From NCBI GenBank assembly GCA_024682255.1, contig GCA_024682255.1_4716.1: 64,000 nucleotides of DNA; one strand, 5' to 3'. The notes beneath the pieces were generated by a model. That model did not search any database. It was given only the letters and a program-made list of their open reading frames with translations, and was not told the DNA's origin. A program made the translations under genes and the position numbers. How positions within the stretch are numbered: position 1 is the first letter of the stretch; each line of letters starts with the position of its first letter. This document shows positions 1-64,000 of the stretch, piece by piece. This DNA comes from a phage.

Positions 1-26
1 AAAAAAAAAAAAAATAGTTAGCACAT

Positions 27-59
27 CTTCCTCCCTACCCATAACGGGCGGGGAGGAAG
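27..59 (-). terminator. intrinsic terminator-like hairpin followed by T14 on minus strand
   Basis: CTTCCTCCC/GGGAGGAAG stem; minus-strand U-tract (plus-strand A14 at 1-14) about 12 nt downstream. Confidence 0.45.
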
Positions 60-76
60 GTTTATGTCAATTTAAT

Positions 77-415
77 TTAGAACCAGAGTTCTTTCATGAG
101 ATAGGCTTCCATATCGTAGATAAGCCACTCGTCAGGGATTTCTAAAGGATCGTCTTCGGTTAAGGTCAGCATGTGCAGGGCGAACGCACGCTTAATATCG
201 TTCAGCAGTTTCTCGTCGTCGTAACCTTCGGGTAGTTTACGGTCAACCAGCTGGGTTTGTTTATAGACGTCGCGGAACGCTTCAGGGCTGTGTTTATCCA
301 TCGGGAATTGTTCAGCAGCCTGAACCATCGAAAGCGTCCAGCTTACAACATTGTAGCGCTCACCGTTAATTTCACTGAACTGATCATCGATTAAACAGAT
401 TTGTTGTACGTTCAT
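77..415 (-). CDS. hypothetical protein (112 aa)
   Basis: ORF in minus-strand gene array; 4-nt overlap with upstream ORF; no recognisable motif. Confidence 0.5.
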   Translation of the reverse strand: MNVQQICLIDDQFSEINGERYNVVSWTLSMVQAAEQFPMDKHSPEAFRDVYKQTQLVDRKLPEGYDDEKLLNDIKRAFALHMLTLTEDDPLEIPDEWLIYDMEAYLMKELWF

Positions 416-1305
416 TCATTTTCTCCATTCTTATCTTGGTCGCAATCACACTCTTCGACGTCTTTCTTACTTAAACGTAAGACGCTGAGTGCAGCATGCT
501 TGAGTTCTTGCAACGCGCTTTTCAGCTGACCTTCTTCATCGAAATCAAAATACTTCTCGTTGTAGCTTAACGCTGGAATCATATTTACGAGAGGTTCGAT
601 GGCAGGCATCAGCATTTCAATGACGACCTTAGGATCAACAAAGCGTTCAAACCCTTCAGGAAGTTTGCTCGCTACAACCTTATCGTTTTTGATGTAGAAT
701 TTGTTCTTGAACAAATCGTCAAGAATAGCATTCTCTTCATCCGTACGTTTTGCGTGAGGACGATCGATCATCTGCACAAACACATCGCTCAACGCTTCAG
801 GCAACGTCGGATTTTCACGAAGATAAGTTCCAGCCGGAATTTCAATATCGATCTTCGTCCACTCAACAACCTGGTGGTCTCGCGTATAGATGACGTCAAC
901 TTCCCATGCCAGGCCATCAGCGCTTTCTACAGTGTAACGTGTTTTCGCTTGACCTTCCGGAGCCATACGCTCGATAGCATCAAACATCTCGACTGGAATT
1001 TCTACCTCGCTTTCCGTTGCGTCACCTGGACCACGATACACCTTCGTGGTCATGATGTATTTCGGCTCTTCGTTATCGATCTGTATCGCACGTGCGCGCA
1101 CCTGACCTTTCACACCACCAACAGCCGTGTTATCAAACAACCATTGATGTTGCACCATATGTTCGATTTTTGATGCGACTTGACGAAGACGTTCAACACC
1201 GTCTTCAGCCAGTTTACCAAAGAAGACCAGCTCACGTTCCTGCTGTGTCTCACCACTTAACATCATTAAATTGGCGATTTGTTTCACGCCTCTTACTTGT
1301 GACAT
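412..1305 (-). CDS. hypothetical protein (297 aa)
   Basis: Long ORF, co-directional; no recognisable motif. Confidence 0.55.
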   Translation of the reverse strand: MSQVRGVKQIANLMMLSGETQQERELVFFGKLAEDGVERLRQVASKIEHMVQHQWLFDNTAVGGVKGQVRARAIQIDNEEPKYIMTTKVYRGPGDATESEVEIPVEMFDAIERMAPEGQAKTRYTVESADGLAWEVDVIYTRDHQVVEWTKIDIEIPAGTYLRENPTLPEALSDVFVQMIDRPHAKRTDEENAILDDLFKNKFYIKNDKVVASKLPEGFERFVDPKVVIEMLMPAIEPLVNMIPALSYNEKYFDFDEEGQLKSALQELKHAALSVLRLSKKDVEECDCDQDKNGENE

Positions 1306-1373
1306 ACATGCTCCGGTTATAAGGGCCTGCTTCGAGGCCCCGCATTGATTTTTGATTCCACCAAACGCTATCG

Positions 1374-2948
1374 TTACAATTCAAAATCTTCATCGATAAC
1401 ACGCTGGGTAAGCACTTTGTCGCTGAAGAACTCCACCTTGCGCTGATGGTATTTACGGTGCGCTTCAATAGAAGTACATACCAGATACCAGAACGTTGGC
1501 GTCATTCCTTCAAACTTCCCTTTCAGCTGACGCAGTCGTCCCAACACCTGAATGTTGCCGGTTCGTGACCCCATCGCTAACGTCATGAACGTCATCACCA
1601 AGTCAGGAAGGTCGATACCCGTACCTGCCGATTTCACGGTTGTAACGCTGATATCGTTATCCAACAAGACCATGAAATCTTCTTCAGCAGTATAGGGACC
1701 GATCTCTAACTCAGGAATACGTTCACTGAGATAATGCGACAACGACTTACACATATCAACGGTTGCACAATACACCAGCATCTTCATACCTTCCTGATAC
1801 TGGTTCATGAAACCCTTGATGATAACGGTATAGATGAAGTTGAAATACGCGAGTTTGAGTTGCTTGTTCTTCATGATAGACTGTTCGAATATCGTGTGTG
1901 AATAAGCTCCGCCAAACCCTTTGTATCTGACTTTATCTGTACTGCGTAGTCGATATGTTACCGCATTTACCGCAATGTATTTCTTGTATTCGCCTTTTGC
2001 ATAACGGGCTTCTTTCGGATACATCAAATACAGCATCTGTTCGATAAACGGATCATCGGATACCGCTGTTGCCGACAGATAAATGATTTCCGGAATATTG
2101 GCGTAACACTTGACCTTAAACAAGAAATGCAATGCTTCGTGACACTCGTCATGAATCAGCAAACCTATGCCGGTCTTTTCCCAAAACTCAGCGGGATGGA
2201 AGGCATATGGCACAACGCAGTTATTCTTCTCGTAGTCCGCAATATAACGTTGGAACATGTTCAAGGAGAACAATGCAATTTTGAAGTCGAGCTCACCTTG
2301 TTCAACCAAGGTTTGAAACTCCAACATACTGTAACGAGGAATGTCGGGATGCGGTGGATCCTCCTTAGCGTTCCCGCGTATCTCAATAACGTCCCCTGGT
2401 TCCATCCCGAAGAAGTTCAGCAGTGAGCTTCGCCAACCTGGCATGTATCTCGGCGACAGAATGATGCCCGTCCGTACACCACGTCGGAAGGTAATCTCCT
2501 GCGACATGGCCGTTTTTCCTGACCCCGTTTGAGCGGTGTTTAGGCTCATTCTGAAGGGGGTATCCTTACCCCCGTCCATGTACTCCAACCATTCTTGCTG
2601 ATCTTGACGCCATGGAAACTTCCATTTCTTTACGAACTCCACTTCCTTACCTGGTACCGGATCGTGATAAACGATTTCCAACCACTCTTTTCGGATTCCT
2701 CGAGAGAAGATAAAATCCAAAAACGATTTCAACTGTTCACGGAGTAAGTATACCTCGCTATAATCGCTTCTCGCTGCGGCATACGTGTTTATGGTATCGG
2801 TAACCATTCTCCGTGTACGAGGGTCACGCCGTTTCCTCAGATGCAAACAACGGTCTCGAAGGTAATGGCCGATAAGATGGGCAAATCGAAGTCCGTATCC
2901 GCTCAGCCTCATGCCATGCGAGAAGACGTCGATACGAGCTAACTTCAT
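1374..2948 (-). CDS. SF2 (DExH-type) helicase
   Basis: Walker A TGSGKT, Walker B/motif II LLIHDECHE, downstream helicase-C-like SAGTGIDLPDL; 524 aa. Confidence 0.75.
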   Translation of the reverse strand: MKLARIDVFSHGMRLSGYGLRFAHLIGHYLRDRCLHLRKRRDPRTRRMVTDTINTYAAARSDYSEVYLLREQLKSFLDFIFSRGIRKEWLEIVYHDPVPGKEVEFVKKWKFPWRQDQQEWLEYMDGGKDTPFRMSLNTAQTGSGKTAMSQEITFRRGVRTGIILSPRYMPGWRSSLLNFFGMEPGDVIEIRGNAKEDPPHPDIPRYSMLEFQTLVEQGELDFKIALFSLNMFQRYIADYEKNNCVVPYAFHPAEFWEKTGIGLLIHDECHEALHFLFKVKCYANIPEIIYLSATAVSDDPFIEQMLYLMYPKEARYAKGEYKKYIAVNAVTYRLRSTDKVRYKGFGGAYSHTIFEQSIMKNKQLKLAYFNFIYTVIIKGFMNQYQEGMKMLVYCATVDMCKSLSHYLSERIPELEIGPYTAEEDFMVLLDNDISVTTVKSAGTGIDLPDLVMTFMTLAMGSRTGNIQVLGRLRQLKGKFEGMTPTFWYLVCTSIEAHRKYHQRKVEFFSDKVLTQRVIDEDFEL

Positions 2949-4951
2949 AACGTGATTACATCCTCCGGTTTAGGTTCTTTACGCGGTAACAGCATGTAGT
3001 CGATCGGATGATCCGGCTTCATGGTTGGGATATAACTGTTCGGGTTTTGGAACGCATCCAGTTGCTCTTGGTGAGCGAACTTCATACTCAAGGAGCGCAT
3101 GTTCATGTTCTTCTTGAAGGTACTGAAGTATCGTGTTGTTCCCTGTTTCGGCATGCGATAATCTTTCGTGTGTGGCGAACGAATCATGCTGGCGTAGAGA
3201 ATAACATCGAGATGCGAAAGGTTCATTCGTAGACGCTGGGCACACAGACGATGCCAATAGTACAGCACGTTTGCAACTTCTTCCGGCGTTGCTTCGTCTT
3301 CCGAAAGGAATCCGGCACTGAAAGAACCTTTCCCGAATTTGAATTCACGTTCGATTTCTTTTGCGTATTCCATCATGTTTTTGTGGATTAACGGCATCTG
3401 GAATAACGTACGTGAATTGTCCCAATGTTTCAAGTCGAAAATCACAATCCCGTCAGACGTCACTTCCCAGCTATGGCGTTTAAGATAACGGATAAACGCT
3501 TTACTCGGTACAACAGGACGGCCGCAGAAATCGAAATTGACTTTGAGCTTACGATAGCTTTCATCTTTCCTGTCGTAAATCTCCATATCGCAAAGCGTCA
3601 TGTTAAACAGGCGTTGCGGTATCAGCGAACTGATTTCTTCCGCTTCCGCTACGTCGTACAACATGTTCGCAAGACCTAACTTCATCTTAATCAGCACGTG
3701 TTTACCTTTCAGCTCACGTGCGAGTTTGATGTCGTTCATGTTCTGGCTATAGCGAAGGATATGTTGATATTCCGGTGGGATTGGTGCTGTGGATACCGTT
3801 GACGAACCATCGTGGTGTTTGGTAGAAAGAATGTTCTGCGTTACCTGTTGCGAACAGGTGCGCGCTGCGCCATCGCCGACATTATCAGTCAATGCGAAGT
3901 TATGACTTAATTCACCGTAACACGTCGTGCATACCCCAGCAGGATCGGGATGATGGCAATAGTTAACGGAGCGCATGCGTACCGTCGTACCAATCAATTC
4001 TTTCATGTGTGGTTGTATCGCTACCAACGAACCATCATCACGAATAATGAATCGACCATGGAAGCCACGCAGGTCGGTCTCATCACGGATTGGCATCGGG
4101 ATGGTCTCTTTACTACCACAATCACCAGGATGGAGTCGTTGTACAACCGCTGTCGCTATCTGAAGTTCACGACCGAAATATTCAGACTTTTTAATCTGCT
4201 CTTTGTTGAACAGCAACGATTTCGCCGCAGAACGACTTTCTTTCAAGCTGTCAGGAAGAGAGATCAAACCAGCTGCGTATGACCGCATCACTGGGTCACG
4301 GAATATCTCGGAGTTAATATCAGTCAAGAATCCACGCATCCCAATACACTGCAGCACCTGTCCGATCGAAACGTGTTCGGTTCTTACCGCACGTGCGATA
4401 GGGTTTGCATGTAACGTTTTATCGGTGCTCAGTACCTTTGTCAGTTTCTTGTATGCGCTTTCAATGCCTTCGCGGGTGGGTTCCGCTTCGGCGATGATTT
4501 TCTTAACTTCGGGGTGTACGGTAATCTGATAAAAATCGTCTGCGCAAATCGTTGTTACGTATTCCTCCAACGCATACGTAAAGAAGTTATACACATTGTT
4601 AAACATATCGAACAGTGCTTTCCAGAGAACCTCACGATTCTCTTGTGGGTAAGCATACATGCATTGACGATACGCGGCGCTTTGCAACGCAACCGATGAA
4701 CCCGCTGTGAACTTGCGTTTATCAACCAGGTTCTCTTTTGTCAATGGTGTCTCAGGATACATGCGATGCACAGACCAGTGCATGTAACTAAAGAAAATGC
4801 GTCGCGCACGCAACTCATGAACGCCATCGTCCATCTCGATATACACACGGTCATTAGGCTGTGCCCACTCGAACACCTCATCAACCGGCCAATGCATAAG
4901 CTCGCGTGCCCTCACACGACGTTTCGTGGTGGTTGTCTGTGTTGTAATCAT
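2945..4951 (-). CDS. multisubunit RNA polymerase beta-prime-like subunit, C-terminal piece
   Basis: 668 aa; NYCHHPDPAGVCTTCYGEL matches the bacterial beta-prime C-terminal Zn-binding segment (E. coli SCDTDFGVCAHCYGRDL); ATGA overlap with helicase gene. Confidence 0.7.
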   Translation of the reverse strand: MITTQTTTTKRRVRARELMHWPVDEVFEWAQPNDRVYIEMDDGVHELRARRIFFSYMHWSVHRMYPETPLTKENLVDKRKFTAGSSVALQSAAYRQCMYAYPQENREVLWKALFDMFNNVYNFFTYALEEYVTTICADDFYQITVHPEVKKIIAEAEPTREGIESAYKKLTKVLSTDKTLHANPIARAVRTEHVSIGQVLQCIGMRGFLTDINSEIFRDPVMRSYAAGLISLPDSLKESRSAAKSLLFNKEQIKKSEYFGRELQIATAVVQRLHPGDCGSKETIPMPIRDETDLRGFHGRFIIRDDGSLVAIQPHMKELIGTTVRMRSVNYCHHPDPAGVCTTCYGELSHNFALTDNVGDGAARTCSQQVTQNILSTKHHDGSSTVSTAPIPPEYQHILRYSQNMNDIKLARELKGKHVLIKMKLGLANMLYDVAEAEEISSLIPQRLFNMTLCDMEIYDRKDESYRKLKVNFDFCGRPVVPSKAFIRYLKRHSWEVTSDGIVIFDLKHWDNSRTLFQMPLIHKNMMEYAKEIEREFKFGKGSFSAGFLSEDEATPEEVANVLYYWHRLCAQRLRMNLSHLDVILYASMIRSPHTKDYRMPKQGTTRYFSTFKKNMNMRSLSMKFAHQEQLDAFQNPNSYIPTMKPDHPIDYMLLPRKEPKPEDVITL

Positions 4952-5096
4952 TATTACTTTCCGATTTAAATGGTTTTATCATACGGTTTACCAATTCCGT
5001 TGGAGTTTACTATCGTTGTGATAGCATCGGGAATCCCTTCCCTTAGGTTATGTAGGTGTTAATATATCTCCACTGCTGACCTTTATGTCGGCAGCA

Positions 5097-5582
5097 CTAT
5101 CCAGCTTTCTGTTGTAAAGCGTATGGATCCATAGCGTCTGACATATCCGCAAAAACGGTGAGAATAAACCCCTTTATCTGTCTCACTTCGGTCACACGCA
5201 ATCCTTTATCGTTACGATATACGTTTTCCTCACCAACCAACTTTGGTCGGATAACATAAACGCCATCAACAAACGGGAATGTCGAATACGGATAAACACC
5301 AATAGAAATGATGTTTGGATGATCGCCTCGAAGGTCACGTCCGAACTTATCGACTCGGCCATAAACCGTTCCATCCACACCCTCCACTTCAATAAGGTCG
5401 TTACGAATATCCTGAAATAGCTGCTCTAACGTGTCGGCGGGGTACGTATATGCGACGCCTAACGCTGGATCCTCGATCGTTTTGACATTGAATCCGTTAA
5501 GCCAAACAATCCGTTCATCCGCCCATGTTTCTTCATATACCGTTAATCCATCGCCGTATATGTTGGCGTGTGCTATCTCCAT
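5097..5582 (-). CDS. hypothetical protein (161 aa)
   Basis: ORF in minus-strand array. Confidence 0.5.
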   Translation of the reverse strand: MEIAHANIYGDGLTVYEETWADERIVWLNGFNVKTIEDPALGVAYTYPADTLEQLFQDIRNDLIEVEGVDGTVYGRVDKFGRDLRGDHPNIISIGVYPYSTFPFVDGVYVIRPKLVGEENVYRNDKGLRVTEVRQIKGFILTVFADMSDAMDPYALQQKAG

Positions 5583-5739
5583 AATCTCATTTCCTCTTCT
5601 ACGTTAGGATAGATGACATGTTGGATATACGTTGTCTTTGCATATATTGCTTTATTTCCGTCAGAAATAACGGAAAATAAAAACAACGACATAGTTCCCT
5701 CCCACCTCCACATGGGAGAGGGAGGGCTATTCGTGTTTA

Positions 5740-6102
5740 TTACTCGATGCTGTCTTCTTCCGTATCTTCCTCTTCGGAACCATCGAATGCACTCATTGTG
5801 ACGGTGGTATCCCAGTTAGCGGCGTAATCAGCCATCGCTTCACGCAGCGCTTCTTCACCAGCATCACCAGCCAGGTCAAGTACAACTAAACCTTGTGCGA
5901 CGTTTTGAGCAACGGTATCAATAACGGTTGCATCTTCTTCAAAACTACGTACCGGTTCAATGGTACCTACATCAACAGCGTAGTTCGTGGTTGCGGTGAG
6001 CACGGCGACTTGTAGCGCATTGCTATCTTCATCATGCAGTGCTGCTTCAATACCGATTGGACGAGCCAGTTCTTGCAGTGTTAATTTGCGAATTAAGTTC
6101 AT
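5740..6102 (-). CDS. hypothetical acidic protein (120 aa)
   Basis: ORF; acidic C-terminal tail EEEDTEEDSIE. Confidence 0.5.
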   Translation of the reverse strand: MNLIRKLTLQELARPIGIEAALHDEDSNALQVAVLTATTNYAVDVGTIEPVRSFEEDATVIDTVAQNVAQGLVVLDLAGDAGEEALREAMADYAANWDTTVTMSAFDGSEEEDTEEDSIE

Positions 6103-6124
6103 TATGTTTTTCCTCAGGTGAATG

Positions 6125-6553
6125 TTAGCAATCGTTTAAAACTTTTTCGATACGGTGGTTGACAAGTTCATTGAATGACTCTTCAACTTGTTCAATGATT
6201 TCATCAACGTCGATATCTAATTGTTGGGGTTGGATAACATGCTCTTTCATGGTTTCCAGCCAGTATTCGGCTTTAACCATGACGTTAGCGACGTGTTCGA
6301 CCTGGCTGCGTATGTCGACGATCTGGCAGTCAGGATTGTTAATGTCGATGATGTGTCCGTGGTGGTTGATAAAACCTAGCTTATTTGATGCCCTTACCGC
6401 ATCACGAGTCAGTTCTTGCAAGATTAAATTATTGACGTAGTTCACTGCTACGGAACGATTTTCGTTATCACTCATACCAGGGATCCTCTTTAAGTCTTCA
6501 CATTCTAGTGTTAAGCAGTTAAAATAAACCGTTCCTTTAATCAGCATAAACAT
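6125..6553 (-). CDS. hypothetical protein (142 aa)
   Basis: ORF in minus-strand array. Confidence 0.5.
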   Translation of the reverse strand: MFMLIKGTVYFNCLTLECEDLKRIPGMSDNENRSVAVNYVNNLILQELTRDAVRASNKLGFINHHGHIIDINNPDCQIVDIRSQVEHVANVMVKAEYWLETMKEHVIQPQQLDIDVDEIIEQVEESFNELVNHRIEKVLNDC

Positions 6554-6593
6554 CCTCCTCCCACCACATGGGCAGGAGGAGGCGTAATATGCA

Positions 6594-7004
6594 TCAGAAA
6601 GGAGGACGATCTTTAAATTCTAGCAACGTGTCTTCGAAGCAAGCAATAAGTTCAGACTGCAATTCGGTACGGCCTTGTTCACCGAAGAGTTCCAGCAACA
6701 TTAATCCCCGAGCGGTCTTCGTAGCAACCTCTTCGCAGATGCGGAGATCGTGAACCGCATCATCGTTGACATCTTTACGCAACTGCGCTGCAATGGACTT
6801 AAGATTGCCGTCTTCATCGTGTTCGTCACGAAATGCATCATAAGCCGCATCGATGTTCGCGATCCGTGTCAATCCTTCAGAATCCCGCCAGTCTCGATAT
6901 AATCCAAGCAGACGGTTATGATTCTTCGTTTTGACGTTCGGTGCTGGAAGGTTGCGCAACAGATGTGGTGTAATCATTGCTATCACGCTATCCGAATGAT
7001 CCAT
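6594..7004 (-). CDS. hypothetical protein (136 aa)
   Basis: ORF in minus-strand array. Confidence 0.5.
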   Translation of the reverse strand: MDHSDSVIAMITPHLLRNLPAPNVKTKNHNRLLGLYRDWRDSEGLTRIANIDAAYDAFRDEHDEDGNLKSIAAQLRKDVNDDAVHDLRICEEVATKTARGLMLLELFGEQGRTELQSELIACFEDTLLEFKDRPPF

Positions 7005-7015
7005 CGTATACCTCG

Positions 7016-9184
7016 TTAGCTTTCGCAGTCATCTGCGTCGATGATTTGTCCGCCAGCAACATTCAGTTGATGATACAGGATCCTCAACGCACGGTTGCCA
7101 CCAATGGGATACTTCTCGAAGTTGGTCGCAATAGGAATCGCTGACGGTTTATCGGTCGCGTAGATGCTTTCAGTGATGCTATCCACCTGTTTTGGATTGT
7201 TCGCATAATCCATAAAGACGCTTGCGAACCATCCGCCAGCAAAGGCGGTAACTTCGCGATGTTCAGATTCACCACAGTAACGAGTTGGTTGCTCTTTACC
7301 CGGAGAACTGTATTTATCGCTATTACTGAGTTTCGACGGTAATCCATGCGCTTGCAATTTAGGAATACCCACCGCAGACCAATCGTTCGCCGTCTTCTCC
7401 AACATCATGATGTACGTGTCGCCGATCGCAATATCGTTCTTGGTTGTCCGCCACTGCCCAGAACGCCCACGGTACCGTACAGGACCTTTCTTCAACGGGA
7501 ACTCACGAATCAGATTCTCCATACGTTCTGAACCTGCCGCGATACTGTCCGTCGGGATATAAACTTCCGTACCGTGGCGTTGTACGTACCGTAAATGATC
7601 CCATTTATCCTCATCCGTGATACAGTATTTTTCAACAACCTGTTCCACGAACTCAGGACTGACGATATAGTAGTAACGCATCAGTGTGTTCCAAGCGGTC
7701 TCCAGATCGCCTGCATCCATCACCGGTTTCAGTTCACGCATGATCTGATCACCAACGCCGTTGATGTACGGTGCGTTAACACGACTTAAACTCATCCTTT
7801 TGATTACCGTACTATCGTCGAACATGAAGTCCGCAACGTTACCCCATTGGTCGACCGGCATTTCATCGTCTTCCATGATGTCGGTTACGACGAATTTATC
7901 ACCCGCCATACCGGTGAATTTAAACCCGATACCTGGAACAACGTCGTAGGTGTACGTGATGGTCACACGCCAATCATCGAGATTCTCTTTACGGTAATCG
8001 CGGGTTGGTAACACATGACGAAGCTGTCCGTTCGGATTGCGGATATCAATGCCGTGTTCAGCATCAGCCAGGTTCAACCACCACATCACCGTTTGATGAT
8101 GACGTATCGGCGTACCAACGCGTTCACGTTCGTACTTACGAACAGCATCCTGAATTCGGGTGTAAAGCAAACCGATCGCGTTCTCGTATTTCAGGAATTG
8201 ACGATACGGTGGGCGCATCTTCTCTTCCATCATAATCGCACGCTCGCGGGCTTGACGTCCAGAACGACGATGTCGATCGCTGACAACATCGATATCCGTT
8301 ACACGCGCATTCGGTTCAGCGTAAGTGAGATCATCGTAAACATAATCCACACGCTGAAGGTTACACGTCATCATGTCAACAACGCTAAGGATAGGATCGA
8401 TTTCGCGTGTTGCTGCAAGTAACCCATCTTTACGAATACGTTCACCGTTCTCGGGTATTGCTTGGTATACCTCATCATCACCGTAGAGATTGATTGGGTA
8501 TCGTGATTTACCTGACGTGATTGTTCGCTTCTCAATGCCGGTGCTGGTGAAATGCTTCAATACACCACGACGGGCAACACCACCATCCTCGATACATTGA
8601 TAGAAGCTACCGAAACACACCTTGCAATCGCGACCGTAACCCCACTCACGTGTTTCTTGATTGATCGCTGGGCTTTCCATCAAACGAGAATATCGCGGTA
8701 CGATCTGGCCTCGACGAAGGGAATGGAACAAGTTGGTTGGTCGAAAACGGAAACCGTACTGCTGATGCATGATGTGATGCTCGGGCACTTCAAGCAAGCG
8801 TAGCTCGTGACGGTTACCATCCTCTTGGTTTTCATACAGCACGTAATGCATCGTGTTTGTTTTGATGCTGTTTGCTGTATGCCCTGGTTGGAAACGTGGG
8901 ATGATATCTATGATGCGAGATTCGACTGGAAACTCTACTGACCAAGTGTTCTGTCCGTACTGGTATTCAATCCCCGTCGTTAGTCGGGACGGTTTCGCAT
9001 CTTTGATAACCAACGCTTGGCTAAGATGTCCGCCAAACATCGCAGCGCGCTGTGCTGAGTTATAATGCAATAGCCCGTTAAGTCCAGTCCCTACGCCAGT
9101 ATACTCCTGTTTAATGGGAATGATTTTACCTTCAGCGATTGCCTGCTTCACAGATTCATAAAGAGGTTTTTCTTTATAATGCAT
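7016..9184 (-). CDS. multisubunit RNA polymerase beta-like subunit, C-terminal piece
   Basis: LHYNSAQRAAMFGGHLSQAL ~ E. coli beta EHDDANRALMGANMQRQAV; AGDKFVVTDIMEDDEMPVDQWGNVADF...IKRM ~ GDKMAGRHGNKG...EDMPYDENGTPVD...SRM; C-terminal GESEHREV..A ~ GGQRFGEMEVWA. Likely start is internal ATG at 9184 (MHYKEK...); ORF track extends to 9349. Confidence 0.72.
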   Translation of the reverse strand: MHYKEKPLYESVKQAIAEGKIIPIKQEYTGVGTGLNGLLHYNSAQRAAMFGGHLSQALVIKDAKPSRLTTGIEYQYGQNTWSVEFPVESRIIDIIPRFQPGHTANSIKTNTMHYVLYENQEDGNRHELRLLEVPEHHIMHQQYGFRFRPTNLFHSLRRGQIVPRYSRLMESPAINQETREWGYGRDCKVCFGSFYQCIEDGGVARRGVLKHFTSTGIEKRTITSGKSRYPINLYGDDEVYQAIPENGERIRKDGLLAATREIDPILSVVDMMTCNLQRVDYVYDDLTYAEPNARVTDIDVVSDRHRRSGRQARERAIMMEEKMRPPYRQFLKYENAIGLLYTRIQDAVRKYERERVGTPIRHHQTVMWWLNLADAEHGIDIRNPNGQLRHVLPTRDYRKENLDDWRVTITYTYDVVPGIGFKFTGMAGDKFVVTDIMEDDEMPVDQWGNVADFMFDDSTVIKRMSLSRVNAPYINGVGDQIMRELKPVMDAGDLETAWNTLMRYYYIVSPEFVEQVVEKYCITDEDKWDHLRYVQRHGTEVYIPTDSIAAGSERMENLIREFPLKKGPVRYRGRSGQWRTTKNDIAIGDTYIMMLEKTANDWSAVGIPKLQAHGLPSKLSNSDKYSSPGKEQPTRYCGESEHREVTAFAGGWFASVFMDYANNPKQVDSITESIYATDKPSAIPIATNFEKYPIGGNRALRILYHQLNVAGGQIIDADDCES

Positions 9185-9215
9185 AGGACTTCCTATTATC
9201 GAATTGAGGTACGTC

Positions 9216-9569
9216 ATGTCTAACACGCCCCTGAACGACTTTCTTAAGACAAACCCCGATGACCTCATCCACGATCTTGATTTCAGGAACGTTGTTGAGA
9301 TGCATCTGGAATATTTCAAAAATGCCGGACTGGTCTCTACGATAGACATACCACCCGAACGTGCCTACGAATTCGATGGTAACTTTTATGGATTGTGCCG
9401 TGTTCTGCTCGGCGAGGGTAGCGAACCAATGCACTGGATAACCATGAGACTCAATGGTTATCGTGACCCTACGGAATACACCGCCGATGTTCTAACCATG
9501 AAGATTGTCGATACAAGCGCAATCAACACATTAAAACAACAGTACCGCACAATCCACTACAGCGCTTAA
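9216..9569 (+). CDS. hypothetical protein (117 aa)
   Basis: ATG at 9216 preceded by GAGGT RBS; divergent from beta gene; followed by hairpin terminator. Confidence 0.5.
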   Translation: MSNTPLNDFLKTNPDDLIHDLDFRNVVEMHLEYFKNAGLVSTIDIPPERAYEFDGNFYGLCRVLLGEGSEPMHWITMRLNGYRDPTEYTADVLTMKIVDTSAINTLKQQYRTIHYSA

Positions 9570-9574
9570 GATAA

Positions 9575-9603
9575 CCCTCCCACAGCGTAAAGCGTAGGGA
9601 GGG
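9575..9603. terminator. bidirectional terminator hairpin between convergent genes
   Basis: CCCTCCC ... GGGAGGG stem followed by CATTTAT on plus strand. Confidence 0.45.
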
Positions 9604-9634
9604 CATTTATGCCGTCGTTCGCTGACTTAATACA

Positions 9635-10915
9635 TCAGAAACGATTTACAGTACGTCCTGTCCACGCGCTCAGGATGTTGTTACGTTCCATCTCAGCACG
9701 ACGACGTAAACCGTTTGGCGACTGCGGCGCTTGCGGCATCCCCCATCCAGCAGGTTGCATACCCATGCCCGGCCAAGCAGCGTTATTGAACATCGTACCG
9801 TTACGTTCCGCAACACGGTTCATCAACGCATCAAACGTGCTATTACCTGCCGGTTGGTTACCGCCGCTTTCCCACTGATTAGGTTGGACAGGTGCGGTTT
9901 TACCTAACAGGTTATCGATCACACTGCCTGTTGAAGCAGGACGCGGTTGCATACCTTCATGTGCAGCTGCTGATGGATTTGGCTTAACCGTCGGCTGCGG
10001 ACGACTGTTCAGCGTTACACCCATGTTGTATTTCGCTGGCGGAATCTGACCACGATGTTGATTAATCGGTTCAAAATCCTCGACCCAGGTAACATCGCAA
10101 TAACCGTTCTCTTTACCGTCGTACTTATCACCAAACAGTTTGATGAGGTTGTTCAGCGGTTCCATCAGCTTAGCGAAGCTGTGGATAAGACAATCGAAAT
10201 ACGGAGCATGGGGATCGCTTGACCCAGCGTTGTACGTTTCGCTTACTTCACCCGCGTGCGGGATAACGTACTCAACCAGGTTTCTCAGCATGTTAAGATC
10301 TTTCTTGGAAATCTCAACACCACACCAGTACGTTTTCTTATCTTTCGTGCTGATGTGTTCTTCTTCCATGAACGGGAAAGTAACGACCGCAACACGGGTC
10401 ATCTTCTTACCCATGTAGGTTGCGCCGGTACGACGAAGATAAATTTTGGACAGCGTATACGGCGTATCACGTTTCAACCAAACGGTGACCAGTTTACCTA
10501 ACGTCGTTAGCGTTTTATCGCTGGCATCCGCAAGGATATTGAAGAACTCTTTTTGCTTCGGCCCGAAACGTTTTGCTTCTTTAGGATTGATTGCGGTTTC
10601 AACCATCCAAATCAGCATGGAGCATAGCGTGGCATTAAAACGAACAACCATCGCACGACGCAGGAACTGAAGTACTTCCGATTCGCCGTTCATCACGTCT
10701 TCACTTAGTGGATGGAACAGCACGCGTTCAGCTAACTGGTTTCCGGTACGAACTTCGGAAACCGGCATCAGCAACGGCATGCTTTCCACGGTAGCGGCAA
10801 CTGCAACAACTTTACCATCCCCATCCGTAAAACGATATTCTAATTCGTGGGCGTCATTCTCAAAATAGTTAACGCTCTGTAGTGCTTTGCGATAAGCTTC
10901 GATAAGCTTCGACAT
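9635..10915 (-). CDS. hypothetical protein with Q/P/G-rich C-terminal region (426 aa)
   Basis: Long ORF; low-complexity C-terminus (QPAGWGMPQAPQSP). Confidence 0.55.
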   Translation of the reverse strand: MSKLIEAYRKALQSVNYFENDAHELEYRFTDGDGKVVAVAATVESMPLLMPVSEVRTGNQLAERVLFHPLSEDVMNGESEVLQFLRRAMVVRFNATLCSMLIWMVETAINPKEAKRFGPKQKEFFNILADASDKTLTTLGKLVTVWLKRDTPYTLSKIYLRRTGATYMGKKMTRVAVVTFPFMEEEHISTKDKKTYWCGVEISKKDLNMLRNLVEYVIPHAGEVSETYNAGSSDPHAPYFDCLIHSFAKLMEPLNNLIKLFGDKYDGKENGYCDVTWVEDFEPINQHRGQIPPAKYNMGVTLNSRPQPTVKPNPSAAAHEGMQPRPASTGSVIDNLLGKTAPVQPNQWESGGNQPAGNSTFDALMNRVAERNGTMFNNAAWPGMGMQPAGWGMPQAPQSPNGLRRRAEMERNNILSAWTGRTVNRF

Positions 10916-10970
10916 ATTGTATTTCCTTTTCTTTACGTCAACGGTCCCCTTACAACAGGGGACCTATGGA

Positions 10971-12557
10971 TTAGAAGTTGCCTTTGGTAGTTACCGCATC
11001 CACCAGGTTAAACAAATCAACGCTCAGCTTATATACCTCCTGCTGGCTACGGTTGAGCAGCGGGCTGTATGCAGATGGGTTGATGTTCGGCATGGTGTAC
11101 GGAATCGGTGCAGAACCGTCAACGCTGATCTTGAACTGGCTGTCCAGGAACAGGTTAATCGCGCCGCTCACCATAACCGCATTCGGGTTGTTGCCCAACA
11201 TGGAGGGTAGGATATTGGTAATCATGTCAGAACGCATTTGTTCGGCAGCACGGTTACAATCGTATCCTTTAATGAACGGTACAGCATCGGTAACCGCAAC
11301 AGCCCACTGACCAGGCATGATACCGAGTTCTGGGTGACCGTGGTTGTCAGCAATGAAACGGAACGACTCCAACATGCGATATGTCATCGCAGCAGGCATC
11401 ATTGCAGCAAGCGATGAACAATACAGCGTTGGATAATCGATCACGTCCCAGCTCTGGCTATCAGTCGGCATCCAACCAAACTCGGTGGTTGCTGACGTAC
11501 CACGACGAGCTTCCACATACGGGAATAACGTTAAGACGTCACGGATATGTTCACCGAACATCCGTTTCATGTCCGCCCAACTCAGGCTACCGCTGAAAGC
11601 GAATCCTTCATCACGCATAATCGCACCGAATACCGGATGCGCAACCAGCGGTTCTTCACGAACAGCTTGAGCGGCTTCTACGTAAATATCCTCGTTCTCT
11701 GCGCTACCTGGATGAGACCCATTTTCGTACGTCTGACGAATAGCTCCAACATTATCGAAGGCTTTTCTCAGATAGATGGTTGGGATGTTCGTATCAGCAC
11801 TAGCTGGTTTGATTTTCTCCGTTGCGAAACACATTGCTGCTTCCACACCACGGAAAACCGGTTCCGGCTGCGGTGGATAGGATGTACGATGAACCACATC
11901 AGCGTAGGCGGGATCGAACTGCTGCATTACGTTCTGCATGGCTGGGTCCATGAACTGGTTATCAAAACCACCATTGCCCACCCAACGTGCTGTCGATGCA
12001 TAAGTCAGCGTATCCTGAACACGAGTACTGAACTGAACATCACGATTAACAGGGTCGTATGCGCCGGTCAACAGGTTCGTTGCATCCATCGGGGTTGCAC
12101 GAACGATTTGCTTACCGAACATATCCGTTGTGGTTGTTTCGGTTACCTGGATTACGTTCGTGAAGAAGAACACCAGTTCATTCGGTAGATCGATAGCACG
12201 CGTTGTAAACGCATCGAGGCTTACAGAATGGTCGGTGTATCCAGAAATGTAATGGACACGCTTGGTTCCTGGTGCAAGGGCCAAGGATTCTTCTACAGCC
12301 ATCATGAAATGGAAACGGCGTGTGCCCCAACCATTTGCAATCTCCGAAACCCCCTCAGGTTCTGCAGACTGCTGCAACAAACCGGTTGCAAGCTTGTTGA
12401 TTGCTGATGGTGTTGTTGCCGTACCGAACCGCGTCGTGTTAATGAAGTCTTCGATGCTACGCATGCTATCTGCGTGGAATCGTAGTGGACGACGTTGTAC
12501 GTTGTTGTACGGTGCGGTTTCAACCATCAGTATTTCACGAACATTCATCGGGATCAT
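10971..12557 (-). CDS. hypothetical protein (528 aa)
   Basis: Long ORF, co-directional. Confidence 0.55.
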   Translation of the reverse strand: MIPMNVREILMVETAPYNNVQRRPLRFHADSMRSIEDFINTTRFGTATTPSAINKLATGLLQQSAEPEGVSEIANGWGTRRFHFMMAVEESLALAPGTKRVHYISGYTDHSVSLDAFTTRAIDLPNELVFFFTNVIQVTETTTTDMFGKQIVRATPMDATNLLTGAYDPVNRDVQFSTRVQDTLTYASTARWVGNGGFDNQFMDPAMQNVMQQFDPAYADVVHRTSYPPQPEPVFRGVEAAMCFATEKIKPASADTNIPTIYLRKAFDNVGAIRQTYENGSHPGSAENEDIYVEAAQAVREEPLVAHPVFGAIMRDEGFAFSGSLSWADMKRMFGEHIRDVLTLFPYVEARRGTSATTEFGWMPTDSQSWDVIDYPTLYCSSLAAMMPAAMTYRMLESFRFIADNHGHPELGIMPGQWAVAVTDAVPFIKGYDCNRAAEQMRSDMITNILPSMLGNNPNAVMVSGAINLFLDSQFKISVDGSAPIPYTMPNINPSAYSPLLNRSQQEVYKLSVDLFNLVDAVTTKGNF

Positions 12558-12558
12558 T

Positions 12559-14148
12559 TTATTTTTTTCCTCTTAAATTTACTACGTGTTCATTTAATCG
12601 AACAACTAATTGCACAAGCTGCTGACGGATATCAGCTGGACAAAGCATCAATCCTTTACGATCAGCTGGGACTTTCTCAAGGATTTCCGGGCCTGCTGCT
12701 GAAACATCCCAGTCCCATTCACAAAACGCATCGGCCACCATGTTAATACCGACAACCGGTAAAGTTGTACGTTCATCTTCATACATGGCGTGTGGATACA
12801 ATTTATTGACAGTAATGATCTCCTGTGGTTTTAATTGGTGGATAATCTGATAAACATCGTCGCGTTTAACCTGGATACCTACGGTCAGCGCGGCCAGTTG
12901 AGGAAAACCCCAATGGTCTAACAAGCAAGCTGCGATGGCTAACGCTTTTGCCTGATGCACGGCTTCAATCGGTGCCAGACTTCTCGCCGGAAGATGGCTA
13001 TCAAGCAACCATTGTGCCAGTGCTCGGCATCCACGGTTGATTGGTTTTAACTCAACGCTGTCATCATGCTTAGCGTACGTGTATCCGTCGTAACGTTTTG
13101 CGATACGCGCATACATGTCTTCAACTTTACCGTAAGGTGCCGTTTCGTCGACGTCGTGTAACACACGTTCCATCTGGGTAAGATACGCGATATCAAGAAT
13201 GAGTACACGCGGTGAACGTTTATCTTTCACCATCAGCGCATCAATCACGCCTTGACTGTCTTCATCTTGCGCGTTCCCTCGTGGGGTTTTCTCACGAATC
13301 GGTCCGCTGAAACGTCGTTCCGTACAAAGGTTATTCACATAGCTAAAGATCAGTGTTACCAGATGCGTACAACTTACCAACACCCCATCCTTAACGACAG
13401 GCTGTACAGCTTGGTCCAAATCACGTACGGCGAGACGGCGGACGATAGCTTGTGAACGCAACCAGCCGGGCACTTTCTCCGTCGACATGTAATCCACGGT
13501 CATCGACAGCGTGATCTTTTTATCACCCGTCTGTGCACGGATATAGTCTTCCAGTCGGTCGTAAGCAGCGATATCATGAATGCGTGTTTTATACATCAAC
13601 GACATAGCCACTTCTTCTTTACGGACCGTCCCGTACGTTTTCCCTGCGTCAATCAGAAACTCTGCCCAAATCGGCACCATCAGACGGACGTAGATTGCTA
13701 ACGCCGTTAACTCAACGTAATCATTTCGTAAATAGGTTTTCTCAGGTATGTCATCCTCACCTAATGTTGTTTTCATGTCCGGTGGTAATTTTACCCAACC
13801 TGGGGTATTACACAACGCCAGAATCTCTTCATACACAACCGGTTTGTAAATTTCACCAACAGCGCGACTCAACTCCTCCATTTGTTGCTGTGGAGCAATG
13901 TAGTTATCCATCGCTTCACGTGCTTTAACGAACCCTTCGAAGATGTCGTCAATTCGACGTGGGTTCTTTTGTTCTATCCAGGCGAGATACTTGTTAATCT
14001 CCCGCATCTGATTACTAGCCATATCCCCATCGATCTTGATATAACCCTGACCTGAAAATTCCACAGTACGTCCATCACGGTGTTTGATGAGGTAGTGATC
14101 CAGCTTTTCTTTTCCTTGCGTCGTAATGACGGGCACTATGTGCATAAC
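12559..14148 (-). CDS. hypothetical protein (about 530 aa)
   Basis: Long ORF; probable start at internal ATG (MHIVPV...) preceded by AAGAGG RBS; ORF track extends to 14280. Confidence 0.55.
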   Translation of the reverse strand, partial: VMHIVPVITTQGKEKLDHYLIKHRDGRTVEFSGQGYIKIDGDMASNQMREINKYLAWIEQKNPRRIDDIFEGFVKAREAMDNYIAPQQQMEELSRAVGEIYKPVVYEEILALCNTPGWVKLPPDMKTTLGEDDIPEKTYLRNDYVELTALAIYVRLMVPIWAEFLIDAGKTYGTVRKEEVAMSLMYKTRIHDIAAYDRLEDYIRAQTGDKKITLSMTVDYMSTEKVPGWLRSQAIVRRLAVRDLDQAVQPVVKDGVLVSCTHLVTLIFSYVNNLCTERRFSGPIREKTPRGNAQDEDSQGVIDALMVKDKRSPRVLILDIAYLTQMERVLHDVDETAPYGKVEDMYARIAKRYDGYTYAKHDDSVELKPINRGCRALAQWLLDSHLPARSLAPIEAVHQAKALAIAACLLDHWGFPQLAALTVGIQVKRDDVYQIIHQLKPQEIITVNKLYPHAMYEDERTTLPVVGINMVADAFCEWDWDVSAAGPEILEKVPADRKGLMLCPADIRQQLVQLVVRLNEHVVNLRGKK

Positions 14149-14349
14149 AACCTCTTTTCGCGGTTCCCTGTTAAAACGTCTTCTGTGACGTCTACCACAA
14201 AGGTAATATAAGCGTGAATAATTTTGGATTCCGGCTGAGTTATCGCTCAGCATGCAAGGCATCCCGCCGAAGCGAGACACCTTGCACTAACGGAAAATAT
14301 TCGCGTTACCTTCTGAATCGAAGACTCAGAATGCGATGCTAAAGCATGA

Positions 14350-15141
14350 TTAGAACGCTAAGCCATCAAAGGCTACGGACGGATCATCGTCGTCATTTGC
14401 GCTTGGCGCATCCCAACGGGTATCAGGGGCCGCTGAAGCCGAACTTGATGCGTTAGAGTTACCGTTGTACTGGCCGTTACCAGCATTACGGTTACCGCCA
14501 CCGTTGTTATTGTTACGGTTATAGCTATTGTTGCCACCATTACTTACGCTACGGCTTTCACCGTCGAAATTGGTTGCGAGGATGCTCGGCAACACTGCGC
14601 GATGAATACGTACAAATTCCAACGCACAAAGCGGAGAAACAACCCCGATCTGTAAAGGTTGACCAGACTCATCAACCAGAGCGTGGAAGCGCGGTGGCTT
14701 GAATACGAATTGGATGTTCGGTTTTTGGTACGCGGTTACAGCGATATATACCGAACCATCATCATTCTTACCAACCCATGTTGTACTTTCGGTAATCTGT
14801 TTCTTCTTACCTGGGTTATTGCGATCGTCGATAACCTTTTCGTTCTTCATCGCAAAACGTTGGCCTGGTTTACCCTTAGCAACCTGCTCGAGGATCGCAA
14901 GCAGGTTATAGAACGCGTATGAGCTCATGCGCGCCCAAATGCTTTCAGCGCGACCCTGCTGGTCTTTACGACCGGTGTAAACCGTGATACGCGGTTGATT
15001 CTTAGCAACGCTAATTTTCAATGAGGGGATTGAATTACCGCCCTCAACCTTTTCGTCCGCCCACAGTTTCCAGTTGTTGTCGTCATAAGCCGTAGGAATA
15101 ATGTTTCCTTGTGGTTTACTGCCCGAATTCCAATTGCTCAT
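14350..15141 (-). CDS. hypothetical protein; possible SSB-like architecture
   Basis: 263 aa; globular N-terminal part, then Asn/Gly-rich linker (NGGNNSYNRNNNNGGGNRNAGNGQYNGN), then acidic tip DDDDPSVAFDGLAF reminiscent of SSB C-terminal tails. Confidence 0.4.
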   Translation of the reverse strand: MSNWNSGSKPQGNIIPTAYDDNNWKLWADEKVEGGNSIPSLKISVAKNQPRITVYTGRKDQQGRAESIWARMSSYAFYNLLAILEQVAKGKPGQRFAMKNEKVIDDRNNPGKKKQITESTTWVGKNDDGSVYIAVTAYQKPNIQFVFKPPRFHALVDESGQPLQIGVVSPLCALEFVRIHRAVLPSILATNFDGESRSVSNGGNNSYNRNNNNGGGNRNAGNGQYNGNSNASSSASAAPDTRWDAPSANDDDDPSVAFDGLAF

Positions 15142-15214
15142 TTTCAGCCTCGTTACGTAGTGTGAATCAATTTCTGGTTCAGATGATAGTTAATATTAGT
15201 TAAAAATTACAGCC

Positions 15215-16048
15215 TCAGCGGAACATGTCCAACAGAAAACGTTTTGCAAAAGGGTCGCGTAACTGGTTGACACCGAAGCGTGTACGGTCTTCCGTTGTTA
15301 ATGGATTCCACTGACTCTGTTTCGCAAGATCTAACAGCATCCTTTTTATTTTCACCGGTCCGCTGTTAAACTGTACGGCCTGGTCACCGAACGTTCCCAA
15401 TGTCATCTTTGTAAATGGGAGGTTCGCAACCTCTGGACGATCCCCACCAGTAAGTTTGGTCGACCACTGATGTTTTCGTTTCAAGGTTCCGGTATGGCTT
15501 TCTACCAAAATAAGTTCACCAAAACCGGTTCTTGCCAACAAGTCAGAAACATAGTGCGTAGTGATATACGACGTTTTGGTTATCGTGGGTAATTTACAAT
15601 CCATCGATTCGATATTAGGGAGTCGATCTACAGACGCCATCAACCCACGATAAAGTGTAGCGAGTCCTTTTTGTTTTTCGGTATGTGGCTCCTTGTGTAT
15701 AGCGTGCGGATAAACACGCTTTATTGATGCATAGGTTGGCGCATATATCCGCAAGCGAATATGGGGAACGAGTTCATTCACCAGCTGCCTTAGCTGTAGT
15801 AACTCGTTTTGAAAATCCCCTGTTATCATCGATAATGGTAATTTATGCTGCTCGACGTCTTCAAAGCTTTCAACAAAATTGCGTGCTAAAGTACGCAGGT
15901 TGAACAACCAATCCATCGGTGTTTCTGGCTGTTGCTGCACTGCTGATAATGTTGCTGACGTCCCTACCGATAAAGGATAATCACCTAACGTGCGGGCGTA
16001 CATATTGCTCATACCCCACAACTCCTTCTTATCATGGCAACGTATCAA
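15215..16048 (-). CDS. hypothetical protein (277 aa)
   Basis: ORF in minus-strand array. Confidence 0.5.
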   Translation of the reverse strand: MIRCHDKKELWGMSNMYARTLGDYPLSVGTSATLSAVQQQPETPMDWLFNLRTLARNFVESFEDVEQHKLPLSMITGDFQNELLQLRQLVNELVPHIRLRIYAPTYASIKRVYPHAIHKEPHTEKQKGLATLYRGLMASVDRLPNIESMDCKLPTITKTSYITTHYVSDLLARTGFGELILVESHTGTLKRKHQWSTKLTGGDRPEVANLPFTKMTLGTFGDQAVQFNSGPVKIKRMLLDLAKQSQWNPLTTEDRTRFGVNQLRDPFAKRFLLDMFR

Positions 16049-17174
16049 GCCAAGCAGAAACCTTTAAGGCATCAACGTTCGGGTATTTATTACGAATGCG
16101 TTCGACCAACAAACGCTTAACGTTGTCCTTTGTCAAGTCCCCACCTTTCTCGATAACGTTATTGACAAAACTGTTCTTTAATAGCGACTGGTTGTTCTTA
16201 GCGTCCGTTTTAATTGACCAAACGAAGCCTGGATACAAAGAAGGAATGGAGCGAAACGTTTTCGCCGCATCGTCTTCCTTATCGCAGCGTATTCGAATAT
16301 GATCGCCCTTCTTCAATGGAGCCAGTTCCCGTTCCAGAACGCGGACGATTTCATCTCCAACAAGACCGTGCAGTTTTATCGTCTTGTAGACATCTGCTTT
16401 CTTGTTCTCAACAAATTCCCACTGGTCGTTAAACGTTTCCGTTAACATATAACGGAGATACCCTTTTGGACCTTCTTCACCGTGCGCCAAGCGACCGAAC
16501 GAACCACCAACCATGATACGTCCTTTCTGGGATTGTAAGTGGATGTGCCCGCTCACGACCCACCCTTGGGTCTTCTCCACCATTGCGTTATACGCATCAC
16601 TGCTATGAACACATGTTGCTTTTAACGCTTCTGGTGGAAGCTGATATTCAAACGCACCGTGCATCAGAATGAAGTCCGGCGATCCCTTCTCATCAATAAG
16701 TCGGTTCACAGCCGACAACGTCACATCCGGATCGTGGCTGTAGTTATCTGGAAGATAAAGTACTTTTAAACCGAAGTCTTCATCAACCATGCAGAGATCA
16801 TCGTAATAACGAACTTTCGCTCCTATCTCCATGACCTCGTTCTGTTCAACGAACCACTGGCTTTGCTTCTGGTCGTGTAAATTGGTACCCTCAAGAAAGA
16901 TCAACGTAATATCGTGTTTTCTTGCATACCGTAACAACCAGGTACCCCAGGCACGAACAGCAACCACGTCACTCGTCACAAATGTCGTGATACGATCGAA
17001 GACATCACCACTGAATGTAATCACGTCAAGCAGCGCAGGATCTTCTTTTGTAATGTAATAACGCAGTTGGCTAATCAGGTTTACTGTCGGTGTTTGACGA
17101 TGGATAAAGTGAATATCCGACAAGTTGATTCCACGTAATACCCCAGGCGTTTTATTTCGACTGAAGTCTCGCAT
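16032..17174 (-). CDS. Mre11/SbcD-family metallophosphoesterase nuclease
   Basis: Calcineurin-like motifs in order: LSDIH (I), SGDVFD (II), EGTNLHD (III, GNH[DE]), ILMHGAFE (IV), VSGHIHLQ (V). Confidence 0.7.
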   Translation of the reverse strand: MRDFSRNKTPGVLRGINLSDIHFIHRQTPTVNLISQLRYYITKEDPALLDVITFSGDVFDRITTFVTSDVVAVRAWGTWLLRYARKHDITLIFLEGTNLHDQKQSQWFVEQNEVMEIGAKVRYYDDLCMVDEDFGLKVLYLPDNYSHDPDVTLSAVNRLIDEKGSPDFILMHGAFEYQLPPEALKATCVHSSDAYNAMVEKTQGWVVSGHIHLQSQKGRIMVGGSFGRLAHGEEGPKGYLRYMLTETFNDQWEFVENKKADVYKTIKLHGLVGDEIVRVLERELAPLKKGDHIRIRCDKEDDAAKTFRSIPSLYPGFVWSIKTDAKNNQSLLKNSFVNNVIEKGGDLTKDNVKRLLVERIRNKYPNVDALKVSAWLDTLP

Positions 17175-17956
17175 CAGAATTCCTCTAAGTTGCTGCTGCT
17201 AATAGTCCCCGTCGTAGACGGTATGTTTCTACTACCCACCGACGCAGTTGTTGAAGACGTTCTGGCTAGATTCAATCCATTTAATAACCCACGCTCTTTT
17301 ACCGTACGACGTGAACCATCACGAACGTCGTAAAGAGGTACGTTATAATGGTCAAAAATCCGAAGCCATTGCACGTAATCAGCAACAACATGGTCTTTGC
17401 TTTCATTCGGAGCAAAGCGATCAAGCTGATGGTCGACGTAAGCTTTTGCGCTTTCAGGATTGAAGTTATACTGTCGGCGTGCTTTGTCCACCATCGCGAG
17501 GAAACATGTATTGGGGTCACGATTGATGTATGAACGTGTCCGGATAAAGATAGCCGGTACCGTAAACAGAACCTTGCTGTTATTCCCATCAGCAACGATG
17601 TTAACCGCACGATGTGGTTGGCCTGCTATCTTGCACCAATCGTGAACAATGGTGCTATTACTCAGCATCTCCGCGTATTCAGGATCCTGCGAAAACATTC
17701 CTGCGAACGGATACAAGAAATGTTTAACAAACAGCGATTCGGGCAGGATGTTGGGACGCGTCATCTCCTGTAAACCTTTTCGTAGAAGCTCGCTATTGTC
17801 TACCAGCTCCTGCCACATGTCCGGTCGTGTTTTCGGGATGGACGGATCCTGAGCGCGGCGAATGCGCTCTTCTTCATTTACAACCACTACCCCAGCCGGA
17901 TACCCCAATAAATCCGTTCCTTCGCTAACGTTGCTGTTAGTTTGGCGCGCCTTCAT
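17174..17956 (-). CDS. hypothetical protein (260 aa)
   Basis: ORF in minus-strand array. Confidence 0.5.
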   Translation of the reverse strand: MKARQTNSNVSEGTDLLGYPAGVVVVNEEERIRRAQDPSIPKTRPDMWQELVDNSELLRKGLQEMTRPNILPESLFVKHFLYPFAGMFSQDPEYAEMLSNSTIVHDWCKIAGQPHRAVNIVADGNNSKVLFTVPAIFIRTRSYINRDPNTCFLAMVDKARRQYNFNPESAKAYVDHQLDRFAPNESKDHVVADYVQWLRIFDHYNVPLYDVRDGSRRTVKERGLLNGLNLARTSSTTASVGSRNIPSTTGTISSSNLEEF

Positions 17957-18344
17957 TTACTTCCTCCTGCCACTTGATAAAATTACCACGCTCAGATCGC
18001 AGAACACCACCCAAATCGTACGATATACCTTTCTCTGTGACAATCCCACCAATCTGGAGATCAACACGTTCCGTCGTCGGATCGATATACTTGACACGGA
18101 CTTTCAATTCCACGCGATCGTAATAACGCATTAAATAATCATACAACATCCGGTATGTCGCATCTTCCAATTTGGGTGCACTGTACTGCGATGTTGCAAT
18201 GAGGTACGGTAGTGAAACGATAGAGCCTTGGTAGCAATACGACTGGGAATAATTCGATATTGCAAAATTGGTCATTAACCCATCCAGCTTTTTACCCGAC
18301 GCGGTTAAAAAGCTCGACAGTCCCGGTAACGGATTCGATGCCAT
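17937..18344 (-). CDS. hypothetical protein (135 aa)
   Basis: ORF in minus-strand array. Confidence 0.45.
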   Translation of the reverse strand: MASNPLPGLSSFLTASGKKLDGLMTNFAISNYSQSYCYQGSIVSLPYLIATSQYSAPKLEDATYRMLYDYLMRYYDRVELKVRVKYIDPTTERVDLQIGGIVTEKGISYDLGGVLRSERGNFIKWQEEVNEGAPN

Positions 18345-18357
18345 GAGGAACTCCTCT

Positions 18358-18807
18358 TTAAGCGTAATTCATTCCAACCAATCTATCGTAGTTAGGCATA
18401 TGCCCTAACTCCAGTTCGACAGGCAAGGATACATTGGTGCGTGGTGCGTAAAATGTTCGCGTATGCATATCGATATACCCACAGTCCAAATAAACAATAT
18501 CGGACAACTCCGACGGATGTTTAGGCGCGGGAATCTTTAATCGATTATAACACTCAAGCTGCCACCAGGCATGAAAAAAGTTATTGTAGGCGTACGATTT
18601 ACTGTTGGCGACTTTAAGTCCGTAGATCACCCATAACGCCGCCATGAAGTTGGTCGCGTTAATTCGCATCGGTTGTTCATTATTGAGCATGTGCGTGTAG
18701 GTAAACAACGGTGTGTTACCATCACCGAAACGTCCGACTAAGGTATTGTTCGTGCGTTCGACCTCAAATGAAAAATGCTGGCTGCTATTGCCATCAAAAT
18801 GGATCAT
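18358..18807 (-). CDS. hypothetical protein (149 aa)
   Basis: ORF in minus-strand array. Confidence 0.45.
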   Translation of the reverse strand: MIHFDGNSSQHFSFEVERTNNTLVGRFGDGNTPLFTYTHMLNNEQPMRINATNFMAALWVIYGLKVANSKSYAYNNFFHAWWQLECYNRLKIPAPKHPSELSDIVYLDCGYIDMHTRTFYAPRTNVSLPVELELGHMPNYDRLVGMNYA

Positions 18808-18925
18808 TCCGTTCTCCTCAAGCTTTTCATTTCATAGGGTGGTGGAAATTCGTAGAAAGTTACAAAAATAAAAAAGAATGGGCAGCCCCTCCCCACCCGA
18901 AGGTAGGGAGAGACCGCAAATATAC

Positions 18926-19390
18926 TTAAACCAAAGCTGCGATAACGTCGTTAACATTACGGCCTCGCAACTCTGCCGCTAAACGAATAACTTCATCCAG
19001 GGAACGGTTTGTACGAATCTTGGCCACTTTCCAATTTTCAGGATACTGTTCGAAGTTAAGCAACCAAGTCATTACCTTTGCTTGTTCCATACCGTTGAGT
19101 TTGATTGTCGTGCGCGGATTGGCTTTGAACCACTTCTTGCTCAGCTGTGCCATACGGCGAACAGGGTAAGCGTAAGCTCGAGTCCAGTCTTTGGACAGAT
19201 TGTCGAGTAATTCACAGTAGCTGCTGTCGTAGTCTTTGTTGATACGACGTAGTAACCAGTTGGCAGTCATCTGATAAAGTTTATCATCTTCACGTAACCG
19301 CATACCTGCTACTGCTAAATAAATGATAAGACCTGCGCCCAGGATGAGAGACAGGATGAACAGAATTTGGGTTTCTTGTGCTAAAGTCAT
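18926..19390 (-). CDS. hypothetical membrane-anchored protein (154 aa)
   Basis: N-terminal hydrophobic segment ILFILSLILGAGLIIYLAVAG; early-promoter-like motif about 95 nt upstream. Confidence 0.5.
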   Translation of the reverse strand: MTLAQETQILFILSLILGAGLIIYLAVAGMRLREDDKLYQMTANWLLRRINKDYDSSYCELLDNLSKDWTRAYAYPVRRMAQLSKKWFKANPRTTIKLNGMEQAKVMTWLLNFEQYPENWKVAKIRTNRSLDEVIRLAAELRGRNVNDVIAALV

Positions 19391-19475
19391 TTTACTATCC
19401 TCGGATTTCGTTAGGATTTAATTTCCAATATAAGGACAATGTGATATGCCTTATACAGTCGATTGATGTTGTACA

Positions 19476-19493
19476 TCACCTAAGTAATATAGC
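19476..19493 (-). promoter_or_regulatory. putative phage early promoter (TATATTAC core, minus strand)
   Basis: Minus-strand GGCTATATTACTTAGGTG; same motif upstream of two other genes. Confidence 0.4.
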
Positions 19494-19509
19494 CGTGAAA
19501 AATGTTGGA

Positions 19510-20346
19510 TTAACGTGTTCTCCTATCCCGATGCGTATACGACTGAAGACCGATGTCCATATGCGGTAACGTTAGCGTCTGCCAGATCTGTCGTGCGTAG
19601 CGATCAAGCGTATGATCGTCAGTAACACAATCGACGGGTTCGATGAGGTGAGTCGTATACTGGCTTTTCACAGAGAAAGGTTCGTTGTTAGCTGTATCTC
19701 CTAATCCGCTTTTCACCGTGAAGACAAGACGTGTGACTATCATCGCCTTATGTTGCTGTTCATTGTAACGAAGGCTGCGGTATACGGCATAGCTCCCTCC
19801 TTTTAAGCTTCGGGTATAACGAAGGTCGGAGGTCGTCTCGGAAATCTGATACAGCATCCAGTCTAACGTATCTCGCCAGTACACATCATCCACATCAGGA
19901 ACCGTGATACCGTACCGCGTAGGCAGCAATTCTAAAAGCAATTTATAAAGTCCGCGACGTAAGCCATGCTCTTCAGTTTCCGATAAACCGTTTCCAACGT
20001 AACGTGAAATACGCGTACGTAAATACGTACGGATGAACATATTCGCCATCAGTGTTTTCACTCTGCTACTGGTATCCTCAAAGCGATCAACGCTGAAACT
20101 CGTTTCAATCAACCGTCCATTAAAATACAATGCAGCAACATACATCGCATTATTGCTATCTCGTTCAATGTTTAAACGACCGCAGATATTGGCTGCGTCG
20201 TTCATGGTAAATTCTAATTTATCGTGTTCGATACGATAGATAATATCCTCTTGGGTTGCCAGGCTCGCAATGCGACGATAGCCTGGAGAAGTACGTTTTA
20301 CACTCATGATTGTCCTCGTTTTCAATTTTAAGATTGCATGCGGCAT
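19510..20346 (-). CDS. hypothetical protein (278 aa)
   Basis: ORF in minus-strand array. Confidence 0.5.
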   Translation of the reverse strand: MPHAILKLKTRTIMSVKRTSPGYRRIASLATQEDIIYRIEHDKLEFTMNDAANICGRLNIERDSNNAMYVAALYFNGRLIETSFSVDRFEDTSSRVKTLMANMFIRTYLRTRISRYVGNGLSETEEHGLRRGLYKLLLELLPTRYGITVPDVDDVYWRDTLDWMLYQISETTSDLRYTRSLKGGSYAVYRSLRYNEQQHKAMIVTRLVFTVKSGLGDTANNEPFSVKSQYTTHLIEPVDCVTDDHTLDRYARQIWQTLTLPHMDIGLQSYTHRDRRTR

Positions 20347-20389
20347 AAACCCTCCCCGCCTTATGCAGGGAGGGTAGCCATTAAATGGA

Positions 20390-21028
20390 TTAACCTAATT
20401 TACCACCAGCGATGTTGGTGAAATCTTCGCCATCAGGAACTTGCAGTAGAATACGTGCCATGTCCCAGTTGGTTAATGTAATTGCTTTATCATCGATACT
20501 CAGTTCTGGTAGGTCGAGTTCATGATCATCAAACTCGTAAGAAATACTCCATGTTTCATCTGTTTTAGGATCGGTTATCAACACACCGTCTGTTACACGC
20601 ATGTAGTCCGGATGCAGTTCATTACTGAACGTGCTGAACGGATCGGTGTAACATTCAGCATACCCCTCGATCTGCTGACGCTGTGCCTTCGTACGTAATT
20701 CAGGGCACGCCATGATCAGTTGTCGAGATATGCCGTTTGCAGCACGGAAGTCTTCCACGGTGTTACATGGCATGACCACATCGTCATGGAAGATGTTCTC
20801 CGATTGTCTCAACAGCGTCTTACGGAGTTCAGCATAGTTTATCTGATTGAACGCATCGAACGTTGCTAACGATTCAGCGTAAAAATGCTTTACGTGTTCG
20901 CTTGCGCCGCCGAGGCTATTCATCAGCTTGTGGCCGTACTCCATGAAGCTTTTATCGAGACCGGAGGACATTTCTCCGAACCTCAGTGCACGATAACTGT
21001 CTCGTCCACCTGTAAATATTTGCGCCAT
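20390..21028 (-). CDS. hypothetical protein (212 aa)
   Basis: ORF 15 nt downstream of beta-prime exon 3. Confidence 0.5.
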   Translation of the reverse strand: MAQIFTGGRDSYRALRFGEMSSGLDKSFMEYGHKLMNSLGGASEHVKHFYAESLATFDAFNQINYAELRKTLLRQSENIFHDDVVMPCNTVEDFRAANGISRQLIMACPELRTKAQRQQIEGYAECYTDPFSTFSNELHPDYMRVTDGVLITDPKTDETWSISYEFDDHELDLPELSIDDKAITLTNWDMARILLQVPDGEDFTNIAGGKLG

Positions 21029-21043
21029 TACAGGCGTCCTCCT

Positions 21044-21268
21044 TTAGCAATGGTTGTTAGTTGCTTCTATTTCGTCAAGATACGGTTCTACGTCATCGCC
21101 CTCCACGAATTCGTTGAACCAACAGTCAATGGTAGAAATAACCGGTGACTGGTGTTCACATTTCTTAGATACCTTAAAAGGTACGTTATTATCCATCATA
21201 CCGAGTTCGGGTCGAAAACGCCCGAAATGTTTCGCAGTCCAAATGTCTGGGACGATATGGTTGTTCAT
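21044..21268 (-). CDS. RNA polymerase beta-prime N-terminal subunit, exon 3 (MNNHIVP...; 74 codons)
   Basis: MNNHIVPDIW...GMMDNN aligns with the segment immediately after the catalytic DGD in beta-prime (E. coli DGDQMAVHVPL...LMMSTNN; Rpb1 DGDEMNLHVP). Frame is closed by TAG 3 codons upstream of the annotated ATG, so it cannot be contiguous with exon 1. Proposed 3' splice site after G21269; alternative after G21281. Confidence 0.55.
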   Translation of the reverse strand: MNNHIVPDIWTAKHFGRFRPELGMMDNNVPFKVSKKCEHQSPVISTIDCWFNEFVEGDDVEPYLDEIEATNNHC

Positions 21269-21623
21269 CGTGGTGTTCAGCATGAGTCGCTACCTCATAC
21301 CCGCAGCTTTACCTGCAGCTTCCGGTGTTACCGGAATGTCCAGAATACATCTTATCCATATTCCAAATGGAACGTAGGACTTCCGCGCTGGATCTCGCTT
21401 GAGACCACGTATTCGTTGAACGTTCTCCTGAACGGAGCTTCGCTGCTGATCGAACATTGTCACGTACGGTAGGCGTCCCCGAAGGGATTGTCATTGAAGC
21501 CGCGTACATCCGCTACCTTGTTTCTACCTTATCGGTTCCTCTTACGAGGCGTAGCGGCCTTAGCCCTTCCCAGCAATTCACGGAATCCAAGCTCTTCCTT
21601 TCGGAAGGCAGGGCCTATGATTA
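21269..21623 (-). ncRNA. group I intron B (ORF-less, about 355 nt) in beta-prime gene
   Basis: Minus-strand core elements in canonical order: P GAATTGCTGGGAAG (21566-21579), Q GATCAGCAGCGAAGC (21437-21451; P4 TTGCTG/CAGCAG), R GTTCAACGAATACG (21408-21421), S AAGATGTATTCTGG (21340-21353; P7 GAATAC/GTATTC); ends in G. Its 5' guide (P1) pairing was not identified, so boundaries are provisional. Confidence 0.5.
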
Positions 21624-21636
21624 AGCGTCACCGTCG
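21624..21636 (-). CDS. RNA polymerase beta-prime N-terminal subunit, 13-nt mini-exon encoding (F)DGDA
   Basis: Minus-strand cgacggtgacgct lies 8 nt after the HNH stop; first 6 nt CGACGG pair with intron A guide CCGTCG (P10); joined to exon 1 it restores YNADF-DGD; genomic continuation is GCT TAA (stop), so a second splice is required. Confidence 0.5.
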
Positions 21637-23051
21637 CTGTAGTTTAATTTGGTCGAACGTATTCCAATTTCAATCCATGCCAATTACCGCCTTTACTAAT
21701 AGCGGTACTTATCGTAGTCGGATGTACTTTATGTTCTTCAGCAAGGGCGAATCTATCAGGATAGACTTTATGTGTACCATCCTCAAACACCACCTTTACT
21801 GGGAACCTTTGTAATCCACCAGTTTTTGGTCTAGGCTCTTTAGGAATATATTTACACTCGTTCACATCACCAGGATAATTCCTTGTCCACCATGCTTTCC
21901 AACCGTTTCTGGAAAACGTCTTATCTCCATGACATAAGCTATGGCTTAATGTCGCATAACTCACTCCCGCCATTGTTGCCGCCATTACGGTACTTTCCAT
22001 GTGGTACTTGTCTCCATCGGGCGATATTAAAACCAGCCCGCCGTAAATAACATACGACTTACCGACGTCTTCGGATGTGAAACCAACAAATTCCATTCCA
22101 TGGGTAGCCGCATCGTAATACTTCATCAACGGCCATTGTCGTGTTGTACGGAACCATTTTGAAATCTGGGTGTGTGGGATACCGTAACACTTGGCTGCAT
22201 CACGCATGCTGTAATGTTCGGTTATCTCACCAGTTCTCAAATCCTTTATCCATACGGTTTTAGCTTTCCAGTTCAAGCCGGTACGATAGGCATGGTACGT
22301 ATTTTGGGATTGACTTGTCCATTCAAGATTATCCAGGCGGTTGTTATCTTTAACTCCATCAAGATGGTTACCTACTAACATTGATCCCTCAGGAAGCATA
22401 GGTTTTTCACGAAAGGTTGATAGAACAACATGATGAGCTGCTATATCTCTACCTTCATGTCTAACCCTTACATATCCGAATATGTTAGTTTTTCCTACTT
22501 CCTCTCCAGTATAGGCATCTATAATGACACCCTCCTCGGAAGCGGCAAGTCCTGGATAATCTTTACAGTGGTAAAATCCTGGGAATTTTGTCTCTCTAAG
22601 TTTCATCTTCTCTCCGTTATCGGCCAACAGAGAGAAAACGTTCCTCGGAGGCCGACGTTTTCAAATTAAACTATGTTATCGACTATATCTTCATCCTCAT
22701 TGCGAGGAGACTCTCGTTTGGGTTTGTGTTTAACAAAGCCTACTCTACTCAACATCGCGTCTTTCGATAGTCTGTGAGCACACATCTTAACGAATATTCG
22801 TAGATTCCTACAGGCAGGTGAATATTCTTGTTGAGATGCTTCGCTGCGGATTATTCCCGTCCTACCTCTTTTACCATACCCAGGTCATTACGCTGGCCCT
22901 CATCTATGTCACCATGATGAGTTGGTGTGTAGTCCGATTACAGAAACTTCCCGTCAATTAGAGAGTTTTAACTATGCTCCTGTTACCAGGAACCCGACTC
23001 CGACGGCATCAATAAATCAACGTAAGTTATTGATTTAATTGAAGAAATTGG
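21637..23051 (-). mobile_element. group I intron A (about 1.4 kb) carrying an HNH homing endonuclease gene, inserted in the beta-prime NADFDGD codons
   Basis: Minus strand: guide CCGTCG-GAGTCGG (23006-22994) pairs with exon 1 end CCGACTT (P1, U-G at splice site) and exon 2 start CGACGG (P10); P2 hairpin TCCTGGTAACAGGA; P TAATTGACGGGAAG (22947-22960); Q AATCCGCAGC (22843-22852; P4 with bulged A); R GCTCACAGACTAT (22767-22779); S AAGATATAGTC (22681-22691; P7 GACTA/TAGTC); HEG in 3' extension; terminal G at 21637. Confidence 0.8.
21644..22627 (-). CDS. HNH homing endonuclease (intron-encoded)
   Basis: 327-aa ORF; HNH motif HHVVL...VGNHLDGVKDNNRLDNLEW; sits between intron A core and 3' splice site; annotated start is TTG, first ATG 21 nt downstream (MKLRETK...). 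Confidence 0.8.
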   Translation of the reverse strand: MADNGEKMKLRETKFPGFYHCKDYPGLAASEEGVIIDAYTGEEVGKTNIFGYVRVRHEGRDIAAHHVVLSTFREKPMLPEGSMLVGNHLDGVKDNNRLDNLEWTSQSQNTYHAYRTGLNWKAKTVWIKDLRTGEITEHYSMRDAAKCYGIPHTQISKWFRTTRQWPLMKYYDAATHGMEFVGFTSEDVGKSYVIYGGLVLISPDGDKYHMESTVMAATMAGVSYATLSHSLCHGDKTFSRNGWKAWWTRNYPGDVNECKYIPKEPRPKTGGLQRFPVKVVFEDGTHKVYPDRFALAEEHKVHPTTISTAISKGGNWHGLKLEYVRPN

Positions 23052-24307
23052 AAGTCGGCATTGTAGCCTTTCAAGATCATCACGCTTAACCCGATGGTGT
23101 TATCCTGCGGATCGCGTTTAACCTTGGTGATTTCAAGACATTGGTTACTGCTTCGGTCAAGTGATGGGTTTCGAACAAAGCCGCACACAATCCCATCGAA
23201 CGGTGTATCAGCAATAAGCTCATCATGCAGCTCACTCATCATCGGATGATAATTACGGACATGTTCCGCAACGAACGCACGTGCTGCTCTTGGTGAATAA
23301 CCACGATGGAATAACTTGGATTGGATATGTTCTTTATTGGTTAAAGTAAATGGCGCGTATGGGAAATGCAGATGATAATAACGATGGTTCGCTGTTATCG
23401 AACTGATTACGGTACGCGTGGTGAATGGATGTAATGTACCTAATATGTTTTTACGTGTGATACCTTTCTTCTTACCGATGAACTCATCGAAAATAGCTGC
23501 GTGGTATTGCAGCAGCTTCAATTGCACTTTCGCCATCCAGTTTTCTTTCTTTCTGGCGCTCAAAGGTGTTGTTGGATGATAGATGCTATTCAGTGTACCA
23601 ATAGCATCGATCGCACCTTCCATTTTGCTATCCGCATAACGACCGGTTGGCGTATTCTCGATAACGAACATCATGGCTGCAGGAAAGCTGATATACTGAC
23701 TGAAGAACTTATCACGATGGATACGGATGAATTCTCGTAGCGTGTCAACTTTCTCCGTGTTCTTCGGTCCACGTAACGTCGGTCCTTTATACAAGATCTC
23801 CATGATGCGATCGAAGTTCTGTATAAAGCTATTTACGCCGCGACGTATCCCGAATACATCGAATTGCTGCTCCAGATAGTTCTTGAGTTCGATGGGTCGT
23901 TTTACATTTGGACGGTAACTGGCATCAATGAGCCACGTCATCGTTTCAAAGCTTTTGATATTCAACTCGCTTGCCAGCACGAGATGGACCAACGGGTTAA
24001 TGAACGCATCGATTCCTTCAGGAACACGCGCCCACACCGTCGAACGAATCTCTTGTTCTGCTGGGTAGGTTACAACCGTTTTACAGTTCGGACACACCGT
24101 GCCGAGCAGCTCACCACGATTGTAGAAACCGCAACCACATTGTGGTGTGATATCCAACGTATCGCTGGAGTAAACACGGGTGATGAAACTGTTTAATTTC
24201 TTCTTCTCTTCGACGACTTTTGTATCGTAATCATTCAACAAAATCGGCGTAAAAGGAAGTTCTGCGAGCTGTCTATCGAAACTCACGATATCGAGCATGA
24301 TGGCCAT
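23052..24307 (-). CDS. RNA polymerase beta-prime N-terminal subunit, exon 1
   Basis: ATG at 24307 with AGGAGA RBS; Zn finger CGCGFYNRGELLGTVCPNCK (like beta-prime Cys70-88); RNPSLDRSSNQ ~ NRAPTLHRLGIQ; ORF runs ...MILKGYNADF then QFLQLNQ-stop, truncating the universal NADFDGD motif; exon taken to end after the TT of the Phe codon (23052). Confidence 0.75.
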
Positions 24308-24348
24308 GGGGTATCTCCTACAAATGAAAAAGAACGTTAGGACGTATA

Positions 24349-24372
24349 AGGGAGGGAGGTTGCCCTCCCTCC
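24349..24372 (-). terminator. hairpin between chimallin-like gene and beta-prime gene (terminator/attenuator)
   Basis: GGGAGGGAGG ... CCTCCCTCCC stem; T-rich stretch downstream on minus strand. Confidence 0.4.
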
Positions 24373-24399
24373 CGTCAGATTACATCGAACGTTCTTCCA

Positions 24400-26295
24400 T
24401 TAGAACAGGTTGAATGCCCCACCCATGTTGTTAACGCCAACATTCGGACGATCGCTACGTGCGTAGATGTTACCGGAGATGTTACCCAGACCACGAGCAC
24501 GTGCTGCCATGTTACCACGAACAGCGGTACCTGCCAGGTGCTGGATGTTCTCAGGACGGATGGTGAAGCCAGCATCAGCCGCAGCTTCGATCAGCGCCTG
24601 CAGTGCTAACGGATCGAAGTCGTAACGCATTGCCCAGCCGGTTTGTTCCCAGCTACCAGACAGAACACGATCAATGATTTCGTGACGAGCGACAACACGC
24701 TGAGACATCGTCATATCGGTACGGTCGAAGCTGTCTTCCCAAGCTTCTACGGTATCCGGGTTAGTGATGTTCATCATGTACAGATCGTCCATATCACGAA
24801 TATCGTGACGGTGACCATCCTGGTGGTTGTAGTAACCCAGCGGGATACGGTTACCGGTAGCGTAGACCAGCGGTTGGCCGTATTGATATTTCTTGCTGAA
24901 GCAACCCAGGGTAGTATCATCGAATGCACGGAAGAGGGCTTTGTAACCTTCGGAGATTTCTTGAACTTTACCGTCAACGTTGCCCGTATAGATCTTCTCA
25001 GCCGCCGGGATCATACGCAGCAGCCAGCTATACTCGCCTTCTTCCGGTACGTCGATAGAAATCAGCAGAGACGGATACAGAACCTGTTGCAGGAACTTGT
25101 AAATCTGCTCGTTGGTTTGCGTAGACAGATCCAGCGGTGCAGTCACTTCAGGATCCAGCACCATCGCCAGAGCACCTGGGTTATGCGGACCAATACCACG
25201 AGCCGCGTTGCTGATTAAAGACTGTGCCCATGCCATGCCGCTGTTCAGCGTAGCGATGGTACCAATCAGACCCAGCACGAAGCTGTTCGGTGTGAACGCA
25301 TCCAGCTCCAGCGGGTAAACGCTGGTCATCACGTAACGCGGCTGGTATTGTACAGTCGGCGGTACCGGATAGCCGTTAACCAGAACAGGGCCTTGGTTGA
25401 AGGTCGGGTTCTGCGGGCTGTAGGTCAGGTCAATGTAACCGGTGGTGGCGACCAGACGCTGTTGACTATCGTAATCGCTCATCGCTTGACGGATGCGGTT
25501 AGAGATAGTTACAGTGATGTCAGAACGCACAGGGTTACCAACAATATCGCTGTCCTGCATACCGCTGGTGTTGTACTGAACGCTGCTGATTGGCTGATCG
25601 CTTGCCATCATGCCCAGGTTGAACTGCGGCAGACCCAGTTTATCACCGAGACGGATTTCGATCGCGGTTTGGATTGCGTTATCTGCAGCAGACAGCAGGG
25701 TGGTTGCCAGATGCGCAGATTCAGCGGTGATTTCATTGGTCACCACAGCCAGACCAGCGATACGAACAGTACCGTTAGACTTACCGCCAATAGCTGAGTA
25801 CATTGCCGCCATGACTTCGTTGATGAACGTACCGTTCAGGTTATCAACCCAGGTACGCGGTACCAGAATGTTACCATGCGGACCTTGTTCTTCACGACGC
25901 GGCAGCGGAGCCAGACCAGCAACCAGCGGCAGGACGTAACCGAAGAAGTGGTTATGATCACCAACTTTTGCACCGCTCATAACAACCAGGGTCGGATACG
26001 GTACGCTGTACTGGTTCGGGTCAACCGCAACAAAGATGAAGTCGTCTTTGAACTGGGTATCTTCCAGATATTTCTCCATCAGACGACGGAGATTCAGTAC
26101 CTGCTCGGAGCCGGTATTACGGCTGATACGACGGCTCAGTGTACGGTTGATCGTACGCATCGTATGAGTTACTTTAGGACGGTCGGCAAAATCTGCAGCG
26201 GTTTCCAGCGCCTCATCAGCACGTTGTGCGGTGCGGGTTTCAGCTGCACGAATTTCTACATTATCGTTACCGTTATTACGTACGTCTAAGCCCAT
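24400..26295 (-). CDS. abundant early protein; candidate phage-nucleus shell protein (chimallin-like)
   Basis: 631 aa; ATG with AAGAGGA RBS; strongly biased codon usage (CGT/GGT/CTG/AAC) typical of highly expressed genes; TATATTAC early-promoter motif about 72 nt upstream; immediately upstream of beta-prime N gene. Assignment rests on size and context only. Confidence 0.45.
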   Translation of the reverse strand: MGLDVRNNGNDNVEIRAAETRTAQRADEALETAADFADRPKVTHTMRTINRTLSRRISRNTGSEQVLNLRRLMEKYLEDTQFKDDFIFVAVDPNQYSVPYPTLVVMSGAKVGDHNHFFGYVLPLVAGLAPLPRREEQGPHGNILVPRTWVDNLNGTFINEVMAAMYSAIGGKSNGTVRIAGLAVVTNEITAESAHLATTLLSAADNAIQTAIEIRLGDKLGLPQFNLGMMASDQPISSVQYNTSGMQDSDIVGNPVRSDITVTISNRIRQAMSDYDSQQRLVATTGYIDLTYSPQNPTFNQGPVLVNGYPVPPTVQYQPRYVMTSVYPLELDAFTPNSFVLGLIGTIATLNSGMAWAQSLISNAARGIGPHNPGALAMVLDPEVTAPLDLSTQTNEQIYKFLQQVLYPSLLISIDVPEEGEYSWLLRMIPAAEKIYTGNVDGKVQEISEGYKALFRAFDDTTLGCFSKKYQYGQPLVYATGNRIPLGYYNHQDGHRHDIRDMDDLYMMNITNPDTVEAWEDSFDRTDMTMSQRVVARHEIIDRVLSGSWEQTGWAMRYDFDPLALQALIEAAADAGFTIRPENIQHLAGTAVRGNMAARARGLGNISGNIYARSDRPNVGVNNMGGAFNLF

Positions 26296-26359
26296 TTGGG
26301 ATTCCTCTTTTCTTAAACTTTATTAAATGACGTCATTGAATCAGCTTCTACTCGCTCAT

Positions 26360-26377
26360 TCACCTAGGTAATATAAC
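26360..26377 (-). promoter_or_regulatory. putative phage early promoter (TATATTAC core) upstream of chimallin-like gene
   Basis: Minus-strand GGTTATATTACCTAGGTG about 72 nt upstream of ATG 26295. Confidence 0.45.
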
Positions 26378-26549
26378 CCTGAAATTTTTTTCAATATTGG
26401 TGTAACCACATTGAACGATATAAACCCCTAGGCGAACGCTGCCGAGAAGCAACATTCTTTCTACATATAATCAGGATATGTCTGTAAACTTTTACTTCTC
26501 TTATTGAGAGTAAAGTCATATCCGTTTACCATCTTCTTACGGAGTTCGT

Positions 26550-27644
26550 ATGTTTCGTGTTTTAAATAACCTCCCGCGAACATCATCGGGTGTGCAACCC
26601 GTCCCTCAGAATGACTATCTAATACGCGAAGTTCAAAGAAACCTACAGACAATCCAGAACCACTATCAAGGTTTTACCTTCGCGGTTCAGAGCGATCACA
26701 TCCTTGCGTTGCTGCTTGCACAGCTCCCTATGAGATACGACATCTCAGTACAAACTTACTACGACATGATTCTCGATCTTACCCCAGAATTGGGTAATCG
26801 TGTCAAGTTGACAACATCAAGATACGCGGGTAAGTTATTCGACGGTGCTTTCTATCCGGGATTGCACGAAGCTATTATTGCAACCGGTGAAAGTCGTCTT
26901 ATTTCACGTGACATTCTTGACAACTGGCGTAATTGGTCACCAGTTAGAATCGTGACGCATCCATACGCAAATCTTCGTTACATTCCTCTTCACCGAAAGC
27001 AGGTTGAAGATGGACGAGGTTTTGCGGTCATTATGGTTGATGTACCTTTATTAGCGCTACAGTATCGAATGTGGTCTTTGGTCATGGGACATAACGTCGA
27101 CGGCAAATGGGTGGTTAAAGAACCGGTTACAAGCTTCCTTGCGAGTTTTCCGTTGGTTAACGCATTATACTCACACAACGATGTTGTTATACGCAATCGT
27201 TGTTTGTGGGTATCTCCGGCTAAGAATCCACTCAAATCACCAATTTACGTTAACGACCTTGATAACGTATTCAGCCAAGTCGTTCTGTCCGTACAGCATC
27301 ATTTATTACGAAGAAGACGAAGCTACACCGATATGCTTAAACAGATGCCGAGTTTATACGGTGATCAGTACCAAGCAACCCGAATGGGCTACACCGTCGA
27401 TCTTCGACAAACCCGATGGGCAAGGGATCTGGGTTGTCTGTCGTTATGGCAACAACTCGTCACATTGCAAAACGTATCTGAAAGCGTCGGATTCAGCAGC
27501 CAAATCGATAATGACCTGTACCGTGCTGCCGACCGGAGTCTAAAAGAAGGTAACTGGGAATCCTCTCCATTACCTGGCGATTTAAGACGTGAAGTTATTG
27601 CGCAGGTTGCCGACCTCTTAAAAATTCTTCCTGCTGGTGCATAA
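26550..27644 (+). CDS. hypothetical protein (364 aa)
   Basis: Plus-strand ORF divergent from the chimallin-like gene. Confidence 0.5.
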   Translation: MFRVLNNLPRTSSGVQPVPQNDYLIREVQRNLQTIQNHYQGFTFAVQSDHILALLLAQLPMRYDISVQTYYDMILDLTPELGNRVKLTTSRYAGKLFDGAFYPGLHEAIIATGESRLISRDILDNWRNWSPVRIVTHPYANLRYIPLHRKQVEDGRGFAVIMVDVPLLALQYRMWSLVMGHNVDGKWVVKEPVTSFLASFPLVNALYSHNDVVIRNRCLWVSPAKNPLKSPIYVNDLDNVFSQVVLSVQHHLLRRRRSYTDMLKQMPSLYGDQYQATRMGYTVDLRQTRWARDLGCLSLWQQLVTLQNVSESVGFSSQIDNDLYRAADRSLKEGNWESSPLPGDLRREVIAQVADLLKILPAGA

Positions 27645-27710
27645 TCACCTCCCTCTTCCCTTGCATCCTCCCAACCCGTAAGGGAAGGGAGGATGGGGTG
27701 GTGGATTATG

Positions 27711-29864
27711 TTACTCTGCGGTTTCTTGCTTCGGTAAATAACTTGCTGCGATGTCTTGGGCTAACAATGTATTGTTTTTATTCGAGATGAAAATACCGTA
27801 ACTTTCCATTAACGCGTAATACGAACGAACGAGCGTAGAGATCAATCGACGAATATCCATACCTTGAATAAAGATATCAGGAAGCCCGGAGGCTTCGATC
27901 ACCGGTAATGGTATCGTTAAGTTGCTTATCGTTTTCTTATCGTTACGTACAATCCAATCACGGAAACGTTGTTGTAACCCTTTATCCTCCCAGGAATCAA
28001 TCCAATCGTTAAGAAGCGTTTTGTTCTTCGTCGCCAACGGCACACGAACCCCAACATAGGGTGGTTCCTGGCAATGACCGTACGATTGAGCAAACACCTC
28101 TTCCCACATATCGTAAGACTGTTTCGTTACTGCAACATGCGGTTTCACTTTAACACGCGTTAAGAAATCAGGATCGCCTCGTTTCATGGACTCAACGATT
28201 TCGTTTTCTAACGAGATAATATCATCAAGAACCAATCGAATGCTGATCTTCTCATTACGTAACAGCTTATCCATGATACCACACATCATGCGTTCAACAC
28301 GTTTGACGATCATTTTTGGTGCTGACGCATCGCGCATAACCGGACCTTTCAATTCCAGCTTCGGTGGATTGATAGGAACCCCTTCACGCATGGTCATGTA
28401 ACCGTAATAGTTTTTACCCATCGAGGTTAACGACAGAATCAAGAACATATATTCGTTCTTCATTTCCATTACGTACATATGCTCTTTCGCCACACCGATA
28501 TTACCAGAACACATCGCCATCAGATGAACCGTAATCTGCGTAACCAGATAGATAAGCGTGTTTGCTAAGCGCGTCGAAACTGGATTGATCTCCATATTTC
28601 CAAATCGCCACTGAACCCACTCCTGGCAGGTAAACACCGTCGAGTCGGTATCAGACAACACACCCACTTCACGGATTGCTGATGGAAAAGCATAAACACC
28701 AGCCGGTTGATTCTCGGTACGCCAGAACGCCATAATCAAATCAGCGTAGCTTTGGATACGCTGTAGCATTAATTTTGTCGTTGCTGCGGTAAGACGATAA
28801 CCAAGTTCATTTCCTTTTTCTAGCGCTACGTAAATCGCTTCCCCGTTCAAGAACTCCGTGCATTGTGCTGTAATCCAAGCAACCGTGTTGTTATCCATGG
28901 AAGCAATAATGGCTTTAGCCTCTTCCATCGTTTCAACAGGTTCGGATGCCAGTTCACATAACGAGTCAAGAAAATCTCGAACAAATTCAGGATTAAGCTC
29001 ACGTAACGAGTACAGGTTATTGCTGTACATGTAGCAGGCGCGTTCCAGCGGGGTTAAACCGGTAATTAGCTCCCGGATAGTCAGTTCTTTCTCCGGGTCG
29101 AAAGTATATCGATGCAAGCATTTCGATACGTTAGCCCAAACCTCTTCCGGCGTAGGGTAATGCAGTTTGTATTTTACCATTACCTGCTCAATGGCTTTAC
29201 GATCGCTGTTGCGGACAATACTCACGATGTTTTCAATTGCGATATCACAATCGTAATAATGGAAATTGCCCGCAAGGAAGCGTTCGTTGTTCGCATTGGC
29301 TGAACCTGAAGCACAGCGACACGTTGTCGTTAAGCTTGGATGCGCAATCGGATTATAAAAAGGGTTGAACTTGGACGCTTGGGTTCCTGACAAGCTGTTG
29401 TTGTCTAACTTGGTATTGGTTTGTCGTTTATCGTGTAACTCCGCTTCGTCTTTACGTCCATGCGCTTGCGCTATCGACATTTGTTTCTTTTGTTTCTTAC
29501 GCAACTTACCGTTTTCAACCGCAAAGTCGCTTAGCACACTGGAGCGTGTCTCACGTGGATAACAGTTAGCCCACACCGGCGTGATAATTAAATTATTTTC
29601 TTTAATATCGTTGAAGTATTGGCTGAACTTGATGACTTCTTTTTCTCGATTTCCTTCGGTACGCTGTGTTAATACAAGGCAGTCGGGATCAACCATCCCG
29701 TATTTTCCACCAGGACGAACCGTTTCAAGAACAAACTGCAACGCTTCCTGCTGAGATATCCCACGCATGCGCATTAAGAACAGGGTATAATCCTGTACCG
29801 CTTCTTTGGTCATATCCAACGTACGACCATATCCGTTTTCATCGTAAAAGAACGGATTTTCCAT
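27711..29864 (-). CDS. hypothetical protein (717 aa)
   Basis: Long ORF; contains SDTDS and KNYYGY strings but not in a recognisable polymerase motif order. Confidence 0.55.
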   Translation of the reverse strand: MENPFFYDENGYGRTLDMTKEAVQDYTLFLMRMRGISQQEALQFVLETVRPGGKYGMVDPDCLVLTQRTEGNREKEVIKFSQYFNDIKENNLIITPVWANCYPRETRSSVLSDFAVENGKLRKKQKKQMSIAQAHGRKDEAELHDKRQTNTKLDNNSLSGTQASKFNPFYNPIAHPSLTTTCRCASGSANANNERFLAGNFHYYDCDIAIENIVSIVRNSDRKAIEQVMVKYKLHYPTPEEVWANVSKCLHRYTFDPEKELTIRELITGLTPLERACYMYSNNLYSLRELNPEFVRDFLDSLCELASEPVETMEEAKAIIASMDNNTVAWITAQCTEFLNGEAIYVALEKGNELGYRLTAATTKLMLQRIQSYADLIMAFWRTENQPAGVYAFPSAIREVGVLSDTDSTVFTCQEWVQWRFGNMEINPVSTRLANTLIYLVTQITVHLMAMCSGNIGVAKEHMYVMEMKNEYMFLILSLTSMGKNYYGYMTMREGVPINPPKLELKGPVMRDASAPKMIVKRVERMMCGIMDKLLRNEKISIRLVLDDIISLENEIVESMKRGDPDFLTRVKVKPHVAVTKQSYDMWEEVFAQSYGHCQEPPYVGVRVPLATKNKTLLNDWIDSWEDKGLQQRFRDWIVRNDKKTISNLTIPLPVIEASGLPDIFIQGMDIRRLISTLVRSYYALMESYGIFISNKNNTLLAQDIAASYLPKQETAE

Positions 29865-29929
29865 AAATCCTCCAAAAGTTATTTAGTCTGTCTACATCAT
29901 CTCGTATATCTGTTAAAAAAGAAGGACGG

Positions 29930-29957
29930 CATAAAAAAGAACCGATCCAGCCGAAGC
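29930..29957 (-). terminator. rho-independent terminator
   Basis: AACCGATC ... GATCGGTT stem followed on minus strand by CTTTTTTAT. Confidence 0.55.
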
Positions 29958-30162
29958 CAGATCGGTTAAAAAGGATAATAACTGACAGAAAGATATCGAT
30001 GATGTTCGTGAAACAAGATCTTCTCTCGTGTACAATGATGCTAGATCAGAGGGAGGTTGTAGCACGAGAGGTGATTCGCCAAAGAAGGGATAAAAACACG
30101 AATCTATCTTATTTCACTGATGGCACTAACCACTCAAAATATATAGTACGGTATGTAAAAGT

Positions 30163-30576
30163 TTACTGATTAATCAAGTCGTTAGCAACAATCTTAGTGT
30201 AACCTGCCTGATTAAGAATCTGATTAATTTTCGTCACGTCGGTCGCATCCTCAATAACGATGCTGGGTTTATAGATCAGCGTCTTGGTAACGACGATTGT
30301 ACTCTCCTTAATCCAAGGAATCCCTAGAATCACATACTCACCATCGGCTGTAATGACCTCGACGTAATTGTATTTCGTCGGATCGTTCGGTACACTAGAC
30401 GGGAGCCGGGAATAAATCTGTTGGTGAATGGCGTCTACATCACGGCCGTTACGCACAGCCGTACGATAGTTGTACACGGCACTAATTTCTACTCCGTTGA
30501 AGTTAACCCCAAGTTCTGGGGCGTATACATCAAAACTCACAACAGAGCCAATCTTTTCTAAATCAGAAGCTGGCAT
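30163..30576 (-). CDS. hypothetical protein (137 aa)
   Basis: ORF followed by rho-independent terminator. Confidence 0.5.
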   Translation of the reverse strand: MPASDLEKIGSVVSFDVYAPELGVNFNGVEISAVYNYRTAVRNGRDVDAIHQQIYSRLPSSVPNDPTKYNYVEVITADGEYVILGIPWIKESTIVVTKTLIYKPSIVIEDATDVTKINQILNQAGYTKIVANDLINQ

Positions 30577-30591
30577 AATAGCATCCTTTAT

Positions 30592-31110
30592 TTAAAAAAT
30601 GTATTCGTATCCGAAGGTCGTCGCCGACCAGACCCGGATAGATGATAGTGTTCCGCCACGATAAAACGTTTTTGTGAATTCCATATCCTGGGCAACACGA
30701 TAATAAACACGTCCGATAATACGCACGATAAGGTTTCGTGATAACGATCTCTCCTCGCAGTACTCATCGATAAAGTCATCGTCGATATCCGATAAGACAA
30801 CATCTGCAATTTCTTGCAGTAGATTCCTCATCAGCATCTGCCTTCCTTCGGTACCCCACCCAGACAAACAGTAATCGTCTTCTGCCTGACTATAGATGTC
30901 GTTAACCGCCTGTTCGAGCAGTTGCTCAAGATAGTAGTCATCGCGTTTTATAACGTGGCGACGGCGCTCAGTGGCGTATTTTTCCATCCTGTGTTTCTCT
31001 TGTTCGGCGTATGTATTAACGACGCCACAGTCTTTTCTGGATCGTCCCACAATGCACGACGAAAACTGGATACTACCATAACGGTAGGATAAATTTGTAC
31101 AACCTCCCAT
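30592..31110 (-). CDS. hypothetical protein
   Basis: ORF; 5' end overlaps next ORF in another frame, true start probably internal (MEKYATERRR). Confidence 0.4.
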   Translation of the reverse strand: MGGCTNLSYRYGSIQFSSCIVGRSRKDCGVVNTYAEQEKHRMEKYATERRRHVIKRDDYYLEQLLEQAVNDIYSQAEDDYCLSGWGTEGRQMLMRNLLQEIADVVLSDIDDDFIDEYCEERSLSRNLIVRIIGRVYYRVAQDMEFTKTFYRGGTLSSIRVWSATTFGYEYIF

Positions 31111-31436
31111 CCGTAACGATGTGCGTTAGTCGTACGTCCGACATTGAACAGACATAGCTGATTTAAGAAACAGAGCTGCATCTTCGTAAACAACACCATG
31201 TCCTCACGTTTAACGTATCCGAGGATATACGCATTCTCGAACGCCTCGCGTGACAAGACGGGACGATTAAGATACCGCAACGCCAGTACCAACAACGTTG
31301 TTATGCGTAACGGATCTTCTGGGTCATTCATGGTACTCAGCTCTGCTTGTAACCAGTCAGGGATAGTAACCGTCAGACGATAGGTATCTGTTCCACGATC
31401 AACCACATTCAATGTTGAAAAAGGCAACATATCCAT
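30948..31436 (-). CDS. hypothetical protein (162 aa)
   Basis: ORF in overlapping cluster. Confidence 0.4.
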   Translation of the reverse strand: MDMLPFSTLNVVDRGTDTYRLTVTIPDWLQAELSTMNDPEDPLRITTLLVLALRYLNRPVLSREAFENAYILGYVKREDMVLFTKMQLCFLNQLCLFNVGRTTNAHRYGWEVVQIYPTVMVVSSFRRALWDDPEKTVASLIHTPNKRNTGWKNTPLSAVATL

Positions 31437-31974
31437 GAATTCCTTCTAGCTCGAGGTTGTTCTCGCCGGTCTTCGGTAATAACCCACTGGCCGTTAACAT
31501 CTGTGTCATCGAGTAGTCAAAGCACGGAAATATCAGATTAACGGTTTCCTGGATCGCGTCAACATAACTATAAATGGCTTCATAATACTCACCGTCATGA
31601 TCTACGCTAACCAGTTCCTGACACAGTTCTTCGCTTATCATTTCATATACCGGTGGATACCACGATTGAAATGGTCGCTGCATGCGTAACGACCAGTACT
31701 CATACGTCGTATACTGAAGCACGTCATATGCCGATACGTTAATGCGGTCGAAGAAAGCATACTTGTCCATATGCTGATACAACATCGCCAGCACGGTTTC
31801 CAAGCACACCGATATCCGCACGCCGTCATCTTTCCCATTAAGAAAATTAGGTTTCTGCCGATAACGCACAAACGCCGACGGCTTTGATTGCATTATTCCA
31901 CCACCAACCATAACGTCATACTCGTATCTAACGTAAAATTGAAATGCCACCAATCTTCTACACGTGGAATCCAC
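31399..31974 (-). CDS. hypothetical protein (191 aa)
   Basis: ORF in overlapping cluster. Confidence 0.45.
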   Translation of the reverse strand: MDSTCRRLVAFQFYVRYEYDVMVGGGIMQSKPSAFVRYRQKPNFLNGKDDGVRISVCLETVLAMLYQHMDKYAFFDRINVSAYDVLQYTTYEYWSLRMQRPFQSWYPPVYEMISEELCQELVSVDHDGEYYEAIYSYVDAIQETVNLIFPCFDYSMTQMLTASGLLPKTGENNLELEGIHGYVAFFNIECG

Positions 31975-32576
31975 GTACGAAGGATTTGGTTAACTTCGCT
32001 TCGCATCACCGATAAACGACAACGAAAATCGAACTTCTCATCATGGCCGTAGTCTTCATGCATGAAAACTTCATCCAGAACGAACTCAAGTTGCATGTCG
32101 ACATCACGACCAGAGATATTCCGTTTGTACAAATACAGTTCAATCGTGTCGTAAAGCAACGTATGAATATCATAATTTCCGTTCGGTGAGAAATAAGGCA
32201 ATCGCTCATCGAGCATCGTAAACAGATATTCGCTGTAGTTTAATAACGGGATGATGTACCGACGCCCTGTCTGTGGTGTGCGAATATGTATCGAAACCTG
32301 ACTTGGGCGCGGAATAACCGACGGCTTAGAATCGTCTCTCTGAAATTGCTCTAAAGATCGCAACAAAGGTGGCCGCATTGTAACTCTCCAACGCCCAATT
32401 GTAAGGCCCTTCCAACATGTGTTCCCATACGTGAATAAACTCACTACCGAAGACAGGCTCCAGCGCCATGGTGAGATTCGTAAGTTCTGACGCGGCCGCA
32501 TGGTAAGCATCAACATGTCTTTCCATTGACGGATCGTCTTCATTGAAAATACGTTCTGTGTCGCCAGCCCGTTCAA
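31893..32576 (-). CDS. hypothetical protein (227 aa)
   Basis: ORF; start abuts stop of upstream ORF. Confidence 0.45.
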   Translation of the reverse strand: MNGLATQNVFSMKTIRQWKDMLMLTMRPRQNLRISPWRWSLSSVVSLFTYGNTCWKGLTIGRWRVTMRPPLLRSLEQFQRDDSKPSVIPRPSQVSIHIRTPQTGRRYIIPLLNYSEYLFTMLDERLPYFSPNGNYDIHTLLYDTIELYLYKRNISGRDVDMQLEFVLDEVFMHEDYGHDEKFDFRCRLSVMRSEVNQILRTWIPRVEDWWHFNFTLDTSMTLWLVVE

Positions 32577-33550
32577 TAAGTTCGGTAATGAGATCTGTCC
32601 ATGTCTCGTGACACGTCATCATTTCCTGTTCTCGACTTAGTATGCCGATGTCTGCGTGGACGCTGGACTCGAACCGGTCTAAAAGGACCCGAAGAACGTG
32701 CACCTTGTCGATGTATTTCACCGTTATCCAAGAAAGCGGTTGCCACCGACTCAGCATCCATCCGGTACTCGGGAACCCCAAACTCATATAGTACGGGTTG
32801 CACCGGACCGAAGACGGAGCGGCGTTGTTTAAATCGCTCCTTAAGGGCAAGGCCTTGTTTAATATAAACGGGTTCATTGGCGAGTTGTTCCGCTTTTCGT
32901 TTTGCGTGAGCCAATCGAAGTTCTTCCAATTGCCCAAGCCATTCAAATTGTTCATCTGTTAGCTCCTGGGGACGTTCAACAATCGCGCCAGACGGGCAGA
33001 TATTGATCGTAATGTTAATTGACGGCATCGCCATCACTCGAGGATTACTATTACGTACACGGACAACGTGTTCGGTTGCTGATTTACGATCGACGCAATA
33101 CTCTGTTTCTTGGAACTCAAATGCTTTTAACGGCGTTGGTTTTGTTTGACGTTTAGGAACGCGGCCAAGATCAACAATATAGGCATAATCGCACACACGT
33201 TCTATTCCGTAAATACGGTTATCCGACCAGTTCTTACCAAACAGCTTATTGTGATGATAAGACAGATATTCGGTTACCATACCCTGGACAACATCGAAGT
33301 CTTCTCGAAATTCAGGTTGGTACCAAATCGGGCCGAGAATATCTGCGAACGATTCATGACGATATCGAGGATCATGTCGAGTCCAGGTCATTCTCTGATT
33401 AAGATCGAAATCCACCAACAGCTCGGTTAATTGCAATTTTTCCTTCGGAGAAAGCTGGCGTTGATGATGCAAACTCAGACAATCGATAAGCGGTAATGAA
33501 ACCCACGATGCTAATGTGTACAAATCGATCCTGGCTAATCTCTTGGTCAT
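32573..33550 (-). CDS. hypothetical protein (325 aa)
   Basis: Long ORF. Confidence 0.5.
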   Translation of the reverse strand: MTKRLARIDLYTLASWVSLPLIDCLSLHHQRQLSPKEKLQLTELLVDFDLNQRMTWTRHDPRYRHESFADILGPIWYQPEFREDFDVVQGMVTEYLSYHHNKLFGKNWSDNRIYGIERVCDYAYIVDLGRVPKRQTKPTPLKAFEFQETEYCVDRKSATEHVVRVRNSNPRVMAMPSINITINICPSGAIVERPQELTDEQFEWLGQLEELRLAHAKRKAEQLANEPVYIKQGLALKERFKQRRSVFGPVQPVLYEFGVPEYRMDAESVATAFLDNGEIHRQGARSSGPFRPVRVQRPRRHRHTKSRTGNDDVSRDMDRSHYRTY

Positions 33551-33641
33551 ACTCTTTTCCTAAGTCCCCATTGTTTATACACACGATATCTGGGAATAGT
33601 TAAAATATACGGCGTAAAACGAAGCAGGAGAGTTTCTGACG

Positions 33642-33962
33642 TCATTTTCTCCCTCTTCGAATACCACCGATACCTCTTTCGTCTAAGACGTCCCAAGCAC
33701 GCTTTATTTCATCCTCCGTTGCTCTGGTATCTGGAGGGACAACCATAACACAGTCGTGGAATGGCCAATGTGCAGGTCTGGGGTTAGCGAACAAATCATC
33801 CCATTCAAATGTCCATTCTTTCTTTGAGCGATTGTAGTAGAGCGTAAGGTACGTGTTGGTATATGCTGGATAACCACGCATAACTTCAATATCCTTACGA
33901 TCTTGCCGTTCCTGATTCCAATCGTTAAACCGCTTTCTTATTTTCTCCCACCATTTTCCCAT
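33642..33962 (-). CDS. hypothetical protein (106 aa)
   Basis: ORF in minus-strand array. Confidence 0.45.
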   Translation of the reverse strand: MGKWWEKIRKRFNDWNQERQDRKDIEVMRGYPAYTNTYLTLYYNRSKKEWTFEWDDLFANPRPAHWPFHDCVMVVPPDTRATEDEIKRAWDVLDERGIGGIRRGRK

Positions 33963-34015
33963 GCTTTCTCCTACGCGGCATAAAAGCCTGCCCCGAAGGA
34001 CAGGCTCGATAGAAC

Positions 34016-34216
34016 TTAACGACCATCCAATTTCAATGAAGGATGGTTGACGATATGTGCGTGTTTTGCTGGGTCATATAGCTGATATGGAAAATAGCCA
34101 TGCCATTGACGGCCTTGGCATTTCGTACACAAGAACTGACCAGCAGCTTGTCGATTCTCGTAAGCGAGTTCGGTACTATCAACATGACCGCAACGTTCGC
34201 AGATAAACAGCGACAT
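34016..34216 (-). CDS. small Zn-ribbon protein (66 aa)
   Basis: CERCGH ... CTKCQG paired Cys motifs. Confidence 0.4.
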   Translation of the reverse strand: MSLFICERCGHVDSTELAYENRQAAGQFLCTKCQGRQWHGYFPYQLYDPAKHAHIVNHPSLKLDGR

Positions 34217-34253
34217 AGCGCATCCCCATTCACTTGAACCTTTTGGTTCGGCA

Positions 34254-35234
34254 TTAGAAAAGCAAGAAACCGCTATTCTTCGCTTCCGCTACAGTTTCGT
34301 CACCAACTTTCGGTGCTTGTTGACGTGCGTTACGATGTTCGATGTAACGTTTCGCTTCGTCCGCGATCTGTTTGATAATACCCCCTAAACGATCGGTACT
34401 TAAAACAAACGACGTCGCTTCACGAATTGGGCTGCTTTCAGGCACAAAACCATCACAGCTGTAAATAGCGCTAACACCCATGACTTTGGTCGCGTCTTTC
34501 GGATAAAGCGTACAGAAAGCAATCGGGCTATCGTTCTCTTTCGTCCAATCGTATCCCATGAACGTATTCAGTTCGGTGATCGTTGGTTCCAAACCGGTAA
34601 CACGTGGATGGTTTAAGAAGTTTTCCAGGTCGGCGCTGTCAAGACGGCGGTTCTCGCCAGAAAACAGAACACAAAGCTGGCTGATAACAACCTGCACGTC
34701 CAGGTTGACATCCTGCTCCGATTTCCCATTTTCGCCATTCATGTGATAGCTAACAATCACTGGACGTTTCAACCCTTCTGCAGCAGCCATCAGTCCTTTG
34801 AAGGTGCGATCGGCGTTGATGGTTTGGCGTTCATCATCGAACGAGGCGACGATACAACACACCACACGTTCACCGCGTTCCAGCAGATTAGCAACCAACG
34901 CAGGACCGGCAACAGAACCTGAACCACCGCTCAAACTAAAGACCACGATATTAAATTTACCTGGTGTATGCTTATTGAGAATACCTGGGATTTGCGAGCA
35001 GATCAGTTCAGCGTTCTCGTCACGCTTCTTACCGGAACCGTCTAACTCACGACCAGCTGCATCTTTAAAGATGTAAATATGATCGTCGCCCAGTGTGCTA
35101 TCGCGTAGGTTAGCGCGGCTGGTATCAACATACGTCATGCTGTGTAATCCTTTCGCGACTTCGCCTTCAAATGCTGAGCCGATTTCGCCACCACAACCAC
35201 CAACAGCCCAAATATGTACTTGGTTCTCTTGCAT
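34254..35234 (-). CDS. phuZ: tubulin/FtsZ-like GTPase (PhuZ-like)
   Basis: 326 aa; N-terminal VGGCGGEIGSAF and tubulin signature SLSGGSGSVAGPAL ([SAG]GGTG[SA]G-like); size matches phage PhuZ proteins. Confidence 0.7.
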   Translation of the reverse strand: MQENQVHIWAVGGCGGEIGSAFEGEVAKGLHSMTYVDTSRANLRDSTLGDDHIYIFKDAAGRELDGSGKKRDENAELICSQIPGILNKHTPGKFNIVVFSLSGGSGSVAGPALVANLLERGERVVCCIVASFDDERQTINADRTFKGLMAAAEGLKRPVIVSYHMNGENGKSEQDVNLDVQVVISQLCVLFSGENRRLDSADLENFLNHPRVTGLEPTITELNTFMGYDWTKENDSPIAFCTLYPKDATKVMGVSAIYSCDGFVPESSPIREATSFVLSTDRLGGIIKQIADEAKRYIEHRNARQQAPKVGDETVAEAKNSGFLLF

Positions 35235-35298
35235 GTGAACTCCTAACTTAATATGTATTTAACGCACAATGAATCTTTCTTTGCTAAAGGGGTGACCC

Positions 35299-36141
35299 AT
35301 GGGTGCTATTGACTACAGTGTAGATCGTATCTGTCGTACAATACCGGCAGATATCCTACAGTATTGCTATATCGATCGTTACGACTGGCGTAATCGCTAT
35401 CCTCGTTCCGTAGAAGACATCATTACCGATTGGGTAATCCGTAAACGGGTTATCGGCGACATCGATATCTACGGGGGACTACAAACCGTTATCCCCCTCG
35501 ATGATGCCGGTGTCACTATCGAAGAAGTCACCATTAACTGTTATGTTTTCCACATCCCGTTGGAAGCCACACAGGGACGTTATATCACGTCTGCATTATC
35601 CATTATTTCAGGGAGCGTGAACAACTACGGAATAAACTATAACGGGCAATGGGGTGCTTTCAACCAAACCCAGTTTCAACGTCAGCTTTGTGGGTGGAAC
35701 CCCGCAAGCAACACGTTACAGCAAGGGATGAACGCGTTCGGTCCCATGAACGTTCTTAGTACAGCCAACGTTGATATCATCGCCCCTAACACCATCATGG
35801 TGAACAACGTCACGCCTGTACAATTTCCCCTGAGTCTACGTTGTTTCCTTGCCCACGATCCGGAACTTACCAACCTCAGCATGGAGGTTTGGAACGACTT
35901 TTACAAACTCTGTTTATACGCCACACAAAGCGACATCTACAACAGAACCGTTATCCGTCTTGACAGAGGTGTTACAGCACAAGGACAAGAAGTCGGTGCA
36001 TTCAAGGAATACATCGATCGCTTTGCTGATGCTGAAAACACATATCAAGAATTCCTGAACGAAACGTGGGCGGGCGTTGCTGCCTGGAACGATCCACAAA
36101 CTAAACGTCGCGCTATTCGTTTGCAAACCGGTTACTTCTGA
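35299..36141 (+). CDS. hypothetical protein (280 aa)
   Basis: Plus-strand ORF divergent from phuZ. Confidence 0.5.
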   Translation: MGAIDYSVDRICRTIPADILQYCYIDRYDWRNRYPRSVEDIITDWVIRKRVIGDIDIYGGLQTVIPLDDAGVTIEEVTINCYVFHIPLEATQGRYITSALSIISGSVNNYGINYNGQWGAFNQTQFQRQLCGWNPASNTLQQGMNAFGPMNVLSTANVDIIAPNTIMVNNVTPVQFPLSLRCFLAHDPELTNLSMEVWNDFYKLCLYATQSDIYNRTVIRLDRGVTAQGQEVGAFKEYIDRFADAENTYQEFLNETWAGVAAWNDPQTKRRAIRLQTGYF

Positions 36142-36749
36142 TTAACAACAGCTTCCTCCCTCGGTGTTTTTGAGGGAGGTATTTGCCGCTTGAACACTTT
36201 CAGCACGTTCGCAAATTCAGCAGCAATAATACAGGCCGAGGTTGATAGCTTATTGCTGAAAATGAGATCGTCCGGTAAACAATCGAACTGAATACCGTAT
36301 TGCGTCTTTGTCTCATCAACGATCAATGATGGTGTCGATCTTGTCTTCGCGATATCGGTGATATACAAACGTAAAAATAATTCACCGTCTTCGCTATCCA
36401 TAAAACGATAGGTGTTACCAGAAAACGCAACACATGGCGTAACGATAAATTGAACACGATCGTCGATCGGATGGATATTTAACCAACGTTCGATATCACT
36501 GCTACTCACATTCCGCATATTTACTACGGTAAAAGCAAATAGCGTATCGTGATGTTTGGAATAATGCAGCACATACGCCGCACCTTTCTTCCTGTGAATC
36601 CCTTCAATGTATTCTATTGTCGTATAGCCGGATTTATATAGCTTTACTTGCGGTTTCTCACTCATCATAACAACCCTTCCCGTTTCATCGCAGCACGCAT
36701 ACTTGCGTAAAGCGCATTCTTCATTGCACCTGGACGCAACGGATAACAA
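36132..36749 (-). CDS. hypothetical protein (205 aa)
   Basis: ORF in minus-strand array. Confidence 0.45.
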   Translation of the reverse strand: MLSVASRCNEECALRKYACCDETGRVVMMSEKPQVKLYKSGYTTIEYIEGIHRKKGAAYVLHYSKHHDTLFAFTVVNMRNVSSSDIERWLNIHPIDDRVQFIVTPCVAFSGNTYRFMDSEDGELFLRLYITDIAKTRSTPSLIVDETKTQYGIQFDCLPDDLIFSNKLSTSACIIAAEFANVLKVFKRQIPPSKTPREEAVVNQK

Positions 36750-36964
36750 ATCTCATATCGACGTCCTTGTTTTACAGCAATTTTCCTTCCATTCAGAAAC
36801 AACGTGCCATTATCCAGCAACAACTCACCTTGTAGTATCATGAGTCCTGCTTTAACATGACGTCCTTCTTCTTTCGTTAAGACCTTATAGCCATGTTTAT
36901 CCAATAACCACAATTCGTAGATACCACGCGCAGCCTTCGGCATTACTTTCTTCTTCGTCGTCAT
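36665..36964 (-). CDS. hypothetical protein (99 aa)
   Basis: ORF; overlaps downstream ORF by 85 nt. Confidence 0.4.
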   Translation of the reverse strand: MTTKKKVMPKAARGIYELWLLDKHGYKVLTKEEGRHVKAGLMILQGELLLDNGTLFLNGRKIAVKQGRRYEICYPLRPGAMKNALYASMRAAMKREGLL

Positions 36965-36976
36965 GGAAGATCCTCC

Positions 36977-37351
36977 TTAAACTCCTTGTCGGATCATCAC
37001 CAACCGGAGCATGTTGTATTCCAATGTAGCGCTTTCTAATTCGAATTCATATCGATACCAGAAATTCGGCTCTAATTGACCTACAACACATTTACGAACA
37101 TCTGTCTGCACCTTCCTCGACAACACCTGTAACAGTTGTGTTATCTCCGGCTTGAAGTAATACGCCAAACCTAACTGATCAGAATAAAACAGGCCACAAT
37201 CAAAGATGGCCTGTAAAATAACATATTCAACCATCAGGTGACGCGCATCGGGGTCAGGGAATGGCGAACGTAAAGCGAGGTCTAACACATCGACGATTGG
37301 GCCGACATAAATGGCGGCGCGGTACTCACGAATAACACTGATGTTATCCAT
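36977..37351 (-). CDS. hypothetical protein (124 aa)
   Basis: ORF in minus-strand array. Confidence 0.45.
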   Translation of the reverse strand: MDNISVIREYRAAIYVGPIVDVLDLALRSPFPDPDARHLMVEYVILQAIFDCGLFYSDQLGLAYYFKPEITQLLQVLSRKVQTDVRKCVVGQLEPNFWYRYEFELESATLEYNMLRLVMIRQGV

Positions 37352-37364
37352 GGTAGCCTATTCA

Positions 37365-38189
37365 TTAACTATCGCTTTCTGATGTATCGACGTAGTTGAA
37401 AATACGATCCCGTAAACACTCGTAACGAGGCAACGCGCTAAGAATGATCATCTTCAACTGCATCGCGATCGATATGCGTTCTTCATCCGATGCATCATCT
37501 CCCCATTTACCCGGCTTAACCTGAATAGGTTCATGCGGATCCTGCGGGAATATAAAACTTAACAACAGATAATCCGTGCGGAACTCCCACACTTCTCGAC
37601 CGTCGTTATCGGTTTCTTTACGCAACGTGAAGAGTTGACGTTCGGTGGTTGGATCCAGCATCAGCGGTCGACCACGAACGATCTCCAGTTTACGTGGGCT
37701 GACGAACGTCGTACGTTCAGGAAGGTATTTTTCAACATCATCCGTATCCAACAAGAACAAAATGATGTCGTCGAAATACTTCGGTGCGTACGTGTGTATC
37801 GGTTCACCGTCGCTATACGAAGAGATCTCTTGGAGTATTGGTGTCTTAGACGAAAAGTTCTGGCATGAACCACGGGTGATCGGTAAGGTGGTCCATTGAT
37901 GTTCTGTAGACAATTCAACAGGCACCAACGGATAATCATCGATGAATACCACACACGTTGTACTAATGGGTATTCTTCCATCATTGCCGGGTTCAAAAAC
38001 CAAACGTATCTTACCAGTAATCAGCGCCATCTCGTCCGGCATTAAATGGCTTGCTGACCGGGCAAGTCTGAAACCGGCCGCCTGTTTATAAGGTTCAGGT
38101 TTATAGCCACGGACAATAAGAGAGACATCCGCAAGTTCAACGCTCACGAATACATCTTTGGTGTCTTCATTGTTCGTCGTTAACGTCAT
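37365..38189 (-). CDS. hypothetical protein (274 aa)
   Basis: ORF in minus-strand array. Confidence 0.5.
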   Translation of the reverse strand: MTLTTNNEDTKDVFVSVELADVSLIVRGYKPEPYKQAAGFRLARSASHLMPDEMALITGKIRLVFEPGNDGRIPISTTCVVFIDDYPLVPVELSTEHQWTTLPITRGSCQNFSSKTPILQEISSYSDGEPIHTYAPKYFDDIILFLLDTDDVEKYLPERTTFVSPRKLEIVRGRPLMLDPTTERQLFTLRKETDNDGREVWEFRTDYLLLSFIFPQDPHEPIQVKPGKWGDDASDEERISIAMQLKMIILSALPRYECLRDRIFNYVDTSESDS

Positions 38190-39204
38190 TGTTCATTTTC
38201 TCCATTGCAACGAATCGTTCAAGCTCGCGTAATAAACGCTCTTTTAACGCAGGATCAACTTCCGGAGCATGTTTATCACGATACCACTCTGTCCCGTTGT
38301 ATTGCAGGCTAACATGCCATGTTCCTAACGGGCTTTCCTCTGCAGCAGCGATGAAATTCTTAACGCCGGTTTTGGTAGGATACTCCATGATAGGAACGGC
38401 CTGCTTCAGATCCATTACGGTAAGATCCTGGAAGTTATAATCCAGAAGCGTTAATGCGCGTTTGTCGCGTAGCAGTAGCCCGCAATCTAAGATGGTGAAA
38501 TCGATACCCCAGAAACGTAACTTGCCTCCAACTCCAACAGGAGTGTGGCCACGATAAACCGCGAGATAAATCTCACCTTTATCGGTTTCCTTGTTGTACC
38601 CAGCAATGAACGCCGCTGTAATTAATGGTTGATGTCCTTTCGCTAAGAAGACAGGGTGGTTATGATACAACCAGTCACTACGAATCAGATCGGTAACCTG
38701 ACCTAAACGTGCTGTTGGTACCATCACCGATCCCAGAGTCTCATCAACAGGAACCTCGTAATATTCAAACAGAACGCCATCGATTTCTTCGGTAGCGTAA
38801 GGCGTACGTGTAGGATCGTTAAGGAGTTTACGGAGTTTTGTGTCGATTTCGTTAACACGGCTACCCTGTTCTTTCTCACGACTACCGATAACAAAAGCAA
38901 CAAGATTGCGCACGCTAACAAAAACATCATCTTTCTCGGTGTCGCTGAGATCAGCTTCATCCGGCATTGTTGTCCAATGTAACGGACCTTCAACGACCTT
39001 AAGCCATTTATCTTCACGTTCAGGATAAACAAAAGGCTTATGCACAGGAACACTGGTATGCTGAACCCGTAATAACAGGTTACATAACGATGGCAATGTT
39101 TTCTCCAGAGGAGGGACAATACCTGATGTAACGGAAATAACGTAACGATTAAGAACAAGAGAAGCTGAATAGGTGATGTTATCTAATCCTGGTAATTGAT
39201 CCAT
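38167..39204 (-). CDS. hypothetical protein (345 aa)
   Basis: ORF in minus-strand array. Confidence 0.5.
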   Translation of the reverse strand: MDQLPGLDNITYSASLVLNRYVISVTSGIVPPLEKTLPSLCNLLLRVQHTSVPVHKPFVYPEREDKWLKVVEGPLHWTTMPDEADLSDTEKDDVFVSVRNLVAFVIGSREKEQGSRVNEIDTKLRKLLNDPTRTPYATEEIDGVLFEYYEVPVDETLGSVMVPTARLGQVTDLIRSDWLYHNHPVFLAKGHQPLITAAFIAGYNKETDKGEIYLAVYRGHTPVGVGGKLRFWGIDFTILDCGLLLRDKRALTLLDYNFQDLTVMDLKQAVPIMEYPTKTGVKNFIAAAEESPLGTWHVSLQYNGTEWYRDKHAPEVDPALKERLLRELERFVAMEKMNNDVNDEQ

Positions 39205-39462
39205 GATAAGAATCCTTAGTATGTTTGATATGTTGTTTAATTAACATATTAAGTTTAAAAGAGGTTATGTTTTACGTATTGTTAATAACGTATTCTTATC
39301 TCTATTAGGTTATGTTCTATCTAAAGATAGTAAACAGATATAATGCTCCCCACCTCCCCATTCTCCCAAGTAATACTGGCCTACCGGCCCTCTCCTTTTT
39401 AAGGGAGAGAGTAAGCATTCAGTATTGCTCAAATGAATAAGCAAAACAGTATAAACTTACCG

Positions 39463-39488
39463 TCTCGAGTTGTCTCGAGACGGTGTAG
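39463..39488. terminator. perfect palindromic hairpin (terminator-like)
   Basis: ACCGTCTCGAG-TTG-TCTCGAGACGGT in a 308-nt AT-rich intergenic region. Confidence 0.4.
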
Positions 39489-39512
39489 TAGTATCTGTTT
39501 ATCTCTTTTATG

Positions 39513-39866
39513 TTAACAGCCTATTTCTGCATGAACCTTTAACGATTCGAATACATCTTCCTTCTTTATCATCGTCTTGTATAAACGTGATTGAGCAATG
39601 ATCTTTATCCATTGTTGCGGATCGTGTAAACTCACATTTTCAAAACGGGGTGGGGTATTAGCTCCATCGAGTCGGATGTACCCTAAGAGCAATCCTTCAT
39701 GGTCTCCTCGACGGATTTCGATATGTGGTTTGAGGAAGGTATGATTGTCTGGTGGATACCAGCTTACGGTGTAGTAATGGTTTCCTGAAACAACGAATTC
39801 GTGAACGGTTTTTGTTTCATCATCAATGACCGCATTTACGCTGGGAATCATTAATTTTTGAAGCAC
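39513..39866 (-). CDS. hypothetical protein (117 aa)
   Basis: ORF in minus-strand array. Confidence 0.45.
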   Translation of the reverse strand: MLQKLMIPSVNAVIDDETKTVHEFVVSGNHYYTVSWYPPDNHTFLKPHIEIRRGDHEGLLLGYIRLDGANTPPRFENVSLHDPQQWIKIIAQSRLYKTMIKKEDVFESLKVHAEIGC

Positions 39867-40450
39867 GGGACATAAACCTCCATCAACATCGCATAAAGCG
39901 CACCAAGCCCATGCAGGACTTGGTTAGGTGCAAAGGTCGGTGCGTAACATACTTGTTCGGTTGGTGCTTGCTGACGTAAGTCTAACGGATCCCCGTTGAT
40001 AAGCATCTGTAGGAGATCAGCATCATCTTGCAATGTGTCTTCATCGATGTATGCGTCAACACAAAGCAGTCGGTGTAACTGTTCTGGTTTAATTGAAATA
40101 CCTACAACCATGCAGTTGTTGTAGGTGGCGTTGTCCAGAAAGAAGTGGATGACGCCCGCTTGAGGATCGCCACCGTAATGGAGCCAACGCGTAAAACCGG
40201 CCGACATCATCCATAGCGGGTTGTGTTGTAACGCGCTGACGACGCGGGTCTCGAAATCCAAACCAAACTTCTGGAAGATCGCACCCATCTGGAAACGATC
40301 TTCATCGAGACGGTAGCGGAATATACAAGCATCCGATCCCGTTGAGTTATCATACACCGAAAGATACCCACGATGGATTTCCACGGTAACATTGTTGTCG
40401 TCAAGCGTAGCGCTCGCAACGCCGTTAGAAAAGGTTGGAACAAAGCTCAT
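39851..40450 (-). CDS. hypothetical protein (199 aa)
   Basis: ORF in minus-strand array. Confidence 0.45.
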   Translation of the reverse strand: MSFVPTFSNGVASATLDDNNVTVEIHRGYLSVYDNSTGSDACIFRYRLDEDRFQMGAIFQKFGLDFETRVVSALQHNPLWMMSAGFTRWLHYGGDPQAGVIHFFLDNATYNNCMVVGISIKPEQLHRLLCVDAYIDEDTLQDDADLLQMLINGDPLDLRQQAPTEQVCYAPTFAPNQVLHGLGALYAMLMEVYVPCFKN

Positions 40451-40998
40451 CTTGTAATCCTTAATTTACCTGAATGAATTATCGTTGATGGGTCCACGAC
40501 GCGACCGTATTTCGCGTTACGTAATACACGATGCCCGAAGAAGTCAGCGGTTTCCAAAACAACCGTGTAACAACCCAGCTGATGTTGATGCCCCCAAAAC
40601 CGTTCAATGGGAATCCAGCAGGGCGACATGCCTTTGTGTCGCCAATCCGTAACACAACCGAATTCAGCAAACTGTTCAGTAAACCACTCGTCAATGTCGG
40701 TATCCGTAAAGAGAAATACGTGGTTTTTAACCAGATAAGCGAACCCAGGATAAAAAAGCTGAGGGTCATCCGGGTCACGTAGATAAATACGAAGTTTGTC
40801 TAGCGTACCCTCGATAACGATCGTATCGGGTAATCCTGGCGGCGTGAACCGAAGTTGGAAGTTATCCTCGTTTGCCGAGGCGTTAACCAAATACCCCAGT
40901 TGAAGGGGTCGATGCAGTTCGAAAAGGTTAAACGTTAATGCATATTCGATATACTCTAATCCTATATTCATGTCTGACCTATGTGGTATGGACGGCAT
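40447..40998 (-). CDS. hypothetical protein (183 aa)
   Basis: ORF in minus-strand array. Confidence 0.45.
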   Translation of the reverse strand: MPSIPHRSDMNIGLEYIEYALTFNLFELHRPLQLGYLVNASANEDNFQLRFTPPGLPDTIVIEGTLDKLRIYLRDPDDPQLFYPGFAYLVKNHVFLFTDTDIDEWFTEQFAEFGCVTDWRHKGMSPCWIPIERFWGHQHQLGCYTVVLETADFFGHRVLRNAKYGRVVDPSTIIHSGKLRITR

Positions 40999-41103
40999 TG
41001 CATTGCCTTCCGCGAGTGTAATCAGGAAGGTAATGTAGGTTTATTTTAATCTCCATTTCGCGATGATATGACAGTCTTTATTACGTTTACCATCTGAGGG
41101 AGC

Positions 41104-42348
41104 ATGCTCATGTCTTCTATTTTACAGGTGTTTAATGCGCATGCGGAAGGCATTGACATCGACGAGTATTTTGTTAATCAGGTTATCCGTTACGCGACAC
41201 GCTTCCGTACGCAAGACCAAGAACATATGCGTTTTTTCGGTGGGGTTCTGTTAGGTGTACAGAAAATCCGATTCACAACAAGACATAACGATATGTGGTT
41301 TTCCGACGTCTTGATGATGGATGAAGAAAGCTTACGACGCGATTTGAGTAAACTGCCCTTTTACAATACGCAGACCAACCGTGTCGCCTCAAACGCCTTT
41401 AATCTAAGTTGCTGTTGGTTGCTTTATGCGATCTTCCACAGCAAACAAATCAAAAAAGAAAAGGTTCGTGAAGCCGGGATGCTTGCAGCAATGCAAGTCC
41501 TCCATTATAAATTTATTTGTGGTCTGGTAGCACGACGTTATCCTTATAACGCCGATCCGGCTATCGCTATTAAAGCGTACGATGAGTTAACCCTCAAATC
41601 AGGCATCAAGCGTATGAATAGCTGGAATGAGTACATCGACGAACGCTGTAATGCCATCATTGCGCGTAATAGTACACATTTCAGTCGTTGGTCAACCCTA
41701 GAACCTGATAGCGTCGCCGAACGTTTTGTACGTGATGTGAATACCGGAATCCGTAAGGTTATCAACCGTATCACCGATACGTACTATGCGATGTATGAAG
41801 AGGGTAAGAAGATAGGCACGTCCTCTCAAACCGTAGAATTAGACGACGGCCTCGCTGTTCGCGATATCAAACGCAACGAAACCACTTATCGTCAATATCT
41901 GTTCGAAATCGCTTATGACCGAACAAGTTTCGTTAAACGTGAACTCATGGTCGTCATACTCGACGTGCATCATACGACCAATCTTTTATCCCTTGAGCGA
42001 GCGTTAAGCTATATCAGCGCTAACGTAGAACGACCGACAAGAGACGGAAAACAGGTCTCTCAGATGTTGCGGCTTGTAATGGAGCATGCTATCGAGTATA
42101 TCATCTTGAATAAGGTCGATATGCGCGATCTTACGTTCTTATTCTACATGCGTAACGTGTACACGTCTAACCGCACCAGCAACCCGAAACTGTTGGAACT
42201 GCGTAAACTCGGCTCTGAAGTCATTAAGAAAGCAACCAACGCGAGAAACGACGCTGAAGCCGCAGCGACACGCACTGGTGTCTTTCTGTATATCCTACTT
42301 CGTGTGTTTAGCCGTAACTACTATGTTCGACGCGCGATGTCTCGCTAA
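41104..42348 (+). CDS. hypothetical protein (414 aa)
   Basis: Plus-strand ORF; convergent with next minus gene, hairpin terminator between them. Confidence 0.5.
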   Translation: MLMSSILQVFNAHAEGIDIDEYFVNQVIRYATRFRTQDQEHMRFFGGVLLGVQKIRFTTRHNDMWFSDVLMMDEESLRRDLSKLPFYNTQTNRVASNAFNLSCCWLLYAIFHSKQIKKEKVREAGMLAAMQVLHYKFICGLVARRYPYNADPAIAIKAYDELTLKSGIKRMNSWNEYIDERCNAIIARNSTHFSRWSTLEPDSVAERFVRDVNTGIRKVINRITDTYYAMYEEGKKIGTSSQTVELDDGLAVRDIKRNETTYRQYLFEIAYDRTSFVKRELMVVILDVHHTTNLLSLERALSYISANVERPTRDGKQVSQMLRLVMEHAIEYIILNKVDMRDLTFLFYMRNVYTSNRTSNPKLLELRKLGSEVIKKATNARNDAEAAATRTGVFLYILLRVFSRNYYVRRAMSR

Positions 42349-42500
42349 CAACGTAACGGTAAAACTTTACTGACGTTGGTTATTATTTGAAGCATAGGGC
42401 TTCACCCAGGAGTACCATCCCTTTAAGTCGTTTGTCCTCTCCTGGTTAACTGTCGTTCTCTCACAGTGCTCGACAGACCAAAAATGCTCAGGCCTCATAG

Positions 42501-42529
42501 CCTCCTCTGGGAATGGAACCCAGAGGAGG
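42501..42529. terminator. bidirectional terminator between convergent genes
   Basis: CCTCCTCTGGG-AATGGAA-CCCAGAGGAGG stem-loop. Confidence 0.5.
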
Positions 42530-42541
42530 ACTATGTTTGCC

Positions 42542-42862
42542 TTAAAATTCAATGCGACCTTTTGCCGTAAATAATACACCTCTTTGCCAACAGAAAAAAT
42601 CCTCCGATTGAGCGCAGACACGAATACCCACATCGAATAGATGTTTTGTTCTGGCGCTTAAACAATCTGGATCTTCTACATACAACAGAAGACGTTGGCA
42701 TTTATTTTGAATGCGTTCGACAAGGATATTCTTATCGCTTAAAATAAAGTGCGCGTTATCTGTTAAGTTATCGTCGGTTTCCAGCTGCTTGACGAGTTTG
42801 ATTAAAATACGTAATTGCTCAAGTGTGTCATGATCAAGTGAATCACCCATGGCGTACCTCAA
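42542..42862 (-). CDS. hypothetical protein (106 aa)
   Basis: ORF in minus-strand array. Confidence 0.45.
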   Translation of the reverse strand: MRYAMGDSLDHDTLEQLRILIKLVKQLETDDNLTDNAHFILSDKNILVERIQNKCQRLLLYVEDPDCLSARTKHLFDVGIRVCAQSEDFFCWQRGVLFTAKGRIEF

Positions 42863-42935
42863 CGTTATACGTCGTTTGTATTATAATACGCTATCGTCTC
42901 CCCGCCTGTATTAACGGGGAGTCTGCAGACTACTC

Positions 42936-45167
42936 TTAGAAAAAACCGCCCGGACGGTATTGACCCATCGTCATCCACGCATTACGAGAAATATTCCGTT
43001 CATTCGAAGAGCGGCTTATTTGACGATAAGTATTCGCTCGTTCCTCCCTTGCTTTCGTGATCATCGCATCAATAGAAACAGCCGCTGAATCTTCCCCACG
43101 TATTTTTCCTTTATACGTAAGAAGCTCTGCCTCCAATCGATCCAAGATAAGGCCGTTGGTTTCGGTCTTAAGCAACTCATAGATTTCAGCAACGCGTTGA
43201 CGTAGCTTCGCCTGCTGTTGGTTAAGATACGCTTCATACGGATCGATTTCACCCGTTACAGATGCCGGTAAACGACTCATGACTTTAAGCGGATCGATAC
43301 CGTAATGAATCTGTTTCTTAGCGCGCTTGATGAACCACATCGCTAACATCCAGGCGAACGTCATGTCATCATGCATTCCGTCCTGGTGGTCGACACGTCC
43401 ATCTTTGATAACCAATCCAAGGATCTCGGAACACAGCATCTTATCGCGTAACTGCCCGCGGGTTTCTACGATACCTTCCATCAAGATGTCGGAATACAAC
43501 TCCATGCGTTTGCGTGCATCCGTCGTGAAGCCCAAATGCCGTTTACGCTGAGCGTACCAACTTTCATCACGCATGCTCAATGGCAGTTTCAGGTCTTCGA
43601 ACATCGCTGGGTTATCAGCATGTCTGTCCACAATGGTGTTGTATACACGTTTGAACACGTCGATGCCTGCTTGTCTCAGGAACTCTTCAATCGCGTCTAA
43701 CAACATGATTGCACTGCTTTTACGTTCAGGAATCAACGTAACGTTCTTAAAACGCATCATGAAGTTGGCCATCCAACGAGCAAAAGAAAGCAGGCTCAGT
43801 TTATTAAAACGTCCTGTCGCAACAACTTCTGCTGTTTCCACATCCACCATCACCAAACCGATAGCATCACGACCTATTGCATCACTGGTGTCTAAACCAG
43901 CAACCACCTTATTGTTCTGCATGTATGTCTCGATTTTACCTCGAGGTATATACCAGTTAATGCAGTAGCCTTCAGGTGAGATCTCGATATGGTCGATTTC
44001 ACGTTGTCCTGCCATGATCATCTCAACCATCTCAGCGGTTAACGGGCTTTCTGCTGAACCGTTGGTCCAAATGTTCATGTAGTCACGGTCTTTCTGAAGT
44101 TTATCACCTTCCGTTTCGTTCATGGTTTTTGCTAACCATTCGTCACTGAATCCCAATTGAGCATGGTTCCATTGTGCCCCTATCCTGACGGTCGCTTTGC
44201 TAAGTTCACACGGTACGTTGTTCAATACCGTCTGATGCAGATGCTTTTCGTTACGGCAGTCAAAGAAACTTTCAGAGAACGGCGCTGAACGCATGAAAAC
44301 TTCATAAGCCCATTTGCCTTCGCGTTTATCCAATTCACCTGCTGTTGTCGTGTAGATGATACTTGTCAGGTCGCCGTTGCTTAATGCTTCATCGCGTGCC
44401 GCACCCATCGCACCGATACCAGCAGGAACAATGATTTCGATGTATTTCGTAAACGCGGTTTCGTCGCTATGGAATAGCGGGGTTGTTAGACCACGACCGA
44501 TGTTTGTTGCTTGTTTCTTATCCGAACGCGGAATCTTTACCGATAGCTTGTTCTTGAAACGCGTGTAGGTCACGTTCTCTTTGTTCGATGAATCGCGACT
44601 ATCCAGCGTCCAGAGATACGCAGGCAACAGATCGCGTATACTACGCACGTCTTCTACCGTTTTCGTACGGGCATCACCGTCTTTTGTTAACTGAATAACC
44701 TCGGTGTTTCGACTACGAACATAGGTTAGATAACAGAACAACCCTAACATGGTCATGGATTTACCCGTCTGACGTATCTGTATCTGATACCAGTTCGTTC
44801 GGGTAAATATCCCCCAGAGCATCGGAATGTTACCGCGGTTAGCACGGAATGAAATTTTGTTATCACCCGCTTTAGCCGGAACACGCATCACTTCACGGAA
44901 GAAGTACCACGGATTAAGATAGCATTCCGCACTGATCATCTGAATCTGTTCTGACGTCAAATTCGGTGCGTGGGGATCGACACCAATCAATCTTGGGTTT
45001 AATAACGCCATGAAAAACGCAGAGTTCCGGACACCGAATTCACGACGATACAAGATCGCTAAATCACGCCAACTTGTGTTTGTTGTTTCCCAGTGTGGAA
45101 CAGCCTGAGGAAAATAATCCCAATCTTCCTCAAACAGGATGATTTTCTTCGGATCGACAATCGACAT
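42936..45167 (-). CDS. terL: terminase large subunit
   Basis: 743 aa; terminase-type Walker A IRQTGKSMTM (Q-x-GKS); C-terminal nuclease-like acidic motifs GLDTSDAIGRDAIG and HDDMTFAW. Confidence 0.65.
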   Translation of the reverse strand: MSIVDPKKIILFEEDWDYFPQAVPHWETTNTSWRDLAILYRREFGVRNSAFFMALLNPRLIGVDPHAPNLTSEQIQMISAECYLNPWYFFREVMRVPAKAGDNKISFRANRGNIPMLWGIFTRTNWYQIQIRQTGKSMTMLGLFCYLTYVRSRNTEVIQLTKDGDARTKTVEDVRSIRDLLPAYLWTLDSRDSSNKENVTYTRFKNKLSVKIPRSDKKQATNIGRGLTTPLFHSDETAFTKYIEIIVPAGIGAMGAARDEALSNGDLTSIIYTTTAGELDKREGKWAYEVFMRSAPFSESFFDCRNEKHLHQTVLNNVPCELSKATVRIGAQWNHAQLGFSDEWLAKTMNETEGDKLQKDRDYMNIWTNGSAESPLTAEMVEMIMAGQREIDHIEISPEGYCINWYIPRGKIETYMQNNKVVAGLDTSDAIGRDAIGLVMVDVETAEVVATGRFNKLSLLSFARWMANFMMRFKNVTLIPERKSSAIMLLDAIEEFLRQAGIDVFKRVYNTIVDRHADNPAMFEDLKLPLSMRDESWYAQRKRHLGFTTDARKRMELYSDILMEGIVETRGQLRDKMLCSEILGLVIKDGRVDHQDGMHDDMTFAWMLAMWFIKRAKKQIHYGIDPLKVMSRLPASVTGEIDPYEAYLNQQQAKLRQRVAEIYELLKTETNGLILDRLEAELLTYKGKIRGEDSAAVSIDAMITKAREERANTYRQISRSSNERNISRNAWMTMGQYRPGGFF

Positions 45168-45217
45168 ATAAACTCCTCCGATGGAGGGTGCTCGGCACCC
45201 TCCATCGTTGTATTACC

Positions 45218-46957
45218 TTATGCGACTTTACTAATAACGACTGCTGTGATACCGAGATGTAGGTCGACGCCATTCTGTACTTTAATCCAGCGGATATACA
45301 GGTTAGCGTTATCCTGTCCCGTACCACCTGGGACGTTATTGTTCCTATTCCATTGCGAGATTTCGAAACGTTTCTGCACGTTAGGACCAACCATGATTTC
45401 AAAGTGGGTCGGTTCTGGTGCTTTCGATTCCGTTTTCTCAAGATAGAGCGGATGTATCGGGTAGTAAAGCTGCTTCAACCATTCACCCAGATCTGAGTGT
45501 TTGTTCGTCAAGTCAACATACGCGTTACCAGCAACATCGTAAGTAAACAATGCTTTCGTGTTACGACCGTACACATCCGTTGTCGTCGGCGTTGTTTGCG
45601 AGCTGAACGTTACTGTCCAATAATCACCAGATGTTGCCGAACCTGCTTGCAGTAACGTCATTCGAATAGTCTGCGTATGACGTACGCGTTTGTAAACGGT
45701 AGGATCGACTTCATCTAACCAGATGTTATACGCAAATTCCTGAGGTTGTCCGTATTTCTTCGGATTAAACTCAGGGCTGTTCAGTGCCAATTGTACTTTA
45801 TCGGTTACGTTGTAGTATCGTTCACGGTCAACGTTATACAACCAGAACACCAGCTCGTATCCCACTGCATCAGATACCCATTGTGGATAGCAGAACAGTT
45901 TAACACTGTAAGCCCCTTTCGCTTCTTTAGAAACGACAGTATAAGGTACGCTGATATGTTTCACTGCGCCAGGTAACGCGTAGGATGTGTCCTCATCATC
46001 GTCCAGGTAGTAGTGTAACGCCAGCGGGTGTTTGCTGTTGATAACCTGGGACGTGAAGACGTTAAGGCCGTCCAACACAACCTTGTTGCCAGTAACCGGC
46101 CAATGTTTAATGGAGCCGTCACTGTAAGTGACTTCAGCCTGAAGGTCAACGGAATCCAGGTTGACGTTGATCGGCAACTCAAGCAGTTTGGTATCGCTGC
46201 TGCTCAACCACGTTGATTTCAGTCGTACCCCGTCTTCCAGAATATATTTAATACCCTGATCTGGTGTGCGTACATAGTCGGTGATACGAACAATCATACG
46301 TTTCATGGATAGCGGCTGTGGGCCATCGCCATAACCTACTACCATCACCTGCTCAAAATCTTCGACCGGCTTGATGCAGTAACCTTCGCGGGGTGCCCAG
46401 ATAGCTTTATTCGTTCCGTCTTTGTAAGCGATAAGCTGGCACGGAATGAAATCGCTAATCTTATTCCCGCTGTTATCATACATCGCACTGATGATTTCGC
46501 CTTTGGCGCTAATATCAGAACCGCGGAACACCGCGATACGTCGAATATCCGAGCCATGCAGATGGAAACGACGATCGATATTCATCGTAGCTGGGATCGT
46601 GTTCGTATTAATCAAGACACGCCACGTATCGTACGACCATGTCGGATCAATACCTTCGAAGGTTGTCGTCCCATCGTCCTGACCATCGAACGGAGCAGAC
46701 AGCTGACCGATAAGTTTAAGGGTACTTAGTTTAGTGCGATCGTCTACGGCGATAACACGGTATACTGCGTTGGTATCCCAGTCTTCAACTTTATCGTCCA
46801 CGTTGGGAACGTAAAGTTTCCAGTCTTCTTCAACGCCATTATAGATCTCTTTATACGCATAGGTGGTATAGCGTCTGTCGAGATCCTGAATAGCGAGTTT
46901 ATCCGGATGCTGTTGTGCATAAAGCACCGGATTGGTAATCTCTCTTCCCATTATCAC
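45218..46957 (-). CDS. hypothetical protein, possibly virion-associated (579 aa)
   Basis: Long ORF next to terminase. Confidence 0.5.
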   Translation of the reverse strand: MIMGREITNPVLYAQQHPDKLAIQDLDRRYTTYAYKEIYNGVEEDWKLYVPNVDDKVEDWDTNAVYRVIAVDDRTKLSTLKLIGQLSAPFDGQDDGTTTFEGIDPTWSYDTWRVLINTNTIPATMNIDRRFHLHGSDIRRIAVFRGSDISAKGEIISAMYDNSGNKISDFIPCQLIAYKDGTNKAIWAPREGYCIKPVEDFEQVMVVGYGDGPQPLSMKRMIVRITDYVRTPDQGIKYILEDGVRLKSTWLSSSDTKLLELPINVNLDSVDLQAEVTYSDGSIKHWPVTGNKVVLDGLNVFTSQVINSKHPLALHYYLDDDEDTSYALPGAVKHISVPYTVVSKEAKGAYSVKLFCYPQWVSDAVGYELVFWLYNVDRERYYNVTDKVQLALNSPEFNPKKYGQPQEFAYNIWLDEVDPTVYKRVRHTQTIRMTLLQAGSATSGDYWTVTFSSQTTPTTTDVYGRNTKALFTYDVAGNAYVDLTNKHSDLGEWLKQLYYPIHPLYLEKTESKAPEPTHFEIMVGPNVQKRFEISQWNRNNNVPGGTGQDNANLYIRWIKVQNGVDLHLGITAVVISKVA

Positions 46958-49548
46958 TCACCTTTGATTGTGTAAAACTTCGTGAAGTCCACGCGATCTT
47001 TCAAGAACTCACGACTGACGCGTTCTAAGAATCGCAGTTGTTTAACCGTAACTTCAAGCGGTGTCCAACTGTCGTGTGGATGAATAGAGACCATCCGCCA
47101 ATCGTAATTACGTAACGCAGGATCGTAGTCATAGAACCATTTATACGGCCCCATGAAATCCATCAGTTTAACGTCCTGCATGTCAGGATCGGGATCGATA
47201 ACACCATTGATAAGATCGTACGTTACCGCCATCAACGTCGGGCTGATAAGCTGGTATTTGTTTTCAATCGTTACCGGCGTATCGTACTTCACACGAGGGA
47301 AATACAAGGACATATAGTCTTCAACGCGCTTATCGGTTTCAAGACTTTTGTCGCGTAGATAATACGTGTCTGTGTTCACGAGACCACGGATAGGGGCAAT
47401 AACGTGATAAATCGCATAAGGTACCCCATCGTTGACTTTGATGTCGGCAGGGTATTGCGTGTCCTCTGCTGTAACCACTTCGCTACGATCGTAAATACGT
47501 CCACCAACCACAATACGAACAACATGATCGTCGCGAACATTAAACACGTCGTCGTAAGAAAGCTGGTTATGCATCGTCCAACCGGTATCGTAAACGGTTT
47601 CGCCGGTTAAGTCCGTGCGTGGAAAACCGGTGCATCTCACGGTAACCGTGTGTGTGTTCCCTTCACTGAAATACCGTTTCGCGTTGATCACGATCGTTGG
47701 CCATTTTACGATATAATCGATATCGCGTACCAAGCTGTAGCTTTTGGTTGCTCGCTCGTCACCTAACCATACTTCGATTTGACCAGGTTCGAAAGGCAGC
47801 GGATATTCAACATCAATACCCGTCGTAACATCCAACCATACGGTATGGTTACGATGTTGTATTGTGGTCTTATACGCTAAGAAGTAGGTGTCGAACAACA
47901 CTAAACCGGTTTGCTTTCTTCCATCCAACGACCATTTTATCACCCCGTTCTCTTCCGTTACCACAGAAGCATCGTCGGTAACATCCTTCCATGTGTTCGC
48001 AACAGGTTGTCCGTTACGAAGGTTTACGCTATAGCAACGGTAGCTTGCCCATTCACGGATTGGGACGTCGGCAACACCCATCACGTAATCAAGCGTTCTC
48101 CCACCAACACCCGATCGACCCTCAACATAGGACGTGGTTTCATATTGCGGATAAAAATGTCGGCCTGCTGGATGTTGCGTGATACCCAATAATAGACCGT
48201 CACTGTCGTACTCGAAAAACGTCGCATTTGCACGCAAACCCCATGGTACTTCAGCAGTAGGGGTACCCATATCGTCAGTAACGCGTTGTGGACTATCTGC
48301 AACCAGTTTTGCCATCGCGTTATACCCGTAAGCGGAGGTCACCATGTCGATGGTGATATTGCTTTCCTTATTACGCATGATGCGTGTATAATCACTGGCT
48401 TCAAGGGTACGTGCAAAGAACTCAGGTATATTAGCGTTCTGTTCTAACATTGCACCGACGATGACGTCGTCTGGAAGTTTATACAATTCGTGAATGCGAT
48501 TATGTTCAAAGGTTAACTGCGTTTTCAGCCCACTATCGCGGATAACCACTTCCAGGGTTAAATCCCGAAGCGATTCTGCACCATCAACCCGTTCGACGAA
48601 GTAACTGACATAATCAACAGGAATCCCGTAATCACGATGCGTGAGCATGCGGATACTATTTTCCTGGTTGGTATGGTAATAACGTCCTTTTCCGTTAGGT
48701 CCTTTCACGTAGATATCAACATCATCACGATACTGGATCTTAGTATCTATTTCATCTTTCGGTGGATGAATAAGGTACTTCACTTTTTTGTCCAGATCGC
48801 TGTTGTACGTTTTAAGATCTTCTACACGGAAGCTGTACCGATGAACAACCGTACCGTCATAGACGACCTGAATGCTATCGCCGATCTTAAAACTTGACGG
48901 TGGGATGTCTTCAACCGCTTCACCATTGATGCTGCAGTGCGTCCAGCCGATACCGGTTTCCTGGATCTTTTTACGCCAGGCGTATAGCTGACGTTGCCAC
49001 TGCAGAACCTGTGTCGAGCTGGTTACAATCCCCCCAAGGACATGCACTTCACGCCCCGTCGGTTTCGTGTATGATGGATAGCCTTCTGCGAAGTCAGCAT
49101 TGAGATAAGTGCGCCAGTAATAATCACCAACGCCAAGGTCAGCGATATTCGGTTGGTCGAGCACACAGACCAGCATCGTTTCGTTTTCCAGATTACCCGT
49201 CCACGTTAATGTCAACGGGAATTCTTTACCGTCCTCGGTATAGATGTTGTAATACGATCCCTTCACCTCACAGAACTTGCTGAGTTCTCGCCACCACAAC
49301 CGCCCAGCCCCGACATTAAAATCCTCTCCCATATGTCGTCCAATAACAAACACATGGAACGTATTCGTATCGTCAGGAAGATTGAATGTACGATGCCACG
49401 CCGTAAAGTTTTTTACTGCGCCGGTCTTTCCGGTAATACGACGCATCTTGATACGATGCTGGTTGTCCATTAATGGACGGCAGTTCACATTCAGCGCAGC
49501 ATGATTTATCAAGTATTGCGCTGTAGGATTAGAAGCGTTCAACACCAC
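46954..49548 (-). CDS. hypothetical large protein, possibly virion-associated (864 aa)
   Basis: Long ORF; ATGA overlap with downstream gene. Confidence 0.5.
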   Translation of the reverse strand: MVLNASNPTAQYLINHAALNVNCRPLMDNQHRIKMRRITGKTGAVKNFTAWHRTFNLPDDTNTFHVFVIGRHMGEDFNVGAGRLWWRELSKFCEVKGSYYNIYTEDGKEFPLTLTWTGNLENETMLVCVLDQPNIADLGVGDYYWRTYLNADFAEGYPSYTKPTGREVHVLGGIVTSSTQVLQWQRQLYAWRKKIQETGIGWTHCSINGEAVEDIPPSSFKIGDSIQVVYDGTVVHRYSFRVEDLKTYNSDLDKKVKYLIHPPKDEIDTKIQYRDDVDIYVKGPNGKGRYYHTNQENSIRMLTHRDYGIPVDYVSYFVERVDGAESLRDLTLEVVIRDSGLKTQLTFEHNRIHELYKLPDDVIVGAMLEQNANIPEFFARTLEASDYTRIMRNKESNITIDMVTSAYGYNAMAKLVADSPQRVTDDMGTPTAEVPWGLRANATFFEYDSDGLLLGITQHPAGRHFYPQYETTSYVEGRSGVGGRTLDYVMGVADVPIREWASYRCYSVNLRNGQPVANTWKDVTDDASVVTEENGVIKWSLDGRKQTGLVLFDTYFLAYKTTIQHRNHTVWLDVTTGIDVEYPLPFEPGQIEVWLGDERATKSYSLVRDIDYIVKWPTIVINAKRYFSEGNTHTVTVRCTGFPRTDLTGETVYDTGWTMHNQLSYDDVFNVRDDHVVRIVVGGRIYDRSEVVTAEDTQYPADIKVNDGVPYAIYHVIAPIRGLVNTDTYYLRDKSLETDKRVEDYMSLYFPRVKYDTPVTIENKYQLISPTLMAVTYDLINGVIDPDPDMQDVKLMDFMGPYKWFYDYDPALRNYDWRMVSIHPHDSWTPLEVTVKQLRFLERVSREFLKDRVDFTKFYTIKGE

Positions 49549-50476
49549 GGCATGCCTCCAGGAGGTATTTCATGTTGGCTTGGAAATCATTGACGTCACG
49601 CGCCATACGACGCTGATCCGCCATGAGACGAGCCAACACGGTATCACGGTAACCACGATCGTGGTCAGCAGCAGAGCATAAAAGAATAAATGTTGGTGGG
49701 TGCTCTAAAGCAATCCCGGCAACTTCTTTACTATAACCCCCAACCCAACTGTAAGCGGTGATTTCAAACAACAACGCCTGGGTTAACGTGTTCAAACGGG
49801 GACTAATATTACTTTCTTTTAACGCTGTTACAAAAGCTGCCATGTTAGGGATATAACCCAGGTTTTCGGTTACGATACCGATGCTCGCAAAATCGTAACG
49901 AAGCGTTGTCTGGATGGTGCGCACCATAGTTAGTCTTTCATTATTTGTAAGGCTATCTTTAAACAAGCAAAGATAATACCATGCTGTTATGATGGCAACA
50001 TCGCGACGTTGTTGAAGGTCCAGTCCTAAACGTTGTGTGATTTGTCCGCTAATCCAATCACAAAAGACACGCATCGGGATAGGGCCAAGACGTTCAAAAG
50101 GGCGTGTGCCCAAGGATTCCCATCCTACCTGAAGATACGCACGTGATTGAAGAAAGTTATATTCACGTTCGTTAACAACGGTAGTACGCGATCCTGGGCG
50201 TGAAGTATCTGTTGGGGTGCGCGCGTAGGCGCGTTGGTCGATAACAACGCGCTGTCCGTCCATCACTGTTTTAATGACCAATGGATGACCAAAAGAAGGG
50301 ATATCGTCCAACGTATTTTTGTTGCCGATGACTTCGAGAACGGGAGTGTTTACGCCACTTTCTTCACCGGGTGCACTTAACAATCCGCCGACGTAAGCAA
50401 CTTCGATAGCGGTTCGGATACGGTCAATGCCTTTTAGTTTTGTTCCAACAGTTGTGTCGTAAGGAGAGATGAACAT
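49529..50476 (-). CDS. hypothetical protein (315 aa)
   Basis: ORF in minus-strand array. Confidence 0.5.
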   Translation of the reverse strand: MFISPYDTTVGTKLKGIDRIRTAIEVAYVGGLLSAPGEESGVNTPVLEVIGNKNTLDDIPSFGHPLVIKTVMDGQRVVIDQRAYARTPTDTSRPGSRTTVVNEREYNFLQSRAYLQVGWESLGTRPFERLGPIPMRVFCDWISGQITQRLGLDLQQRRDVAIITAWYYLCLFKDSLTNNERLTMVRTIQTTLRYDFASIGIVTENLGYIPNMAAFVTALKESNISPRLNTLTQALLFEITAYSWVGGYSKEVAGIALEHPPTFILLCSAADHDRGYRDTVLARLMADQRRMARDVNDFQANMKYLLEACRGVERF

Positions 50477-50619
50477 ATGTAATTCCTTTATTACGGCATA
50501 TAAGAAAACGGGTTAAGCACACAGATTTACGCATAATTGTAATATTTTACGTTATGCCTATGACATTGTGTCACGTGTGCAATTATGTCATACAATTTCC
50601 TTAAATTAAGGAGAGTTCC

Positions 50620-52692
50620 ATGAGGCTTAAGAATAGCACGCCTCGCGCGATTTTTACGGGCTTTAAAGAGGGTCTTACCACGGATCCGGTTACAGCCCCA
50701 GAGATCACGCCCATTCACCTCCCGTATGTTTTCATTCAGGGTGGTCGTGGTAAAGAGGACACCTTGCTGTTAACAGGGGACGCCCTGTCTACAGTCTACG
50801 GTGAAGATATGCTGAACTACCGCAGTAAGTACGCTTCTCCAGCAACACTGATTGCTCGCCAGGCTGCTTCTACAGGTAGCGCGATCTTCACAAAACGTTT
50901 GGTTGCACCGGATGCAACGGCAGCACGCATCCGTATCGGTGTTGAAGTGGTCGCCGATAAACTGGTCGTTTACCAGCGTAACGCTGACGGGTCTTTCAAA
51001 AAGGACACCGGCGGCAACAAAATCCCTGACGGCGATAAAACCGTTGACGGGTTGAAAATGCGTTGGGTTGTTAACCACGACAAAGATGCCGAAACACCGA
51101 ATGCTTTCGGTAAAGATGAAGTGGTTCTCGGACAACTGACTGCAACAGGTGGTGCCCAGAGCAACTACTATCCTATTCTGGATGGATTGGTGAGCTGGCG
51201 TGGTGCTGACGGGGACAACATCGGCTTACGTCTGGAAGCACCGACCGCGCTGAGCAGTAACCCTACCCGTACCGATATTATCGAACGCATCGGTGCTTTC
51301 CTGTACCGCATTCAGTTCGTGGAACGCAAGTCTTCACGAACTGCGCCGACGGTCATTCGTACGATCGGCGGTATGGAACAAGAAACCTTCGCGTTGCAGG
51401 AAGGTGTTATCCAGCCTGATGACGAAACCGATCTGTCCTTCGGTAAAGTGGTCGTTGATGCCTACGAGTATAATGAAACGGGTAACACCCCAATCTTTGC
51501 TCCAATGGATCAGATGCATCTTTATCAGAAGAACATCGATGACGTCGTCAAGATGCTGTACGAATCTGAAAGCAAAGTTAACAACGATCTGTTAACCGAC
51601 GTCGAATTCGTCGAAGGTCAGATGAACATCTTCACCGGTGTCGATTACAACGGCATTCCGTATCAAACCATCGAAGTTCTCGATGCGGATCAGGGCGGTG
51701 CTATCTTCGACGGTACCAGCACCTTCTACGCGATCGATGGTAGCGACGGCGACGTCAGCTGGGATACCTTCGATGCGTTAGCGAAGCAGCAGTTCGAATC
51801 GTTCGGCAACATGGGCGAAGATCTGGAAGACATGGCTTTCTATCCGTTCTCTATCGTGTATGACATTGGTTACAAAGTCGACACGAAGAAAGCGATGGCA
51901 AACGTCTTGTCTCTGCGTCCGGATGTCATGATCATTGCGTCAACCCATACCTGGAAGGGTGTGGAACTGAATGTCGATGAAGAAAGCTCCATGGGCGCGA
52001 TGCTGCGTAACTACTATCGTCTGCATCCAGAAAGCGTGCTTTACAATACCCCAGCCTGTCGTGCTGCCGTATTCATGCAATACGGGGAGAGCATCGAAGC
52101 GCCAAGCCTGGGTAAAGTTCCGTTGACGCTGGAAGTTGCTAATAAACTCGCAACTTACATGGGTGCTTCGGATGGTGTTATCCGTGGTACTCGCATCGAT
52201 AACAACCCTGGTAACGTTGTCACAACGATGCGTAAAATCAACAAGACGTATCGTAACGCAACGGTCCGTGATCGTGATTGGGAAAACGGCTTGAACTATG
52301 TTCAGACCTACAACCGTAATTCCAACTTCTTCCCGGCTTGGGGCACGATCTACAATAACGACCGTTCGGTATGGCGTTCGTTGATCAACGTGATCATCGG
52401 TTGCGATCTGACTCGTGTCTGCTATCGTCTCTGGGCAGAAACCACCGGTACCACAGGAATGGATGAAGCGCTGTTCCTGAAACTGATGGGCGAACGCTTC
52501 CTGGAATACACCACGGGCCGTTACAACGACCATGTGACTGTTAAGGGGCGTTTCTACCTGGATAAAGAAGACGGCTATAACGGCTTCAGCTATCACGGCG
52601 ATATCAGCCTGATCGGCGATCCAGGCATGACCGTGGGTACGTTTACCATCACCGGGCTGCGTCGTAACACCGAAGCAGCAGAAGCGGCGTAA
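50620..52692 (+). CDS. putative tail sheath protein
   Basis: 690 aa; AAGGAGAG RBS; strong highly-expressed codon bias; immediately followed by a roughly 300-aa gene (sheath/tube arrangement) and a strong terminator. Assignment rests on size and context only. Confidence 0.5.
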   Translation: MRLKNSTPRAIFTGFKEGLTTDPVTAPEITPIHLPYVFIQGGRGKEDTLLLTGDALSTVYGEDMLNYRSKYASPATLIARQAASTGSAIFTKRLVAPDATAARIRIGVEVVADKLVVYQRNADGSFKKDTGGNKIPDGDKTVDGLKMRWVVNHDKDAETPNAFGKDEVVLGQLTATGGAQSNYYPILDGLVSWRGADGDNIGLRLEAPTALSSNPTRTDIIERIGAFLYRIQFVERKSSRTAPTVIRTIGGMEQETFALQEGVIQPDDETDLSFGKVVVDAYEYNETGNTPIFAPMDQMHLYQKNIDDVVKMLYESESKVNNDLLTDVEFVEGQMNIFTGVDYNGIPYQTIEVLDADQGGAIFDGTSTFYAIDGSDGDVSWDTFDALAKQQFESFGNMGEDLEDMAFYPFSIVYDIGYKVDTKKAMANVLSLRPDVMIIASTHTWKGVELNVDEESSMGAMLRNYYRLHPESVLYNTPACRAAVFMQYGESIEAPSLGKVPLTLEVANKLATYMGASDGVIRGTRIDNNPGNVVTTMRKINKTYRNATVRDRDWENGLNYVQTYNRNSNFFPAWGTIYNNDRSVWRSLINVIIGCDLTRVCYRLWAETTGTTGMDEALFLKLMGERFLEYTTGRYNDHVTVKGRFYLDKEDGYNGFSYHGDISLIGDPGMTVGTFTITGLRRNTEAAEAA

Positions 52693-52707
52693 TGAGAGGA
52701 GTCCATA

Positions 52708-53598
52708 ATGCGTCCTGATAATACCCTACTCGGTGAACAGGGTGTTGGTGCTCTTAGCAACGCGGCTATGGTCGATATTCGTGCGGGTGCCCAAAACGGG
52801 TACATCAGCAATATCGGTACGTACGTTGCTAACGCCAACTACATTCCGAACCAAATGTTCTGTCTCCTGCTGGAGGCACCACGTGGTTTCAACTATCTGC
52901 CTAACCCGGATGTACAGATTGGTTATCTGAAGGCGCTGGTAGAAGAGGTTGCGCATTCGATTACCGGTCTGCAACGCGGATTGGAAGTTGAATTCGTTAG
53001 CGTCCCGGTTTCTGGTTCCGGTGAAATCCAGGAAGAAGTCTCTGACGTTAAACGTCCTCGCTCTAACCCGACTTTCGGGATCTATGAGAAAGAAGGTCGT
53101 TCCGTTAGTTACTTCCTGGAACAATGGATCACGTATCTGTTGATGGATCCGGATGCCAAATATCCGATGTTGTCGTCTATCGTATCCACCGGTGGTCCAA
53201 CCGACCTGCTGGCGGATTATCGTAGCGCAACAATGCTGTTCGTTGAGCCAGACCGTCAACACAAGAAAGTGGTTAACGCCTGGCTGTGCACGAACATGAT
53301 GCCTCACGGTACCGGTGACTGGACATCACGTCGTAACAAGAACGATGCGCCAAACGTGGTAGAATTGAGCATTCAGTTCACCGCGTTAACACAGACCAAC
53401 TACGGCGTGCGTGCTTTTGCACAACGTCTGCTGGATAAGATGAACCTACTCAAAGTTAACCCGGATTTCCGTCCGGCTTATCTGAGCGACATCGATCCGG
53501 CTGTGGCGGCGCAGAAGGTTGGCTATACCTTCGACTTTGATAACAACGATACCTTTGAGGTACCGAATACTTATCAAAACGTAACACCTCGCGTGTAA
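52708..53598 (+). CDS. putative tail tube protein
   Basis: 296 aa; GAGAGGAG RBS 15 nt after sheath stop; same codon bias; followed by hairpin plus T-tract. Confidence 0.45.
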   Translation: MRPDNTLLGEQGVGALSNAAMVDIRAGAQNGYISNIGTYVANANYIPNQMFCLLLEAPRGFNYLPNPDVQIGYLKALVEEVAHSITGLQRGLEVEFVSVPVSGSGEIQEEVSDVKRPRSNPTFGIYEKEGRSVSYFLEQWITYLLMDPDAKYPMLSSIVSTGGPTDLLADYRSATMLFVEPDRQHKKVVNAWLCTNMMPHGTGDWTSRRNKNDAPNVVELSIQFTALTQTNYGVRAFAQRLLDKMNLLKVNPDFRPAYLSDIDPAVAAQKVGYTFDFDNNDTFEVPNTYQNVTPRV

Positions 53599-53624
53599 CG
53601 TAAAAAAAAAAGCATATTAACCTC

Positions 53625-53661
53625 CCTTCCTTCCCTAGCCGTCAAGGCCGGGGAAGGAAGG
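53625..53661. terminator. bidirectional rho-independent terminator after sheath/tube operon
   Basis: CCTTCCTTCCC ... GGGAAGGAAGG stem; TTTATGGTTTATTTA downstream on plus strand, T10 on minus strand. Confidence 0.6.
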
Positions 53662-53673
53662 TTTATGGTTTAT

Positions 53674-54213
53674 TTACTGTGTGTTCTTAGCTTCACGAAT
53701 GAAAATAACATCAGGATATTCTTGAGATTCAATGAATTCAGGATTACGATAACGACGAATATGACGCATCGTTGTACAAGCAAGTTTGTAAAGATGTTCC
53801 TCCTCACGTTGTGTTAATAACATCAGTTGCGCGTCTGGGATCACGAATGGGAGTCTTTCATTCACATATTCCCGAAGGTCATCGAGATCATCGTGATGAA
53901 TGCCCTCTGAGAGCTTATATAACGCTTCCAGCAATTCTAATCCACCGAACTGGTAACTTCCTATTGTCGTCTTAAACAATGCGCCAGAACGCGTGGTGGA
54001 TGCTCTATCGGCGACATCGTATTGTTCTAACATATATCCGTAGACCATGCTACGTCGATCCAGGGTATCCGTAACGAGATTACGCCACCGTTCCAATCTT
54101 TCGAGCGCTTTGTCGATAGAGTAAACGATCATGCCATGTTCATCCAACTCTTCCGCAATACCCAATAGTTCATTGTTGTTAGGTTTTGCTGCACCGATAA
54201 GAAAAACACTCAT
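53674..54213 (-). CDS. hypothetical protein (179 aa)
   Basis: ORF in minus-strand array. Confidence 0.45.
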   Translation of the reverse strand: MSVFLIGAAKPNNNELLGIAEELDEHGMIVYSIDKALERLERWRNLVTDTLDRRSMVYGYMLEQYDVADRASTTRSGALFKTTIGSYQFGGLELLEALYKLSEGIHHDDLDDLREYVNERLPFVIPDAQLMLLTQREEEHLYKLACTTMRHIRRYRNPEFIESQEYPDVIFIREAKNTQ

Positions 54214-54626
54214 TACTCAAACTCCTTATTCCAAAACTCGATTAATGAATCGAGCTGTTCCTTACTGGTTATCTCACCTCCCCTAACAAAATGAAATCGT
54301 TCTTGAATGGCGATCTTTTCCAGGATATCGGTAAGCAAATGACGGTGACAGAAATTTCCTGCAGGACAATAACACCCTAACACCACAACCGGATGGGAGA
54401 ATAAAGCCAACCATTCCGGTGTATGATCAACAAAGCTTTTGCGCATAAGCGTGTAGTAGCCTGCGGTATATTCATCCTCGGTTAACGTTTTTGATTTGAT
54501 TCCTGTAACAAGTTCCCATGAAGGTGCGAAGAGCGGGTTACCTGTTTTCACCGTCGTGTCCAGTAGGAACGCTCGTGTGTCTGAAAGCCAACGATACTTG
54601 GCTAATTGAAGGGTGTATAAAAACAC
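54213..54626 (-). CDS. hypothetical protein (137 aa)
   Basis: ORF in minus-strand array. Confidence 0.45.
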   Translation of the reverse strand: MFLYTLQLAKYRWLSDTRAFLLDTTVKTGNPLFAPSWELVTGIKSKTLTEDEYTAGYYTLMRKSFVDHTPEWLALFSHPVVVLGCYCPAGNFCHRHLLTDILEKIAIQERFHFVRGGEITSKEQLDSLIEFWNKEFE

Positions 54627-54729
54627 AGCGCTAACCCCAAAGGATAAAAATAAAACCTTGACATAACCACCACCGCAACCCCATACAGGGCTACGGTGGG
54701 GTCATACAGAGAGACGTGTTAAGTTACAA

Positions 54730-55209
54730 TCAGTCTTTCAGCAGCTCAGCTGCATACGCACTGATGTTGTCGCGAATATGCTTAACCTGAGTTGTTGGGA
54801 AAGATTTCTTATACGCGGTGGTCAGGCGTCCGTAAACCTGTTTCTTCTCGTTAGAGCCGAAACCAACTTCAGCGCTACGTTGAACCGTTGCAGACACAAC
54901 GTCTTTGCCCAGCGGCAGGGTTACAGAAACAACGTCAACCTGTTTGTTATCCGCCATGAACTGCGCGCCAACGCGGCCAACCGCCAGACCGTGAGCCAGA
55001 CCGATATCGGTGGTCAGTTTCTGTGCTTTTTCCAGGATTTCTTTTTCTTCCGGTGTTACCAGAGTACCCAGGAAATCACTGCCCAGCTTCTGGCTACCAG
55101 ATTCGTCCAGTTTAATACCAGCGGCGATTTTATCAGAAAGAGCCTGAACTTCCGGACGTACGTTAGAAGTGGTTTCAGTCGCTACGGTGGTTTCTACAGC
55201 TTCAGACAT
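54730..55209 (-). CDS. abundant small protein (159 aa), function unknown
   Basis: Strong highly-expressed codon bias; TATATTAC motif about 124 nt upstream. Confidence 0.5.
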   Translation of the reverse strand: MSEAVETTVATETTSNVRPEVQALSDKIAAGIKLDESGSQKLGSDFLGTLVTPEEKEILEKAQKLTTDIGLAHGLAVGRVGAQFMADNKQVDVVSVTLPLGKDVVSATVQRSAEVGFGSNEKKQVYGRLTTAYKKSFPTTQVKHIRDNISAYAAELLKD

Positions 55210-55325
55210 GTTAATACTCCAATTAGTTTTTTCGATCGATCAAAAGGATAAAATCAGAAGATTGTTTCTTCATAGGGAAAACACAAGTCGGTTAAGGTTT
55301 ACTTCTTAAACTCCTTGCGTTCTAT

Positions 55326-55344
55326 CAGTTAGGTAATATAGACC
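55326..55344 (-). promoter_or_regulatory. putative phage early promoter (TATATTAC core)
   Basis: Minus-strand GGTCTATATTACCTAACTG about 124 nt upstream of ATG 55209. Confidence 0.4.
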
Positions 55345-56145
55345 TCAACTTTTTTCCAATAATGCCGCAACGTTCCGCGCGAAACGAATCACCTTGTAAT
55401 TGCGGGTCTGTTTGATATCTTCTTCCCCATCATTGTCACCTTCGGACGGATCTTCCCACATGAAGTCTTGTTCATCTGCTTTCTGTAAGTAGCGGTATAA
55501 CTGCACCATACTGCGTGCGGTCGGAGAGATAGCGCGAAGCTCATCCAATTCTTCATCCGTCAACAGAACGTGCGGTGAACGCAGTGGTTCCATTGTCGTA
55601 TTACACAACAGACGAATCAGCAGATCGACACACGGAATAACAGAACCTGGCGATGCGATTTCTGGATGTAACGTATAACCCCAATATACGGTGTTAAAAT
55701 ACGTCAAAACAGCAGGTAGTGACGGATGTTCCATCGCACGACCAATTTGTTGTCTTACGATAGATGCACGATCGTTCAACACATCGAAAGTAATCTGCTG
55801 CGGTTCCATAACCGCAAGTGAAATACCGTACGCGTCAGCCACGCCCAGGATTTCATGAAGGGTCGAACGTTCTTCTTCGGCGGATATTGTCCCGATTGCC
55901 TTACGTCCTGCAAGGTCAATCAGCATCGGTGAAACAGCTTCTTTAACCGCATTAAAAGAAGCCTGGTAAGCGTGTTTATGAATATACAGTGTCCACGCTA
56001 ATGCGCGCTCAGCCGCATGAAGCAGATCGACATAAGACAGTTCTTGATGGCATGGGCCATACACACTCACAGCAAGCTTGGTGGCTTTCTCAGAGGCTTG
56101 CATAATAACATCTGGTGATTTAGGCATATCGCGTTCTTCTTGCAT
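55345..56145 (-). CDS. hypothetical protein (266 aa)
   Basis: ORF in minus-strand array. Confidence 0.5.
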   Translation of the reverse strand: MQEERDMPKSPDVIMQASEKATKLAVSVYGPCHQELSYVDLLHAAERALAWTLYIHKHAYQASFNAVKEAVSPMLIDLAGRKAIGTISAEEERSTLHEILGVADAYGISLAVMEPQQITFDVLNDRASIVRQQIGRAMEHPSLPAVLTYFNTVYWGYTLHPEIASPGSVIPCVDLLIRLLCNTTMEPLRSPHVLLTDEELDELRAISPTARSMVQLYRYLQKADEQDFMWEDPSEGDNDGEEDIKQTRNYKVIRFARNVAALLEKS

Positions 56146-56427
56146 CTTTTTAAATTCCTACTTAACAATAAAGTTCATATACGGCGTATGTATCCGTAGA
56201 ATAATGGGTTCTGGTAAGATCTTACATCAAAATGACGGCATAAAAAGTACCTCCTTACCCATGTGGGTAAGGAGGTTCGTCCATCACGACGAAAGGACGT
56301 TATGTGACGCGGTGTCCATAACGGCCCTGGTAGCAGGCATTAAAGATAACAAAAAGGATGTAAGTTGAGCTAAACCACCTAAATACGGTAACGATTACTT
56401 CCGTACACAATATAACGCAACATCTTT

Positions 56428-57237
56428 TTACCAATGATTAAAGCTGCCCGCTTTAACGACGTCGCAACGCAGATGGTTACGTAACTGATCCAGGAAGACA
56501 ACCGGACTGTCGCCAGACAACATGGCCAGCGCGTGTTGACCACCGGAACGAACAACAAGCTCATCAACCATTGGTGCTGTGATCGGGAGATCGTACGCAT
56601 CCATGATTGCTTTGGCTTCCTGTTCTACGTCTTTCTGGAACCCTTCCATCGTCGGAGAGTCATATTTGGTTGCAAACTCGATCCCAGGTAAGTTAACGTA
56701 ATCGTAAGTCATGACACGGGTCATAACACGACGGCGTTCACGCTGCCAGATCTGAGGATCGGTTAACGCGCGAACAGAAAAACACACGTTCACCAGCGGC
56801 GTTTCAAAATCTTTACGTAATGGATCACCGTACGGTCCGCAAGGAATAACATCCCCCATCACCATCACGACAGGACGCCCACGACGATCACGTCCAGCTT
56901 CTTCTAACCAAATCTTAGAAAAACAATGGCTTACCTTCGTTTCTTCGATTCGTAATGCTCGCTGCAAAAAGCTGGTTGCATCCTGACCGATCTCTGGTTT
57001 AGGGTGACCGTATTCACCTTTCAACGAACGATTGCGTGCGTTTGTTTGCAGTAAGCTGTTTTCCAGGAACAGCGGTTTCGAACGCTCAAGTTCGTAATAC
57101 TCTTCGGTATTGTTAAAACAGTTAAATCCGCCTATAACACAGGTGTAGGCACCGTCAGCATTAGGACGGATAATACCTTTCTTATTCACACCAAGATAAC
57201 TGGTGCAAACAAGATTACTAATTGGTGGTTGCATCAT
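56428..57237 (-). CDS. hypothetical protein (269 aa)
   Basis: ORF in minus-strand array. Confidence 0.5.
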   Translation of the reverse strand: MMQPPISNLVCTSYLGVNKKGIIRPNADGAYTCVIGGFNCFNNTEEYYELERSKPLFLENSLLQTNARNRSLKGEYGHPKPEIGQDATSFLQRALRIEETKVSHCFSKIWLEEAGRDRRGRPVVMVMGDVIPCGPYGDPLRKDFETPLVNVCFSVRALTDPQIWQRERRRVMTRVMTYDYVNLPGIEFATKYDSPTMEGFQKDVEQEAKAIMDAYDLPITAPMVDELVVRSGGQHALAMLSGDSPVVFLDQLRNHLRCDVVKAGSFNHW

Positions 57238-57316
57238 AACCCCTTTATAAGCAACTGAATGAAAAAAGCGTTACATTCCCGCTTTTACGTCAAGAAGGTG
57301 ACGCGTAAGCGTTATA

Positions 57317-58048
57317 TCACCATTCATACGATCCGGCGCACTGATGCCCCAATAGTACCAACGCGTCGTCTTTGGCAGCTAGGTATTTTTCTAACGTTAT
57401 CCGTGAAACAGACACATTAGAGAAATCCATCACGCCTAAGCGATGATCGTAATGGTTAATTTGCATCCGGTAATAACCTTTCTTTACCACCAGAAACTCG
57501 CCTTGACGCAACCATAGCGGAACGTTGTCAACCTCCGCATGGATATAAAACACCGGACATTCTGTCGTAACAGAGTTTTCCTTTCCATCGCTATCTGTAA
57601 TTTTCCCTTTGGGAACAGCCGCGATAAAACATTCTCCGATACGCTCGGTTTGATACCTGTTTGGATAACGCGGATCGTGAAATAACCAGTGCTCATCGCT
57701 AATATCAACATCGGATAATAACGTACGATGCGGACGTAGGGCGATATCAAACGGAACACGATAAATAACGTACCCGCCTAACCAACGGGCTAAGTGACCA
57801 CCGGAATAGTACTGCTTGATTGCGGTACTGTAACCGTATATACAACCCATCAAACTGCTGGATACACAGATCCTTGGAAACGACCCGTCTTCCATACGCA
57901 AGGTACGTTGAGGGATACGCGGCATCATCGTTTTCAGTTCGGTGTCGGTGCTGATATGCAATAAACCGAAAGGAAGCGTTTTACTCGGTACCCACGCGCA
58001 ACGTTCCATGATCGCTCTTGGGACAATAGTCTCGATAGACGATAACAT
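57317..58048 (-). CDS. hypothetical protein (243 aa)
   Basis: ORF in minus-strand array. Confidence 0.5.
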   Translation of the reverse strand: MLSSIETIVPRAIMERCAWVPSKTLPFGLLHISTDTELKTMMPRIPQRTLRMEDGSFPRICVSSSLMGCIYGYSTAIKQYYSGGHLARWLGGYVIYRVPFDIALRPHRTLLSDVDISDEHWLFHDPRYPNRYQTERIGECFIAAVPKGKITDSDGKENSVTTECPVFYIHAEVDNVPLWLRQGEFLVVKKGYYRMQINHYDHRLGVMDFSNVSVSRITLEKYLAAKDDALVLLGHQCAGSYEW

Positions 58049-58049
58049 A

Positions 58050-58760
58050 TCACCCCCTCAGAATCGCTTCTGTTTCGCTGATCGTATCCGCAGGATAAAC
58101 CAAACTACTATCGATTGCGTTATTCACGTAACCACCCATTAAGTTGGTGATGGTGTTTGTACCGCTATCGATAATGTTTCGTAATCCGATGTCGATGGCT
58201 TTTAACGTACTGCGTTCTTCATCCGAAAGCAAACGCCACGCTCGACGACGATCGTTGGGGTCACGTGTGGTGATAGACGCCAGAACAGAATAGATGCTGC
58301 TGTCTGCGTTCAATTTAACGCCAGCCAATTTCGCTGACGTATAGAGCAGCTGATATTTTTCTTTCTCAGTGTACCACCATGGCACCTTACCGAGCGTATA
58401 GATCTCGTTATACATCAGCCATGGGAAAGAGTTTCGCATCACGACATCGGTCGACACCAACACCGTGTCGCCGGGAAGAAACACAAATTCATAAAACGGC
58501 TGACCATCCATGGTAATTTCACGGATGTCAGACGGGTCGATATGGAGCTGGGTCAATGCGTGGCTGACACCATACTGTCCATCAGGAAGAATAATCGGGC
58601 AGCACGCACAAACCCGGTTCTCACTCCCGATGATAGATAAACCCAATCCCTCGTAACGGACGGGTGTCAGAATCGAACACCCGCCACGAGTAACAACAGA
58701 TTTATCTTCTTGTATGTCCCAGTCCGCAAGCACCGCAGCACCGTTGCGGACAAGCGCCAT
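58050..58760 (-). CDS. hypothetical protein (236 aa)
   Basis: ORF in minus-strand array. Confidence 0.5.
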   Translation of the reverse strand: MALVRNGAAVLADWDIQEDKSVVTRGGCSILTPVRYEGLGLSIIGSENRVCACCPIILPDGQYGVSHALTQLHIDPSDIREITMDGQPFYEFVFLPGDTVLVSTDVVMRNSFPWLMYNEIYTLGKVPWWYTEKEKYQLLYTSAKLAGVKLNADSSIYSVLASITTRDPNDRRRAWRLLSDEERSTLKAIDIGLRNIIDSGTNTITNLMGGYVNNAIDSSLVYPADTISETEAILRG

Positions 58761-60284
58761 TTACACCTCGCTAATCTGGATAACGTAAAGCTGCTGGGCC
58801 ACGTAATCGGTGGTCAGATGCATCGTTGCGATGGTCGCTGCTTCGAACACCGTGAGTTCAGGACGTTCACGCATAATCAAATCGATCTCGTCGATGAGAC
58901 GGTTAACGCCTTGAGCGTCTTCGTGATGCATCGTTTTCACGTAGAGCGTACGGAAATACTGCTGGAAATTAGCTACGTCGGTATCGGTAAGGTTAGCAAC
59001 TTCACCACGCACAATTTCCATGACCTTCTTACGGGTATCTTCATCGAGGTCTACCGTAATCAGGTCAGCAAATACACCCTGCAATGCCAACGCATATGCA
59101 CGTAAGCGGTTTGCGGCTTGCTGGCTGGCTTTCATGTTGATGTAGTTACGGTAATGCTGCATGAAGCCCGCACCGTTAGCCAGCAGTTCATCTTTACTGA
59201 TGAGTTCACGTTCTAACAGCACAGCTGCGGTCAGTGCTTCCGGCGAACCACCTTCTTGCAGATAACCCATGTAGACGTCTGCGTTAACGAAAATCGTCAT
59301 CGTTGACGCGTCTTCAGCACGTTGAATCTGAGAAGCTGACGGTGCAGAAAGAATCAGTTCACCACGCTCCATACGCAGGATACGATCGCGACCGACGCGG
59401 GCCATCCCGTTGATCGCCGCAGCGCGAGCTTGTTGCATTTTAGCACGGTAGTTTTCAAGCATCATGTCGTTGCCGTCCTGGATATCTTCCAGCAGGTTAA
59501 CGGCCCACATATAGCAGAGGAATGCAGGAGTTGCCGCAGCGCGGGAACCGTGGAATGCAACGTTATCGCTATCCGGATATGTAATCAGATAAGCGGTGTT
59601 GTTCGAAGAAGGAGCAGAACCACGGAAGAAATAGTTGTAGATGTCTTCCAATGCCTGATCGCTCATCCCTTCCGTTGCTTGCTGTACAAAACGATCCAGG
59701 TTTTCATTACCGGTATACAGCAACGTACGCAGCTTATCACCGGTGATAAACGCAAGCTTTCCGGTTGGGGTGAAATCGTTATTAATCGAAATCAAGCCGT
59801 TGAGATCGTAATCGCTAACTAATGCCTGGTACTCTTCGGAGTTATAAAACTCAGGATAGTAACTCAGACTTACTGTCGGGATCAGTTTCGGTGCCAGGAT
59901 GATCGAATCAATGCGTTTTTCCAGTTCCGGGTACAGCGCACGGCATTTCGGCAGGATGGTATTACGCGCCAACTCTTTGGCATACACCACTTTTTCCACC
60001 ACGTCTTGAACTGCGGTCTGTAAAACTTCATCGTGGATATAAACCTCGCGTTCGCTGGCAGGTGCTACAACGCCATCTTCGGTTTCATCAAGTGTTTCAG
60101 CAACAACCATACGTTCAGCACTAAGCTGCACCAACGCATCCGCATCTTCCGGCGGCTGGTTCCAATGCATGGTTTCACAAACCGCGGCTAACGGCGTGCC
60201 CGGAATGGCTGCGACGATTTGGTTACGTTTGATAAACCCTTCGACAATGGGCTCAACGGCATAAACGGTTTTATTGGTGATCAT
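58761..60284 (-). CDS. hypothetical protein (507 aa)
   Basis: Long ORF in minus-strand array. Confidence 0.5.
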   Translation of the reverse strand: MITNKTVYAVEPIVEGFIKRNQIVAAIPGTPLAAVCETMHWNQPPEDADALVQLSAERMVVAETLDETEDGVVAPASEREVYIHDEVLQTAVQDVVEKVVYAKELARNTILPKCRALYPELEKRIDSIILAPKLIPTVSLSYYPEFYNSEEYQALVSDYDLNGLISINNDFTPTGKLAFITGDKLRTLLYTGNENLDRFVQQATEGMSDQALEDIYNYFFRGSAPSSNNTAYLITYPDSDNVAFHGSRAAATPAFLCYMWAVNLLEDIQDGNDMMLENYRAKMQQARAAAINGMARVGRDRILRMERGELILSAPSASQIQRAEDASTMTIFVNADVYMGYLQEGGSPEALTAAVLLERELISKDELLANGAGFMQHYRNYINMKASQQAANRLRAYALALQGVFADLITVDLDEDTRKKVMEIVRGEVANLTDTDVANFQQYFRTLYVKTMHHEDAQGVNRLIDEIDLIMRERPELTVFEAATIATMHLTTDYVAQQLYVIQISEV

Positions 60285-60517
60285 TACTGCGCTCCCTCCA
60301 ACGCATTACTACCTACGGGTTCTTTGGTTTCCAGACGGCTGTTTAAGCGCGCAGCAACCGCATCTTCCAATCCCAACGGCATAACCTTTTTGTTCACGTC
60401 AGGATCGGCGGCATCATTACCAACGGTTTGACGTACGACCTCAGCAACCAACGTTACCGCGTTCGTCAGCGCAACAAAGCTCGCTGCCCGAGCCGTGTTA
60501 AGTTGTTCTTGGTTCAT
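60284..60517 (-). CDS. hypothetical protein (77 aa)
   Basis: Short ORF. Confidence 0.4.
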   Translation of the reverse strand: MNQEQLNTARAASFVALTNAVTLVAEVVRQTVGNDAADPDVNKKVMPLGLEDAVAARLNSRLETKEPVGSNALEGAQ

Positions 60518-60592
60518 TCACTTTTCCTTTTAATGTCAGAGCATCGCATTCTTGACGTACGTCAAGAAGGTACTGCGTTCAGCGAAATAAAC

Positions 60593-60618
60593 GAGCAGGG
60601 GCATGACGCCCCCTGCTC
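60593..60618 (-). terminator. terminator hairpin after beta gene exon 2
   Basis: GAGCAGGGGC-ATGAC-GCCCCCTGCTC immediately after stop, T-rich flank. Confidence 0.5.
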
Positions 60619-61769
60619 TTATTTAGCGTCGTTAAAGTAAATATCAACAGCTCGTTCCGTTGCGTAGAGGAGACCAAGATTCACAGTCCCAACCACTTCC
60701 GGTGAACCGATGATACGGTTAGCGATACTGGTGCCACTGAAGATAGCATCAAGGGTGTGCCCGTCTTCGGTTTTGTTCACACCATGACCCACGGAAGAGA
60801 CAACGGATTTCGCTTGAGCTGCGAAGGTACCTTTATCACCCATCCCCGCACCAAGGTCGTAACGCATGAAAATACGGATGGCGATCTGGTTCTCGCCTAA
60901 CGGATTACCGTCTATTCTCACGTTACTGTTATTGATACGCCCCGTTGTTGCTTCGTTGAGTTTCAGTTCCTTAACGCGTTTAGCTCGTGCTTTATCCGCT
61001 TCACCGACGAGCGCTGCCATGGTTTCACTCATATCCTCAATCTGAGCGCGGTACAGTACATCGATCTGTACAACTTCACCATGAACGTCAGCACGTGGGT
61101 TATACTGACTCATACGACGTAATGCTTCAACGGCTTCCTGACTCTCATCACTCAGATCGGTTGCAATCGGTTCTTCCAGTGTTGCAAGGATCGTTCGAGG
61201 TTCAACGTGATCGCCGATTTTCACGAGACCGCGAATGTTGAGATGGGCGTCAACGATAAGCGTACGGCTCTTAATCGATGGTGTTACGAGACGATCGGCA
61301 AGATTGTCGAAGATATACGAACTGTCCTCGTGGGTCTCTGGAATATCCAGAATACCGACAAGAGACAGCACGCCTGCGCGCCAAACAACCTGACCTGGGT
61401 TCCACCAGTCGCGTTTAAAATAAAGACGATGGAAAACCACCACATCCTGATCCTTAACGCGATCCCCGACTTTATAATCGGTAATGAGATCGTGAGGATA
61501 ATACTTACCTGGTCCTTTCCCGATTATCGTACCGAGCTGGAAAACCTCTTCCCCTAACTCTGGATCGTCGTACTGTATCGTCAGCGCAGTTTTGGTGACC
61601 TTCTTGACAACACCATCGCCTTGGGCGGCAGCTGCGAAGAGTTTACCAACACGATGCGCGATAACAGTCTCACCGCCGGTGCGCCACGGTTGTACATCGT
61701 AACCTTCAGCAGCAATCATGCGGTTGTGCTGTATACCTATAAATACCAATCTCTTGGGCGAATTTAGTT
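60619..61769 (-). CDS. RNA polymerase beta-like subunit (second beta gene), exon 2 / middle segment
   Basis: VGILDIPETHEDSSYIFDNL ~ E. coli [33 protein letters not shown] ~ SGTVIDVQVFTRD; IAIRIFMRYDLGAGMGDKGTF...SVVS ~ [29 protein letters not shown]. No ATG at ORF start (annotated start is TTG), frame open back to 61770; 5' boundary approximate. Confidence 0.6.
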
Positions 61770-62261
61770 CTTATTCAACATAATCGTACTATTACCAGAA
61801 TAAGACTGAGATTAGATTGTTCAGATAAGGTCGTTGCTTGAAACGATCGTTTCAGCGCTCATCTTATCCCGGAGGCGACGATAGGCACATCACCTCCCGC
61901 TTGCGCTCTCACGCAAGAGCAGACTATATCACATCTCGTTTCAAACGGTGCTTCTTCAGCACCTCAACGAGAGTTCACTTCTTCCCAGCGCATCCAGCGC
62001 CATTCTCTTATCCAAGGAGAATGCCTCACTCGAGGGGTACAGGGGGATGAATCCCTTAGTCGTTGAACCTTTACCTTAGAACGCTTCACAGCGATCCTTA
62101 GGTACTTGGCTGCGGATTGTCCTTAAGCTATTATCTGTTTTTATACCATACCGTCTTTCTTTTCAGAATCCGTTTTGGTCGATAACAGCGATGGATGTCT
62201 TCGCAATTCAGTGAATCTCATCTACATGTCGCCACATAGACGGACCCTGCTATTAAAAGCG
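61770..62261 (-). ncRNA. group I intron C (ORF-less, about 0.5 kb) in beta gene
   Basis: Minus-strand core elements in order: P TGAATTGCGAAGAC (62197-62210), Q AATCCGCAGC (62109-62118), R GTTCAACGACTAAG (62055-62068), S GATATAGTC (61922-61930; P7 GACTA/TAGTC); sits between two beta-homologous ORFs that are consecutive in the beta alignment; exact splice sites not resolved. Confidence 0.6.
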
Positions 62262-64000
62262 TTAATCATCTCTATCAGCAGCAGGTACTGCAAGTGCTGA
62301 TGTACTCATTATTGACGAGCTACCATCCGTTTTCTCGTCGTAGGGTTTCGTTTCACCGTATACAGACACAATGTTTGCGTTAGGTGCAAGGTAAGCAGAG
62401 ATACCTACGTCCCCACTATCCTTCGTACCTTCGGATACAACACCAATGTCCGACTTGTCGTATTCACGATCGCGTGCGCGTCGAAGCGATGTCTTTGAAC
62501 GACCCCCAATACCGGTCATCGTCGCTTCTTCACCCTGCTTGATATCCAGCATCGGGTTGGTTTCATCGATCACGATGGAAGCACTGTCGTCGAGAATTTG
62601 GTTCCAGACACTTACCGGACTGATTGAGATTTTCTGGCGATTTCCTTGACTGCTGTTCTCATTCTGACGAATAGCGCCAACCAGATCCTTATACACCAAT
62701 TCAGCGAACTTATCGTACGTTTTAAAACGTTGGTAGTTCACATCGTTCGTGTTAGGAGCCCAATCATCCAGAAGCAATTCAACAGCACGCAGTAACAACA
62801 TGGCGAAATCGGTAGGTTCTCCCATGTTCTGCAGCAACATACGGCTTACCGGATCAACGAAAAGACGCTCCATGAGTTCAAGTTCGCGTAAATGACGAAC
62901 CTTAAGTCCGGCACCATCGACAACGTTAAAATAGATATCTCGATTGTCAAAAGCGCCGCGAGCGTAACCAATGTAGTTACGGTATTCGTTAAACCCACCC
63001 AGCAACAACGTCGTCATGCGGTCGTCTTTACTGAAGATCAAACTTTCGTCGTCAAAGCTCACCGCGAATTCATCGGGTGCTAGACCCATACGAGAACCGC
63101 GAGGTACCGTACGATAGTTTGCTTTAAGATGTTCTAATAACGGGGTGAGTCCGCCCAGATAACTTAGAACAACACCGACCGGAATACGTACACCCATGAA
63201 TTCAAGATCGGCAGCTTCGATCGGCATCTTGGCCGCATTGATGCCGAAGAAATCAGGGAACGTCCCTACAGGTGTTGGTGTTTGTCCTGACTGACAGATA
63301 TAGAGCTGATTGCGTTTATCGATTGCTAAGAATTCACCCAGCGTGTTACGCGCAAACGTCAGGAGCCCTTCGGCTAACTGTTCGTTGAACCGATCTTCCC
63401 CAATGAACTCCGGTAGCGTTTTTATATCGAGACGTATATCCCAATCAGCAAATTGGATTTGGGTATAATTGCGCGCAAGCACAGCGAAGTAGTACGGAAC
63501 TTTGACAGCTGGATCAAAGACGTTACCACGTTTTAACGTGGTTAAGGGTGAGGACTTATCGTAATACATCGCTGTAAGTTGACGTGTTAGCCAACGACCC
63601 GCATTATTAACGACGCGCTCTGAACGTTTAACAAACACCTTACCGTAGGCGGTACTCAATGCAACTTCGGATGACGATACCTTTCTAATAGGTTTATCAA
63701 CACGTTGTTTACGCATCCGGTATTTGATGCCGTTAACGACATAAATGCCGTCCTTACGAACCTTCGGCAACATCACCGGGAACGTGGTCGGGACACCGCC
63801 TACAGGAGCCAGTTTAATCGTGATGACTTGATAATCCCCCATCACGTCAACGACATCTTCAACTTTATATCCCGTGACAGGGTAACCTGCCTGCTGTACC
63901 GCAACAACGGCAGCTGCGATGTCCTTTTGCATTACGTGTTCGACGTAATGTTTATCCCACACCGCGAGCGTCGATTTACATAAGCTCTTGTCGACGATAA
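62262..64000 (-). CDS. RNA polymerase beta-like subunit (second beta gene), exon 1; 5' end beyond window
   Basis: TGIGGRSKTSLRRARDREYDKSDIGVVSEGTKDSGDVGISAYLAPNANIVSVYGE ~ E. coli beta [52 protein letters not shown]; frame open to window edge (annotated start is GTG). Confidence 0.7.
   Translation of the reverse strand, partial: IVDKSLCKSTLAVWDKHYVEHVMQKDIAAAVVAVQQAGYPVTGYKVEDVVDVMGDYQVITIKLAPVGGVPTTFPVMLPKVRKDGIYVVNGIKYRMRKQRVDKPIRKVSSSEVALSTAYGKVFVKRSERVVNNAGRWLTRQLTAMYYDKSSPLTTLKRGNVFDPAVKVPYYFAVLARNYTQIQFADWDIRLDIKTLPEFIGEDRFNEQLAEGLLTFARNTLGEFLAIDKRNQLYICQSGQTPTPVGTFPDFFGINAAKMPIEAADLEFMGVRIPVGVVLSYLGGLTPLLEHLKANYRTVPRGSRMGLAPDEFAVSFDDESLIFSKDDRMTTLLLGGFNEYRNYIGYARGAFDNRDIYFNVVDGAGLKVRHLRELELMERLFVDPVSRMLLQNMGEPTDFAMLLLRAVELLLDDWAPNTNDVNYQRFKTYDKFAELVYKDLVGAIRQNENSSQGNRQKISISPVSVWNQILDDSASIVIDETNPMLDIKQGEEATMTGIGGRSKTSLRRARDREYDKSDIGVVSEGTKDSGDVGISAYLAPNANIVSVYGETKPYDEKTDGSSSIMSTSALAVPAADRDD

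What the first reader, a model, noticed from the sequence alone, without database searches (positions are those of the whole stretch)
19476..55344. Conserved early-promoter-like motif GG-YTATATTAC-YTAGGTG upstream of three genes
Near-identical 18-nt elements occur at 19476-19493, 26360-26377 and 55326-55344, each 70-125 nt upstream of a minus-strand start codon (membrane protein, chimallin-like, abundant 159-aa protein). The core TATATTAC matches what I recall as the phiKZ early promoter consensus, and the flanks form a short inverted repeat (AGGT...ACCT). A one-mismatch variant (TACATTAC) is at about 41017-41027.
Basis: partly seen in the sequence, partly recalled or inferred. Interest (0 to 1): 0.45.

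Follow-up and report, generated by a model that had tools for sequence, protein, structure and literature searches.

The report
Early promoters of a Goslar-like phage
The repeated TATATTAC element is real and is almost certainly the start signal read by the RNA polymerase that this Goslar-like giant E. coli phage injects with its DNA; this promoter type is already known from phiKZ-type phages, so the finding is correct but ordinary.

Summary
The window is about 97% identical to Escherichia phage Goslar, a nucleus-forming jumbo phage (Chimalliviridae).

**Observation.** It holds. TATATTAC occurs four times, always on the minus (coding) strand and always between genes.
- A fourth exact site at 14203-14210 was missed.
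- The TACATTAC variant is at 41030-41037, not 41017-41027.

**Extent of the motif.** The element spans about 37 nt: TAAT..CAA, an A-tract, TTTCACG, N, C, TAYATTAC, YT, N3, TGA. Goslar has 13 such sites, all on the minus strand and all 25-205 nt upstream of a same-strand start codon.

**Support for the promoter reading.**
- A matrix trained only on Goslar sites outside the window-homologous region recovers the four window sites above every shuffle.
- The same element, with an invariant T-G six to seven nt after the core, precedes the chimallin gene in seven distant phage genera.
- Published TSS mapping in phiKZ, phiR1-37 and AR9 puts +1 at that G.

**Rejected.** A sigma-70 promoter, an N4-type hairpin promoter and the proposed inverted repeat are not supported.

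**Verdict.** These are virion-RNA-polymerase early promoters, a new member of a known kind. The transcription start sites are inferred, not measured.

The parts
26360..26396 (-). Early promoter upstream of chmA. Core TATATTAC at 26375-26368. Upstream are ATATTG, an A7 tract and TTTCAGGGT. The predicted +1 is G at 26361, giving a 66-nt leader to the ATG at 26295.
   Evidence: Sequence read. Goslar-trained matrix 37.2 bits. phiKZ-trained matrix 34.0 bits, the top hit in the window. 18 of 22 upstream bases are identical to the phiKZ chmA promoter, and the core starts 80 nt from the ATG in both phages.
19476..19512 (-). Early promoter upstream of the gp182-like single-pass membrane protein gene. 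Core at 19491-19484. Predicted +1 is G at 19477, giving an 87-nt leader.
   Evidence: 48.6 bits with the Goslar-trained matrix and 25.4 bits with the phiKZ-trained matrix. The only difference from Goslar falls at the non-conserved spacer position +12.
55325..55361 (-). Early promoter upstream of the gp214-like gene. Core at 55340-55333. Predicted +1 is G at 55326, giving a 117-nt leader. Its upstream half overlaps the last codons of the gp213-like ORF.
   Evidence: 31.9 bits and 27.9 bits.
14195..14231 (-). Core at 14210-14203. Predicted +1 is G at 14196, giving a 51-nt leader to the ATG at 14145.
   Evidence: 33.1 bits with the Goslar-trained matrix, but only 12.2 bits with the phiKZ-trained matrix, which is within noise.
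41022..41058 (-). Candidate weaker early promoter with core TACATTAC at 41037-41030 (AAACCTACATTACC, close to the phage EL consensus). Predicted +1 is G at 41023. It lies upstream of the gp225-like gene, whose ATG is at 40998 or 40971.
   Evidence: TACATTAC is the core in 4 strong Goslar sites, but this site lacks TTTCAC. It scores 16.9 bits, below the largest shuffle value of 26.0.
5039..5075 (-). Weak, doubtful candidate (TACATAAC-CTAAGG-G) upstream of the nvRNAP subunit gene gp165-like (2945-4951).
   Evidence: 18.7 bits and 22.3 bits in the Goslar scan. It lacks the invariant T before the G. Treated as unproven.
24400..26295 (-). chmA (chimallin, the nuclear shell protein), first gene behind the 26375 promoter.
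   Evidence: Pfam PF25677 at 3e-28 and phrog_4795 at 2e-54. 97.6% identical to Goslar gp246.
23027..24307 (-). Non-virion RNA polymerase beta-prime subunit exon (gp247-like), next gene downstream of chmA on the same strand.
   Evidence: phrog_2987 at 1e-117. Goslar annotation. The chmA-then-RNAP gene order is conserved in phiKZ, Eowyn, RAY, PhiPA3, RP12, Noxifer and LucasX.
18926..19390 (-). gp182-like 154-aa protein with one N-terminal hydrophobic helix. It is the only gene of this unit.
   Evidence: Translation and hydropathy. No Pfam or PHROG match.
18882..18917 (-). Strong terminator hairpin (16-bp stem followed by a T-run) that closes the gp182-like unit.
   Evidence: RNA fold -31.3 kcal/mol.
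54730..55209 (-). gp214-like 159-aa protein. In Goslar it is a high-copy virion-associated protein.
   Evidence: phrog_9746 at 1e-9. Goslar virion mass spectrometry in 10.64898/2026.04.21.720040.
12559..14145 (-). gp175-like 528-aa conserved chimallivirus protein of unknown function, first gene behind the 14210 promoter.
   Evidence: phrog_3209 at 4e-68. Goslar annotation.

Best explanation
These are early promoters of a Goslar-like chimallivirus. [quoted passage not shown] In Goslar its subunits are gp78, gp196, gp205, gp207 and gp210. The window carries the gp210 and gp207 homologues.

Each promoter is a roughly 37-bp double-stranded element on the coding strand. Relative to the predicted start it has four parts:
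- a TAAT..CAA and A-tract block at about -35 to -24;
- TTTCACG at about -23 to -17;
- the -10-like core TAYATTAC at -14 to -7;
- a spacer YTnnn, then an invariant T(-1) G(+1) A(+2).

Transcription would start at that G (window 26361, 19477, 55326 and 14196; possibly 41023) and run leftward on the minus strand. The units would be:
- chmA followed by the nvRNAP beta-prime gene;
- the small membrane protein gene, which ends at a strong terminator;
- the gp214-215-216 group;
- the gp175-174-173 group.

This gives the phage host-independent expression of the proteins needed first, namely the nuclear shell and the second polymerase.

Shown here: the motif, its extent, its strand and position rules, its genome-wide set in Goslar, and its family-wide conservation.

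For: 1. Extended conservation. 13 Goslar sites share 20 or more informative positions from -21 to +16. They score 42-52 bits (one at 29) against a shuffle maximum of 19.4. All are on the minus strand. By Goslar's annotation, all lie 25-205 nt upstream of a same-strand start codon.
2. Out-of-sample test. A matrix from the 8 Goslar sites outside the window-homologous region recovers the 4 window sites at 31.9-48.6 bits, against a shuffle maximum of 26.0.
3. Cross-genus test. A matrix from 7 phiKZ TATATTAC sites ranks 26375, 55340 and 19491 as the top three in the window. All 7 phiKZ sites are on the coding strand, 42-80 nt before a start codon, with N5-T-G after the core.
4. Phylogenetic footprint. 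ChmA proteins are only about 24% identical. Even so, the A-tract, TTTnA, TATATTAC and N5-T-G precede chmA in phiKZ, Eowyn, RAY and Proteus phage 10. One-mismatch cores occur in PhiPA3, Noxifer and RP12.
5. Literature.
 - phiKZ early promoters carry TATATTAC, and 201phi2-1, OBP and N1M2 have the same extended pattern ending in GTG (PMC7058600).
 - dRNA-seq gives an early motif at 32 phiKZ transcription start sites, including PHIKZ054 (PMC8244752).
 - AR9 early promoters are AAATATATATTAT-(6N)-G+1, are chloramphenicol-independent, and the phiKZ and phiR1-37 start sites lie 6 nt after the consensus (PMC5312081).
 - Goslar chmA is transcribed at 5 min after infection from the vesicle-enclosed genome, with a start site displayed within 91 nt of the ATG (10.1101/2023.09.20.558163).
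6. Sigma-70-like sites are depleted in the window, and none overlaps a motif site.
Against: - No 5'-end data for this phage or for Goslar were available to me. The Goslar chmA start site is only in a figure, so +1 and the timing are inferred.
- Only 13 sites exist in Goslar, while 175 of 249 genes are reported as detected at 5 min. Either early units are very long or other early signals exist.
- gp214 behind the 55340 site is a high-copy virion protein, which one would naively expect to be late. It may be expressed continuously, as AR9 genes with dual promoters are.
- The 14210 site is weak with the phiKZ-trained matrix at 12.2 bits.
- The 41037 and 5054 sites fall within the range of shuffle maxima.
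- Comparison with Goslar gives no significant signal of constraint: 1 mismatch in 195 nt against 2.8 expected from the intergenic rate.
- AR9 shows that vRNAP can ignore a site with a single deviation, so sequence alone does not prove activity.
Confidence: 0.85

Rival explanations
1. The motif is a promoter, but it is read by the non-virion RNA polymerase (middle or late class), or by both polymerases, rather than by the injected vRNAP alone.
For: - gp214 behind the 55340 site is a high-copy virion protein.
- phiKZ PHIKZ054 carries an early and a middle promoter.
- AR9 has continuously expressed genes with dual promoters.
Against: - Published nvRNAP signals are quite different: phiKZ late TATG, phiKZ middle TACT preceded by an A-rich repeat, and AR9 AACA-N6-TA/G.
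- The motif here matches the early class position by position.
- It precedes chmA and an nvRNAP subunit gene, which must be made before nvRNAP exists.
Confidence: 0.07
2. It is a host sigma-70 promoter whose -10 hexamer is TATATT, used by E. coli RNA polymerase right after injection.
For: - TATATT differs from TATAAT at one position.
- The phage infects E. coli.
Against: - No sigma-70-type match (a -35 with a 16-18 nt spacer) overlaps any of the sites.
- Such matches are depleted in the window: 14 against 24.2 +/- 4.9, and 13 against 25.8 +/- 4.7.
- The conserved upstream block TTTCACG sits only 2 nt from the core.
- The same element is conserved in phages of Pseudomonas, Erwinia, Klebsiella, Proteus and Ralstonia.
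- Goslar early transcription takes place inside a vesicle together with vRNAP.
Confidence: 0.03
3. It is a binding site for a regulatory or DNA-handling protein, or a repeated recombination or mobile module, with no promoter function. Alternatively it is an N4-style DNA-hairpin promoter formed by the flanking inverted repeat.
For: - The element is long, about 37 nt.
- A TCAC...GTGA dyad flanks the core in 5 of 13 Goslar sites.
- Sites 166069 and 2567 share a 33-nt near-identical stretch.
Against: - Strict co-orientation with the downstream genes, and a position 25-205 nt before start codons.
- The dyad shows no compensatory changes, for example TCAC with ATGA at Goslar 15067.
- Single-strand folds are weak (-0.8 to -2.8 kcal/mol, z from -1.16 to +0.05) and differ at every site.
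- Homologous elements in phiKZ coincide with mapped transcription start sites.
Confidence: 0.04
4. The matches are chance occurrences of an AT-rich 8-mer.
For: The 8-mer alone is not enriched: 4 against 2.28 expected, and 19 of 100 shuffles reach 4.
Against:
- The fourth site (14210) exceeds every shuffle only with the Goslar-trained matrix.
Confidence: 0.01

Closest known systems
phiKZ early (vRNAP) promoters: 28 sites in Ceyssens et al. 2014 as cited in PMC8244752, refined to 32 TSS-linked sites in Wicke et al. (PMC8244752)
   Same: - The core TATATTAC is identical.
- Both have an A/T-rich block with TTTnA upstream.
- Both have T-G at the 6th and 7th bases after the core.
- Both sit on the coding strand tens of nt before start codons.
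- Both are present before chmA, 80 nt from the ATG in each phage.
   Different: - The Goslar-type upstream box is TTTCACG(g)C rather than TTTAA(A/G)nn.
- About a third of Goslar sites use TACATTAC.
- Goslar has only about 13 sites per 237 kb.
- The genome is much less AT-rich.
- No start-site mapping is available here for this lineage.
Predicted early promoters of 201phi2-1, OBP, N1M2 and EL (PMC7058600 Table 2)
   Same: - 201phi2-1 TTTRARR_BTATATTACDWHDGTG fits window site 19491 at every position.
- The EL consensus WTTTYAAACCTACATTATY resembles the 41037 variant AAATAAACCTACATTACC.
   Different: Those sets are bioinformatic predictions in Pseudomonas and Klebsiella phages. OBP and N1M2 use ATATTAT.
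Bacillus phage AR9 early promoters, AAATATATATTAT-(6N)-G+1 (PMC5312081)
   Same: - The same TATATTA(Y) core.
- The same 6-nt spacer to a G start.
- Reading by an injected multisubunit vRNAP without new protein synthesis.
   Different: - AR9 is not a chimallivirus and has uracil DNA.
- Its upstream half is AAATATA rather than an A-tract plus TTTCACG.
Bacterial sigma-70 extended -10 promoters
   Same: - An AT-rich -10-like element ending about 7 nt before the start.
- An upstream A/T tract reminiscent of an UP element.
   Different: - No TTGACA-type -35 at a 16-18 nt spacing.
- No sigma factor is known for vRNAP.
- The element is conserved across phages of unrelated hosts.
Coliphage N4 vRNAP hairpin promoters
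   Same: Both are read by an injected virion polymerase for the earliest genes.
   Different: N4 promoters are DNA hairpins read by a single-subunit enzyme. No stable or shared hairpin exists here.

Membership tests
Chimalliviridae / phiKZ-type vRNAP early promoter | Core octamer TATATTAC, or a close variant, on the coding strand | tested here: met
   There are 4 exact sites, all on the minus strand, plus a TACATTAC variant at 41030-41037.
Chimalliviridae / phiKZ-type vRNAP early promoter | A/T-rich or T-rich element immediately upstream of the core (upstream of about -19) | tested here: met
   An A-tract plus TTTCA/TTGA is present at all 4 strong sites. Position-wise counts are, and the phiKZ sites for comparison are.
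Chimalliviridae / phiKZ-type vRNAP early promoter | A conserved start nucleotide 6 nt downstream of the consensus (G at the 7th base after the core) | tested here: met
   This is met at the sequence level only. G is invariant in 13 of 13 Goslar sites, 7 of 7 phiKZ sites and 7 of 7 chmA promoters of other genera. The rule comes from PMC5312081.
Chimalliviridae / phiKZ-type vRNAP early promoter | Recognised by a model built from another member's promoters | tested here: met
   The phiKZ-trained matrix scores 26375 at 34.0, 55340 at 27.9 and 19491 at 25.4 bits, above the shuffle maximum of 19.6. Site 14210 fails at 12.2 bits.
Chimalliviridae / phiKZ-type vRNAP early promoter | Located in front of orthologous early genes (chmA followed by an nvRNAP subunit) in other members | tested here: met
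Chimalliviridae / phiKZ-type vRNAP early promoter | The phage encodes a packaged multisubunit vRNAP | tested here: met
   The window is collinear with Goslar gp205-gp210. All five vRNAP subunits were detected in Goslar virions (10.64898/2026.04.21.720040).
Chimalliviridae / phiKZ-type vRNAP early promoter | Primary 5' ends at the site within minutes of infection, independent of new protein synthesis and of host RNAP | not testable with these tools
   Only indirect support exists. Goslar chmA is transcribed at 5 min, with a start site displayed within 91 nt of the ATG. Supplementary tables are not held.
Sigma-70 promoter | A -35-like hexamer 16-18 nt upstream of a -10 hexamer | tested here: not met
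   No sigma-70-type hit overlaps any site.
N4-type hairpin promoter | A stable short DNA hairpin shared by the sites | tested here: not met
   Folds are -0.8 to -2.8 kcal/mol, with z from -1.16 to +0.05, and the structures differ. The AGGT/ACCT arms occur at one site only.

The most novel reading that the evidence does not exclude
The most novel reading not excluded is that the 13 sites are the complete vRNAP regulon of Goslar-type phages.

On that reading, a dozen long leftward units would account for the roughly 175 genes reported at 5 min after infection. One unit is headed by gp214, which Goslar virion mass spectrometry reports at more than 200 copies per virion. gp214 would then be both an immediate-early product and a packaged protein, possibly injected as well. 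It could be a candidate vRNAP or EPI-vesicle cofactor.

The promoter is almost unchanged between phages whose chimallins are only 24% identical. That would also predict that vRNAPs of different genera can read each other's early promoters.
Probability: 0.2. Interest if true: 0.45.

Novelty: new member of a known kind. Interest (0 to 1): 0.3.

Why it matters
Goslar is the E. coli model for nucleus-forming phages. The papers I could search describe its early transcription only at gene level, and none lists its promoters.

A base-resolution set of predicted vRNAP promoters and start sites has three uses:
- It gives immediate targets for 5'-end mapping.
- It provides early-expression cassettes for engineering Goslar, as the phiKZ consensus early promoter is already used in PMC12676376.
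- It defines which genes, such as chmA with an nvRNAP subunit gene, a small membrane protein and gp214, head an early unit.

It does not change the current picture of chimallivirus transcription.

Tried and rejected
1. Papers and data not held.
 - Ceyssens et al. 2014 (PMC4178840) is not held.
 - Supplementary start-site or expression tables of PMC8244752 and PMC10541120 are not held. No measured start-site coordinates could therefore be compared.
2. Constraint test against Goslar. There is 1 mismatch in 195 promoter nt.
 - This looks significant against the coding rate (P = 0.009).
 - It is not significant against the proper intergenic baseline of 1.4% (P = 0.23).
 - I dropped it as evidence.
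3. Relatives at intermediate distance. The IMG/VR scan with ChmA returned only relatives 97-98% identical, whose chmA upstream region is almost invariant. This was uninformative.
4. Inverted repeat or hairpin: rejected.
5. Sigma-70 reading: rejected.
6. Search for further sites.
 - I scanned with ATATTAC, ACATTAC and position matrices.
 - Nothing convincing turned up beyond 41037 and 5054.
7. Searches for a published Goslar promoter motif found none in the held library. This does not prove that none exists.
8. The E. coli complete-genome collection has no copy of this phage.

Full report
**Identity of the window.** A 6-kb probe is 97.2% identical to Escherichia phage vB_EcoM_Goslar (NC_048170.1, 237,307 bp). 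The whole window aligns collinearly with Goslar 146,584-210,099 at 93-97% identity, apart from two short unaligned stretches. Goslar is a nucleus-forming jumbo phage (Chimalliviridae). Almost all genes in the window lie on the minus strand.

**The observation.** On the minus strand the three reported sites read as follows:
- GGCTATATTACTTAGGTG at 19494-19477
- GGTTATATTACCTAGGTG at 26378-26361
- GGTCTATATTACCTAACTG at 55344-55326

An exact search finds a fourth TATATTAC at 14203-14210. It is also on the minus strand and intergenic, in front of the ATG at 14145. The TACATTAC variant is at 41030-41037, not 41017-41027.

The 8-mer by itself is not enriched: 4 found against 2.28 expected. The 12-mer YTATATTACYTA is enriched: 4 hits with up to one mismatch against 0.83 expected, and no shuffle of 100 reaches 4. 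In an unbiased count over 32 intergenic regions, TATATTAC is one of the two most widely shared 8-mers.

**True extent of the element.** I assembled the Goslar genome from five fetched stretches and scanned it.
- Ten exact TATATTAC sites exist, all on the minus strand. Eight share long flanks.
- Adding TACATTAC gives 13 sites with a common pattern.
- Numbering from the first T of the core, T at -21, A at -20 and A at -15 are conserved, the two A's in all 13 sites. An A-rich stretch follows, then T-9 T-8 T-7 C-6 A-5 C-4 G-3, C-1, TAYATTAC, Y9, T10, T14, G15 and A16.
- Twelve sites score 42-52 bits and one scores 29. The maximum in 20 shuffled genomes is 19.4.
- By Goslar's annotation, every site lies 25-205 nt upstream of a same-strand start codon. 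The genes are gp004, gp021, gp040, gp046/047, gp075, gp105, gp159, gp175, gp182, gp246 (ChmA), gp225, gp214 and gp200.

**Out-of-sample tests.**
- A matrix built only from the eight Goslar sites outside the window-homologous region scores the four window sites at 48.6, 37.2, 33.1 and 31.9 bits. The largest value in 100 shuffles is 26.0, and the mean of the shuffle maxima is 10.8.
- In the same scan, 41037 scores 16.9 and a further candidate at 5054 scores 18.7. Both fall within the range of chance maxima.
- A matrix built only from seven TATATTAC sites in the first 50 kb of phiKZ ranks 26375 (34.0), 55340 (27.9) and 19491 (25.4) as the top three hits in the window. The shuffle maximum is 19.6. 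Site 14210 reaches only 12.2.

**Family-wide conservation.** ChmA homologues outside the Goslar group are only about 22-30% identical. I fetched the chmA neighbourhood of eight phages.
- phiKZ, Eowyn, RAY and Proteus phage 10 carry an A-tract, TTTnA, then TATATTAC, then five bases, then T-G, 70-137 nt before the ATG.
- PhiPA3 and Noxifer have TATATCAC, and RP12 has CATATTAC, with the same T-G.
- No match was evident in LucasX.
- The phiKZ and Goslar-type chmA promoters share 18 of 22 upstream bases, and the core starts 80 nt from the ATG in both.
- In seven of the eight phages an RNA polymerase subunit gene follows chmA; in Proteus phage 10 the next gene is unannotated. The same order is seen here with gp247-like (23027-24307; phrog_2987, E = 1e-117).

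**What the literature says.**
- PMC7058600 Table 2 lists phiKZ TATATTAC, 201phi2-1 TTAWTAVAA_HYWTTTRARR_BTATATTACDWHDGTG, and related OBP, N1M2 and EL consensus sequences. Window site 19491 fits the 201phi2-1 pattern at every position.
- PMC8244752 (dRNA-seq) finds the early motif, an extended -10 with a T-rich element upstream of -19, at 32 phiKZ transcription start sites. PHIKZ054 has this motif at its primary start site.
- PMC5312081 defines AR9 early promoters as AAATATATATTAT-(6N)-G+1. It shows they fire without protein synthesis, and it states that the phiKZ and phiR1-37 start sites lie 6 nt after the consensus.
- Applying that rule here puts +1 on the invariant G15: window 26361, 19477, 55326, 14196 and possibly 41023.
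- For Goslar itself, RNA-seq shows chmA transcribed at 5 min from the vesicle-enclosed genome that also holds vRNAP. The figure showing the chmA start site begins 91 nt upstream of the ATG. The predicted +1 is 66 nt upstream of the ATG, so it falls inside that stretch. The exact published position was not available to me.
- The Goslar vRNAP subunits are gp78, gp196, gp205, gp207 and gp210.

**Rivals.**
- Sigma-70: no sigma-70-type match overlaps any site. Such matches are about half as frequent as in shuffles.
- Hairpin or inverted repeat: AGGT/ACCT exists only at 55340. A TCAC/GTGA dyad occurs in 5 of 13 Goslar sites without compensatory change. Single-strand folds are weak and differ from site to site.
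- nvRNAP class: the published middle and late signals are different. However, gp214 is a high-copy virion protein, so dual or continuous expression of that unit cannot be excluded.

**Limits.**
- No 5'-end data were available for this phage.
- Comparison with Goslar and with IMG/VR relatives is uninformative, because intergenic DNA is nearly invariant at this distance.
- Thirteen sites seem few for the 175 genes reported at 5 min.
- AR9 shows that one deviation from the consensus can silence a predicted site. The 41037 and 5054 sites therefore remain candidates only.

**Verdict.**
- This is a new member of a well-known kind and is of modest interest.

Noticed in passing
window 24350-24373; also 5693-5739, 9570-9634, 18882-18917, 20347-20389, 27645-27710, 45168-45217, 56249-56276: A family of G/C-rich intergenic hairpins whose stems are built from GGGAGGG/CCCTCCC, for example GGGAGGGAGG-GCAA-CCTCCCTCCC right after the chmA stop. 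RNA folds are -20 to -38 kcal/mol. CCCTCCCT ties with TATATTAC as the most widely shared intergenic 8-mer. Several hairpins lack a T-run. They are probably this phage's terminator or transcript-end hairpins.
   Followed up: partly
window 61749-62295 (intron at 61900-62266, minus strand): A group I intron (Rfam RF00028, 56.3 bits) sits inside the homologue of the vRNAP subunit gene gp207. It splits the gene into ORFs 60619-61749 and 62262-63962. Goslar has only 41 nt at this point, so this is an intron presence/absence difference between two phages about 97% identical.
   Followed up: partly
window 21639-23041: A second group I intron (22660-23041, minus strand, 54.8 bits) follows the nvRNAP beta-prime exon, as in Goslar. 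The adjacent 327-aa HNH endonuclease ORF (21644-22627; Pfam HNH_3) has no nucleotide match to Goslar's HNH gene, so the homing endonuclease has been replaced.
   Followed up: partly
whole window compared with Goslar: Intergenic DNA is more conserved than coding DNA between the two phages: 1.4% against 3.4% mismatches over 4,312 and 58,078 aligned nt. This suggests dense regulatory or RNA-structure content between genes.
   Followed up: no
window 13000-27500 and 40000-56500: Sigma-70-type promoter matches are about half as frequent as in dinucleotide shuffles: 14 against 24.2 +/- 4.9, and 13 against 25.8 +/- 4.7. This fits a genome that is not transcribed by host RNA polymerase, or that avoids it.
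   Followed up: no
window 54730-55209: The homologue of Goslar gp214 is reported at more than 200 copies per virion and has no known function. It sits directly behind an early-type promoter with an unusually long predicted leader of 117 nt.
   Followed up: no
Goslar 49725-49732 (L003), outside the window: A strong early-promoter match lies inside the annotated 62-aa ORF gp047 (49584-49772). The predicted start site is downstream of that ORF's start codon, so gp047 may be mis-annotated or start later.
   Followed up: no

What the first reader, a model, noticed from the sequence alone, without database searches (positions are those of the whole stretch)
21044..24307. Relatedness of the three introns suggests intron spread among RNAP genes
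Introns A, B and C share near-identical core strings: Q AATCCGCAGC in A and C, Q-flank CAGCGAAGC in A and B, and R GTTCAACGA in B and C. This is consistent with a related intron family repeatedly invading conserved RNAP coding sites, A being the only one retaining a homing endonuclease. Further copies may exist elsewhere in the genome.
Basis: seen in the sequence. Interest (0 to 1): 0.6.

Follow-up and report, generated by a model that had tools for sequence, protein, structure and literature searches.

The report
Tandem self-splicing introns in phage RNAP
In this Goslar-like jumbo phage, two unrelated self-splicing group I introns sit only 13 bases apart inside the codons for the catalytic centre of a viral RNA polymerase subunit, and a third splits another subunit 38 kb away. 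All three are real and mobile, but the shared "core strings" are the generic group I consensus and do not show that one intron copied itself around the genome.

Summary

- **Intron A:** 23051..21637, carrying an HNH homing endonuclease.
- **Intron B:** 21623..21269, invisible to Rfam in a whole-window scan and unannotated in Goslar.
- **Intron C:** 62264..61759, outside the given coordinates.

A and B split the non-virion RNAP beta' gene. A 13-nt micro-exon (CGACGGTGACGCT) between them encodes the DGDA of NADFDGDA. C splits the virion RNAP beta gene after the conserved "DD", the same site as the PhiPA3 gp210 intron.

The three shared strings equal the Rfam RF00028 consensus and also occur in unrelated introns of Bacillus, Enterococcus, Pseudomonas, Serratia and Vibrio phages. 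A, B and C do not detect each other by nhmmer, and their Smith-Waterman scores are at shuffle level. Each has closer relatives in other phages.

A weaker version of the idea survives. Twelve Goslar-like genomes show six intron configurations at four insertion sites within 26 nt, including a B paralogue 18 nt upstream. Mosaic introns (E, D) link the types. Natural intron-less alleles confirm every splice junction. This is a new member of a known kind, with an unusually dense arrangement.

The parts
23052..24307 (-). Exon 1 of the non-virion RNAP beta' N-terminal subunit gene (phiKZ gp55 / 201phi2-1 gp107 family). It ends ...KGYNADF, with the Phe codon split TT|C.
   Evidence: Translation. tblastn gives 100% identity to Goslar and 32-36% to about 290 chimallivirus beta' subunits, including one annotated 'nvRNAP beta' subunit 1'. 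Intron-less homologues continue NADFDGD....
21637..23051 (-). Intron A, 1415 nt, group I. The ribozyme core is about 23051..22667. It is followed by a homing-endonuclease cassette inserted just before the last nucleotides of the intron. The terminal G (omega-G) is at 21637.
   Evidence: Rfam RF00028 scores 54.8 bits over 23041..22660. P1 (exon CCGACUU + C with IGS GGAGUCGG) forms 8/8 pairs in 7 genomes, with compensatory exon/IGS versions. P10 pairs GCCGUC with micro-exon GACGGU. An endonuclease-less 376-nt version exists in L007. The junction is confirmed by the A-less allele in L024.
21644..22606 (-). HNH homing-endonuclease ORF inside intron A: 320 aa from the ATG at 22606, preceded by GGAGAG. 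The ORF listing reports it from the TTG at 22627. It lies in the loop of a 12-bp stem whose arms are 22673..22662 and 21651..21640.
   Evidence: Pfam HNH_3, E 8.8e-6, above the curated cut-off. It is 29% identical to the Goslar intron ORF and 33.5% identical over its full length to the ORF of intron E in L024. The stem arms were read from the sequence.
21624..21636 (-). 13-nt micro-exon CGACGGTGACGCT. It completes the Phe codon and encodes Asp-Gly-Asp-Ala, that is the DGD of the catalytic NADFDGD loop.
   Evidence: Sequence. The spliced product reads ...GYNADFDGDAMNNHIVPD. The same nucleotides are contiguous with both neighbouring exons in natural alleles L024, L019, L020 and L023.
21269..21623 (-). 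Intron B, 355 nt, group I with no ORF. P7 is GAAUAC/GUAUUC instead of GACUA/UAGUC. Omega-G is at 21269. It is not annotated in the Goslar records.
   Evidence: Consensus fold P1-P9.2 plus the P7 pseudoknot on 5 sequences: 98.5% of cells paired, and 33 of 105 pairs have compensatory changes against 1-2 in slid controls. Rfam gives weak full-length hits to its L009 orthologue (28 bits) and to B' (26 bits). B-less alleles show the exact junction GCN|ATG.
21044..21268 (-). Exon 3 of the beta' gene: 74 codons plus stop, starting ATG AAC AAC CAT. The 79-aa ORF 21283..21044 (Goslar gp185, 'hypothetical protein') starts 15 nt too early, inside intron B.
   Evidence: The only four amino-acid differences between the window and L009 in the 79-aa ORF fall within its first 5 codons. 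Those codons form the P9.2 hairpin, with compensatory changes. The contiguous alleles agree.
61759..62264 (-). Intron C, 506 nt, group I with no ORF. It is inserted after the conserved ...AADRDD of the virion RNAP beta subunit.
   Evidence: Rfam scores 56.3 bits over 62266..61900. Goslar gp207 is uninterrupted at exactly this point, and the window is 506 nt longer. The 5' splice site follows a U and the 3' splice site follows a G.
62265..64000 (-). Exon 1 of the virion RNAP beta subunit gene (Goslar gp207, phiKZ gp178 family). It runs off the end of the window.
   Evidence: Translation. The homologous ORF in L018 is 1069 aa up to DRDD. tblastn hits are annotated as virion-associated RNAP beta.
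60619..61758 (-). Exon 2 of the virion RNAP beta subunit gene, starting CCC AAG AGA TTG (PKRLVFIGIQHNRM...).
   Evidence: Reading frames and comparison with Goslar, which reads DRDDGKRLVFVGIQHNRM.

Best explanation
The window comes from a Goslar-like nucleus-forming jumbo phage (chimallivirus). It holds three independent, functional group I (IA-like) self-splicing introns, all on the minus strand. Each interrupts a multisubunit-RNAP gene at a catalytic motif.

**Layout.** In the non-virion RNAP beta' gene the order is exon 1 (...NADF), intron A (with HNH endonuclease), a 13-nt micro-exon (DGDA), intron B, then exon 3 (MNNHIVPD...). In the virion RNAP beta gene, intron C follows ...DRDD.

**Splicing (inferred from structure).**
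- Intron A pairs its guide sequence GCCGUC-G-GAGUCGG with the exon 1 end (P1, with a U.G wobble at U23052) and with the micro-exon (P10).
- Intron B pairs AGGC with the last three micro-exon bases GCU plus its own first U (P1, U.G wobble at U21624). It pairs CAU with the AUG of exon 3 (P10).
- Both introns end in G.
- The two guide sequences use different parts of the micro-exon, so both introns can be removed independently. The result is a 497-aa beta' subunit with an intact NADFDGD loop.

**Origin.** The three introns belong to different lineages. The shared Q/R strings are the family-wide catalytic-core consensus, not a sign of recent copying.

**Mobility.** The introns are mobile through homing, with the HNH enzymes nicking or cutting intron-less alleles (inferred). 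They recombine with one another. The NADFDGD-coding segment is therefore a polymorphic insertion hotspot in this phage group.
For: **Identity of the phage.** 97% DNA identity to Goslar.

**Intron identity.** Rfam hits for A and C. Covariation-supported full fold for B.

**Splice sites.**
- P1 and P10 complementarity of A, with compensatory exon/IGS changes in 7 genomes.
- Natural alleles lacking B (L019, L020, L023), lacking A and B (L024), or lacking C (Goslar) carry exactly the predicted ligated sequence.
- The spliced ORF is 497 aa and reads NADFDGDAMNNHIVPD. Intron-less homologues are 487-519 aa and read NADFDGDQLN.../NADFDGDALG....

**Lack of specific relatedness.** Smith-Waterman scores at null level. 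nhmmer self-hits only. The strings are present in unrelated phage introns and in the Rfam consensus.

**Mobility.** Six configurations in 12 genomes. C is absent in Goslar, present without an ORF in L017, and present with a 403-aa HNH ORF in L018. The endonuclease ORFs of A are only 29% identical between the window and Goslar, while the ribozyme is 93.6% identical.

Against: - No RNA or protein data: splicing, its order and its efficiency are inferred from sequence alone.
- B falls far below the Rfam gathering score, and its P1 has only 3 exon base pairs.
- I could not define a convincing P1 with a U.G wobble for intron C.
- In L009 the B orthologue has C-G instead of U.G at the 5' splice site.
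- The lineage assignments rest on local sequence similarity to about 8 outgroup introns, not on a structure-based phylogeny.
- Deep common ancestry of all phage IA-type introns is not excluded, and for B and C it is hinted at by a shared 3' hairpin.
Confidence: 0.85

Rival explanations
1. One reading: A, B and C are recent copies of one intron that spread within this genome into several RNAP genes. On this view B and C have since lost their endonuclease genes.
For: The three share 9-10-nt strings. All sit in RNAP genes. A version of C with an endonuclease exists in L018, so loss of an ORF does happen.
Against: Pairwise alignments are at shuffle level and limited to consensus nucleotides. nhmmer finds no cross-hits. 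The same strings occur in introns of unrelated phages and in the Rfam consensus. The architectures differ: A has no P9 domain, B has a three-hairpin P5 extension and an altered P7, and C has long P7.1/7.2-type and P9 extensions. Each has closer relatives in other phages.
Confidence: 0.05
2. A weaker family hypothesis. B and C, together with D, E, B', Serratia 2050HW and Vibrio pir03, descend from one clade of 'chimallivirus RNAP introns' that moves between catalytic sites of beta and beta' genes and recombines. A is an outsider related to DNA-polymerase-gene introns. This is compatible with the best explanation at a deeper time scale.
For: - A shared 3'-terminal hairpin, stem-(A)GUARCGA(A)-stem-UGAAGAY, lies just before the 3' splice site in B, B', E, 2050HW and pir03. 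D has a variant and C an expanded form. It is absent from A, the PhiPA3 and Temi polymerase introns, SIOphi and EF1.
- Goslar intron D matches B in its 5' half (E 3e-9) and C in its 3' half (E 2e-14).
- B-type relatives sit at the beta 'DD' site in 2050HW. C-type relatives sit at the beta' NAD|FDGD site in pir03.
Against: B-C similarity itself is not significant. The hairpin motif is short and was found with an ad hoc search on few sequences. The PhiPA3 and Temi polymerase-gene introns also hit B (E 1.7e-5 and 3.9e-4), so the network is not restricted to RNAP genes.
Confidence: 0.4
3. There is only one long intron (23051..21269) or a nested 'twintron'. On this view the B region is a degenerate relic or 3' extension, and the 79-aa ORF is a separate gene as annotated in Goslar.
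For: GenBank and RefSeq annotate a single Intron_gpI, a separate 79-aa hypothetical protein, and nothing over B. Rfam misses B in whole-window scans.
Against: Removing a single intron would delete the essential DGD: TT + ATG... gives a frameshift and a stop. The 13 nt between A and B are coding sequence in the intron-less alleles. B keeps a complete fold with 33 compensatory pairs. B occurs without A (L009), and A-type and B-type introns are independently present or absent. Variation in the first 5 codons of the 79-aa ORF follows RNA pairing, not protein conservation.
Confidence: 0.02

Closest known systems
PhiPA3 gp210 intron in the virion RNAP beta subunit gene (Birkholz et al. 2024, PMC11620839)
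   Same: A group I intron in a chimallivirus, inserted immediately after the two conserved aspartates of the beta subunit. This is the same site as intron C (...DRDD|). The L018 relative of C carries an HNH ORF, as PhiPA3 does.
   Different: Intron C in this window has no endonuclease ORF. Its ribozyme is closest to a beta'-gene intron of Vibrio phage pir03. I did not fetch or compare the PhiPA3 RNAP-gene intron itself. No competition phenotype has been tested.
Staphylococcus phage Twort orf142 (three group I introns, 23-nt exon, exon skipping) and Coxiella burnetii 23S rRNA (two introns, 34-nt exon), as summarised in PMC10136302
   Same: Tandem self-splicing group I introns flanking a very short exon in a bacterial or phage gene.
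   Different: Here the exon is 13 nt, and related genomes have two consecutive 13-nt exons. It encodes the catalytic aspartates of an RNAP. The flanking introns A and B are dissimilar, whereas Twort introns 2 and 3 are highly similar. According to the engineering study, dissimilarity should disfavour exon skipping. Splicing has not been tested here.
[quoted passage not shown]
   Same: An HNH_3/NUMOD-type intron endonuclease. The ribozymes are nearly identical (93.6%) between the window and Goslar, while the ORFs share only 29% identity.
   Different: The host gene is an RNAP rather than a DNA polymerase. The ORF sits in a terminal stem immediately before the 3' splice site. Nicking or cutting activity is unknown.
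Mini-exons between organellar group I/II introns (as small as 1-3 nt; PMC8971849)
   Same: Coding exons far shorter than an ORF finder can see, flanked by self-splicing introns. They cause the same kind of mis-annotation.
   Different: Those are in fungal and animal mitochondria, not a virulent phage, and generally depend on maturases or host factors.
Rfam RF00028 (Intron_gpI)
   Same: A and C reach the gathering score. B, B' and E give full-length sub-threshold matches.
   Different: B scores 16.7 bits in this window. It has P7 GAAUAC/GUAUUC and AUCAGCAGC in place of AAUCCGCAGC.

Membership tests
Group I intron (Rfam RF00028) | Score at or above the curated gathering threshold (50 bits) | tested here: met
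   Met for A (54.8 bits) and C (56.3 bits). Not met for B: 16.7 bits when searched locally and absent from whole-window scans. The L009 orthologue of B scores 28 bits full length.
Group I intron (Rfam RF00028) | Conserved fold P1-P9 with the P3-P7 pseudoknot, supported by covariation | tested here: met
   For B: 20 helices including P7, 98.5% of cells paired, and 33 of 105 pairs with double changes against 1-2 for slid controls. For A: P1 and P10 covary with the exons. For A and C the rest of the fold rests on the Rfam alignment only.
Group I intron (Rfam RF00028) | 5' splice site after a U that forms a U.G wobble in P1; intron ends in G | tested here: inconclusive
   A has U23052.G in an 8-bp P1 and G21637 at its end. 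B has U21624.G in a 4-5-bp P1 and G21269; its L009 orthologue has C-G instead. C follows a U (62265) and ends in G61759, but I could not identify the G partner or a convincing P1.
Group I intron (Rfam RF00028) | Precise excision restores the host reading frame | tested here: met
   The spliced beta' is 497 aa with NADFDGDA. Intron-less natural alleles carry the same junction sequences.
Group I intron (Rfam RF00028) | Guanosine-dependent self-splicing | not testable with these tools
   Needs in vitro transcription and splicing, or cDNA from infected cells.
One recently expanded intron family (A, B, C as paralogues) | Pairwise similarity significantly above chance and beyond the universal core consensus; mutual best relatives | tested here: not met
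   Smith-Waterman scores are 23, 23 and 25, against a shuffle 95th percentile of 23 and maximum of 26. nhmmer finds no cross-hits at E<=1. The nearest relatives are introns of other phages. By contrast, B versus B' scores 202 and is a true paralogue pair.
HNH (HNH_3 / I-HmuI-like) intron homing endonuclease | HNH_3 domain above the Pfam cut-off, ORF located within the intron | tested here: met
   PF13392 scores 25.7 bits against a cut-off of 24.8. The ORF 22606..21644 lies in the loop of a terminal stem of intron A. It has homologues in introns E (L024), C (L018), Goslar A, 2050HW and HPP-Temi.
HNH (HNH_3 / I-HmuI-like) intron homing endonuclease | Site-specific nicking or cleavage of the intron-less allele, and homing | not testable with these tools
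   Only indirect evidence: presence/absence polymorphism and lower exon identity next to the C site (88% upstream against 94% downstream and 95.8% overall).
Multisubunit RNAP beta' subunit (non-virion RNAP, phiKZ gp55 family) | Catalytic NADFDGD loop and homology along the whole length | tested here: met
   tblastn to about 290 chimallivirus beta' subunits. NADFDGD is reconstituted only after removal of both introns.

The most novel reading that the evidence does not exclude
The 26 nt that encode Y-N-A-D-F-D-G-D-A of the non-virion RNAP beta' subunit may be an intron pile-up hotspot in Goslar-like phages.

- It has four distinct insertion sites, used by at least four introns (E, B', A, B).
- Up to three introns are present at once, separated by two 13-nt micro-exons.
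- Twelve near-identical genomes show six allelic configurations.
- The endonuclease cassettes are swapped among introns, and the ribozymes are mosaic.

This could be the densest natural arrangement of self-splicing introns described in a virus. It could also reflect an ongoing contest between homing endonucleases that each destroy their neighbours' target. The outcome might act as interference competition or incompatibility between co-infecting phages, as shown for PhiPA3 gp210. Whether the 'densest' claim and the competition role hold is untested.
Probability: 0.3. Interest if true: 0.7.

Novelty: new member of a known kind. Interest (0 to 1): 0.45.

Why it matters
- **Annotation.** It corrects the gene model of an essential enzyme in a model E. 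coli jumbo phage. The Goslar beta' subunit is annotated as a truncated protein plus a separate 79-aa 'hypothetical protein'. Intron B and the micro-exon are missed, so the annotated protein lacks its catalytic aspartates.
- **Method.** Short conserved group I core strings cannot be used to infer kinship between introns. Rfam-threshold scans can also miss functional introns.
- **Experimental system.** The natural series of alleles (none, one, two or three introns within 26 nt, with or without endonucleases) suits three questions: how tandem ribozymes avoid skipping a 13-nt exon, how homing endonucleases compete for overlapping targets, and whether intron content shapes compatibility between co-infecting nucleus-forming phages.

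Tried and rejected
- Whole-window Rfam scans at E<=1 and E<=10 did not report B. It appeared only when its region was searched alone.
- I first took the ATG at 21283 as the start of exon 3 and tried the junctions DGD|RLMLN, DGDA|RLMLN and DGDA|LMLN. These were rejected once L009 showed that those codons are the P9.2 hairpin and intron-less alleles showed GCN|ATGAAC.
- I considered the in-ORF GATGGAGAC (22018-22010) as the source of DGD. It was rejected because it lies inside the endonuclease ORF and has no intron context.
- A degenerate-pattern scan of viral contigs for a fully intron-less allele found nothing. The metagenome scan by exon 3 protein then supplied such alleles.
- One related-loci run failed because of a frame error. 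Several regex or register errors in scripts were corrected.
- I did not build a covariance model for B. The alignment exceeds 400 columns, and a 355-position model would exceed the calibration limit. I used nhmmer, blastn and an ordered-motif scan instead.
- I could not define P1 of intron C. Candidate pairings are all A-U, or they compete with the P2 hairpin.
- The Twort paper itself (PMC22036) is not held. Its facts are cited through PMC10136302.


Full report
**What the window is.** The region 20300-25000 is 97% identical to Escherichia phage vB_EcoM_Goslar, a nucleus-forming jumbo phage (chimallivirus), but only 78% of it aligns. Genes here run on the minus strand. The RefSeq record annotates, in order:
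- the nuclear shell protein;
- an 'RNA polymerase beta subunit' of 424 aa;
- one Intron_gpI;
- an HNH endonuclease;
- 373 unannotated bases;
- a 79-aa hypothetical protein.

**Checking the observation.**
- AATCCGCAGC lies at 22843-52 and 62109-18.
- CAGCGAAGC lies at 21437-45 and 22838-46.
- GTTCAACGA lies at 21413-21 and 62060-68, plus three further copies in ordinary coding sequence.

Rfam finds two group I introns above threshold, at 23041..22660 (A) and 62266..61900 (C). So the third intron of the finding, C, lies 38 kb outside the stated coordinates. The 'B' region gives only 16.7 bits when searched alone. It is not reported in whole-window scans even at E<=10.

**The beta' gene model.**
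- Exon 1 (24307..23052) ends ...KGYNADF.
- Intron-less homologues continue NADFDGDQLNMTLLPD (201phi2-1 gp107) or NADFDGDALGG (Eowyn).
- The missing DGD is encoded by GAC GGT GAC at 21635..21627. This lies right after the endonuclease stop codon and right before the B core.

For intron A, the internal guide sequence 5'-GCCGUC-G-GAGUCGG pairs with both flanking exons. GGAGUCGG pairs with CCGACUU|C at the end of exon 1, giving a U.G wobble at U23052. GCCGUC pairs with GACGGU at the start of the micro-exon. In seven genomes P1 forms 8 of 8 pairs. Two exon versions (CCGACTTC and CAGATTTC) are matched by two guide versions (GGAGTCGG and GGGATCTG). Intron A is therefore 23051..21637.

**Related genomes settle intron B.** IMG/VR and metagenome contigs supplied eleven further Goslar-like loci. 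Comparison with L009 showed two things.
- The only four amino-acid differences in the '79-aa ORF' lie in its first five codons.
- These codons form a hairpin, GUAUGAG...CUCAUGC, which is changed compensatorily to AUACGAA...UUCGUAU.

The true 3' splice site is G21269, and exon 3 starts ATG AAC AAC CAT at 21268. The 5' splice site follows GCU (U21624). P1 is GCU.U/AGGC, and P10 pairs CAU with the AUG.

An alignment of B from four genomes plus its paralogue B' folds into a complete group I structure. This includes P1, P2, P3-P8, a three-hairpin P5 extension, a P7.1/7.2-type hairpin, P9, P9.1 and P9.2, plus the P7 pseudoknot. In that alignment 98.5% of cells are paired. Thirty-three of 105 pairs show changes on both sides, against 1-2 when partners are slid by 1-3 columns.

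The spliced mRNA is 1491 nt and encodes 497 aa with ...GYNADFDGDAMNNHIVPD.... From my own knowledge, this matches the spacing of E. coli NADFDGDQMAVHVP.

**Natural intron-less alleles confirm the junctions.**
- L019, L020 and L023 carry only B'. They read GAC TTT GAC GGY GAC GCR ATG AAC AAC CAT contiguously, which is the B junction.
- L024 carries only intron E. It reads AT AAT GCT GAT TTC GAC GGG GAC GCG ATG AAC contiguously, which gives both the A and B junctions.

Every resolved configuration yields GYNADFDGDAMNNH.

**Intron C.** Goslar gp207 reads ...VPAVDRDDGKRLVFVGIQHNRM without interruption. The window has ...AADRDD, then 506 nt, then PKRLVFIGIQHNRM. This fixes C at 62264..61759, after a U and ending in G. 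The host gene is the virion RNAP beta subunit. The site, immediately after the two conserved aspartates, is the one occupied by the PhiPA3 gp210 intron (PMC11620839) and by the Serratia phage 2050HW intron.

**Are A, B and C related?**
- They occur in introns from Bacillus phage SIOphi, Enterococcus phage EF1, Serratia 2050HW, Pseudomonas PhiPA3 and HPP-Temi, and Vibrio pir03. The PhiPA3 DNA-polymerase intron has all three.
- Local alignment scores are A-B 23, A-C 23 and B-C 25. Shuffles give a mean of 18.6, a 95th percentile of 23 and a maximum of 26. The aligned stretches are just the Q element or Q-to-R.
- As nhmmer queries, A, B and C each find only themselves in the window.

Outgroup introns, by contrast, do find them. 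Values below are Smith-Waterman scores and nhmmer E-values.

| Window intron | Closer relatives elsewhere |
|---|---|
| A | SIOphi 80; HPP-Temi polymerase intron 75, E 5e-14; PhiPA3 polymerase intron 57, E 7e-12 |
| B | 2050HW RNAP-beta intron 55, E 4e-7; Goslar intron D 46, E 6e-7 |
| C | pir03 RNAP-beta' intron 84, E 5e-17; Goslar intron D 54, E 5e-12 |

**What does support 'spread among RNAP genes'.** The 12 genomes show six configurations at the beta' site.

| Configuration | Genomes |
|---|---|
| A (endonuclease w) + B | this window |
| A (endonuclease g) + B | Goslar |
| E + A (no ORF) + B, with two 13-nt micro-exons | L007, L021, L022, L025, L026 |
| B' + B, with an 18-nt micro-exon | L009 |
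| B' only | L019, L020, L023 |
| E with a 323-aa endonuclease, only | L024 |

- The four insertion sites (T|AT of Tyr, GCN| of Ala, TT|C of Phe, GCN|ATG) lie within 26 nt.
- B' is a true paralogue of B: score 202, 72-78% identity.
- E resembles A in its 5' core and B' at its 3' end.
- Goslar intron D resembles B in its 5' half and C in its 3' half. It is outside this window, at GGD|FDGD of the virion RNAP beta' gene, with gp206 as its endonuclease.
- B, B', E, 2050HW and pir03 share a terminal hairpin, stem-(A)GUARCGA(A)-stem-UGAAGAY, just before the 3' splice site. D has a variant and C an expanded form. A and the non-RNAP introns examined lack it.
- At the C site, Goslar has no intron, L017 has C without an ORF, and L018 has C with a 403-aa HNH ORF and a different 5' third.

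Introns are thus mobile and recombining in this phage group. RNAP catalytic motifs are recurrent targets across chimalliviruses. But A, B and C of this window are not copies of one another.

**The endonuclease.**
- The ORF in A (22606..21644) matches Pfam HNH_3.
- It sits in the loop of a 12-bp stem inserted just before the final CAG of the intron.
- Goslar has a different cassette with its own stem at the same place, and L007 has none.
- The two proteins are 29% identical although the ribozymes are 93.6% identical.
- The window enzyme is closest to the L024 intron-E enzyme (33.5%). The L018 intron-C enzyme is closest to the 2050HW enzyme at the same beta site (36%).

**Mechanism: what is shown and what is inferred.**
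- Shown: exact intron boundaries, folds with covariation, and restoration of the reading frame and the catalytic motif.
- Shown: presence/absence polymorphism, HNH domains, and guide-sequence complementarity.
- Inferred: guanosine-initiated self-splicing of A and B independently, each using a different part of the 13-nt exon. A uses nt 2-7 for P10 and B uses nt 11-13 for P1.
- Inferred: homing by HNH-induced breaks.
- Inferred: the dissimilarity of A and B helps to avoid exon skipping. Engineered and natural tandem introns that are similar do skip short exons (PMC10136302). Skipping here would join TT to ATG and give a frameshift.

**Comparison with what is known.**
- Group I introns with HNH endonucleases in conserved phage genes are classical.
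- Introns in chimallivirus RNAP genes are documented for PhiPA3 (PMC11620839; PMC11077065).
- Tandem group I introns around 23-nt (Twort orf142) and 34-nt (Coxiella 23S) exons are known. Mitochondrial mini-exons can be 1-3 nt.
- Two text searches combining 'Goslar' with intron terms returned no paper describing intron B, the micro-exon or the hotspot. Of the jumbo-phage papers they listed, I opened three.

The finding is thus a new member of a known kind with an unusually dense, polymorphic arrangement.

**Verdict.** Interest is moderate at 0.45. The most novel reading not excluded is an intron and homing-endonuclease 'battleground' on the 26 nt coding the RNAP active-site loop.

Noticed in passing
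window 21269-21283 (and Goslar gp185, gp247): The public Goslar annotation splits the non-virion RNAP beta' subunit into a 424-aa protein that reads into intron A and a 79-aa 'hypothetical protein' whose first 5 codons are the P9.2 hairpin of intron B. Intron B and the 13-nt exon are not annotated.
   Followed up: yes
window 21640-22673 vs L008 3580-4646: The endonuclease cassette of intron A has been exchanged. The window and Goslar ORFs are only 29% identical, each enclosed by its own 12-14-bp stem at the same point of a 93.6% identical ribozyme. L007-type genomes have no cassette (376-nt intron).
   Followed up: partly
L016 about 2000-2602 / L005 1229-3230 (Goslar, just beyond the window's right end); L018 about 1000-1200: Goslar's second annotated Intron_gpI (D) interrupts the virion RNAP beta' gene at ...GGD|FDGDTVSV, the paralogous catalytic motif. 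gp206 is probably its endonuclease. L018 has the uninterrupted gene. D is a mosaic: its 5' half is B-like and its 3' half is C-like.
   Followed up: partly
L018 4417-5987: The orthologue of intron C in this genome is about 1.57 kb. It carries a 403-aa HNH ORF near its 5' end, and its first third is unrelated to the window's C. Only the stretch from the Q element to about P9 (window 62124..61863) matches, at 94%.
   Followed up: partly
window 61740-61758 and 62265-62700: Exon sequence next to intron C is more diverged from Goslar than the surroundings. The upstream flank is 88% identical, against 94% downstream and 95.8% overall. Seven of the first 9 exon-2 bases differ, changing Gly to Pro. 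This looks like a co-conversion tract or adaptation to the intron's guide sequence.
   Followed up: no
window 62170-62264: I could not find a convincing P1 with a U.G wobble for intron C. The best candidates are an all-A-U 5-bp helix, or a pairing that competes with the P2 hairpin, whose 3' strand (UAGAUGAG) mimics the exon (UAGAGAUGAU).
   Followed up: partly
window 21286-21292 and 21633-21640: The 3' splice site of A (ACAG|CGAC) is echoed in the loop of B's P9.2 hairpin (GUAG|CGAC). If A's P10 guide used it as a cryptic 3' site, the product would be ...NADF-DSC-stop. I found no evidence that this happens.
   Followed up: no
B 21276-21300; C 61824-61871; L012, L014, L016: A terminal hairpin, stem-(A)GUARCGA(A)-stem-UGAAGAY, a few bases before the 3' splice site is shared by RNAP-gene introns of Goslar-like phages, Serratia 2050HW and Vibrio pir03. 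It is absent from the polymerase-gene and Gram-positive phage introns examined. Its UGAAGAU resembles the J8/7 consensus.
   Followed up: partly
L012 (Vibrio phage vB_pir03) about 420-1720: The pir03 non-virion beta' gene is interrupted at ...GPNAD|...|FDGDMMTGE, the same catalytic loop. The interrupting region is about 1.3 kb and contains several small annotated ORFs and a C-like ribozyme. It may hold more than one intron.
   Followed up: no
L009 4641-4660: The B orthologue of L009 has a C-G pair instead of the usual U.G wobble at its 5' splice site (micro-exon ...GAT GCC|A). It is flanked 18 nt upstream by its own paralogue B'. This situation resembles the exon-skipping Twort introns.
   Followed up: no

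What the first reader, a model, noticed from the sequence alone, without database searches (positions are those of the whole stretch)
21269..21636. 13-nt mini-exon encoding DGD(A), followed by a second ORF-less group I intron
After intron A the frame reads GAC GGT GAC GCT TAA, so DGD-A is followed by a stop. The next beta-prime-homologous sequence (MNNHIVP..., matching the post-DGD segment) starts 355 nt further on, after a G, and its frame is closed 3 codons upstream of its ATG. The intervening 355 nt carries a second full set of P, Q, R and S elements with compensatory P4 and P7 pairings. Splicing 21624 to 21268 gives NADFDGDAMNNHIVP, a precise match in spacing to DGDQMAVHVP (bacteria) and DGDEMNLHVP (Rpb1). 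Two introns 13 nt apart within one catalytic loop would be unusual. I could not find intron B's P1 guide, so its 5' boundary is provisional.
Basis: partly seen in the sequence, partly recalled or inferred. Interest (0 to 1): 0.8.

Follow-up and report, generated by a model that had tools for sequence, protein, structure and literature searches.

The report
Second hidden intron, 13-base exon

Summary
The gene lies on the minus strand. It is the phiKZ gp55 homologue, the beta'-N subunit of the non-virion RNA polymerase, in a 97% relative of E. coli phage Goslar.

- **Layout:** exon 1 is 24307..23052. Intron A is 23051..21637 (375-nt ribozyme plus HNH endonuclease cassette). A 13-nt exon, CGACGGUGACGCU, is 21636..21624. 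Intron B is 21623..21269 (355 nt, no ORF). Exon 3 is 21268..21044.
- **Product:** the spliced 497-aa protein aligns without a gap to uninterrupted homologues and to the solved phiKZ gp55 chain across NADFDGDA|MNNHIVPD.
- **Intron B structure:** B scores only 21 bits on Rfam. Across eleven family members its full group I fold holds, with 97% of cells paired and 32 of 104 pairs carrying compensatory changes.
- **Empty sites:** three related metagenomic contigs, two of them ~239 kb, lack B and read GAC GCR ATG AAC contiguously.
- **Relatives:** other relatives carry three introns with two 13-nt exons, or a B-like intron 18 nt upstream.

Splicing itself has not been shown experimentally. B is a new member of a known kind, in an unusually dense arrangement for a phage.

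The parts
23052..24307 (-). Exon 1 of the nvRNAP beta'-N gene (phiKZ gp55 homologue). It ends ...AAU GCC GAC UU, i.e. N A D and the first two bases of the F codon.
   Evidence: ORF list. Alignment to uninterrupted homologues and to 7ogp_A. Last exon base U23052.
21637..23051 (-). Intron A, a 1415-nt group I intron. It consists of a 375-nt ribozyme core (23051..22677), a 1036-nt endonuclease cassette (22676..21641) and a terminal CAG with omega-G at 21637.
   Evidence: Rfam RF00028 54.8 bits at 23041..22660. The ORF-less 376-nt version in L007 aligns to the core and the last 4 nt. Window and Goslar diverge query position 1726 (about window 22675) and re-align from query 2763, i.e. window 21638, two bases before the first base of the mini-exon.
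22994..23007 (-). Internal guide sequence of intron A. GCCGUCG forms P10 with the 3' exon CGACGGU. GAGUCGG forms P1 with the 5' exon CCGACUU, with U.G at the splice site.
   Evidence: Sequence. Two-state covariation with the exon in relatives: CCGACUU/GAGUCGG against CAGAUUU/GGAUCUG.
21644..22627 (-). Homing endonuclease ORF of intron A (327 aa, HNH_3, I-HmuI-like).
   Evidence: Pfam HNH_3 25.7 bits. Only 29% aa identity to the Goslar counterpart.
21624..21636 (-). 13-nt mini-exon CGACGGUGACGCU. It supplies the last base of the F codon plus D G D A of the catalytic NADFDGD loop.
   Evidence: Among relatives its codons differ only synonymously: GGU/GGG/GGC, GAC/GAU, GCU/GCC/GCG/GCA.
21269..21623 (-). 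Intron B, a 355-nt ORF-less group I intron with an IA-like fold. Elements are P1, P2, P3, P4, a long P5 extension, P6, P7, P7.1, P8, P9, P9.1 and P9.2. Omega-G is at 21269.
   Evidence: MFE fold recovers P1-P6 and P9-P9.2. Covariation. Weak Rfam match. Homology to high-scoring introns. Absent from L130, L133 and L132.
21613..21626 (-). P1 of intron B. GCU|UA (21626..21622) pairs with UAGGC (21617..21613), with U21624.G21615 at the cleavage site. UCAU (21620..21617) is the candidate P10 guide for the exon-3 bases AUGA.
   Evidence: In one search the two intron-side pairs covary (UA to AU, AU to CG). The same GCU 5' context is found at the second site used by the B-like intron.
21342..21421 (-). 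Catalytic core 3' half of intron B. It holds the R element with P7 5' strand GAAUA (21414..21410), the P7.1 hairpin, P3 3' strand, P8, and the S element with P7 3' strand UAUUC.
   Evidence: P7 occurs as GAAUA/UAUUC, GAGUA/UACUC and GAUCA/UGAUC in the family. The G-C pair of the guanosine-binding site is invariant.
21280..21300 (-). P9.2 hairpin of intron B (AUGAG-GUAGCGA-CUCAU). It contains the GAGG and the upstream AUG (MLNTT) that make exon 3 look like an independent gene.
   Evidence: The hairpin is kept by compensatory changes (ACGAA/UUCGU in L006_B, AUGGA/ACCAU in i1). These changes destroy the GAGG and the AUG.
21044..21268 (-). Exon 3, MNNHIVPD...NNHC, 74 codons plus stop. Its orthologue in Goslar RefSeq is annotated as the 79-aa hypothetical protein gp185.

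Best explanation
Positions 21269..21623 (minus strand) are a second, ORF-less group I intron (intron B). It interrupts the beta'-N subunit gene of the phage's non-virion RNA polymerase between the Ala and Met codons that follow the catalytic NADFDGD motif.

Its neighbour, intron A, carries an HNH homing endonuclease and ends 13 nt upstream. The pre-mRNA therefore contains a 13-nt exon, C GAC GGU GAC GCU.

Proposed mechanism:
1. Each ribozyme folds on its own core.
2. Intron A selects its splice sites with a 14-nt guide. P1 pairs with CCGACUU, and P10 pairs with the first 7 nt of the mini-exon.
3. Intron B uses a short P1 (GCU|UA with UAGGC, U.G at the cleavage site) on the last 3 nt of the mini-exon. 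It uses a short P10 (UCAU with AUGA) on exon 3.
4. Two guanosine-initiated transesterifications per intron join exon 1, the mini-exon and exon 3 into one 497-codon ORF.

Shown here: the anatomy, the conserved and covarying fold, the exact colinearity of the product, and the existence of intron-less alleles. Inferred: catalysis itself, the order of splicing, and spread of B at the DNA level by co-conversion with A's endonuclease.
For: 1. **Colinearity.** The spliced product aligns without a gap across both junctions to Eowyn, Simmy50 and 201phi2-1 homologues. It also aligns to residues 41-495 of phiKZ gp55, PDB 7OGP chain A.
2. **Fold.** The MFE fold gives P1, P2, P3, P4, P5 extension, P6, P9, P9.1 and P9.2, with z = -2.65. 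On 11 distinct family members, 97.3% of cells pair and 32 of 104 pairs change on both sides. Slid controls give 1-3 such pairs, and 0 of 500 shuffles reach the observed value (5-sequence version). The hand-added P7 pseudoknot has three pair states and an invariant G-C.
3. **Family.** An nhmmer profile of B detects the cores of introns in IMG/VR contigs. Those introns score 81-105 bits on RF00028.
4. **Empty sites.** L130 and L133 (from ~239-kb contigs) and L132 read GACGG(U/C/G)GACGC(G/A)AUGAACAAC contiguously. B is therefore a discrete 355-nt insertion exactly between GCN and AUG.
5. **Splice-site rules.** U at -1 and G at omega fit only this junction. The Ala codon is GCU in 7 of 8 alleles with B and GCG or GCA in the 3 alleles without it.
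6. **Obligate splicing in relatives.** In L006 the DFDGDA codons sit on an 18-nt exon between a B-like intron and the B orthologue. In L007-type genomes they sit on two 13-nt exons between three introns. Those exons can only be expressed by splicing.
7. **Intron A boundaries.** A's P1 covaries with the exon, and its P10 pairs with the mini-exon.
Against: - No transcript, protein or ribozyme assay is available, so splicing is inferred.
- B fails the Rfam gathering score (21.3 against 50 bits), and whole-window scans do not report it.
- P1 pairs only 3 exon bases and P10 only 4, which is short.
- In the window, Goslar and L007-type alleles, a UAA follows DGDA directly. A GAGG lies 8 nt before an in-frame AUG upstream of exon 3, so two separate polypeptides are formally possible.
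- The L006 orthologue has C, not U, at the 5' splice site.
- The covariation comes from about three lineages (B, L006_B, i1), and the helices other than P7 were derived from the same sequences by RNAalifold.
Confidence: 0.88

Rival explanations
1. Split gene. Intron B is an inactive relic that now serves as an intergenic spacer. After intron A splices, translation stops at the UAA right after DGDA. A second 79- or 74-aa polypeptide (MLNTTMNNH... or MNNH...) starts from its own ribosome-binding site, and the two pieces assemble in the polymerase.
For: - The stop codon follows DGDA immediately. GAGG lies 8 nt upstream of the in-frame AUG at 21283.
- RefSeq annotates the Goslar orthologue as separate genes.
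- Jumbo-phage RNAP subunits are already split into several polypeptides (established knowledge; PDB 7OGP).
Against: - Compensatory changes preserve the whole ribozyme, including P7 and the guanosine-binding G-C pair. That indicates selection for catalysis, not for a spacer.
- The GAGG and the upstream AUG lie inside the P9.2 hairpin. In L006_B they are replaced, with pairing kept, and in L136_B the GAGG is replaced by GAAG. The UAA is also absent in L006_B.
- Alleles without B encode one continuous chain, as do all uninterrupted homologues.
- A break one residue after the Mg-binding aspartates has no precedent among the homologues retrieved.
Confidence: 0.06
2. One composite intervening sequence. 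The whole stretch 23051..21269 is removed as a unit, by exon skipping or as a twintron-like element, and the 13 nt are not part of the mRNA.
For: Exon skipping by neighbouring group I introns was reported for phage Twort orf142. This rests on my memory of Landthaler and Shub 1999; the paper was not held.
Against: - The product would be ...NADF|MNNH..., lacking the DGD aspartates that every homologue keeps.
- Intron A's P10 guide pairs with the mini-exon, not with exon 3.
- The mini-exon's codons change only synonymously among relatives.
- Sites A and B are occupied independently in different genomes.
Confidence: 0.02
3. Chance resemblance. The 355 nt is ordinary non-coding spacer that happens to resemble P, Q, R and S.
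For: The Rfam score is far below threshold, and the hit vanishes in a whole-window scan.
Against: - 32 pairs carry double changes, against 1-3 in slid controls.
- nhmmer E-values down to 4e-14 link it to introns that score 81-105 bits.
- The element is precisely present or absent between relatives.
Confidence: 0.01

Closest known systems
Phage IA-type group I introns (T4 td, nrdB and nrdD/sunY; Twort; SPO1 family), Rfam RF00028
   Same: - Same core: P3-P8 and P4-P6 domains, the P7 pseudoknot, a hairpin between P7 and P3' (P7.1), U.G at the 5' splice site and a terminal G.
- Insertion falls in codons for a conserved active site.
- Intron B begins with an in-frame UAA, as T4 td does (from my own knowledge).
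- Intron A carries its ORF at the 3' end, as sunY does (from my own knowledge).
   Different: - B has a ~115-nt P5 extension and a very short P1, and scores only 21 bits on RF00028.
- It has no ORF.
- It lies 13 nt from another intron.
PhiPA3 gp210 intron in the virion RNAP beta gene (Birkholz et al. 2024, PMC11620839) and the intron in PhiPA3 nvRNAP gp65-66 (PMC11077065)
   Same: - A nucleus-forming jumbo phage.
- A group I intron with an HNH endonuclease placed at catalytic-residue codons of a multisubunit RNAP gene.
- The window's other intron (61900..62266) sits right after two Asp codons, like the gp210 intron.
   Different: - A different subunit (beta'-N, the gp55 homologue) and a different site.
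- Two introns here, and up to three in relatives, rather than one.
- B is ORF-less.
- No competition or nicking data exist for this locus.
Phage Twort orf142 with three group I introns and exon skipping (Landthaler and Shub 1999; cited in PMC11878797, recalled from memory)
   Same: Several small ORF-less group I introns lie in one phage gene. This raises the problem of correct pairing of neighbouring splice sites.
   Different: - I could not read the paper, so exon sizes were not compared.
- Here the exons are 13 nt. They are almost fully used by the upstream intron's P10 and the downstream intron's P1.
Collaborative homing of an ORF-less intron with a neighbouring endonuclease gene (cyanophage psbA, Zeng, Bonocora and Shub 2009; T4 mobE/I-TevIII, PMC2790892)
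   Same: An intron without its own endonuclease sits beside an endonuclease gene. Cleavage by that endonuclease and co-conversion could carry the ORF-less intron along.
   Different: - Here the helper endonuclease sits inside the adjacent intron, 13 nt away.
- Co-mobilisation is inferred only from co-occurrence: all 6 alleles in which A was detected also carry B, and L129 has the same spacing.
Mitochondrial micro-exons between group I/II introns (as small as 3 nt or 1 nt; PMC8971849, PMC5436844)
   Same: Very short exons are flanked by self-splicing-type introns and are routinely missed by gene finders.
   Different: Those are organelle genes whose splicing is protein-assisted. This is a virulent phage of E. 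coli.

Membership tests
Group I intron (intron B, 21269..21623) | Conserved core helices P3, P4, P6 and P8, supported by base pairing across homologues | tested here: met
   P3 7/7 and P4 6/6 pairs are kept in 11 sequences. P6, P7.1, P8, P9 and P9.2 show changes on both sides. Overall 97.3% of cells pair.
Group I intron (intron B, 21269..21623) | P7 pseudoknot formed by the R and S elements, with the G-C pair of the guanosine-binding site | tested here: met
   P7 occurs as GAAUA/UAUUC, GAGUA/UACUC and GAUCA/UGAUC. Pair 223-297 is G-C in all 11 sequences.
Group I intron (intron B, 21269..21623) | P1 formed by the 5' exon end and an internal guide, with U.G at the cleavage site | tested here: met
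   - GCU|UA pairs with UAGGC. U.G is present in 10 of 11 sequences and C-G in L006_B. The intron-side pairs covary.
- Weak point: only 3 exon bases pair.
Group I intron (intron B, 21269..21623) | Terminal guanosine (omega-G) at the 3' splice site | tested here: met
   G21269 precedes AUGAAC. G is present at that position in all 11 family members.
Group I intron (intron B, 21269..21623) | Score at or above the Rfam RF00028 gathering threshold (50 bits) | tested here: not met
   - The window scores 21.3 bits. Orthologues score 28 and 26.4 bits. The gathering and whole-window E-value scans do not report B.
- The alignment loses score on the P5 insertion and places P1 wrongly.
- nhmmer-detected homologues do reach 81-105 bits.
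Group I intron (intron B, 21269..21623) | Precise removal restores a reading frame colinear with intron-less alleles | tested here: met
   (protein). (L130, L133 and L132 have the empty site GACGCR|AUGAAC).
Group I intron (intron B, 21269..21623) | Guanosine-dependent self-splicing in vitro or in vivo | not testable with these tools
   No transcript data or assay is available here.
Mobile (endonuclease-encoding) group I intron | An ORF inside the intron encoding a homing endonuclease | tested here: not met
   - Intron B has only 57- and 66-aa mechanical ORFs with no Pfam match.
- Intron A does encode an HNH_3 protein.
Multisubunit RNAP beta' subunit, phiKZ gp55-type (the host gene) | An NADFDGD metal-binding loop and the flanking double-psi barrel segment in one chain | tested here: met
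   - The spliced product matches 7ogp_A over residues 21-476 at E = 1e-74.
- Pfam RNA_pol_Rpb1_2 scores 36.9 bits over 371-428, spanning both junctions.

The most novel reading that the evidence does not exclude
The about 35 nt that encode KGYNADFDGDAM are a stacking hot spot for ribozymes.

- Three intron families (A, B, C) occupy four sites in Goslar-like phages, and a fifth site is used in an Erwinia phage.
- Up to three introns sit in one allele, separated by 13-nt exons. Each of these exons is almost entirely taken up by the upstream intron's P10 and the downstream intron's P1.
- This would imply ordered or interdependent splicing.
- ORF-less B and C would be carried by co-conversion with whichever neighbour currently holds the fast-diverging HNH endonuclease.
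- The B family would have moved 18 nt between two sites that share the 5' context AYGCU, by reverse splicing rather than by endonuclease homing.
Probability: 0.3. Interest if true: 0.7.

Novelty: new member of a known kind. Interest (0 to 1): 0.55.

Why it matters
Goslar is a working model for nucleus-forming jumbo phages. Its RefSeq record splits the catalytic beta' subunit of the non-virion RNA polymerase into a truncated "RNA polymerase beta subunit" (gp247) and a 79-aa "hypothetical protein" (gp185), and it misses the second intron. Knock-down, proteomic and structural work on this polymerase needs the 497-aa gene model.

More generally, a functional-looking group I intron scores 21 bits on the standard model and disappears in routine scans. 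Intron counts in phage genomes are therefore underestimates.

The set of natural alleles found here covers several intron combinations at one 35-nt stretch: one, two or three introns, with or without endonuclease, and empty sites. It offers a ready-made system for three questions:
- How do adjacent ribozymes avoid exon skipping across 13-nt exons?
- How do ORF-less introns persist next to an endonuclease-bearing neighbour?
- Do group I introns move to nearby ectopic sites?

Tried and rejected
- **Rfam scans.** The gathering scan and the whole-window E-value scan do not report B. Only a 2.4-kb local scan gives 21.3 bits.
- **Rfam's P1 placements.** For B, that alignment places P1 inside the endonuclease ORF (21710..21680). 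I rejected this in favour of the GCU|UA/UAGGC hairpin. For A, I rejected Rfam's P1 (the AAAUCAA/UUGAUUU hairpin, which would put C at the cleavage site and break the frame). I prefer the exon-guide pairing that covaries.
- **Shifting B's junctions.** A shift of +1 would give DGDALNN, closer to homologues, but puts A at omega. A shift of -1 puts C at both -1 and omega. A 5' site after GAU in L006 would delete or add residues. All were rejected.
- **BLAST in phages.** Megablast found only Goslar. Distant blastn of B found only ~45-nt core matches.
- **Alignment.** MAFFT could not align intron C with the B family in the 5' two thirds, so C was left out of the covariation set.
- **Covariance model.** I did not build one, because a 367-position model would exceed the calibration limit. 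I used nhmmer instead.
- **Literature.** Searches found no description of the Goslar double intron or of micro-exons in phages. The Goslar genome paper does not mention introns. The Twort paper was not held.
- **Tandem introns elsewhere.** Tandem introns in a capsid-like gene of L026 have a ~60-70-nt exon between them, so they are not a micro-exon precedent.

Full report
**What is there.** The feature lies on the minus strand. The window is a 97% relative of Escherichia phage vB_EcoM_Goslar. The gene lies just downstream, on the minus strand, of the nuclear-shell (chimallin) gene at 24400..26295, annotated as such in Goslar. It is the homologue of phiKZ gp55, the N-terminal beta' subunit of the non-virion RNA polymerase.

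On the minus strand, exon 1 (24307..23052) ends ...AAU GCC GAC UU. Rfam finds a group I intron at 23041..22660 with 54.8 bits. A 327-aa HNH_3 endonuclease ORF follows at 22627..21644. Seven bases after its stop the sequence reads ACUACAG|C GAC GGU GAC GCU|UAA UCA UAG. Then 355 nt later, after G21269, it reads AUG AAC AAC CAU AUC GUC CCA.

**The junctions.** Joining U23052 to 21636..21624 to 21268 gives a 497-codon ORF.
- Its product aligns with no gap across both junctions to uninterrupted homologues from Klebsiella phage Eowyn, Erwinia phage Simmy50 and Pseudomonas phage 201phi2-1. NADFDGDA-MNNHIVPD lines up with NADFDGDALGGLLILD, NADFDGDELNVMLQLD and NADFDGDQLNMTLLPD.
- It also aligns in one stretch to residues 41-495 of phiKZ gp55 in the solved polymerase, 7ogp_A, at E = 1e-74.
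- Pfam RNA_pol_Rpb1_2 matches residues 371-428, which span both junctions.

**Intron A fixes the start of the mini-exon.** Forty-five bases into intron A lies GCCGUCG-GAGUCGG (23007..22994). Its 3' half pairs with the last seven bases of exon 1, CCGACUU, with U.G at the cleavage site. Its 5' half pairs with CGACGGU, the first seven bases of the mini-exon.

In relatives whose exon reads CAGAUUU, the guide reads GGAUCUG. That is two compensatory double changes. An ORF-less 376-nt form of A in L007 aligns to the window's first 375 nt and last 4 nt. The endonuclease cassette (22676..21641) is therefore an insertion just before the terminal CAG. Window and Goslar, otherwise 97% identical, diverge from about window 22675 and re-align two bases before the mini-exon's first base.

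**Intron B is a real group I intron.**
- Rfam gives only 21.3 bits (E = 0.015 in a 2.4-kb scan) and nothing in whole-window scans. A pipeline would not see it. RefSeq annotates the Goslar exon 3 as hypothetical protein gp185.
- The minimum-energy fold nevertheless yields P1 (GCU|UA with UAGGC), P2, P3 (UUCCGUG/CGCGGAA), P4 (UGCUGG/UCAGCA), a ~115-nt P5 extension, P6, a hairpin between P7 and P3' (P7.1, the IA hallmark), P9, P9.1 and P9.2, at z = -2.65. P8 and the P7.1 hairpin were confirmed by the consensus fold.
- Scans of IMG/VR and of metagenome contigs returned further copies. Together they give eleven distinct sequences in three lineages: B itself, a 91.5% orthologue in L006, and a 72% B-like intron, i1.
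- On that alignment, 97.3% of cells pair and 32 of 104 pairs change on both sides. Partners slid by 1-3 columns give 1-3 such pairs, and no shuffle of 500 reaches the observed values (five-sequence version).
- P7 appears as GAAUA/UAUUC, GAGUA/UACUC and GAUCA/UGAUC, with the guanosine-site G-C pair invariant.
- Caveats: all helices except P7 were derived from these sequences with RNAalifold, and the changes come from about three lineages.
- Independently, an nhmmer profile of the family detects the cores of introns in other viral contigs. Those introns score 81-105 bits on RF00028.

**Empty sites.** Relatives differ in which sites are occupied.

| Genome(s) | Sites occupied |
|---|---|
| Window, Goslar | A with endonuclease, plus B |
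| L007, L131, L135, L136, and by identical spacing L129 (A's boundaries were not extracted there) | Third intron C after AAA GGG U, a 13-nt exon AUAAUGCAGAUUU, ORF-less A, the 13-nt exon, and B |
| L006 | i1 after AAC GCU, an 18-nt exon GACUUUGACGGUGAUGCC, and B |
| L130, L133 (from contigs of 239,899 and 238,169 nt) | i1 only; read GAC UUU GAC GGY GAC GCR AUG AAC AAC |
| L132 | C only, with an endonuclease in its P1 loop; reads AAU GCU GAU UUC GAC GGG GAC GCG AUG AAC |

B is therefore a discrete 355-nt element, present or absent exactly between the Ala and Met codons. Among all alleles the mini-exon codons differ only synonymously. The Ala codon is GCU in seven of eight alleles with B (GCC in L006) but GCG or GCA in the three without it. 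That pattern is what the U.G rule predicts. In L006 and L007-type genomes the DFDGD codons sit on 13- or 18-nt exons flanked by introns on both sides, so they can only be expressed by splicing.

**The split-gene rival.** In the window a UAA follows DGDA, and GAGG lies 8 nt before an in-frame AUG (MLNTT...). Two polypeptides are therefore conceivable.

That GAGG and AUG lie inside the P9.2 hairpin (AUGAG-GUAGCGA-CUCAU). The L006 orthologue has ACGAA-GUAGCGA-UUCGU and i1 has AUGGA/ACCAU or AUGAA/UUCAU. Pairing is kept while the signals are lost. L006_B also lacks the UAA. Selection has acted on the RNA fold, not on translation signals. I give this rival about 6%.

Removal of A, the mini-exon and B as one unit would delete the catalytic aspartates. 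It is also contradicted by A's P10 and by the synonymous-only variation of the mini-exon. I give that rival about 2%.

**How it most likely works.**
1. The pre-mRNA (24307 to 21044) carries two independent ribozymes.
2. Each is removed by the usual two guanosine-initiated transesterifications.
3. The mini-exon is used at its 5' end (7 nt) by A's P10 and at its 3' end (3 nt) by B's P1, with 3 nt between.
4. In L007-type alleles the upstream 13-nt exon is likewise split between C's P10 (UAAUG with CAUUA) and A's P1.

The anatomy, covariation and colinearity are shown. Catalysis, the order of events and any dependence on proteins are inferred.

At the DNA level, all six alleles in which A was detected also carry B, and L129 shares their spacing. 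The HNH endonucleases of the window (in A), Goslar (in A) and L132 (in C) share only 27-34% identity. This suggests endonuclease turnover, with B hitch-hiking by co-conversion; that is an inference. The B-like i1 sits 18 nt upstream at a site with the same 5' context (AAYGCU| against GAYGCU|), which fits the 3-bp exon part of P1. That is compatible with ectopic movement by reverse splicing, which is speculation.

**Comparison with what is known.**
- Group I introns with HNH endonucleases at catalytic codons of chimallivirus RNAP genes are known. Examples are PhiPA3 gp210 in the virion RNAP (PMC11620839) and an intron in PhiPA3 nvRNAP gp65-66 (PMC11077065).
- Several introns in one phage gene are known from Twort (cited in PMC11878797), and dense intron loads from Jug phages (PMC12880540).
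- Exons of 1-3 nt are known in mitochondria (PMC8971849, PMC5436844).
- I found no description of the Goslar double intron, of intron B, or of such micro-exons in a phage.
- Erwinia phage pEa_SNUABM_54 has yet another intron, with an HNH ORF, after DFDG^D. The motif is therefore a recurrent target.

**Verdict.** B is a new, unannotated member of a known kind. Its arrangement is unusually dense for a phage, and the annotation of a model phage needs correcting. Interest is 0.55.

Noticed in passing
window 61900..62266 (-), flanking ORFs 62262..63962 (-) and 60619..61749 (-): A third group I intron in the window (RF00028, 56.3 bits), with no ORF. It interrupts a large gene right after ...PAADRDD (GAU GAU|UAA CGC...). 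This recalls the PhiPA3 gp210 intron site, 'immediately after two conserved aspartates' of an RNAP beta subunit. The 3' splice site and the exon-2 start were not determined.
   Followed up: partly
window 21644..22627 (-) vs L001 4759..5766: The endonuclease inside intron A is only 29% identical to Goslar's, although the flanking intron core and exons are ~97% identical. The 3' tails of the two cassettes also differ right up to the splice site. The endonuclease in intron C of L132 is 34% identical. This looks like endonuclease cassettes being swapped among neighbouring introns.
   Followed up: partly
L007 5244..6365 (also L129, L131, L135, L136): Goslar-like contigs with three group I introns (C 365 nt, ORF-less A 376 nt, B 355 nt) separated by two 13-nt exons, AUAAUGCAGAUUU and CGACGG(U/G)GA(C/U)GCU. 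None of the three encodes an endonuclease.
   Followed up: yes
L006 5252..5976; L130 4312..4661; L133 3429..3778: A 350-nt intron 72% identical to B sits 18 nt upstream (after AAY GCU, between N-A and D-F). It occurs alone (L130, L133) or together with B (L006). Both sites share the 5' exon bases AYGCU.
   Followed up: yes
L006 5617..5633: The B orthologue in L006 has C rather than U at the 5' splice site (GAU GCC|AGAGCCAUGGC), which gives C-G instead of the near-universal U.G. Whether this allele splices well is unknown.
   Followed up: no
L128 (Erwinia phage pEa_SNUABM_54) 3690..5118: The gp55 homologue of a distant Erwinia jumbo phage is interrupted after DFDG^D (GACGGU| with guide GCCGUC). 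The interrupting element is a group I intron (47 bits, below threshold) carrying an HNH ORF. The exons are annotated as separate hypothetical proteins.
   Followed up: partly
L001 (Goslar NC_048170) 3094..4365 and 6143..6382: RefSeq annotates exon 1 plus read-through as 'RNA polymerase beta subunit' (gp247) and exon 3 plus five upstream codons as 'hypothetical protein' (gp185). Only intron A is marked as Intron_gpI.
   Followed up: yes
L026 1205..1759; L031 363..1590; L098 1970..2611: Unrelated IMG/VR contigs fetched through the P3-P4 16-mer carry two or three tandem high-scoring group I introns. In L026 they interrupt a capsid-like gene, with a ~60-70-nt exon between them.
   Followed up: partly
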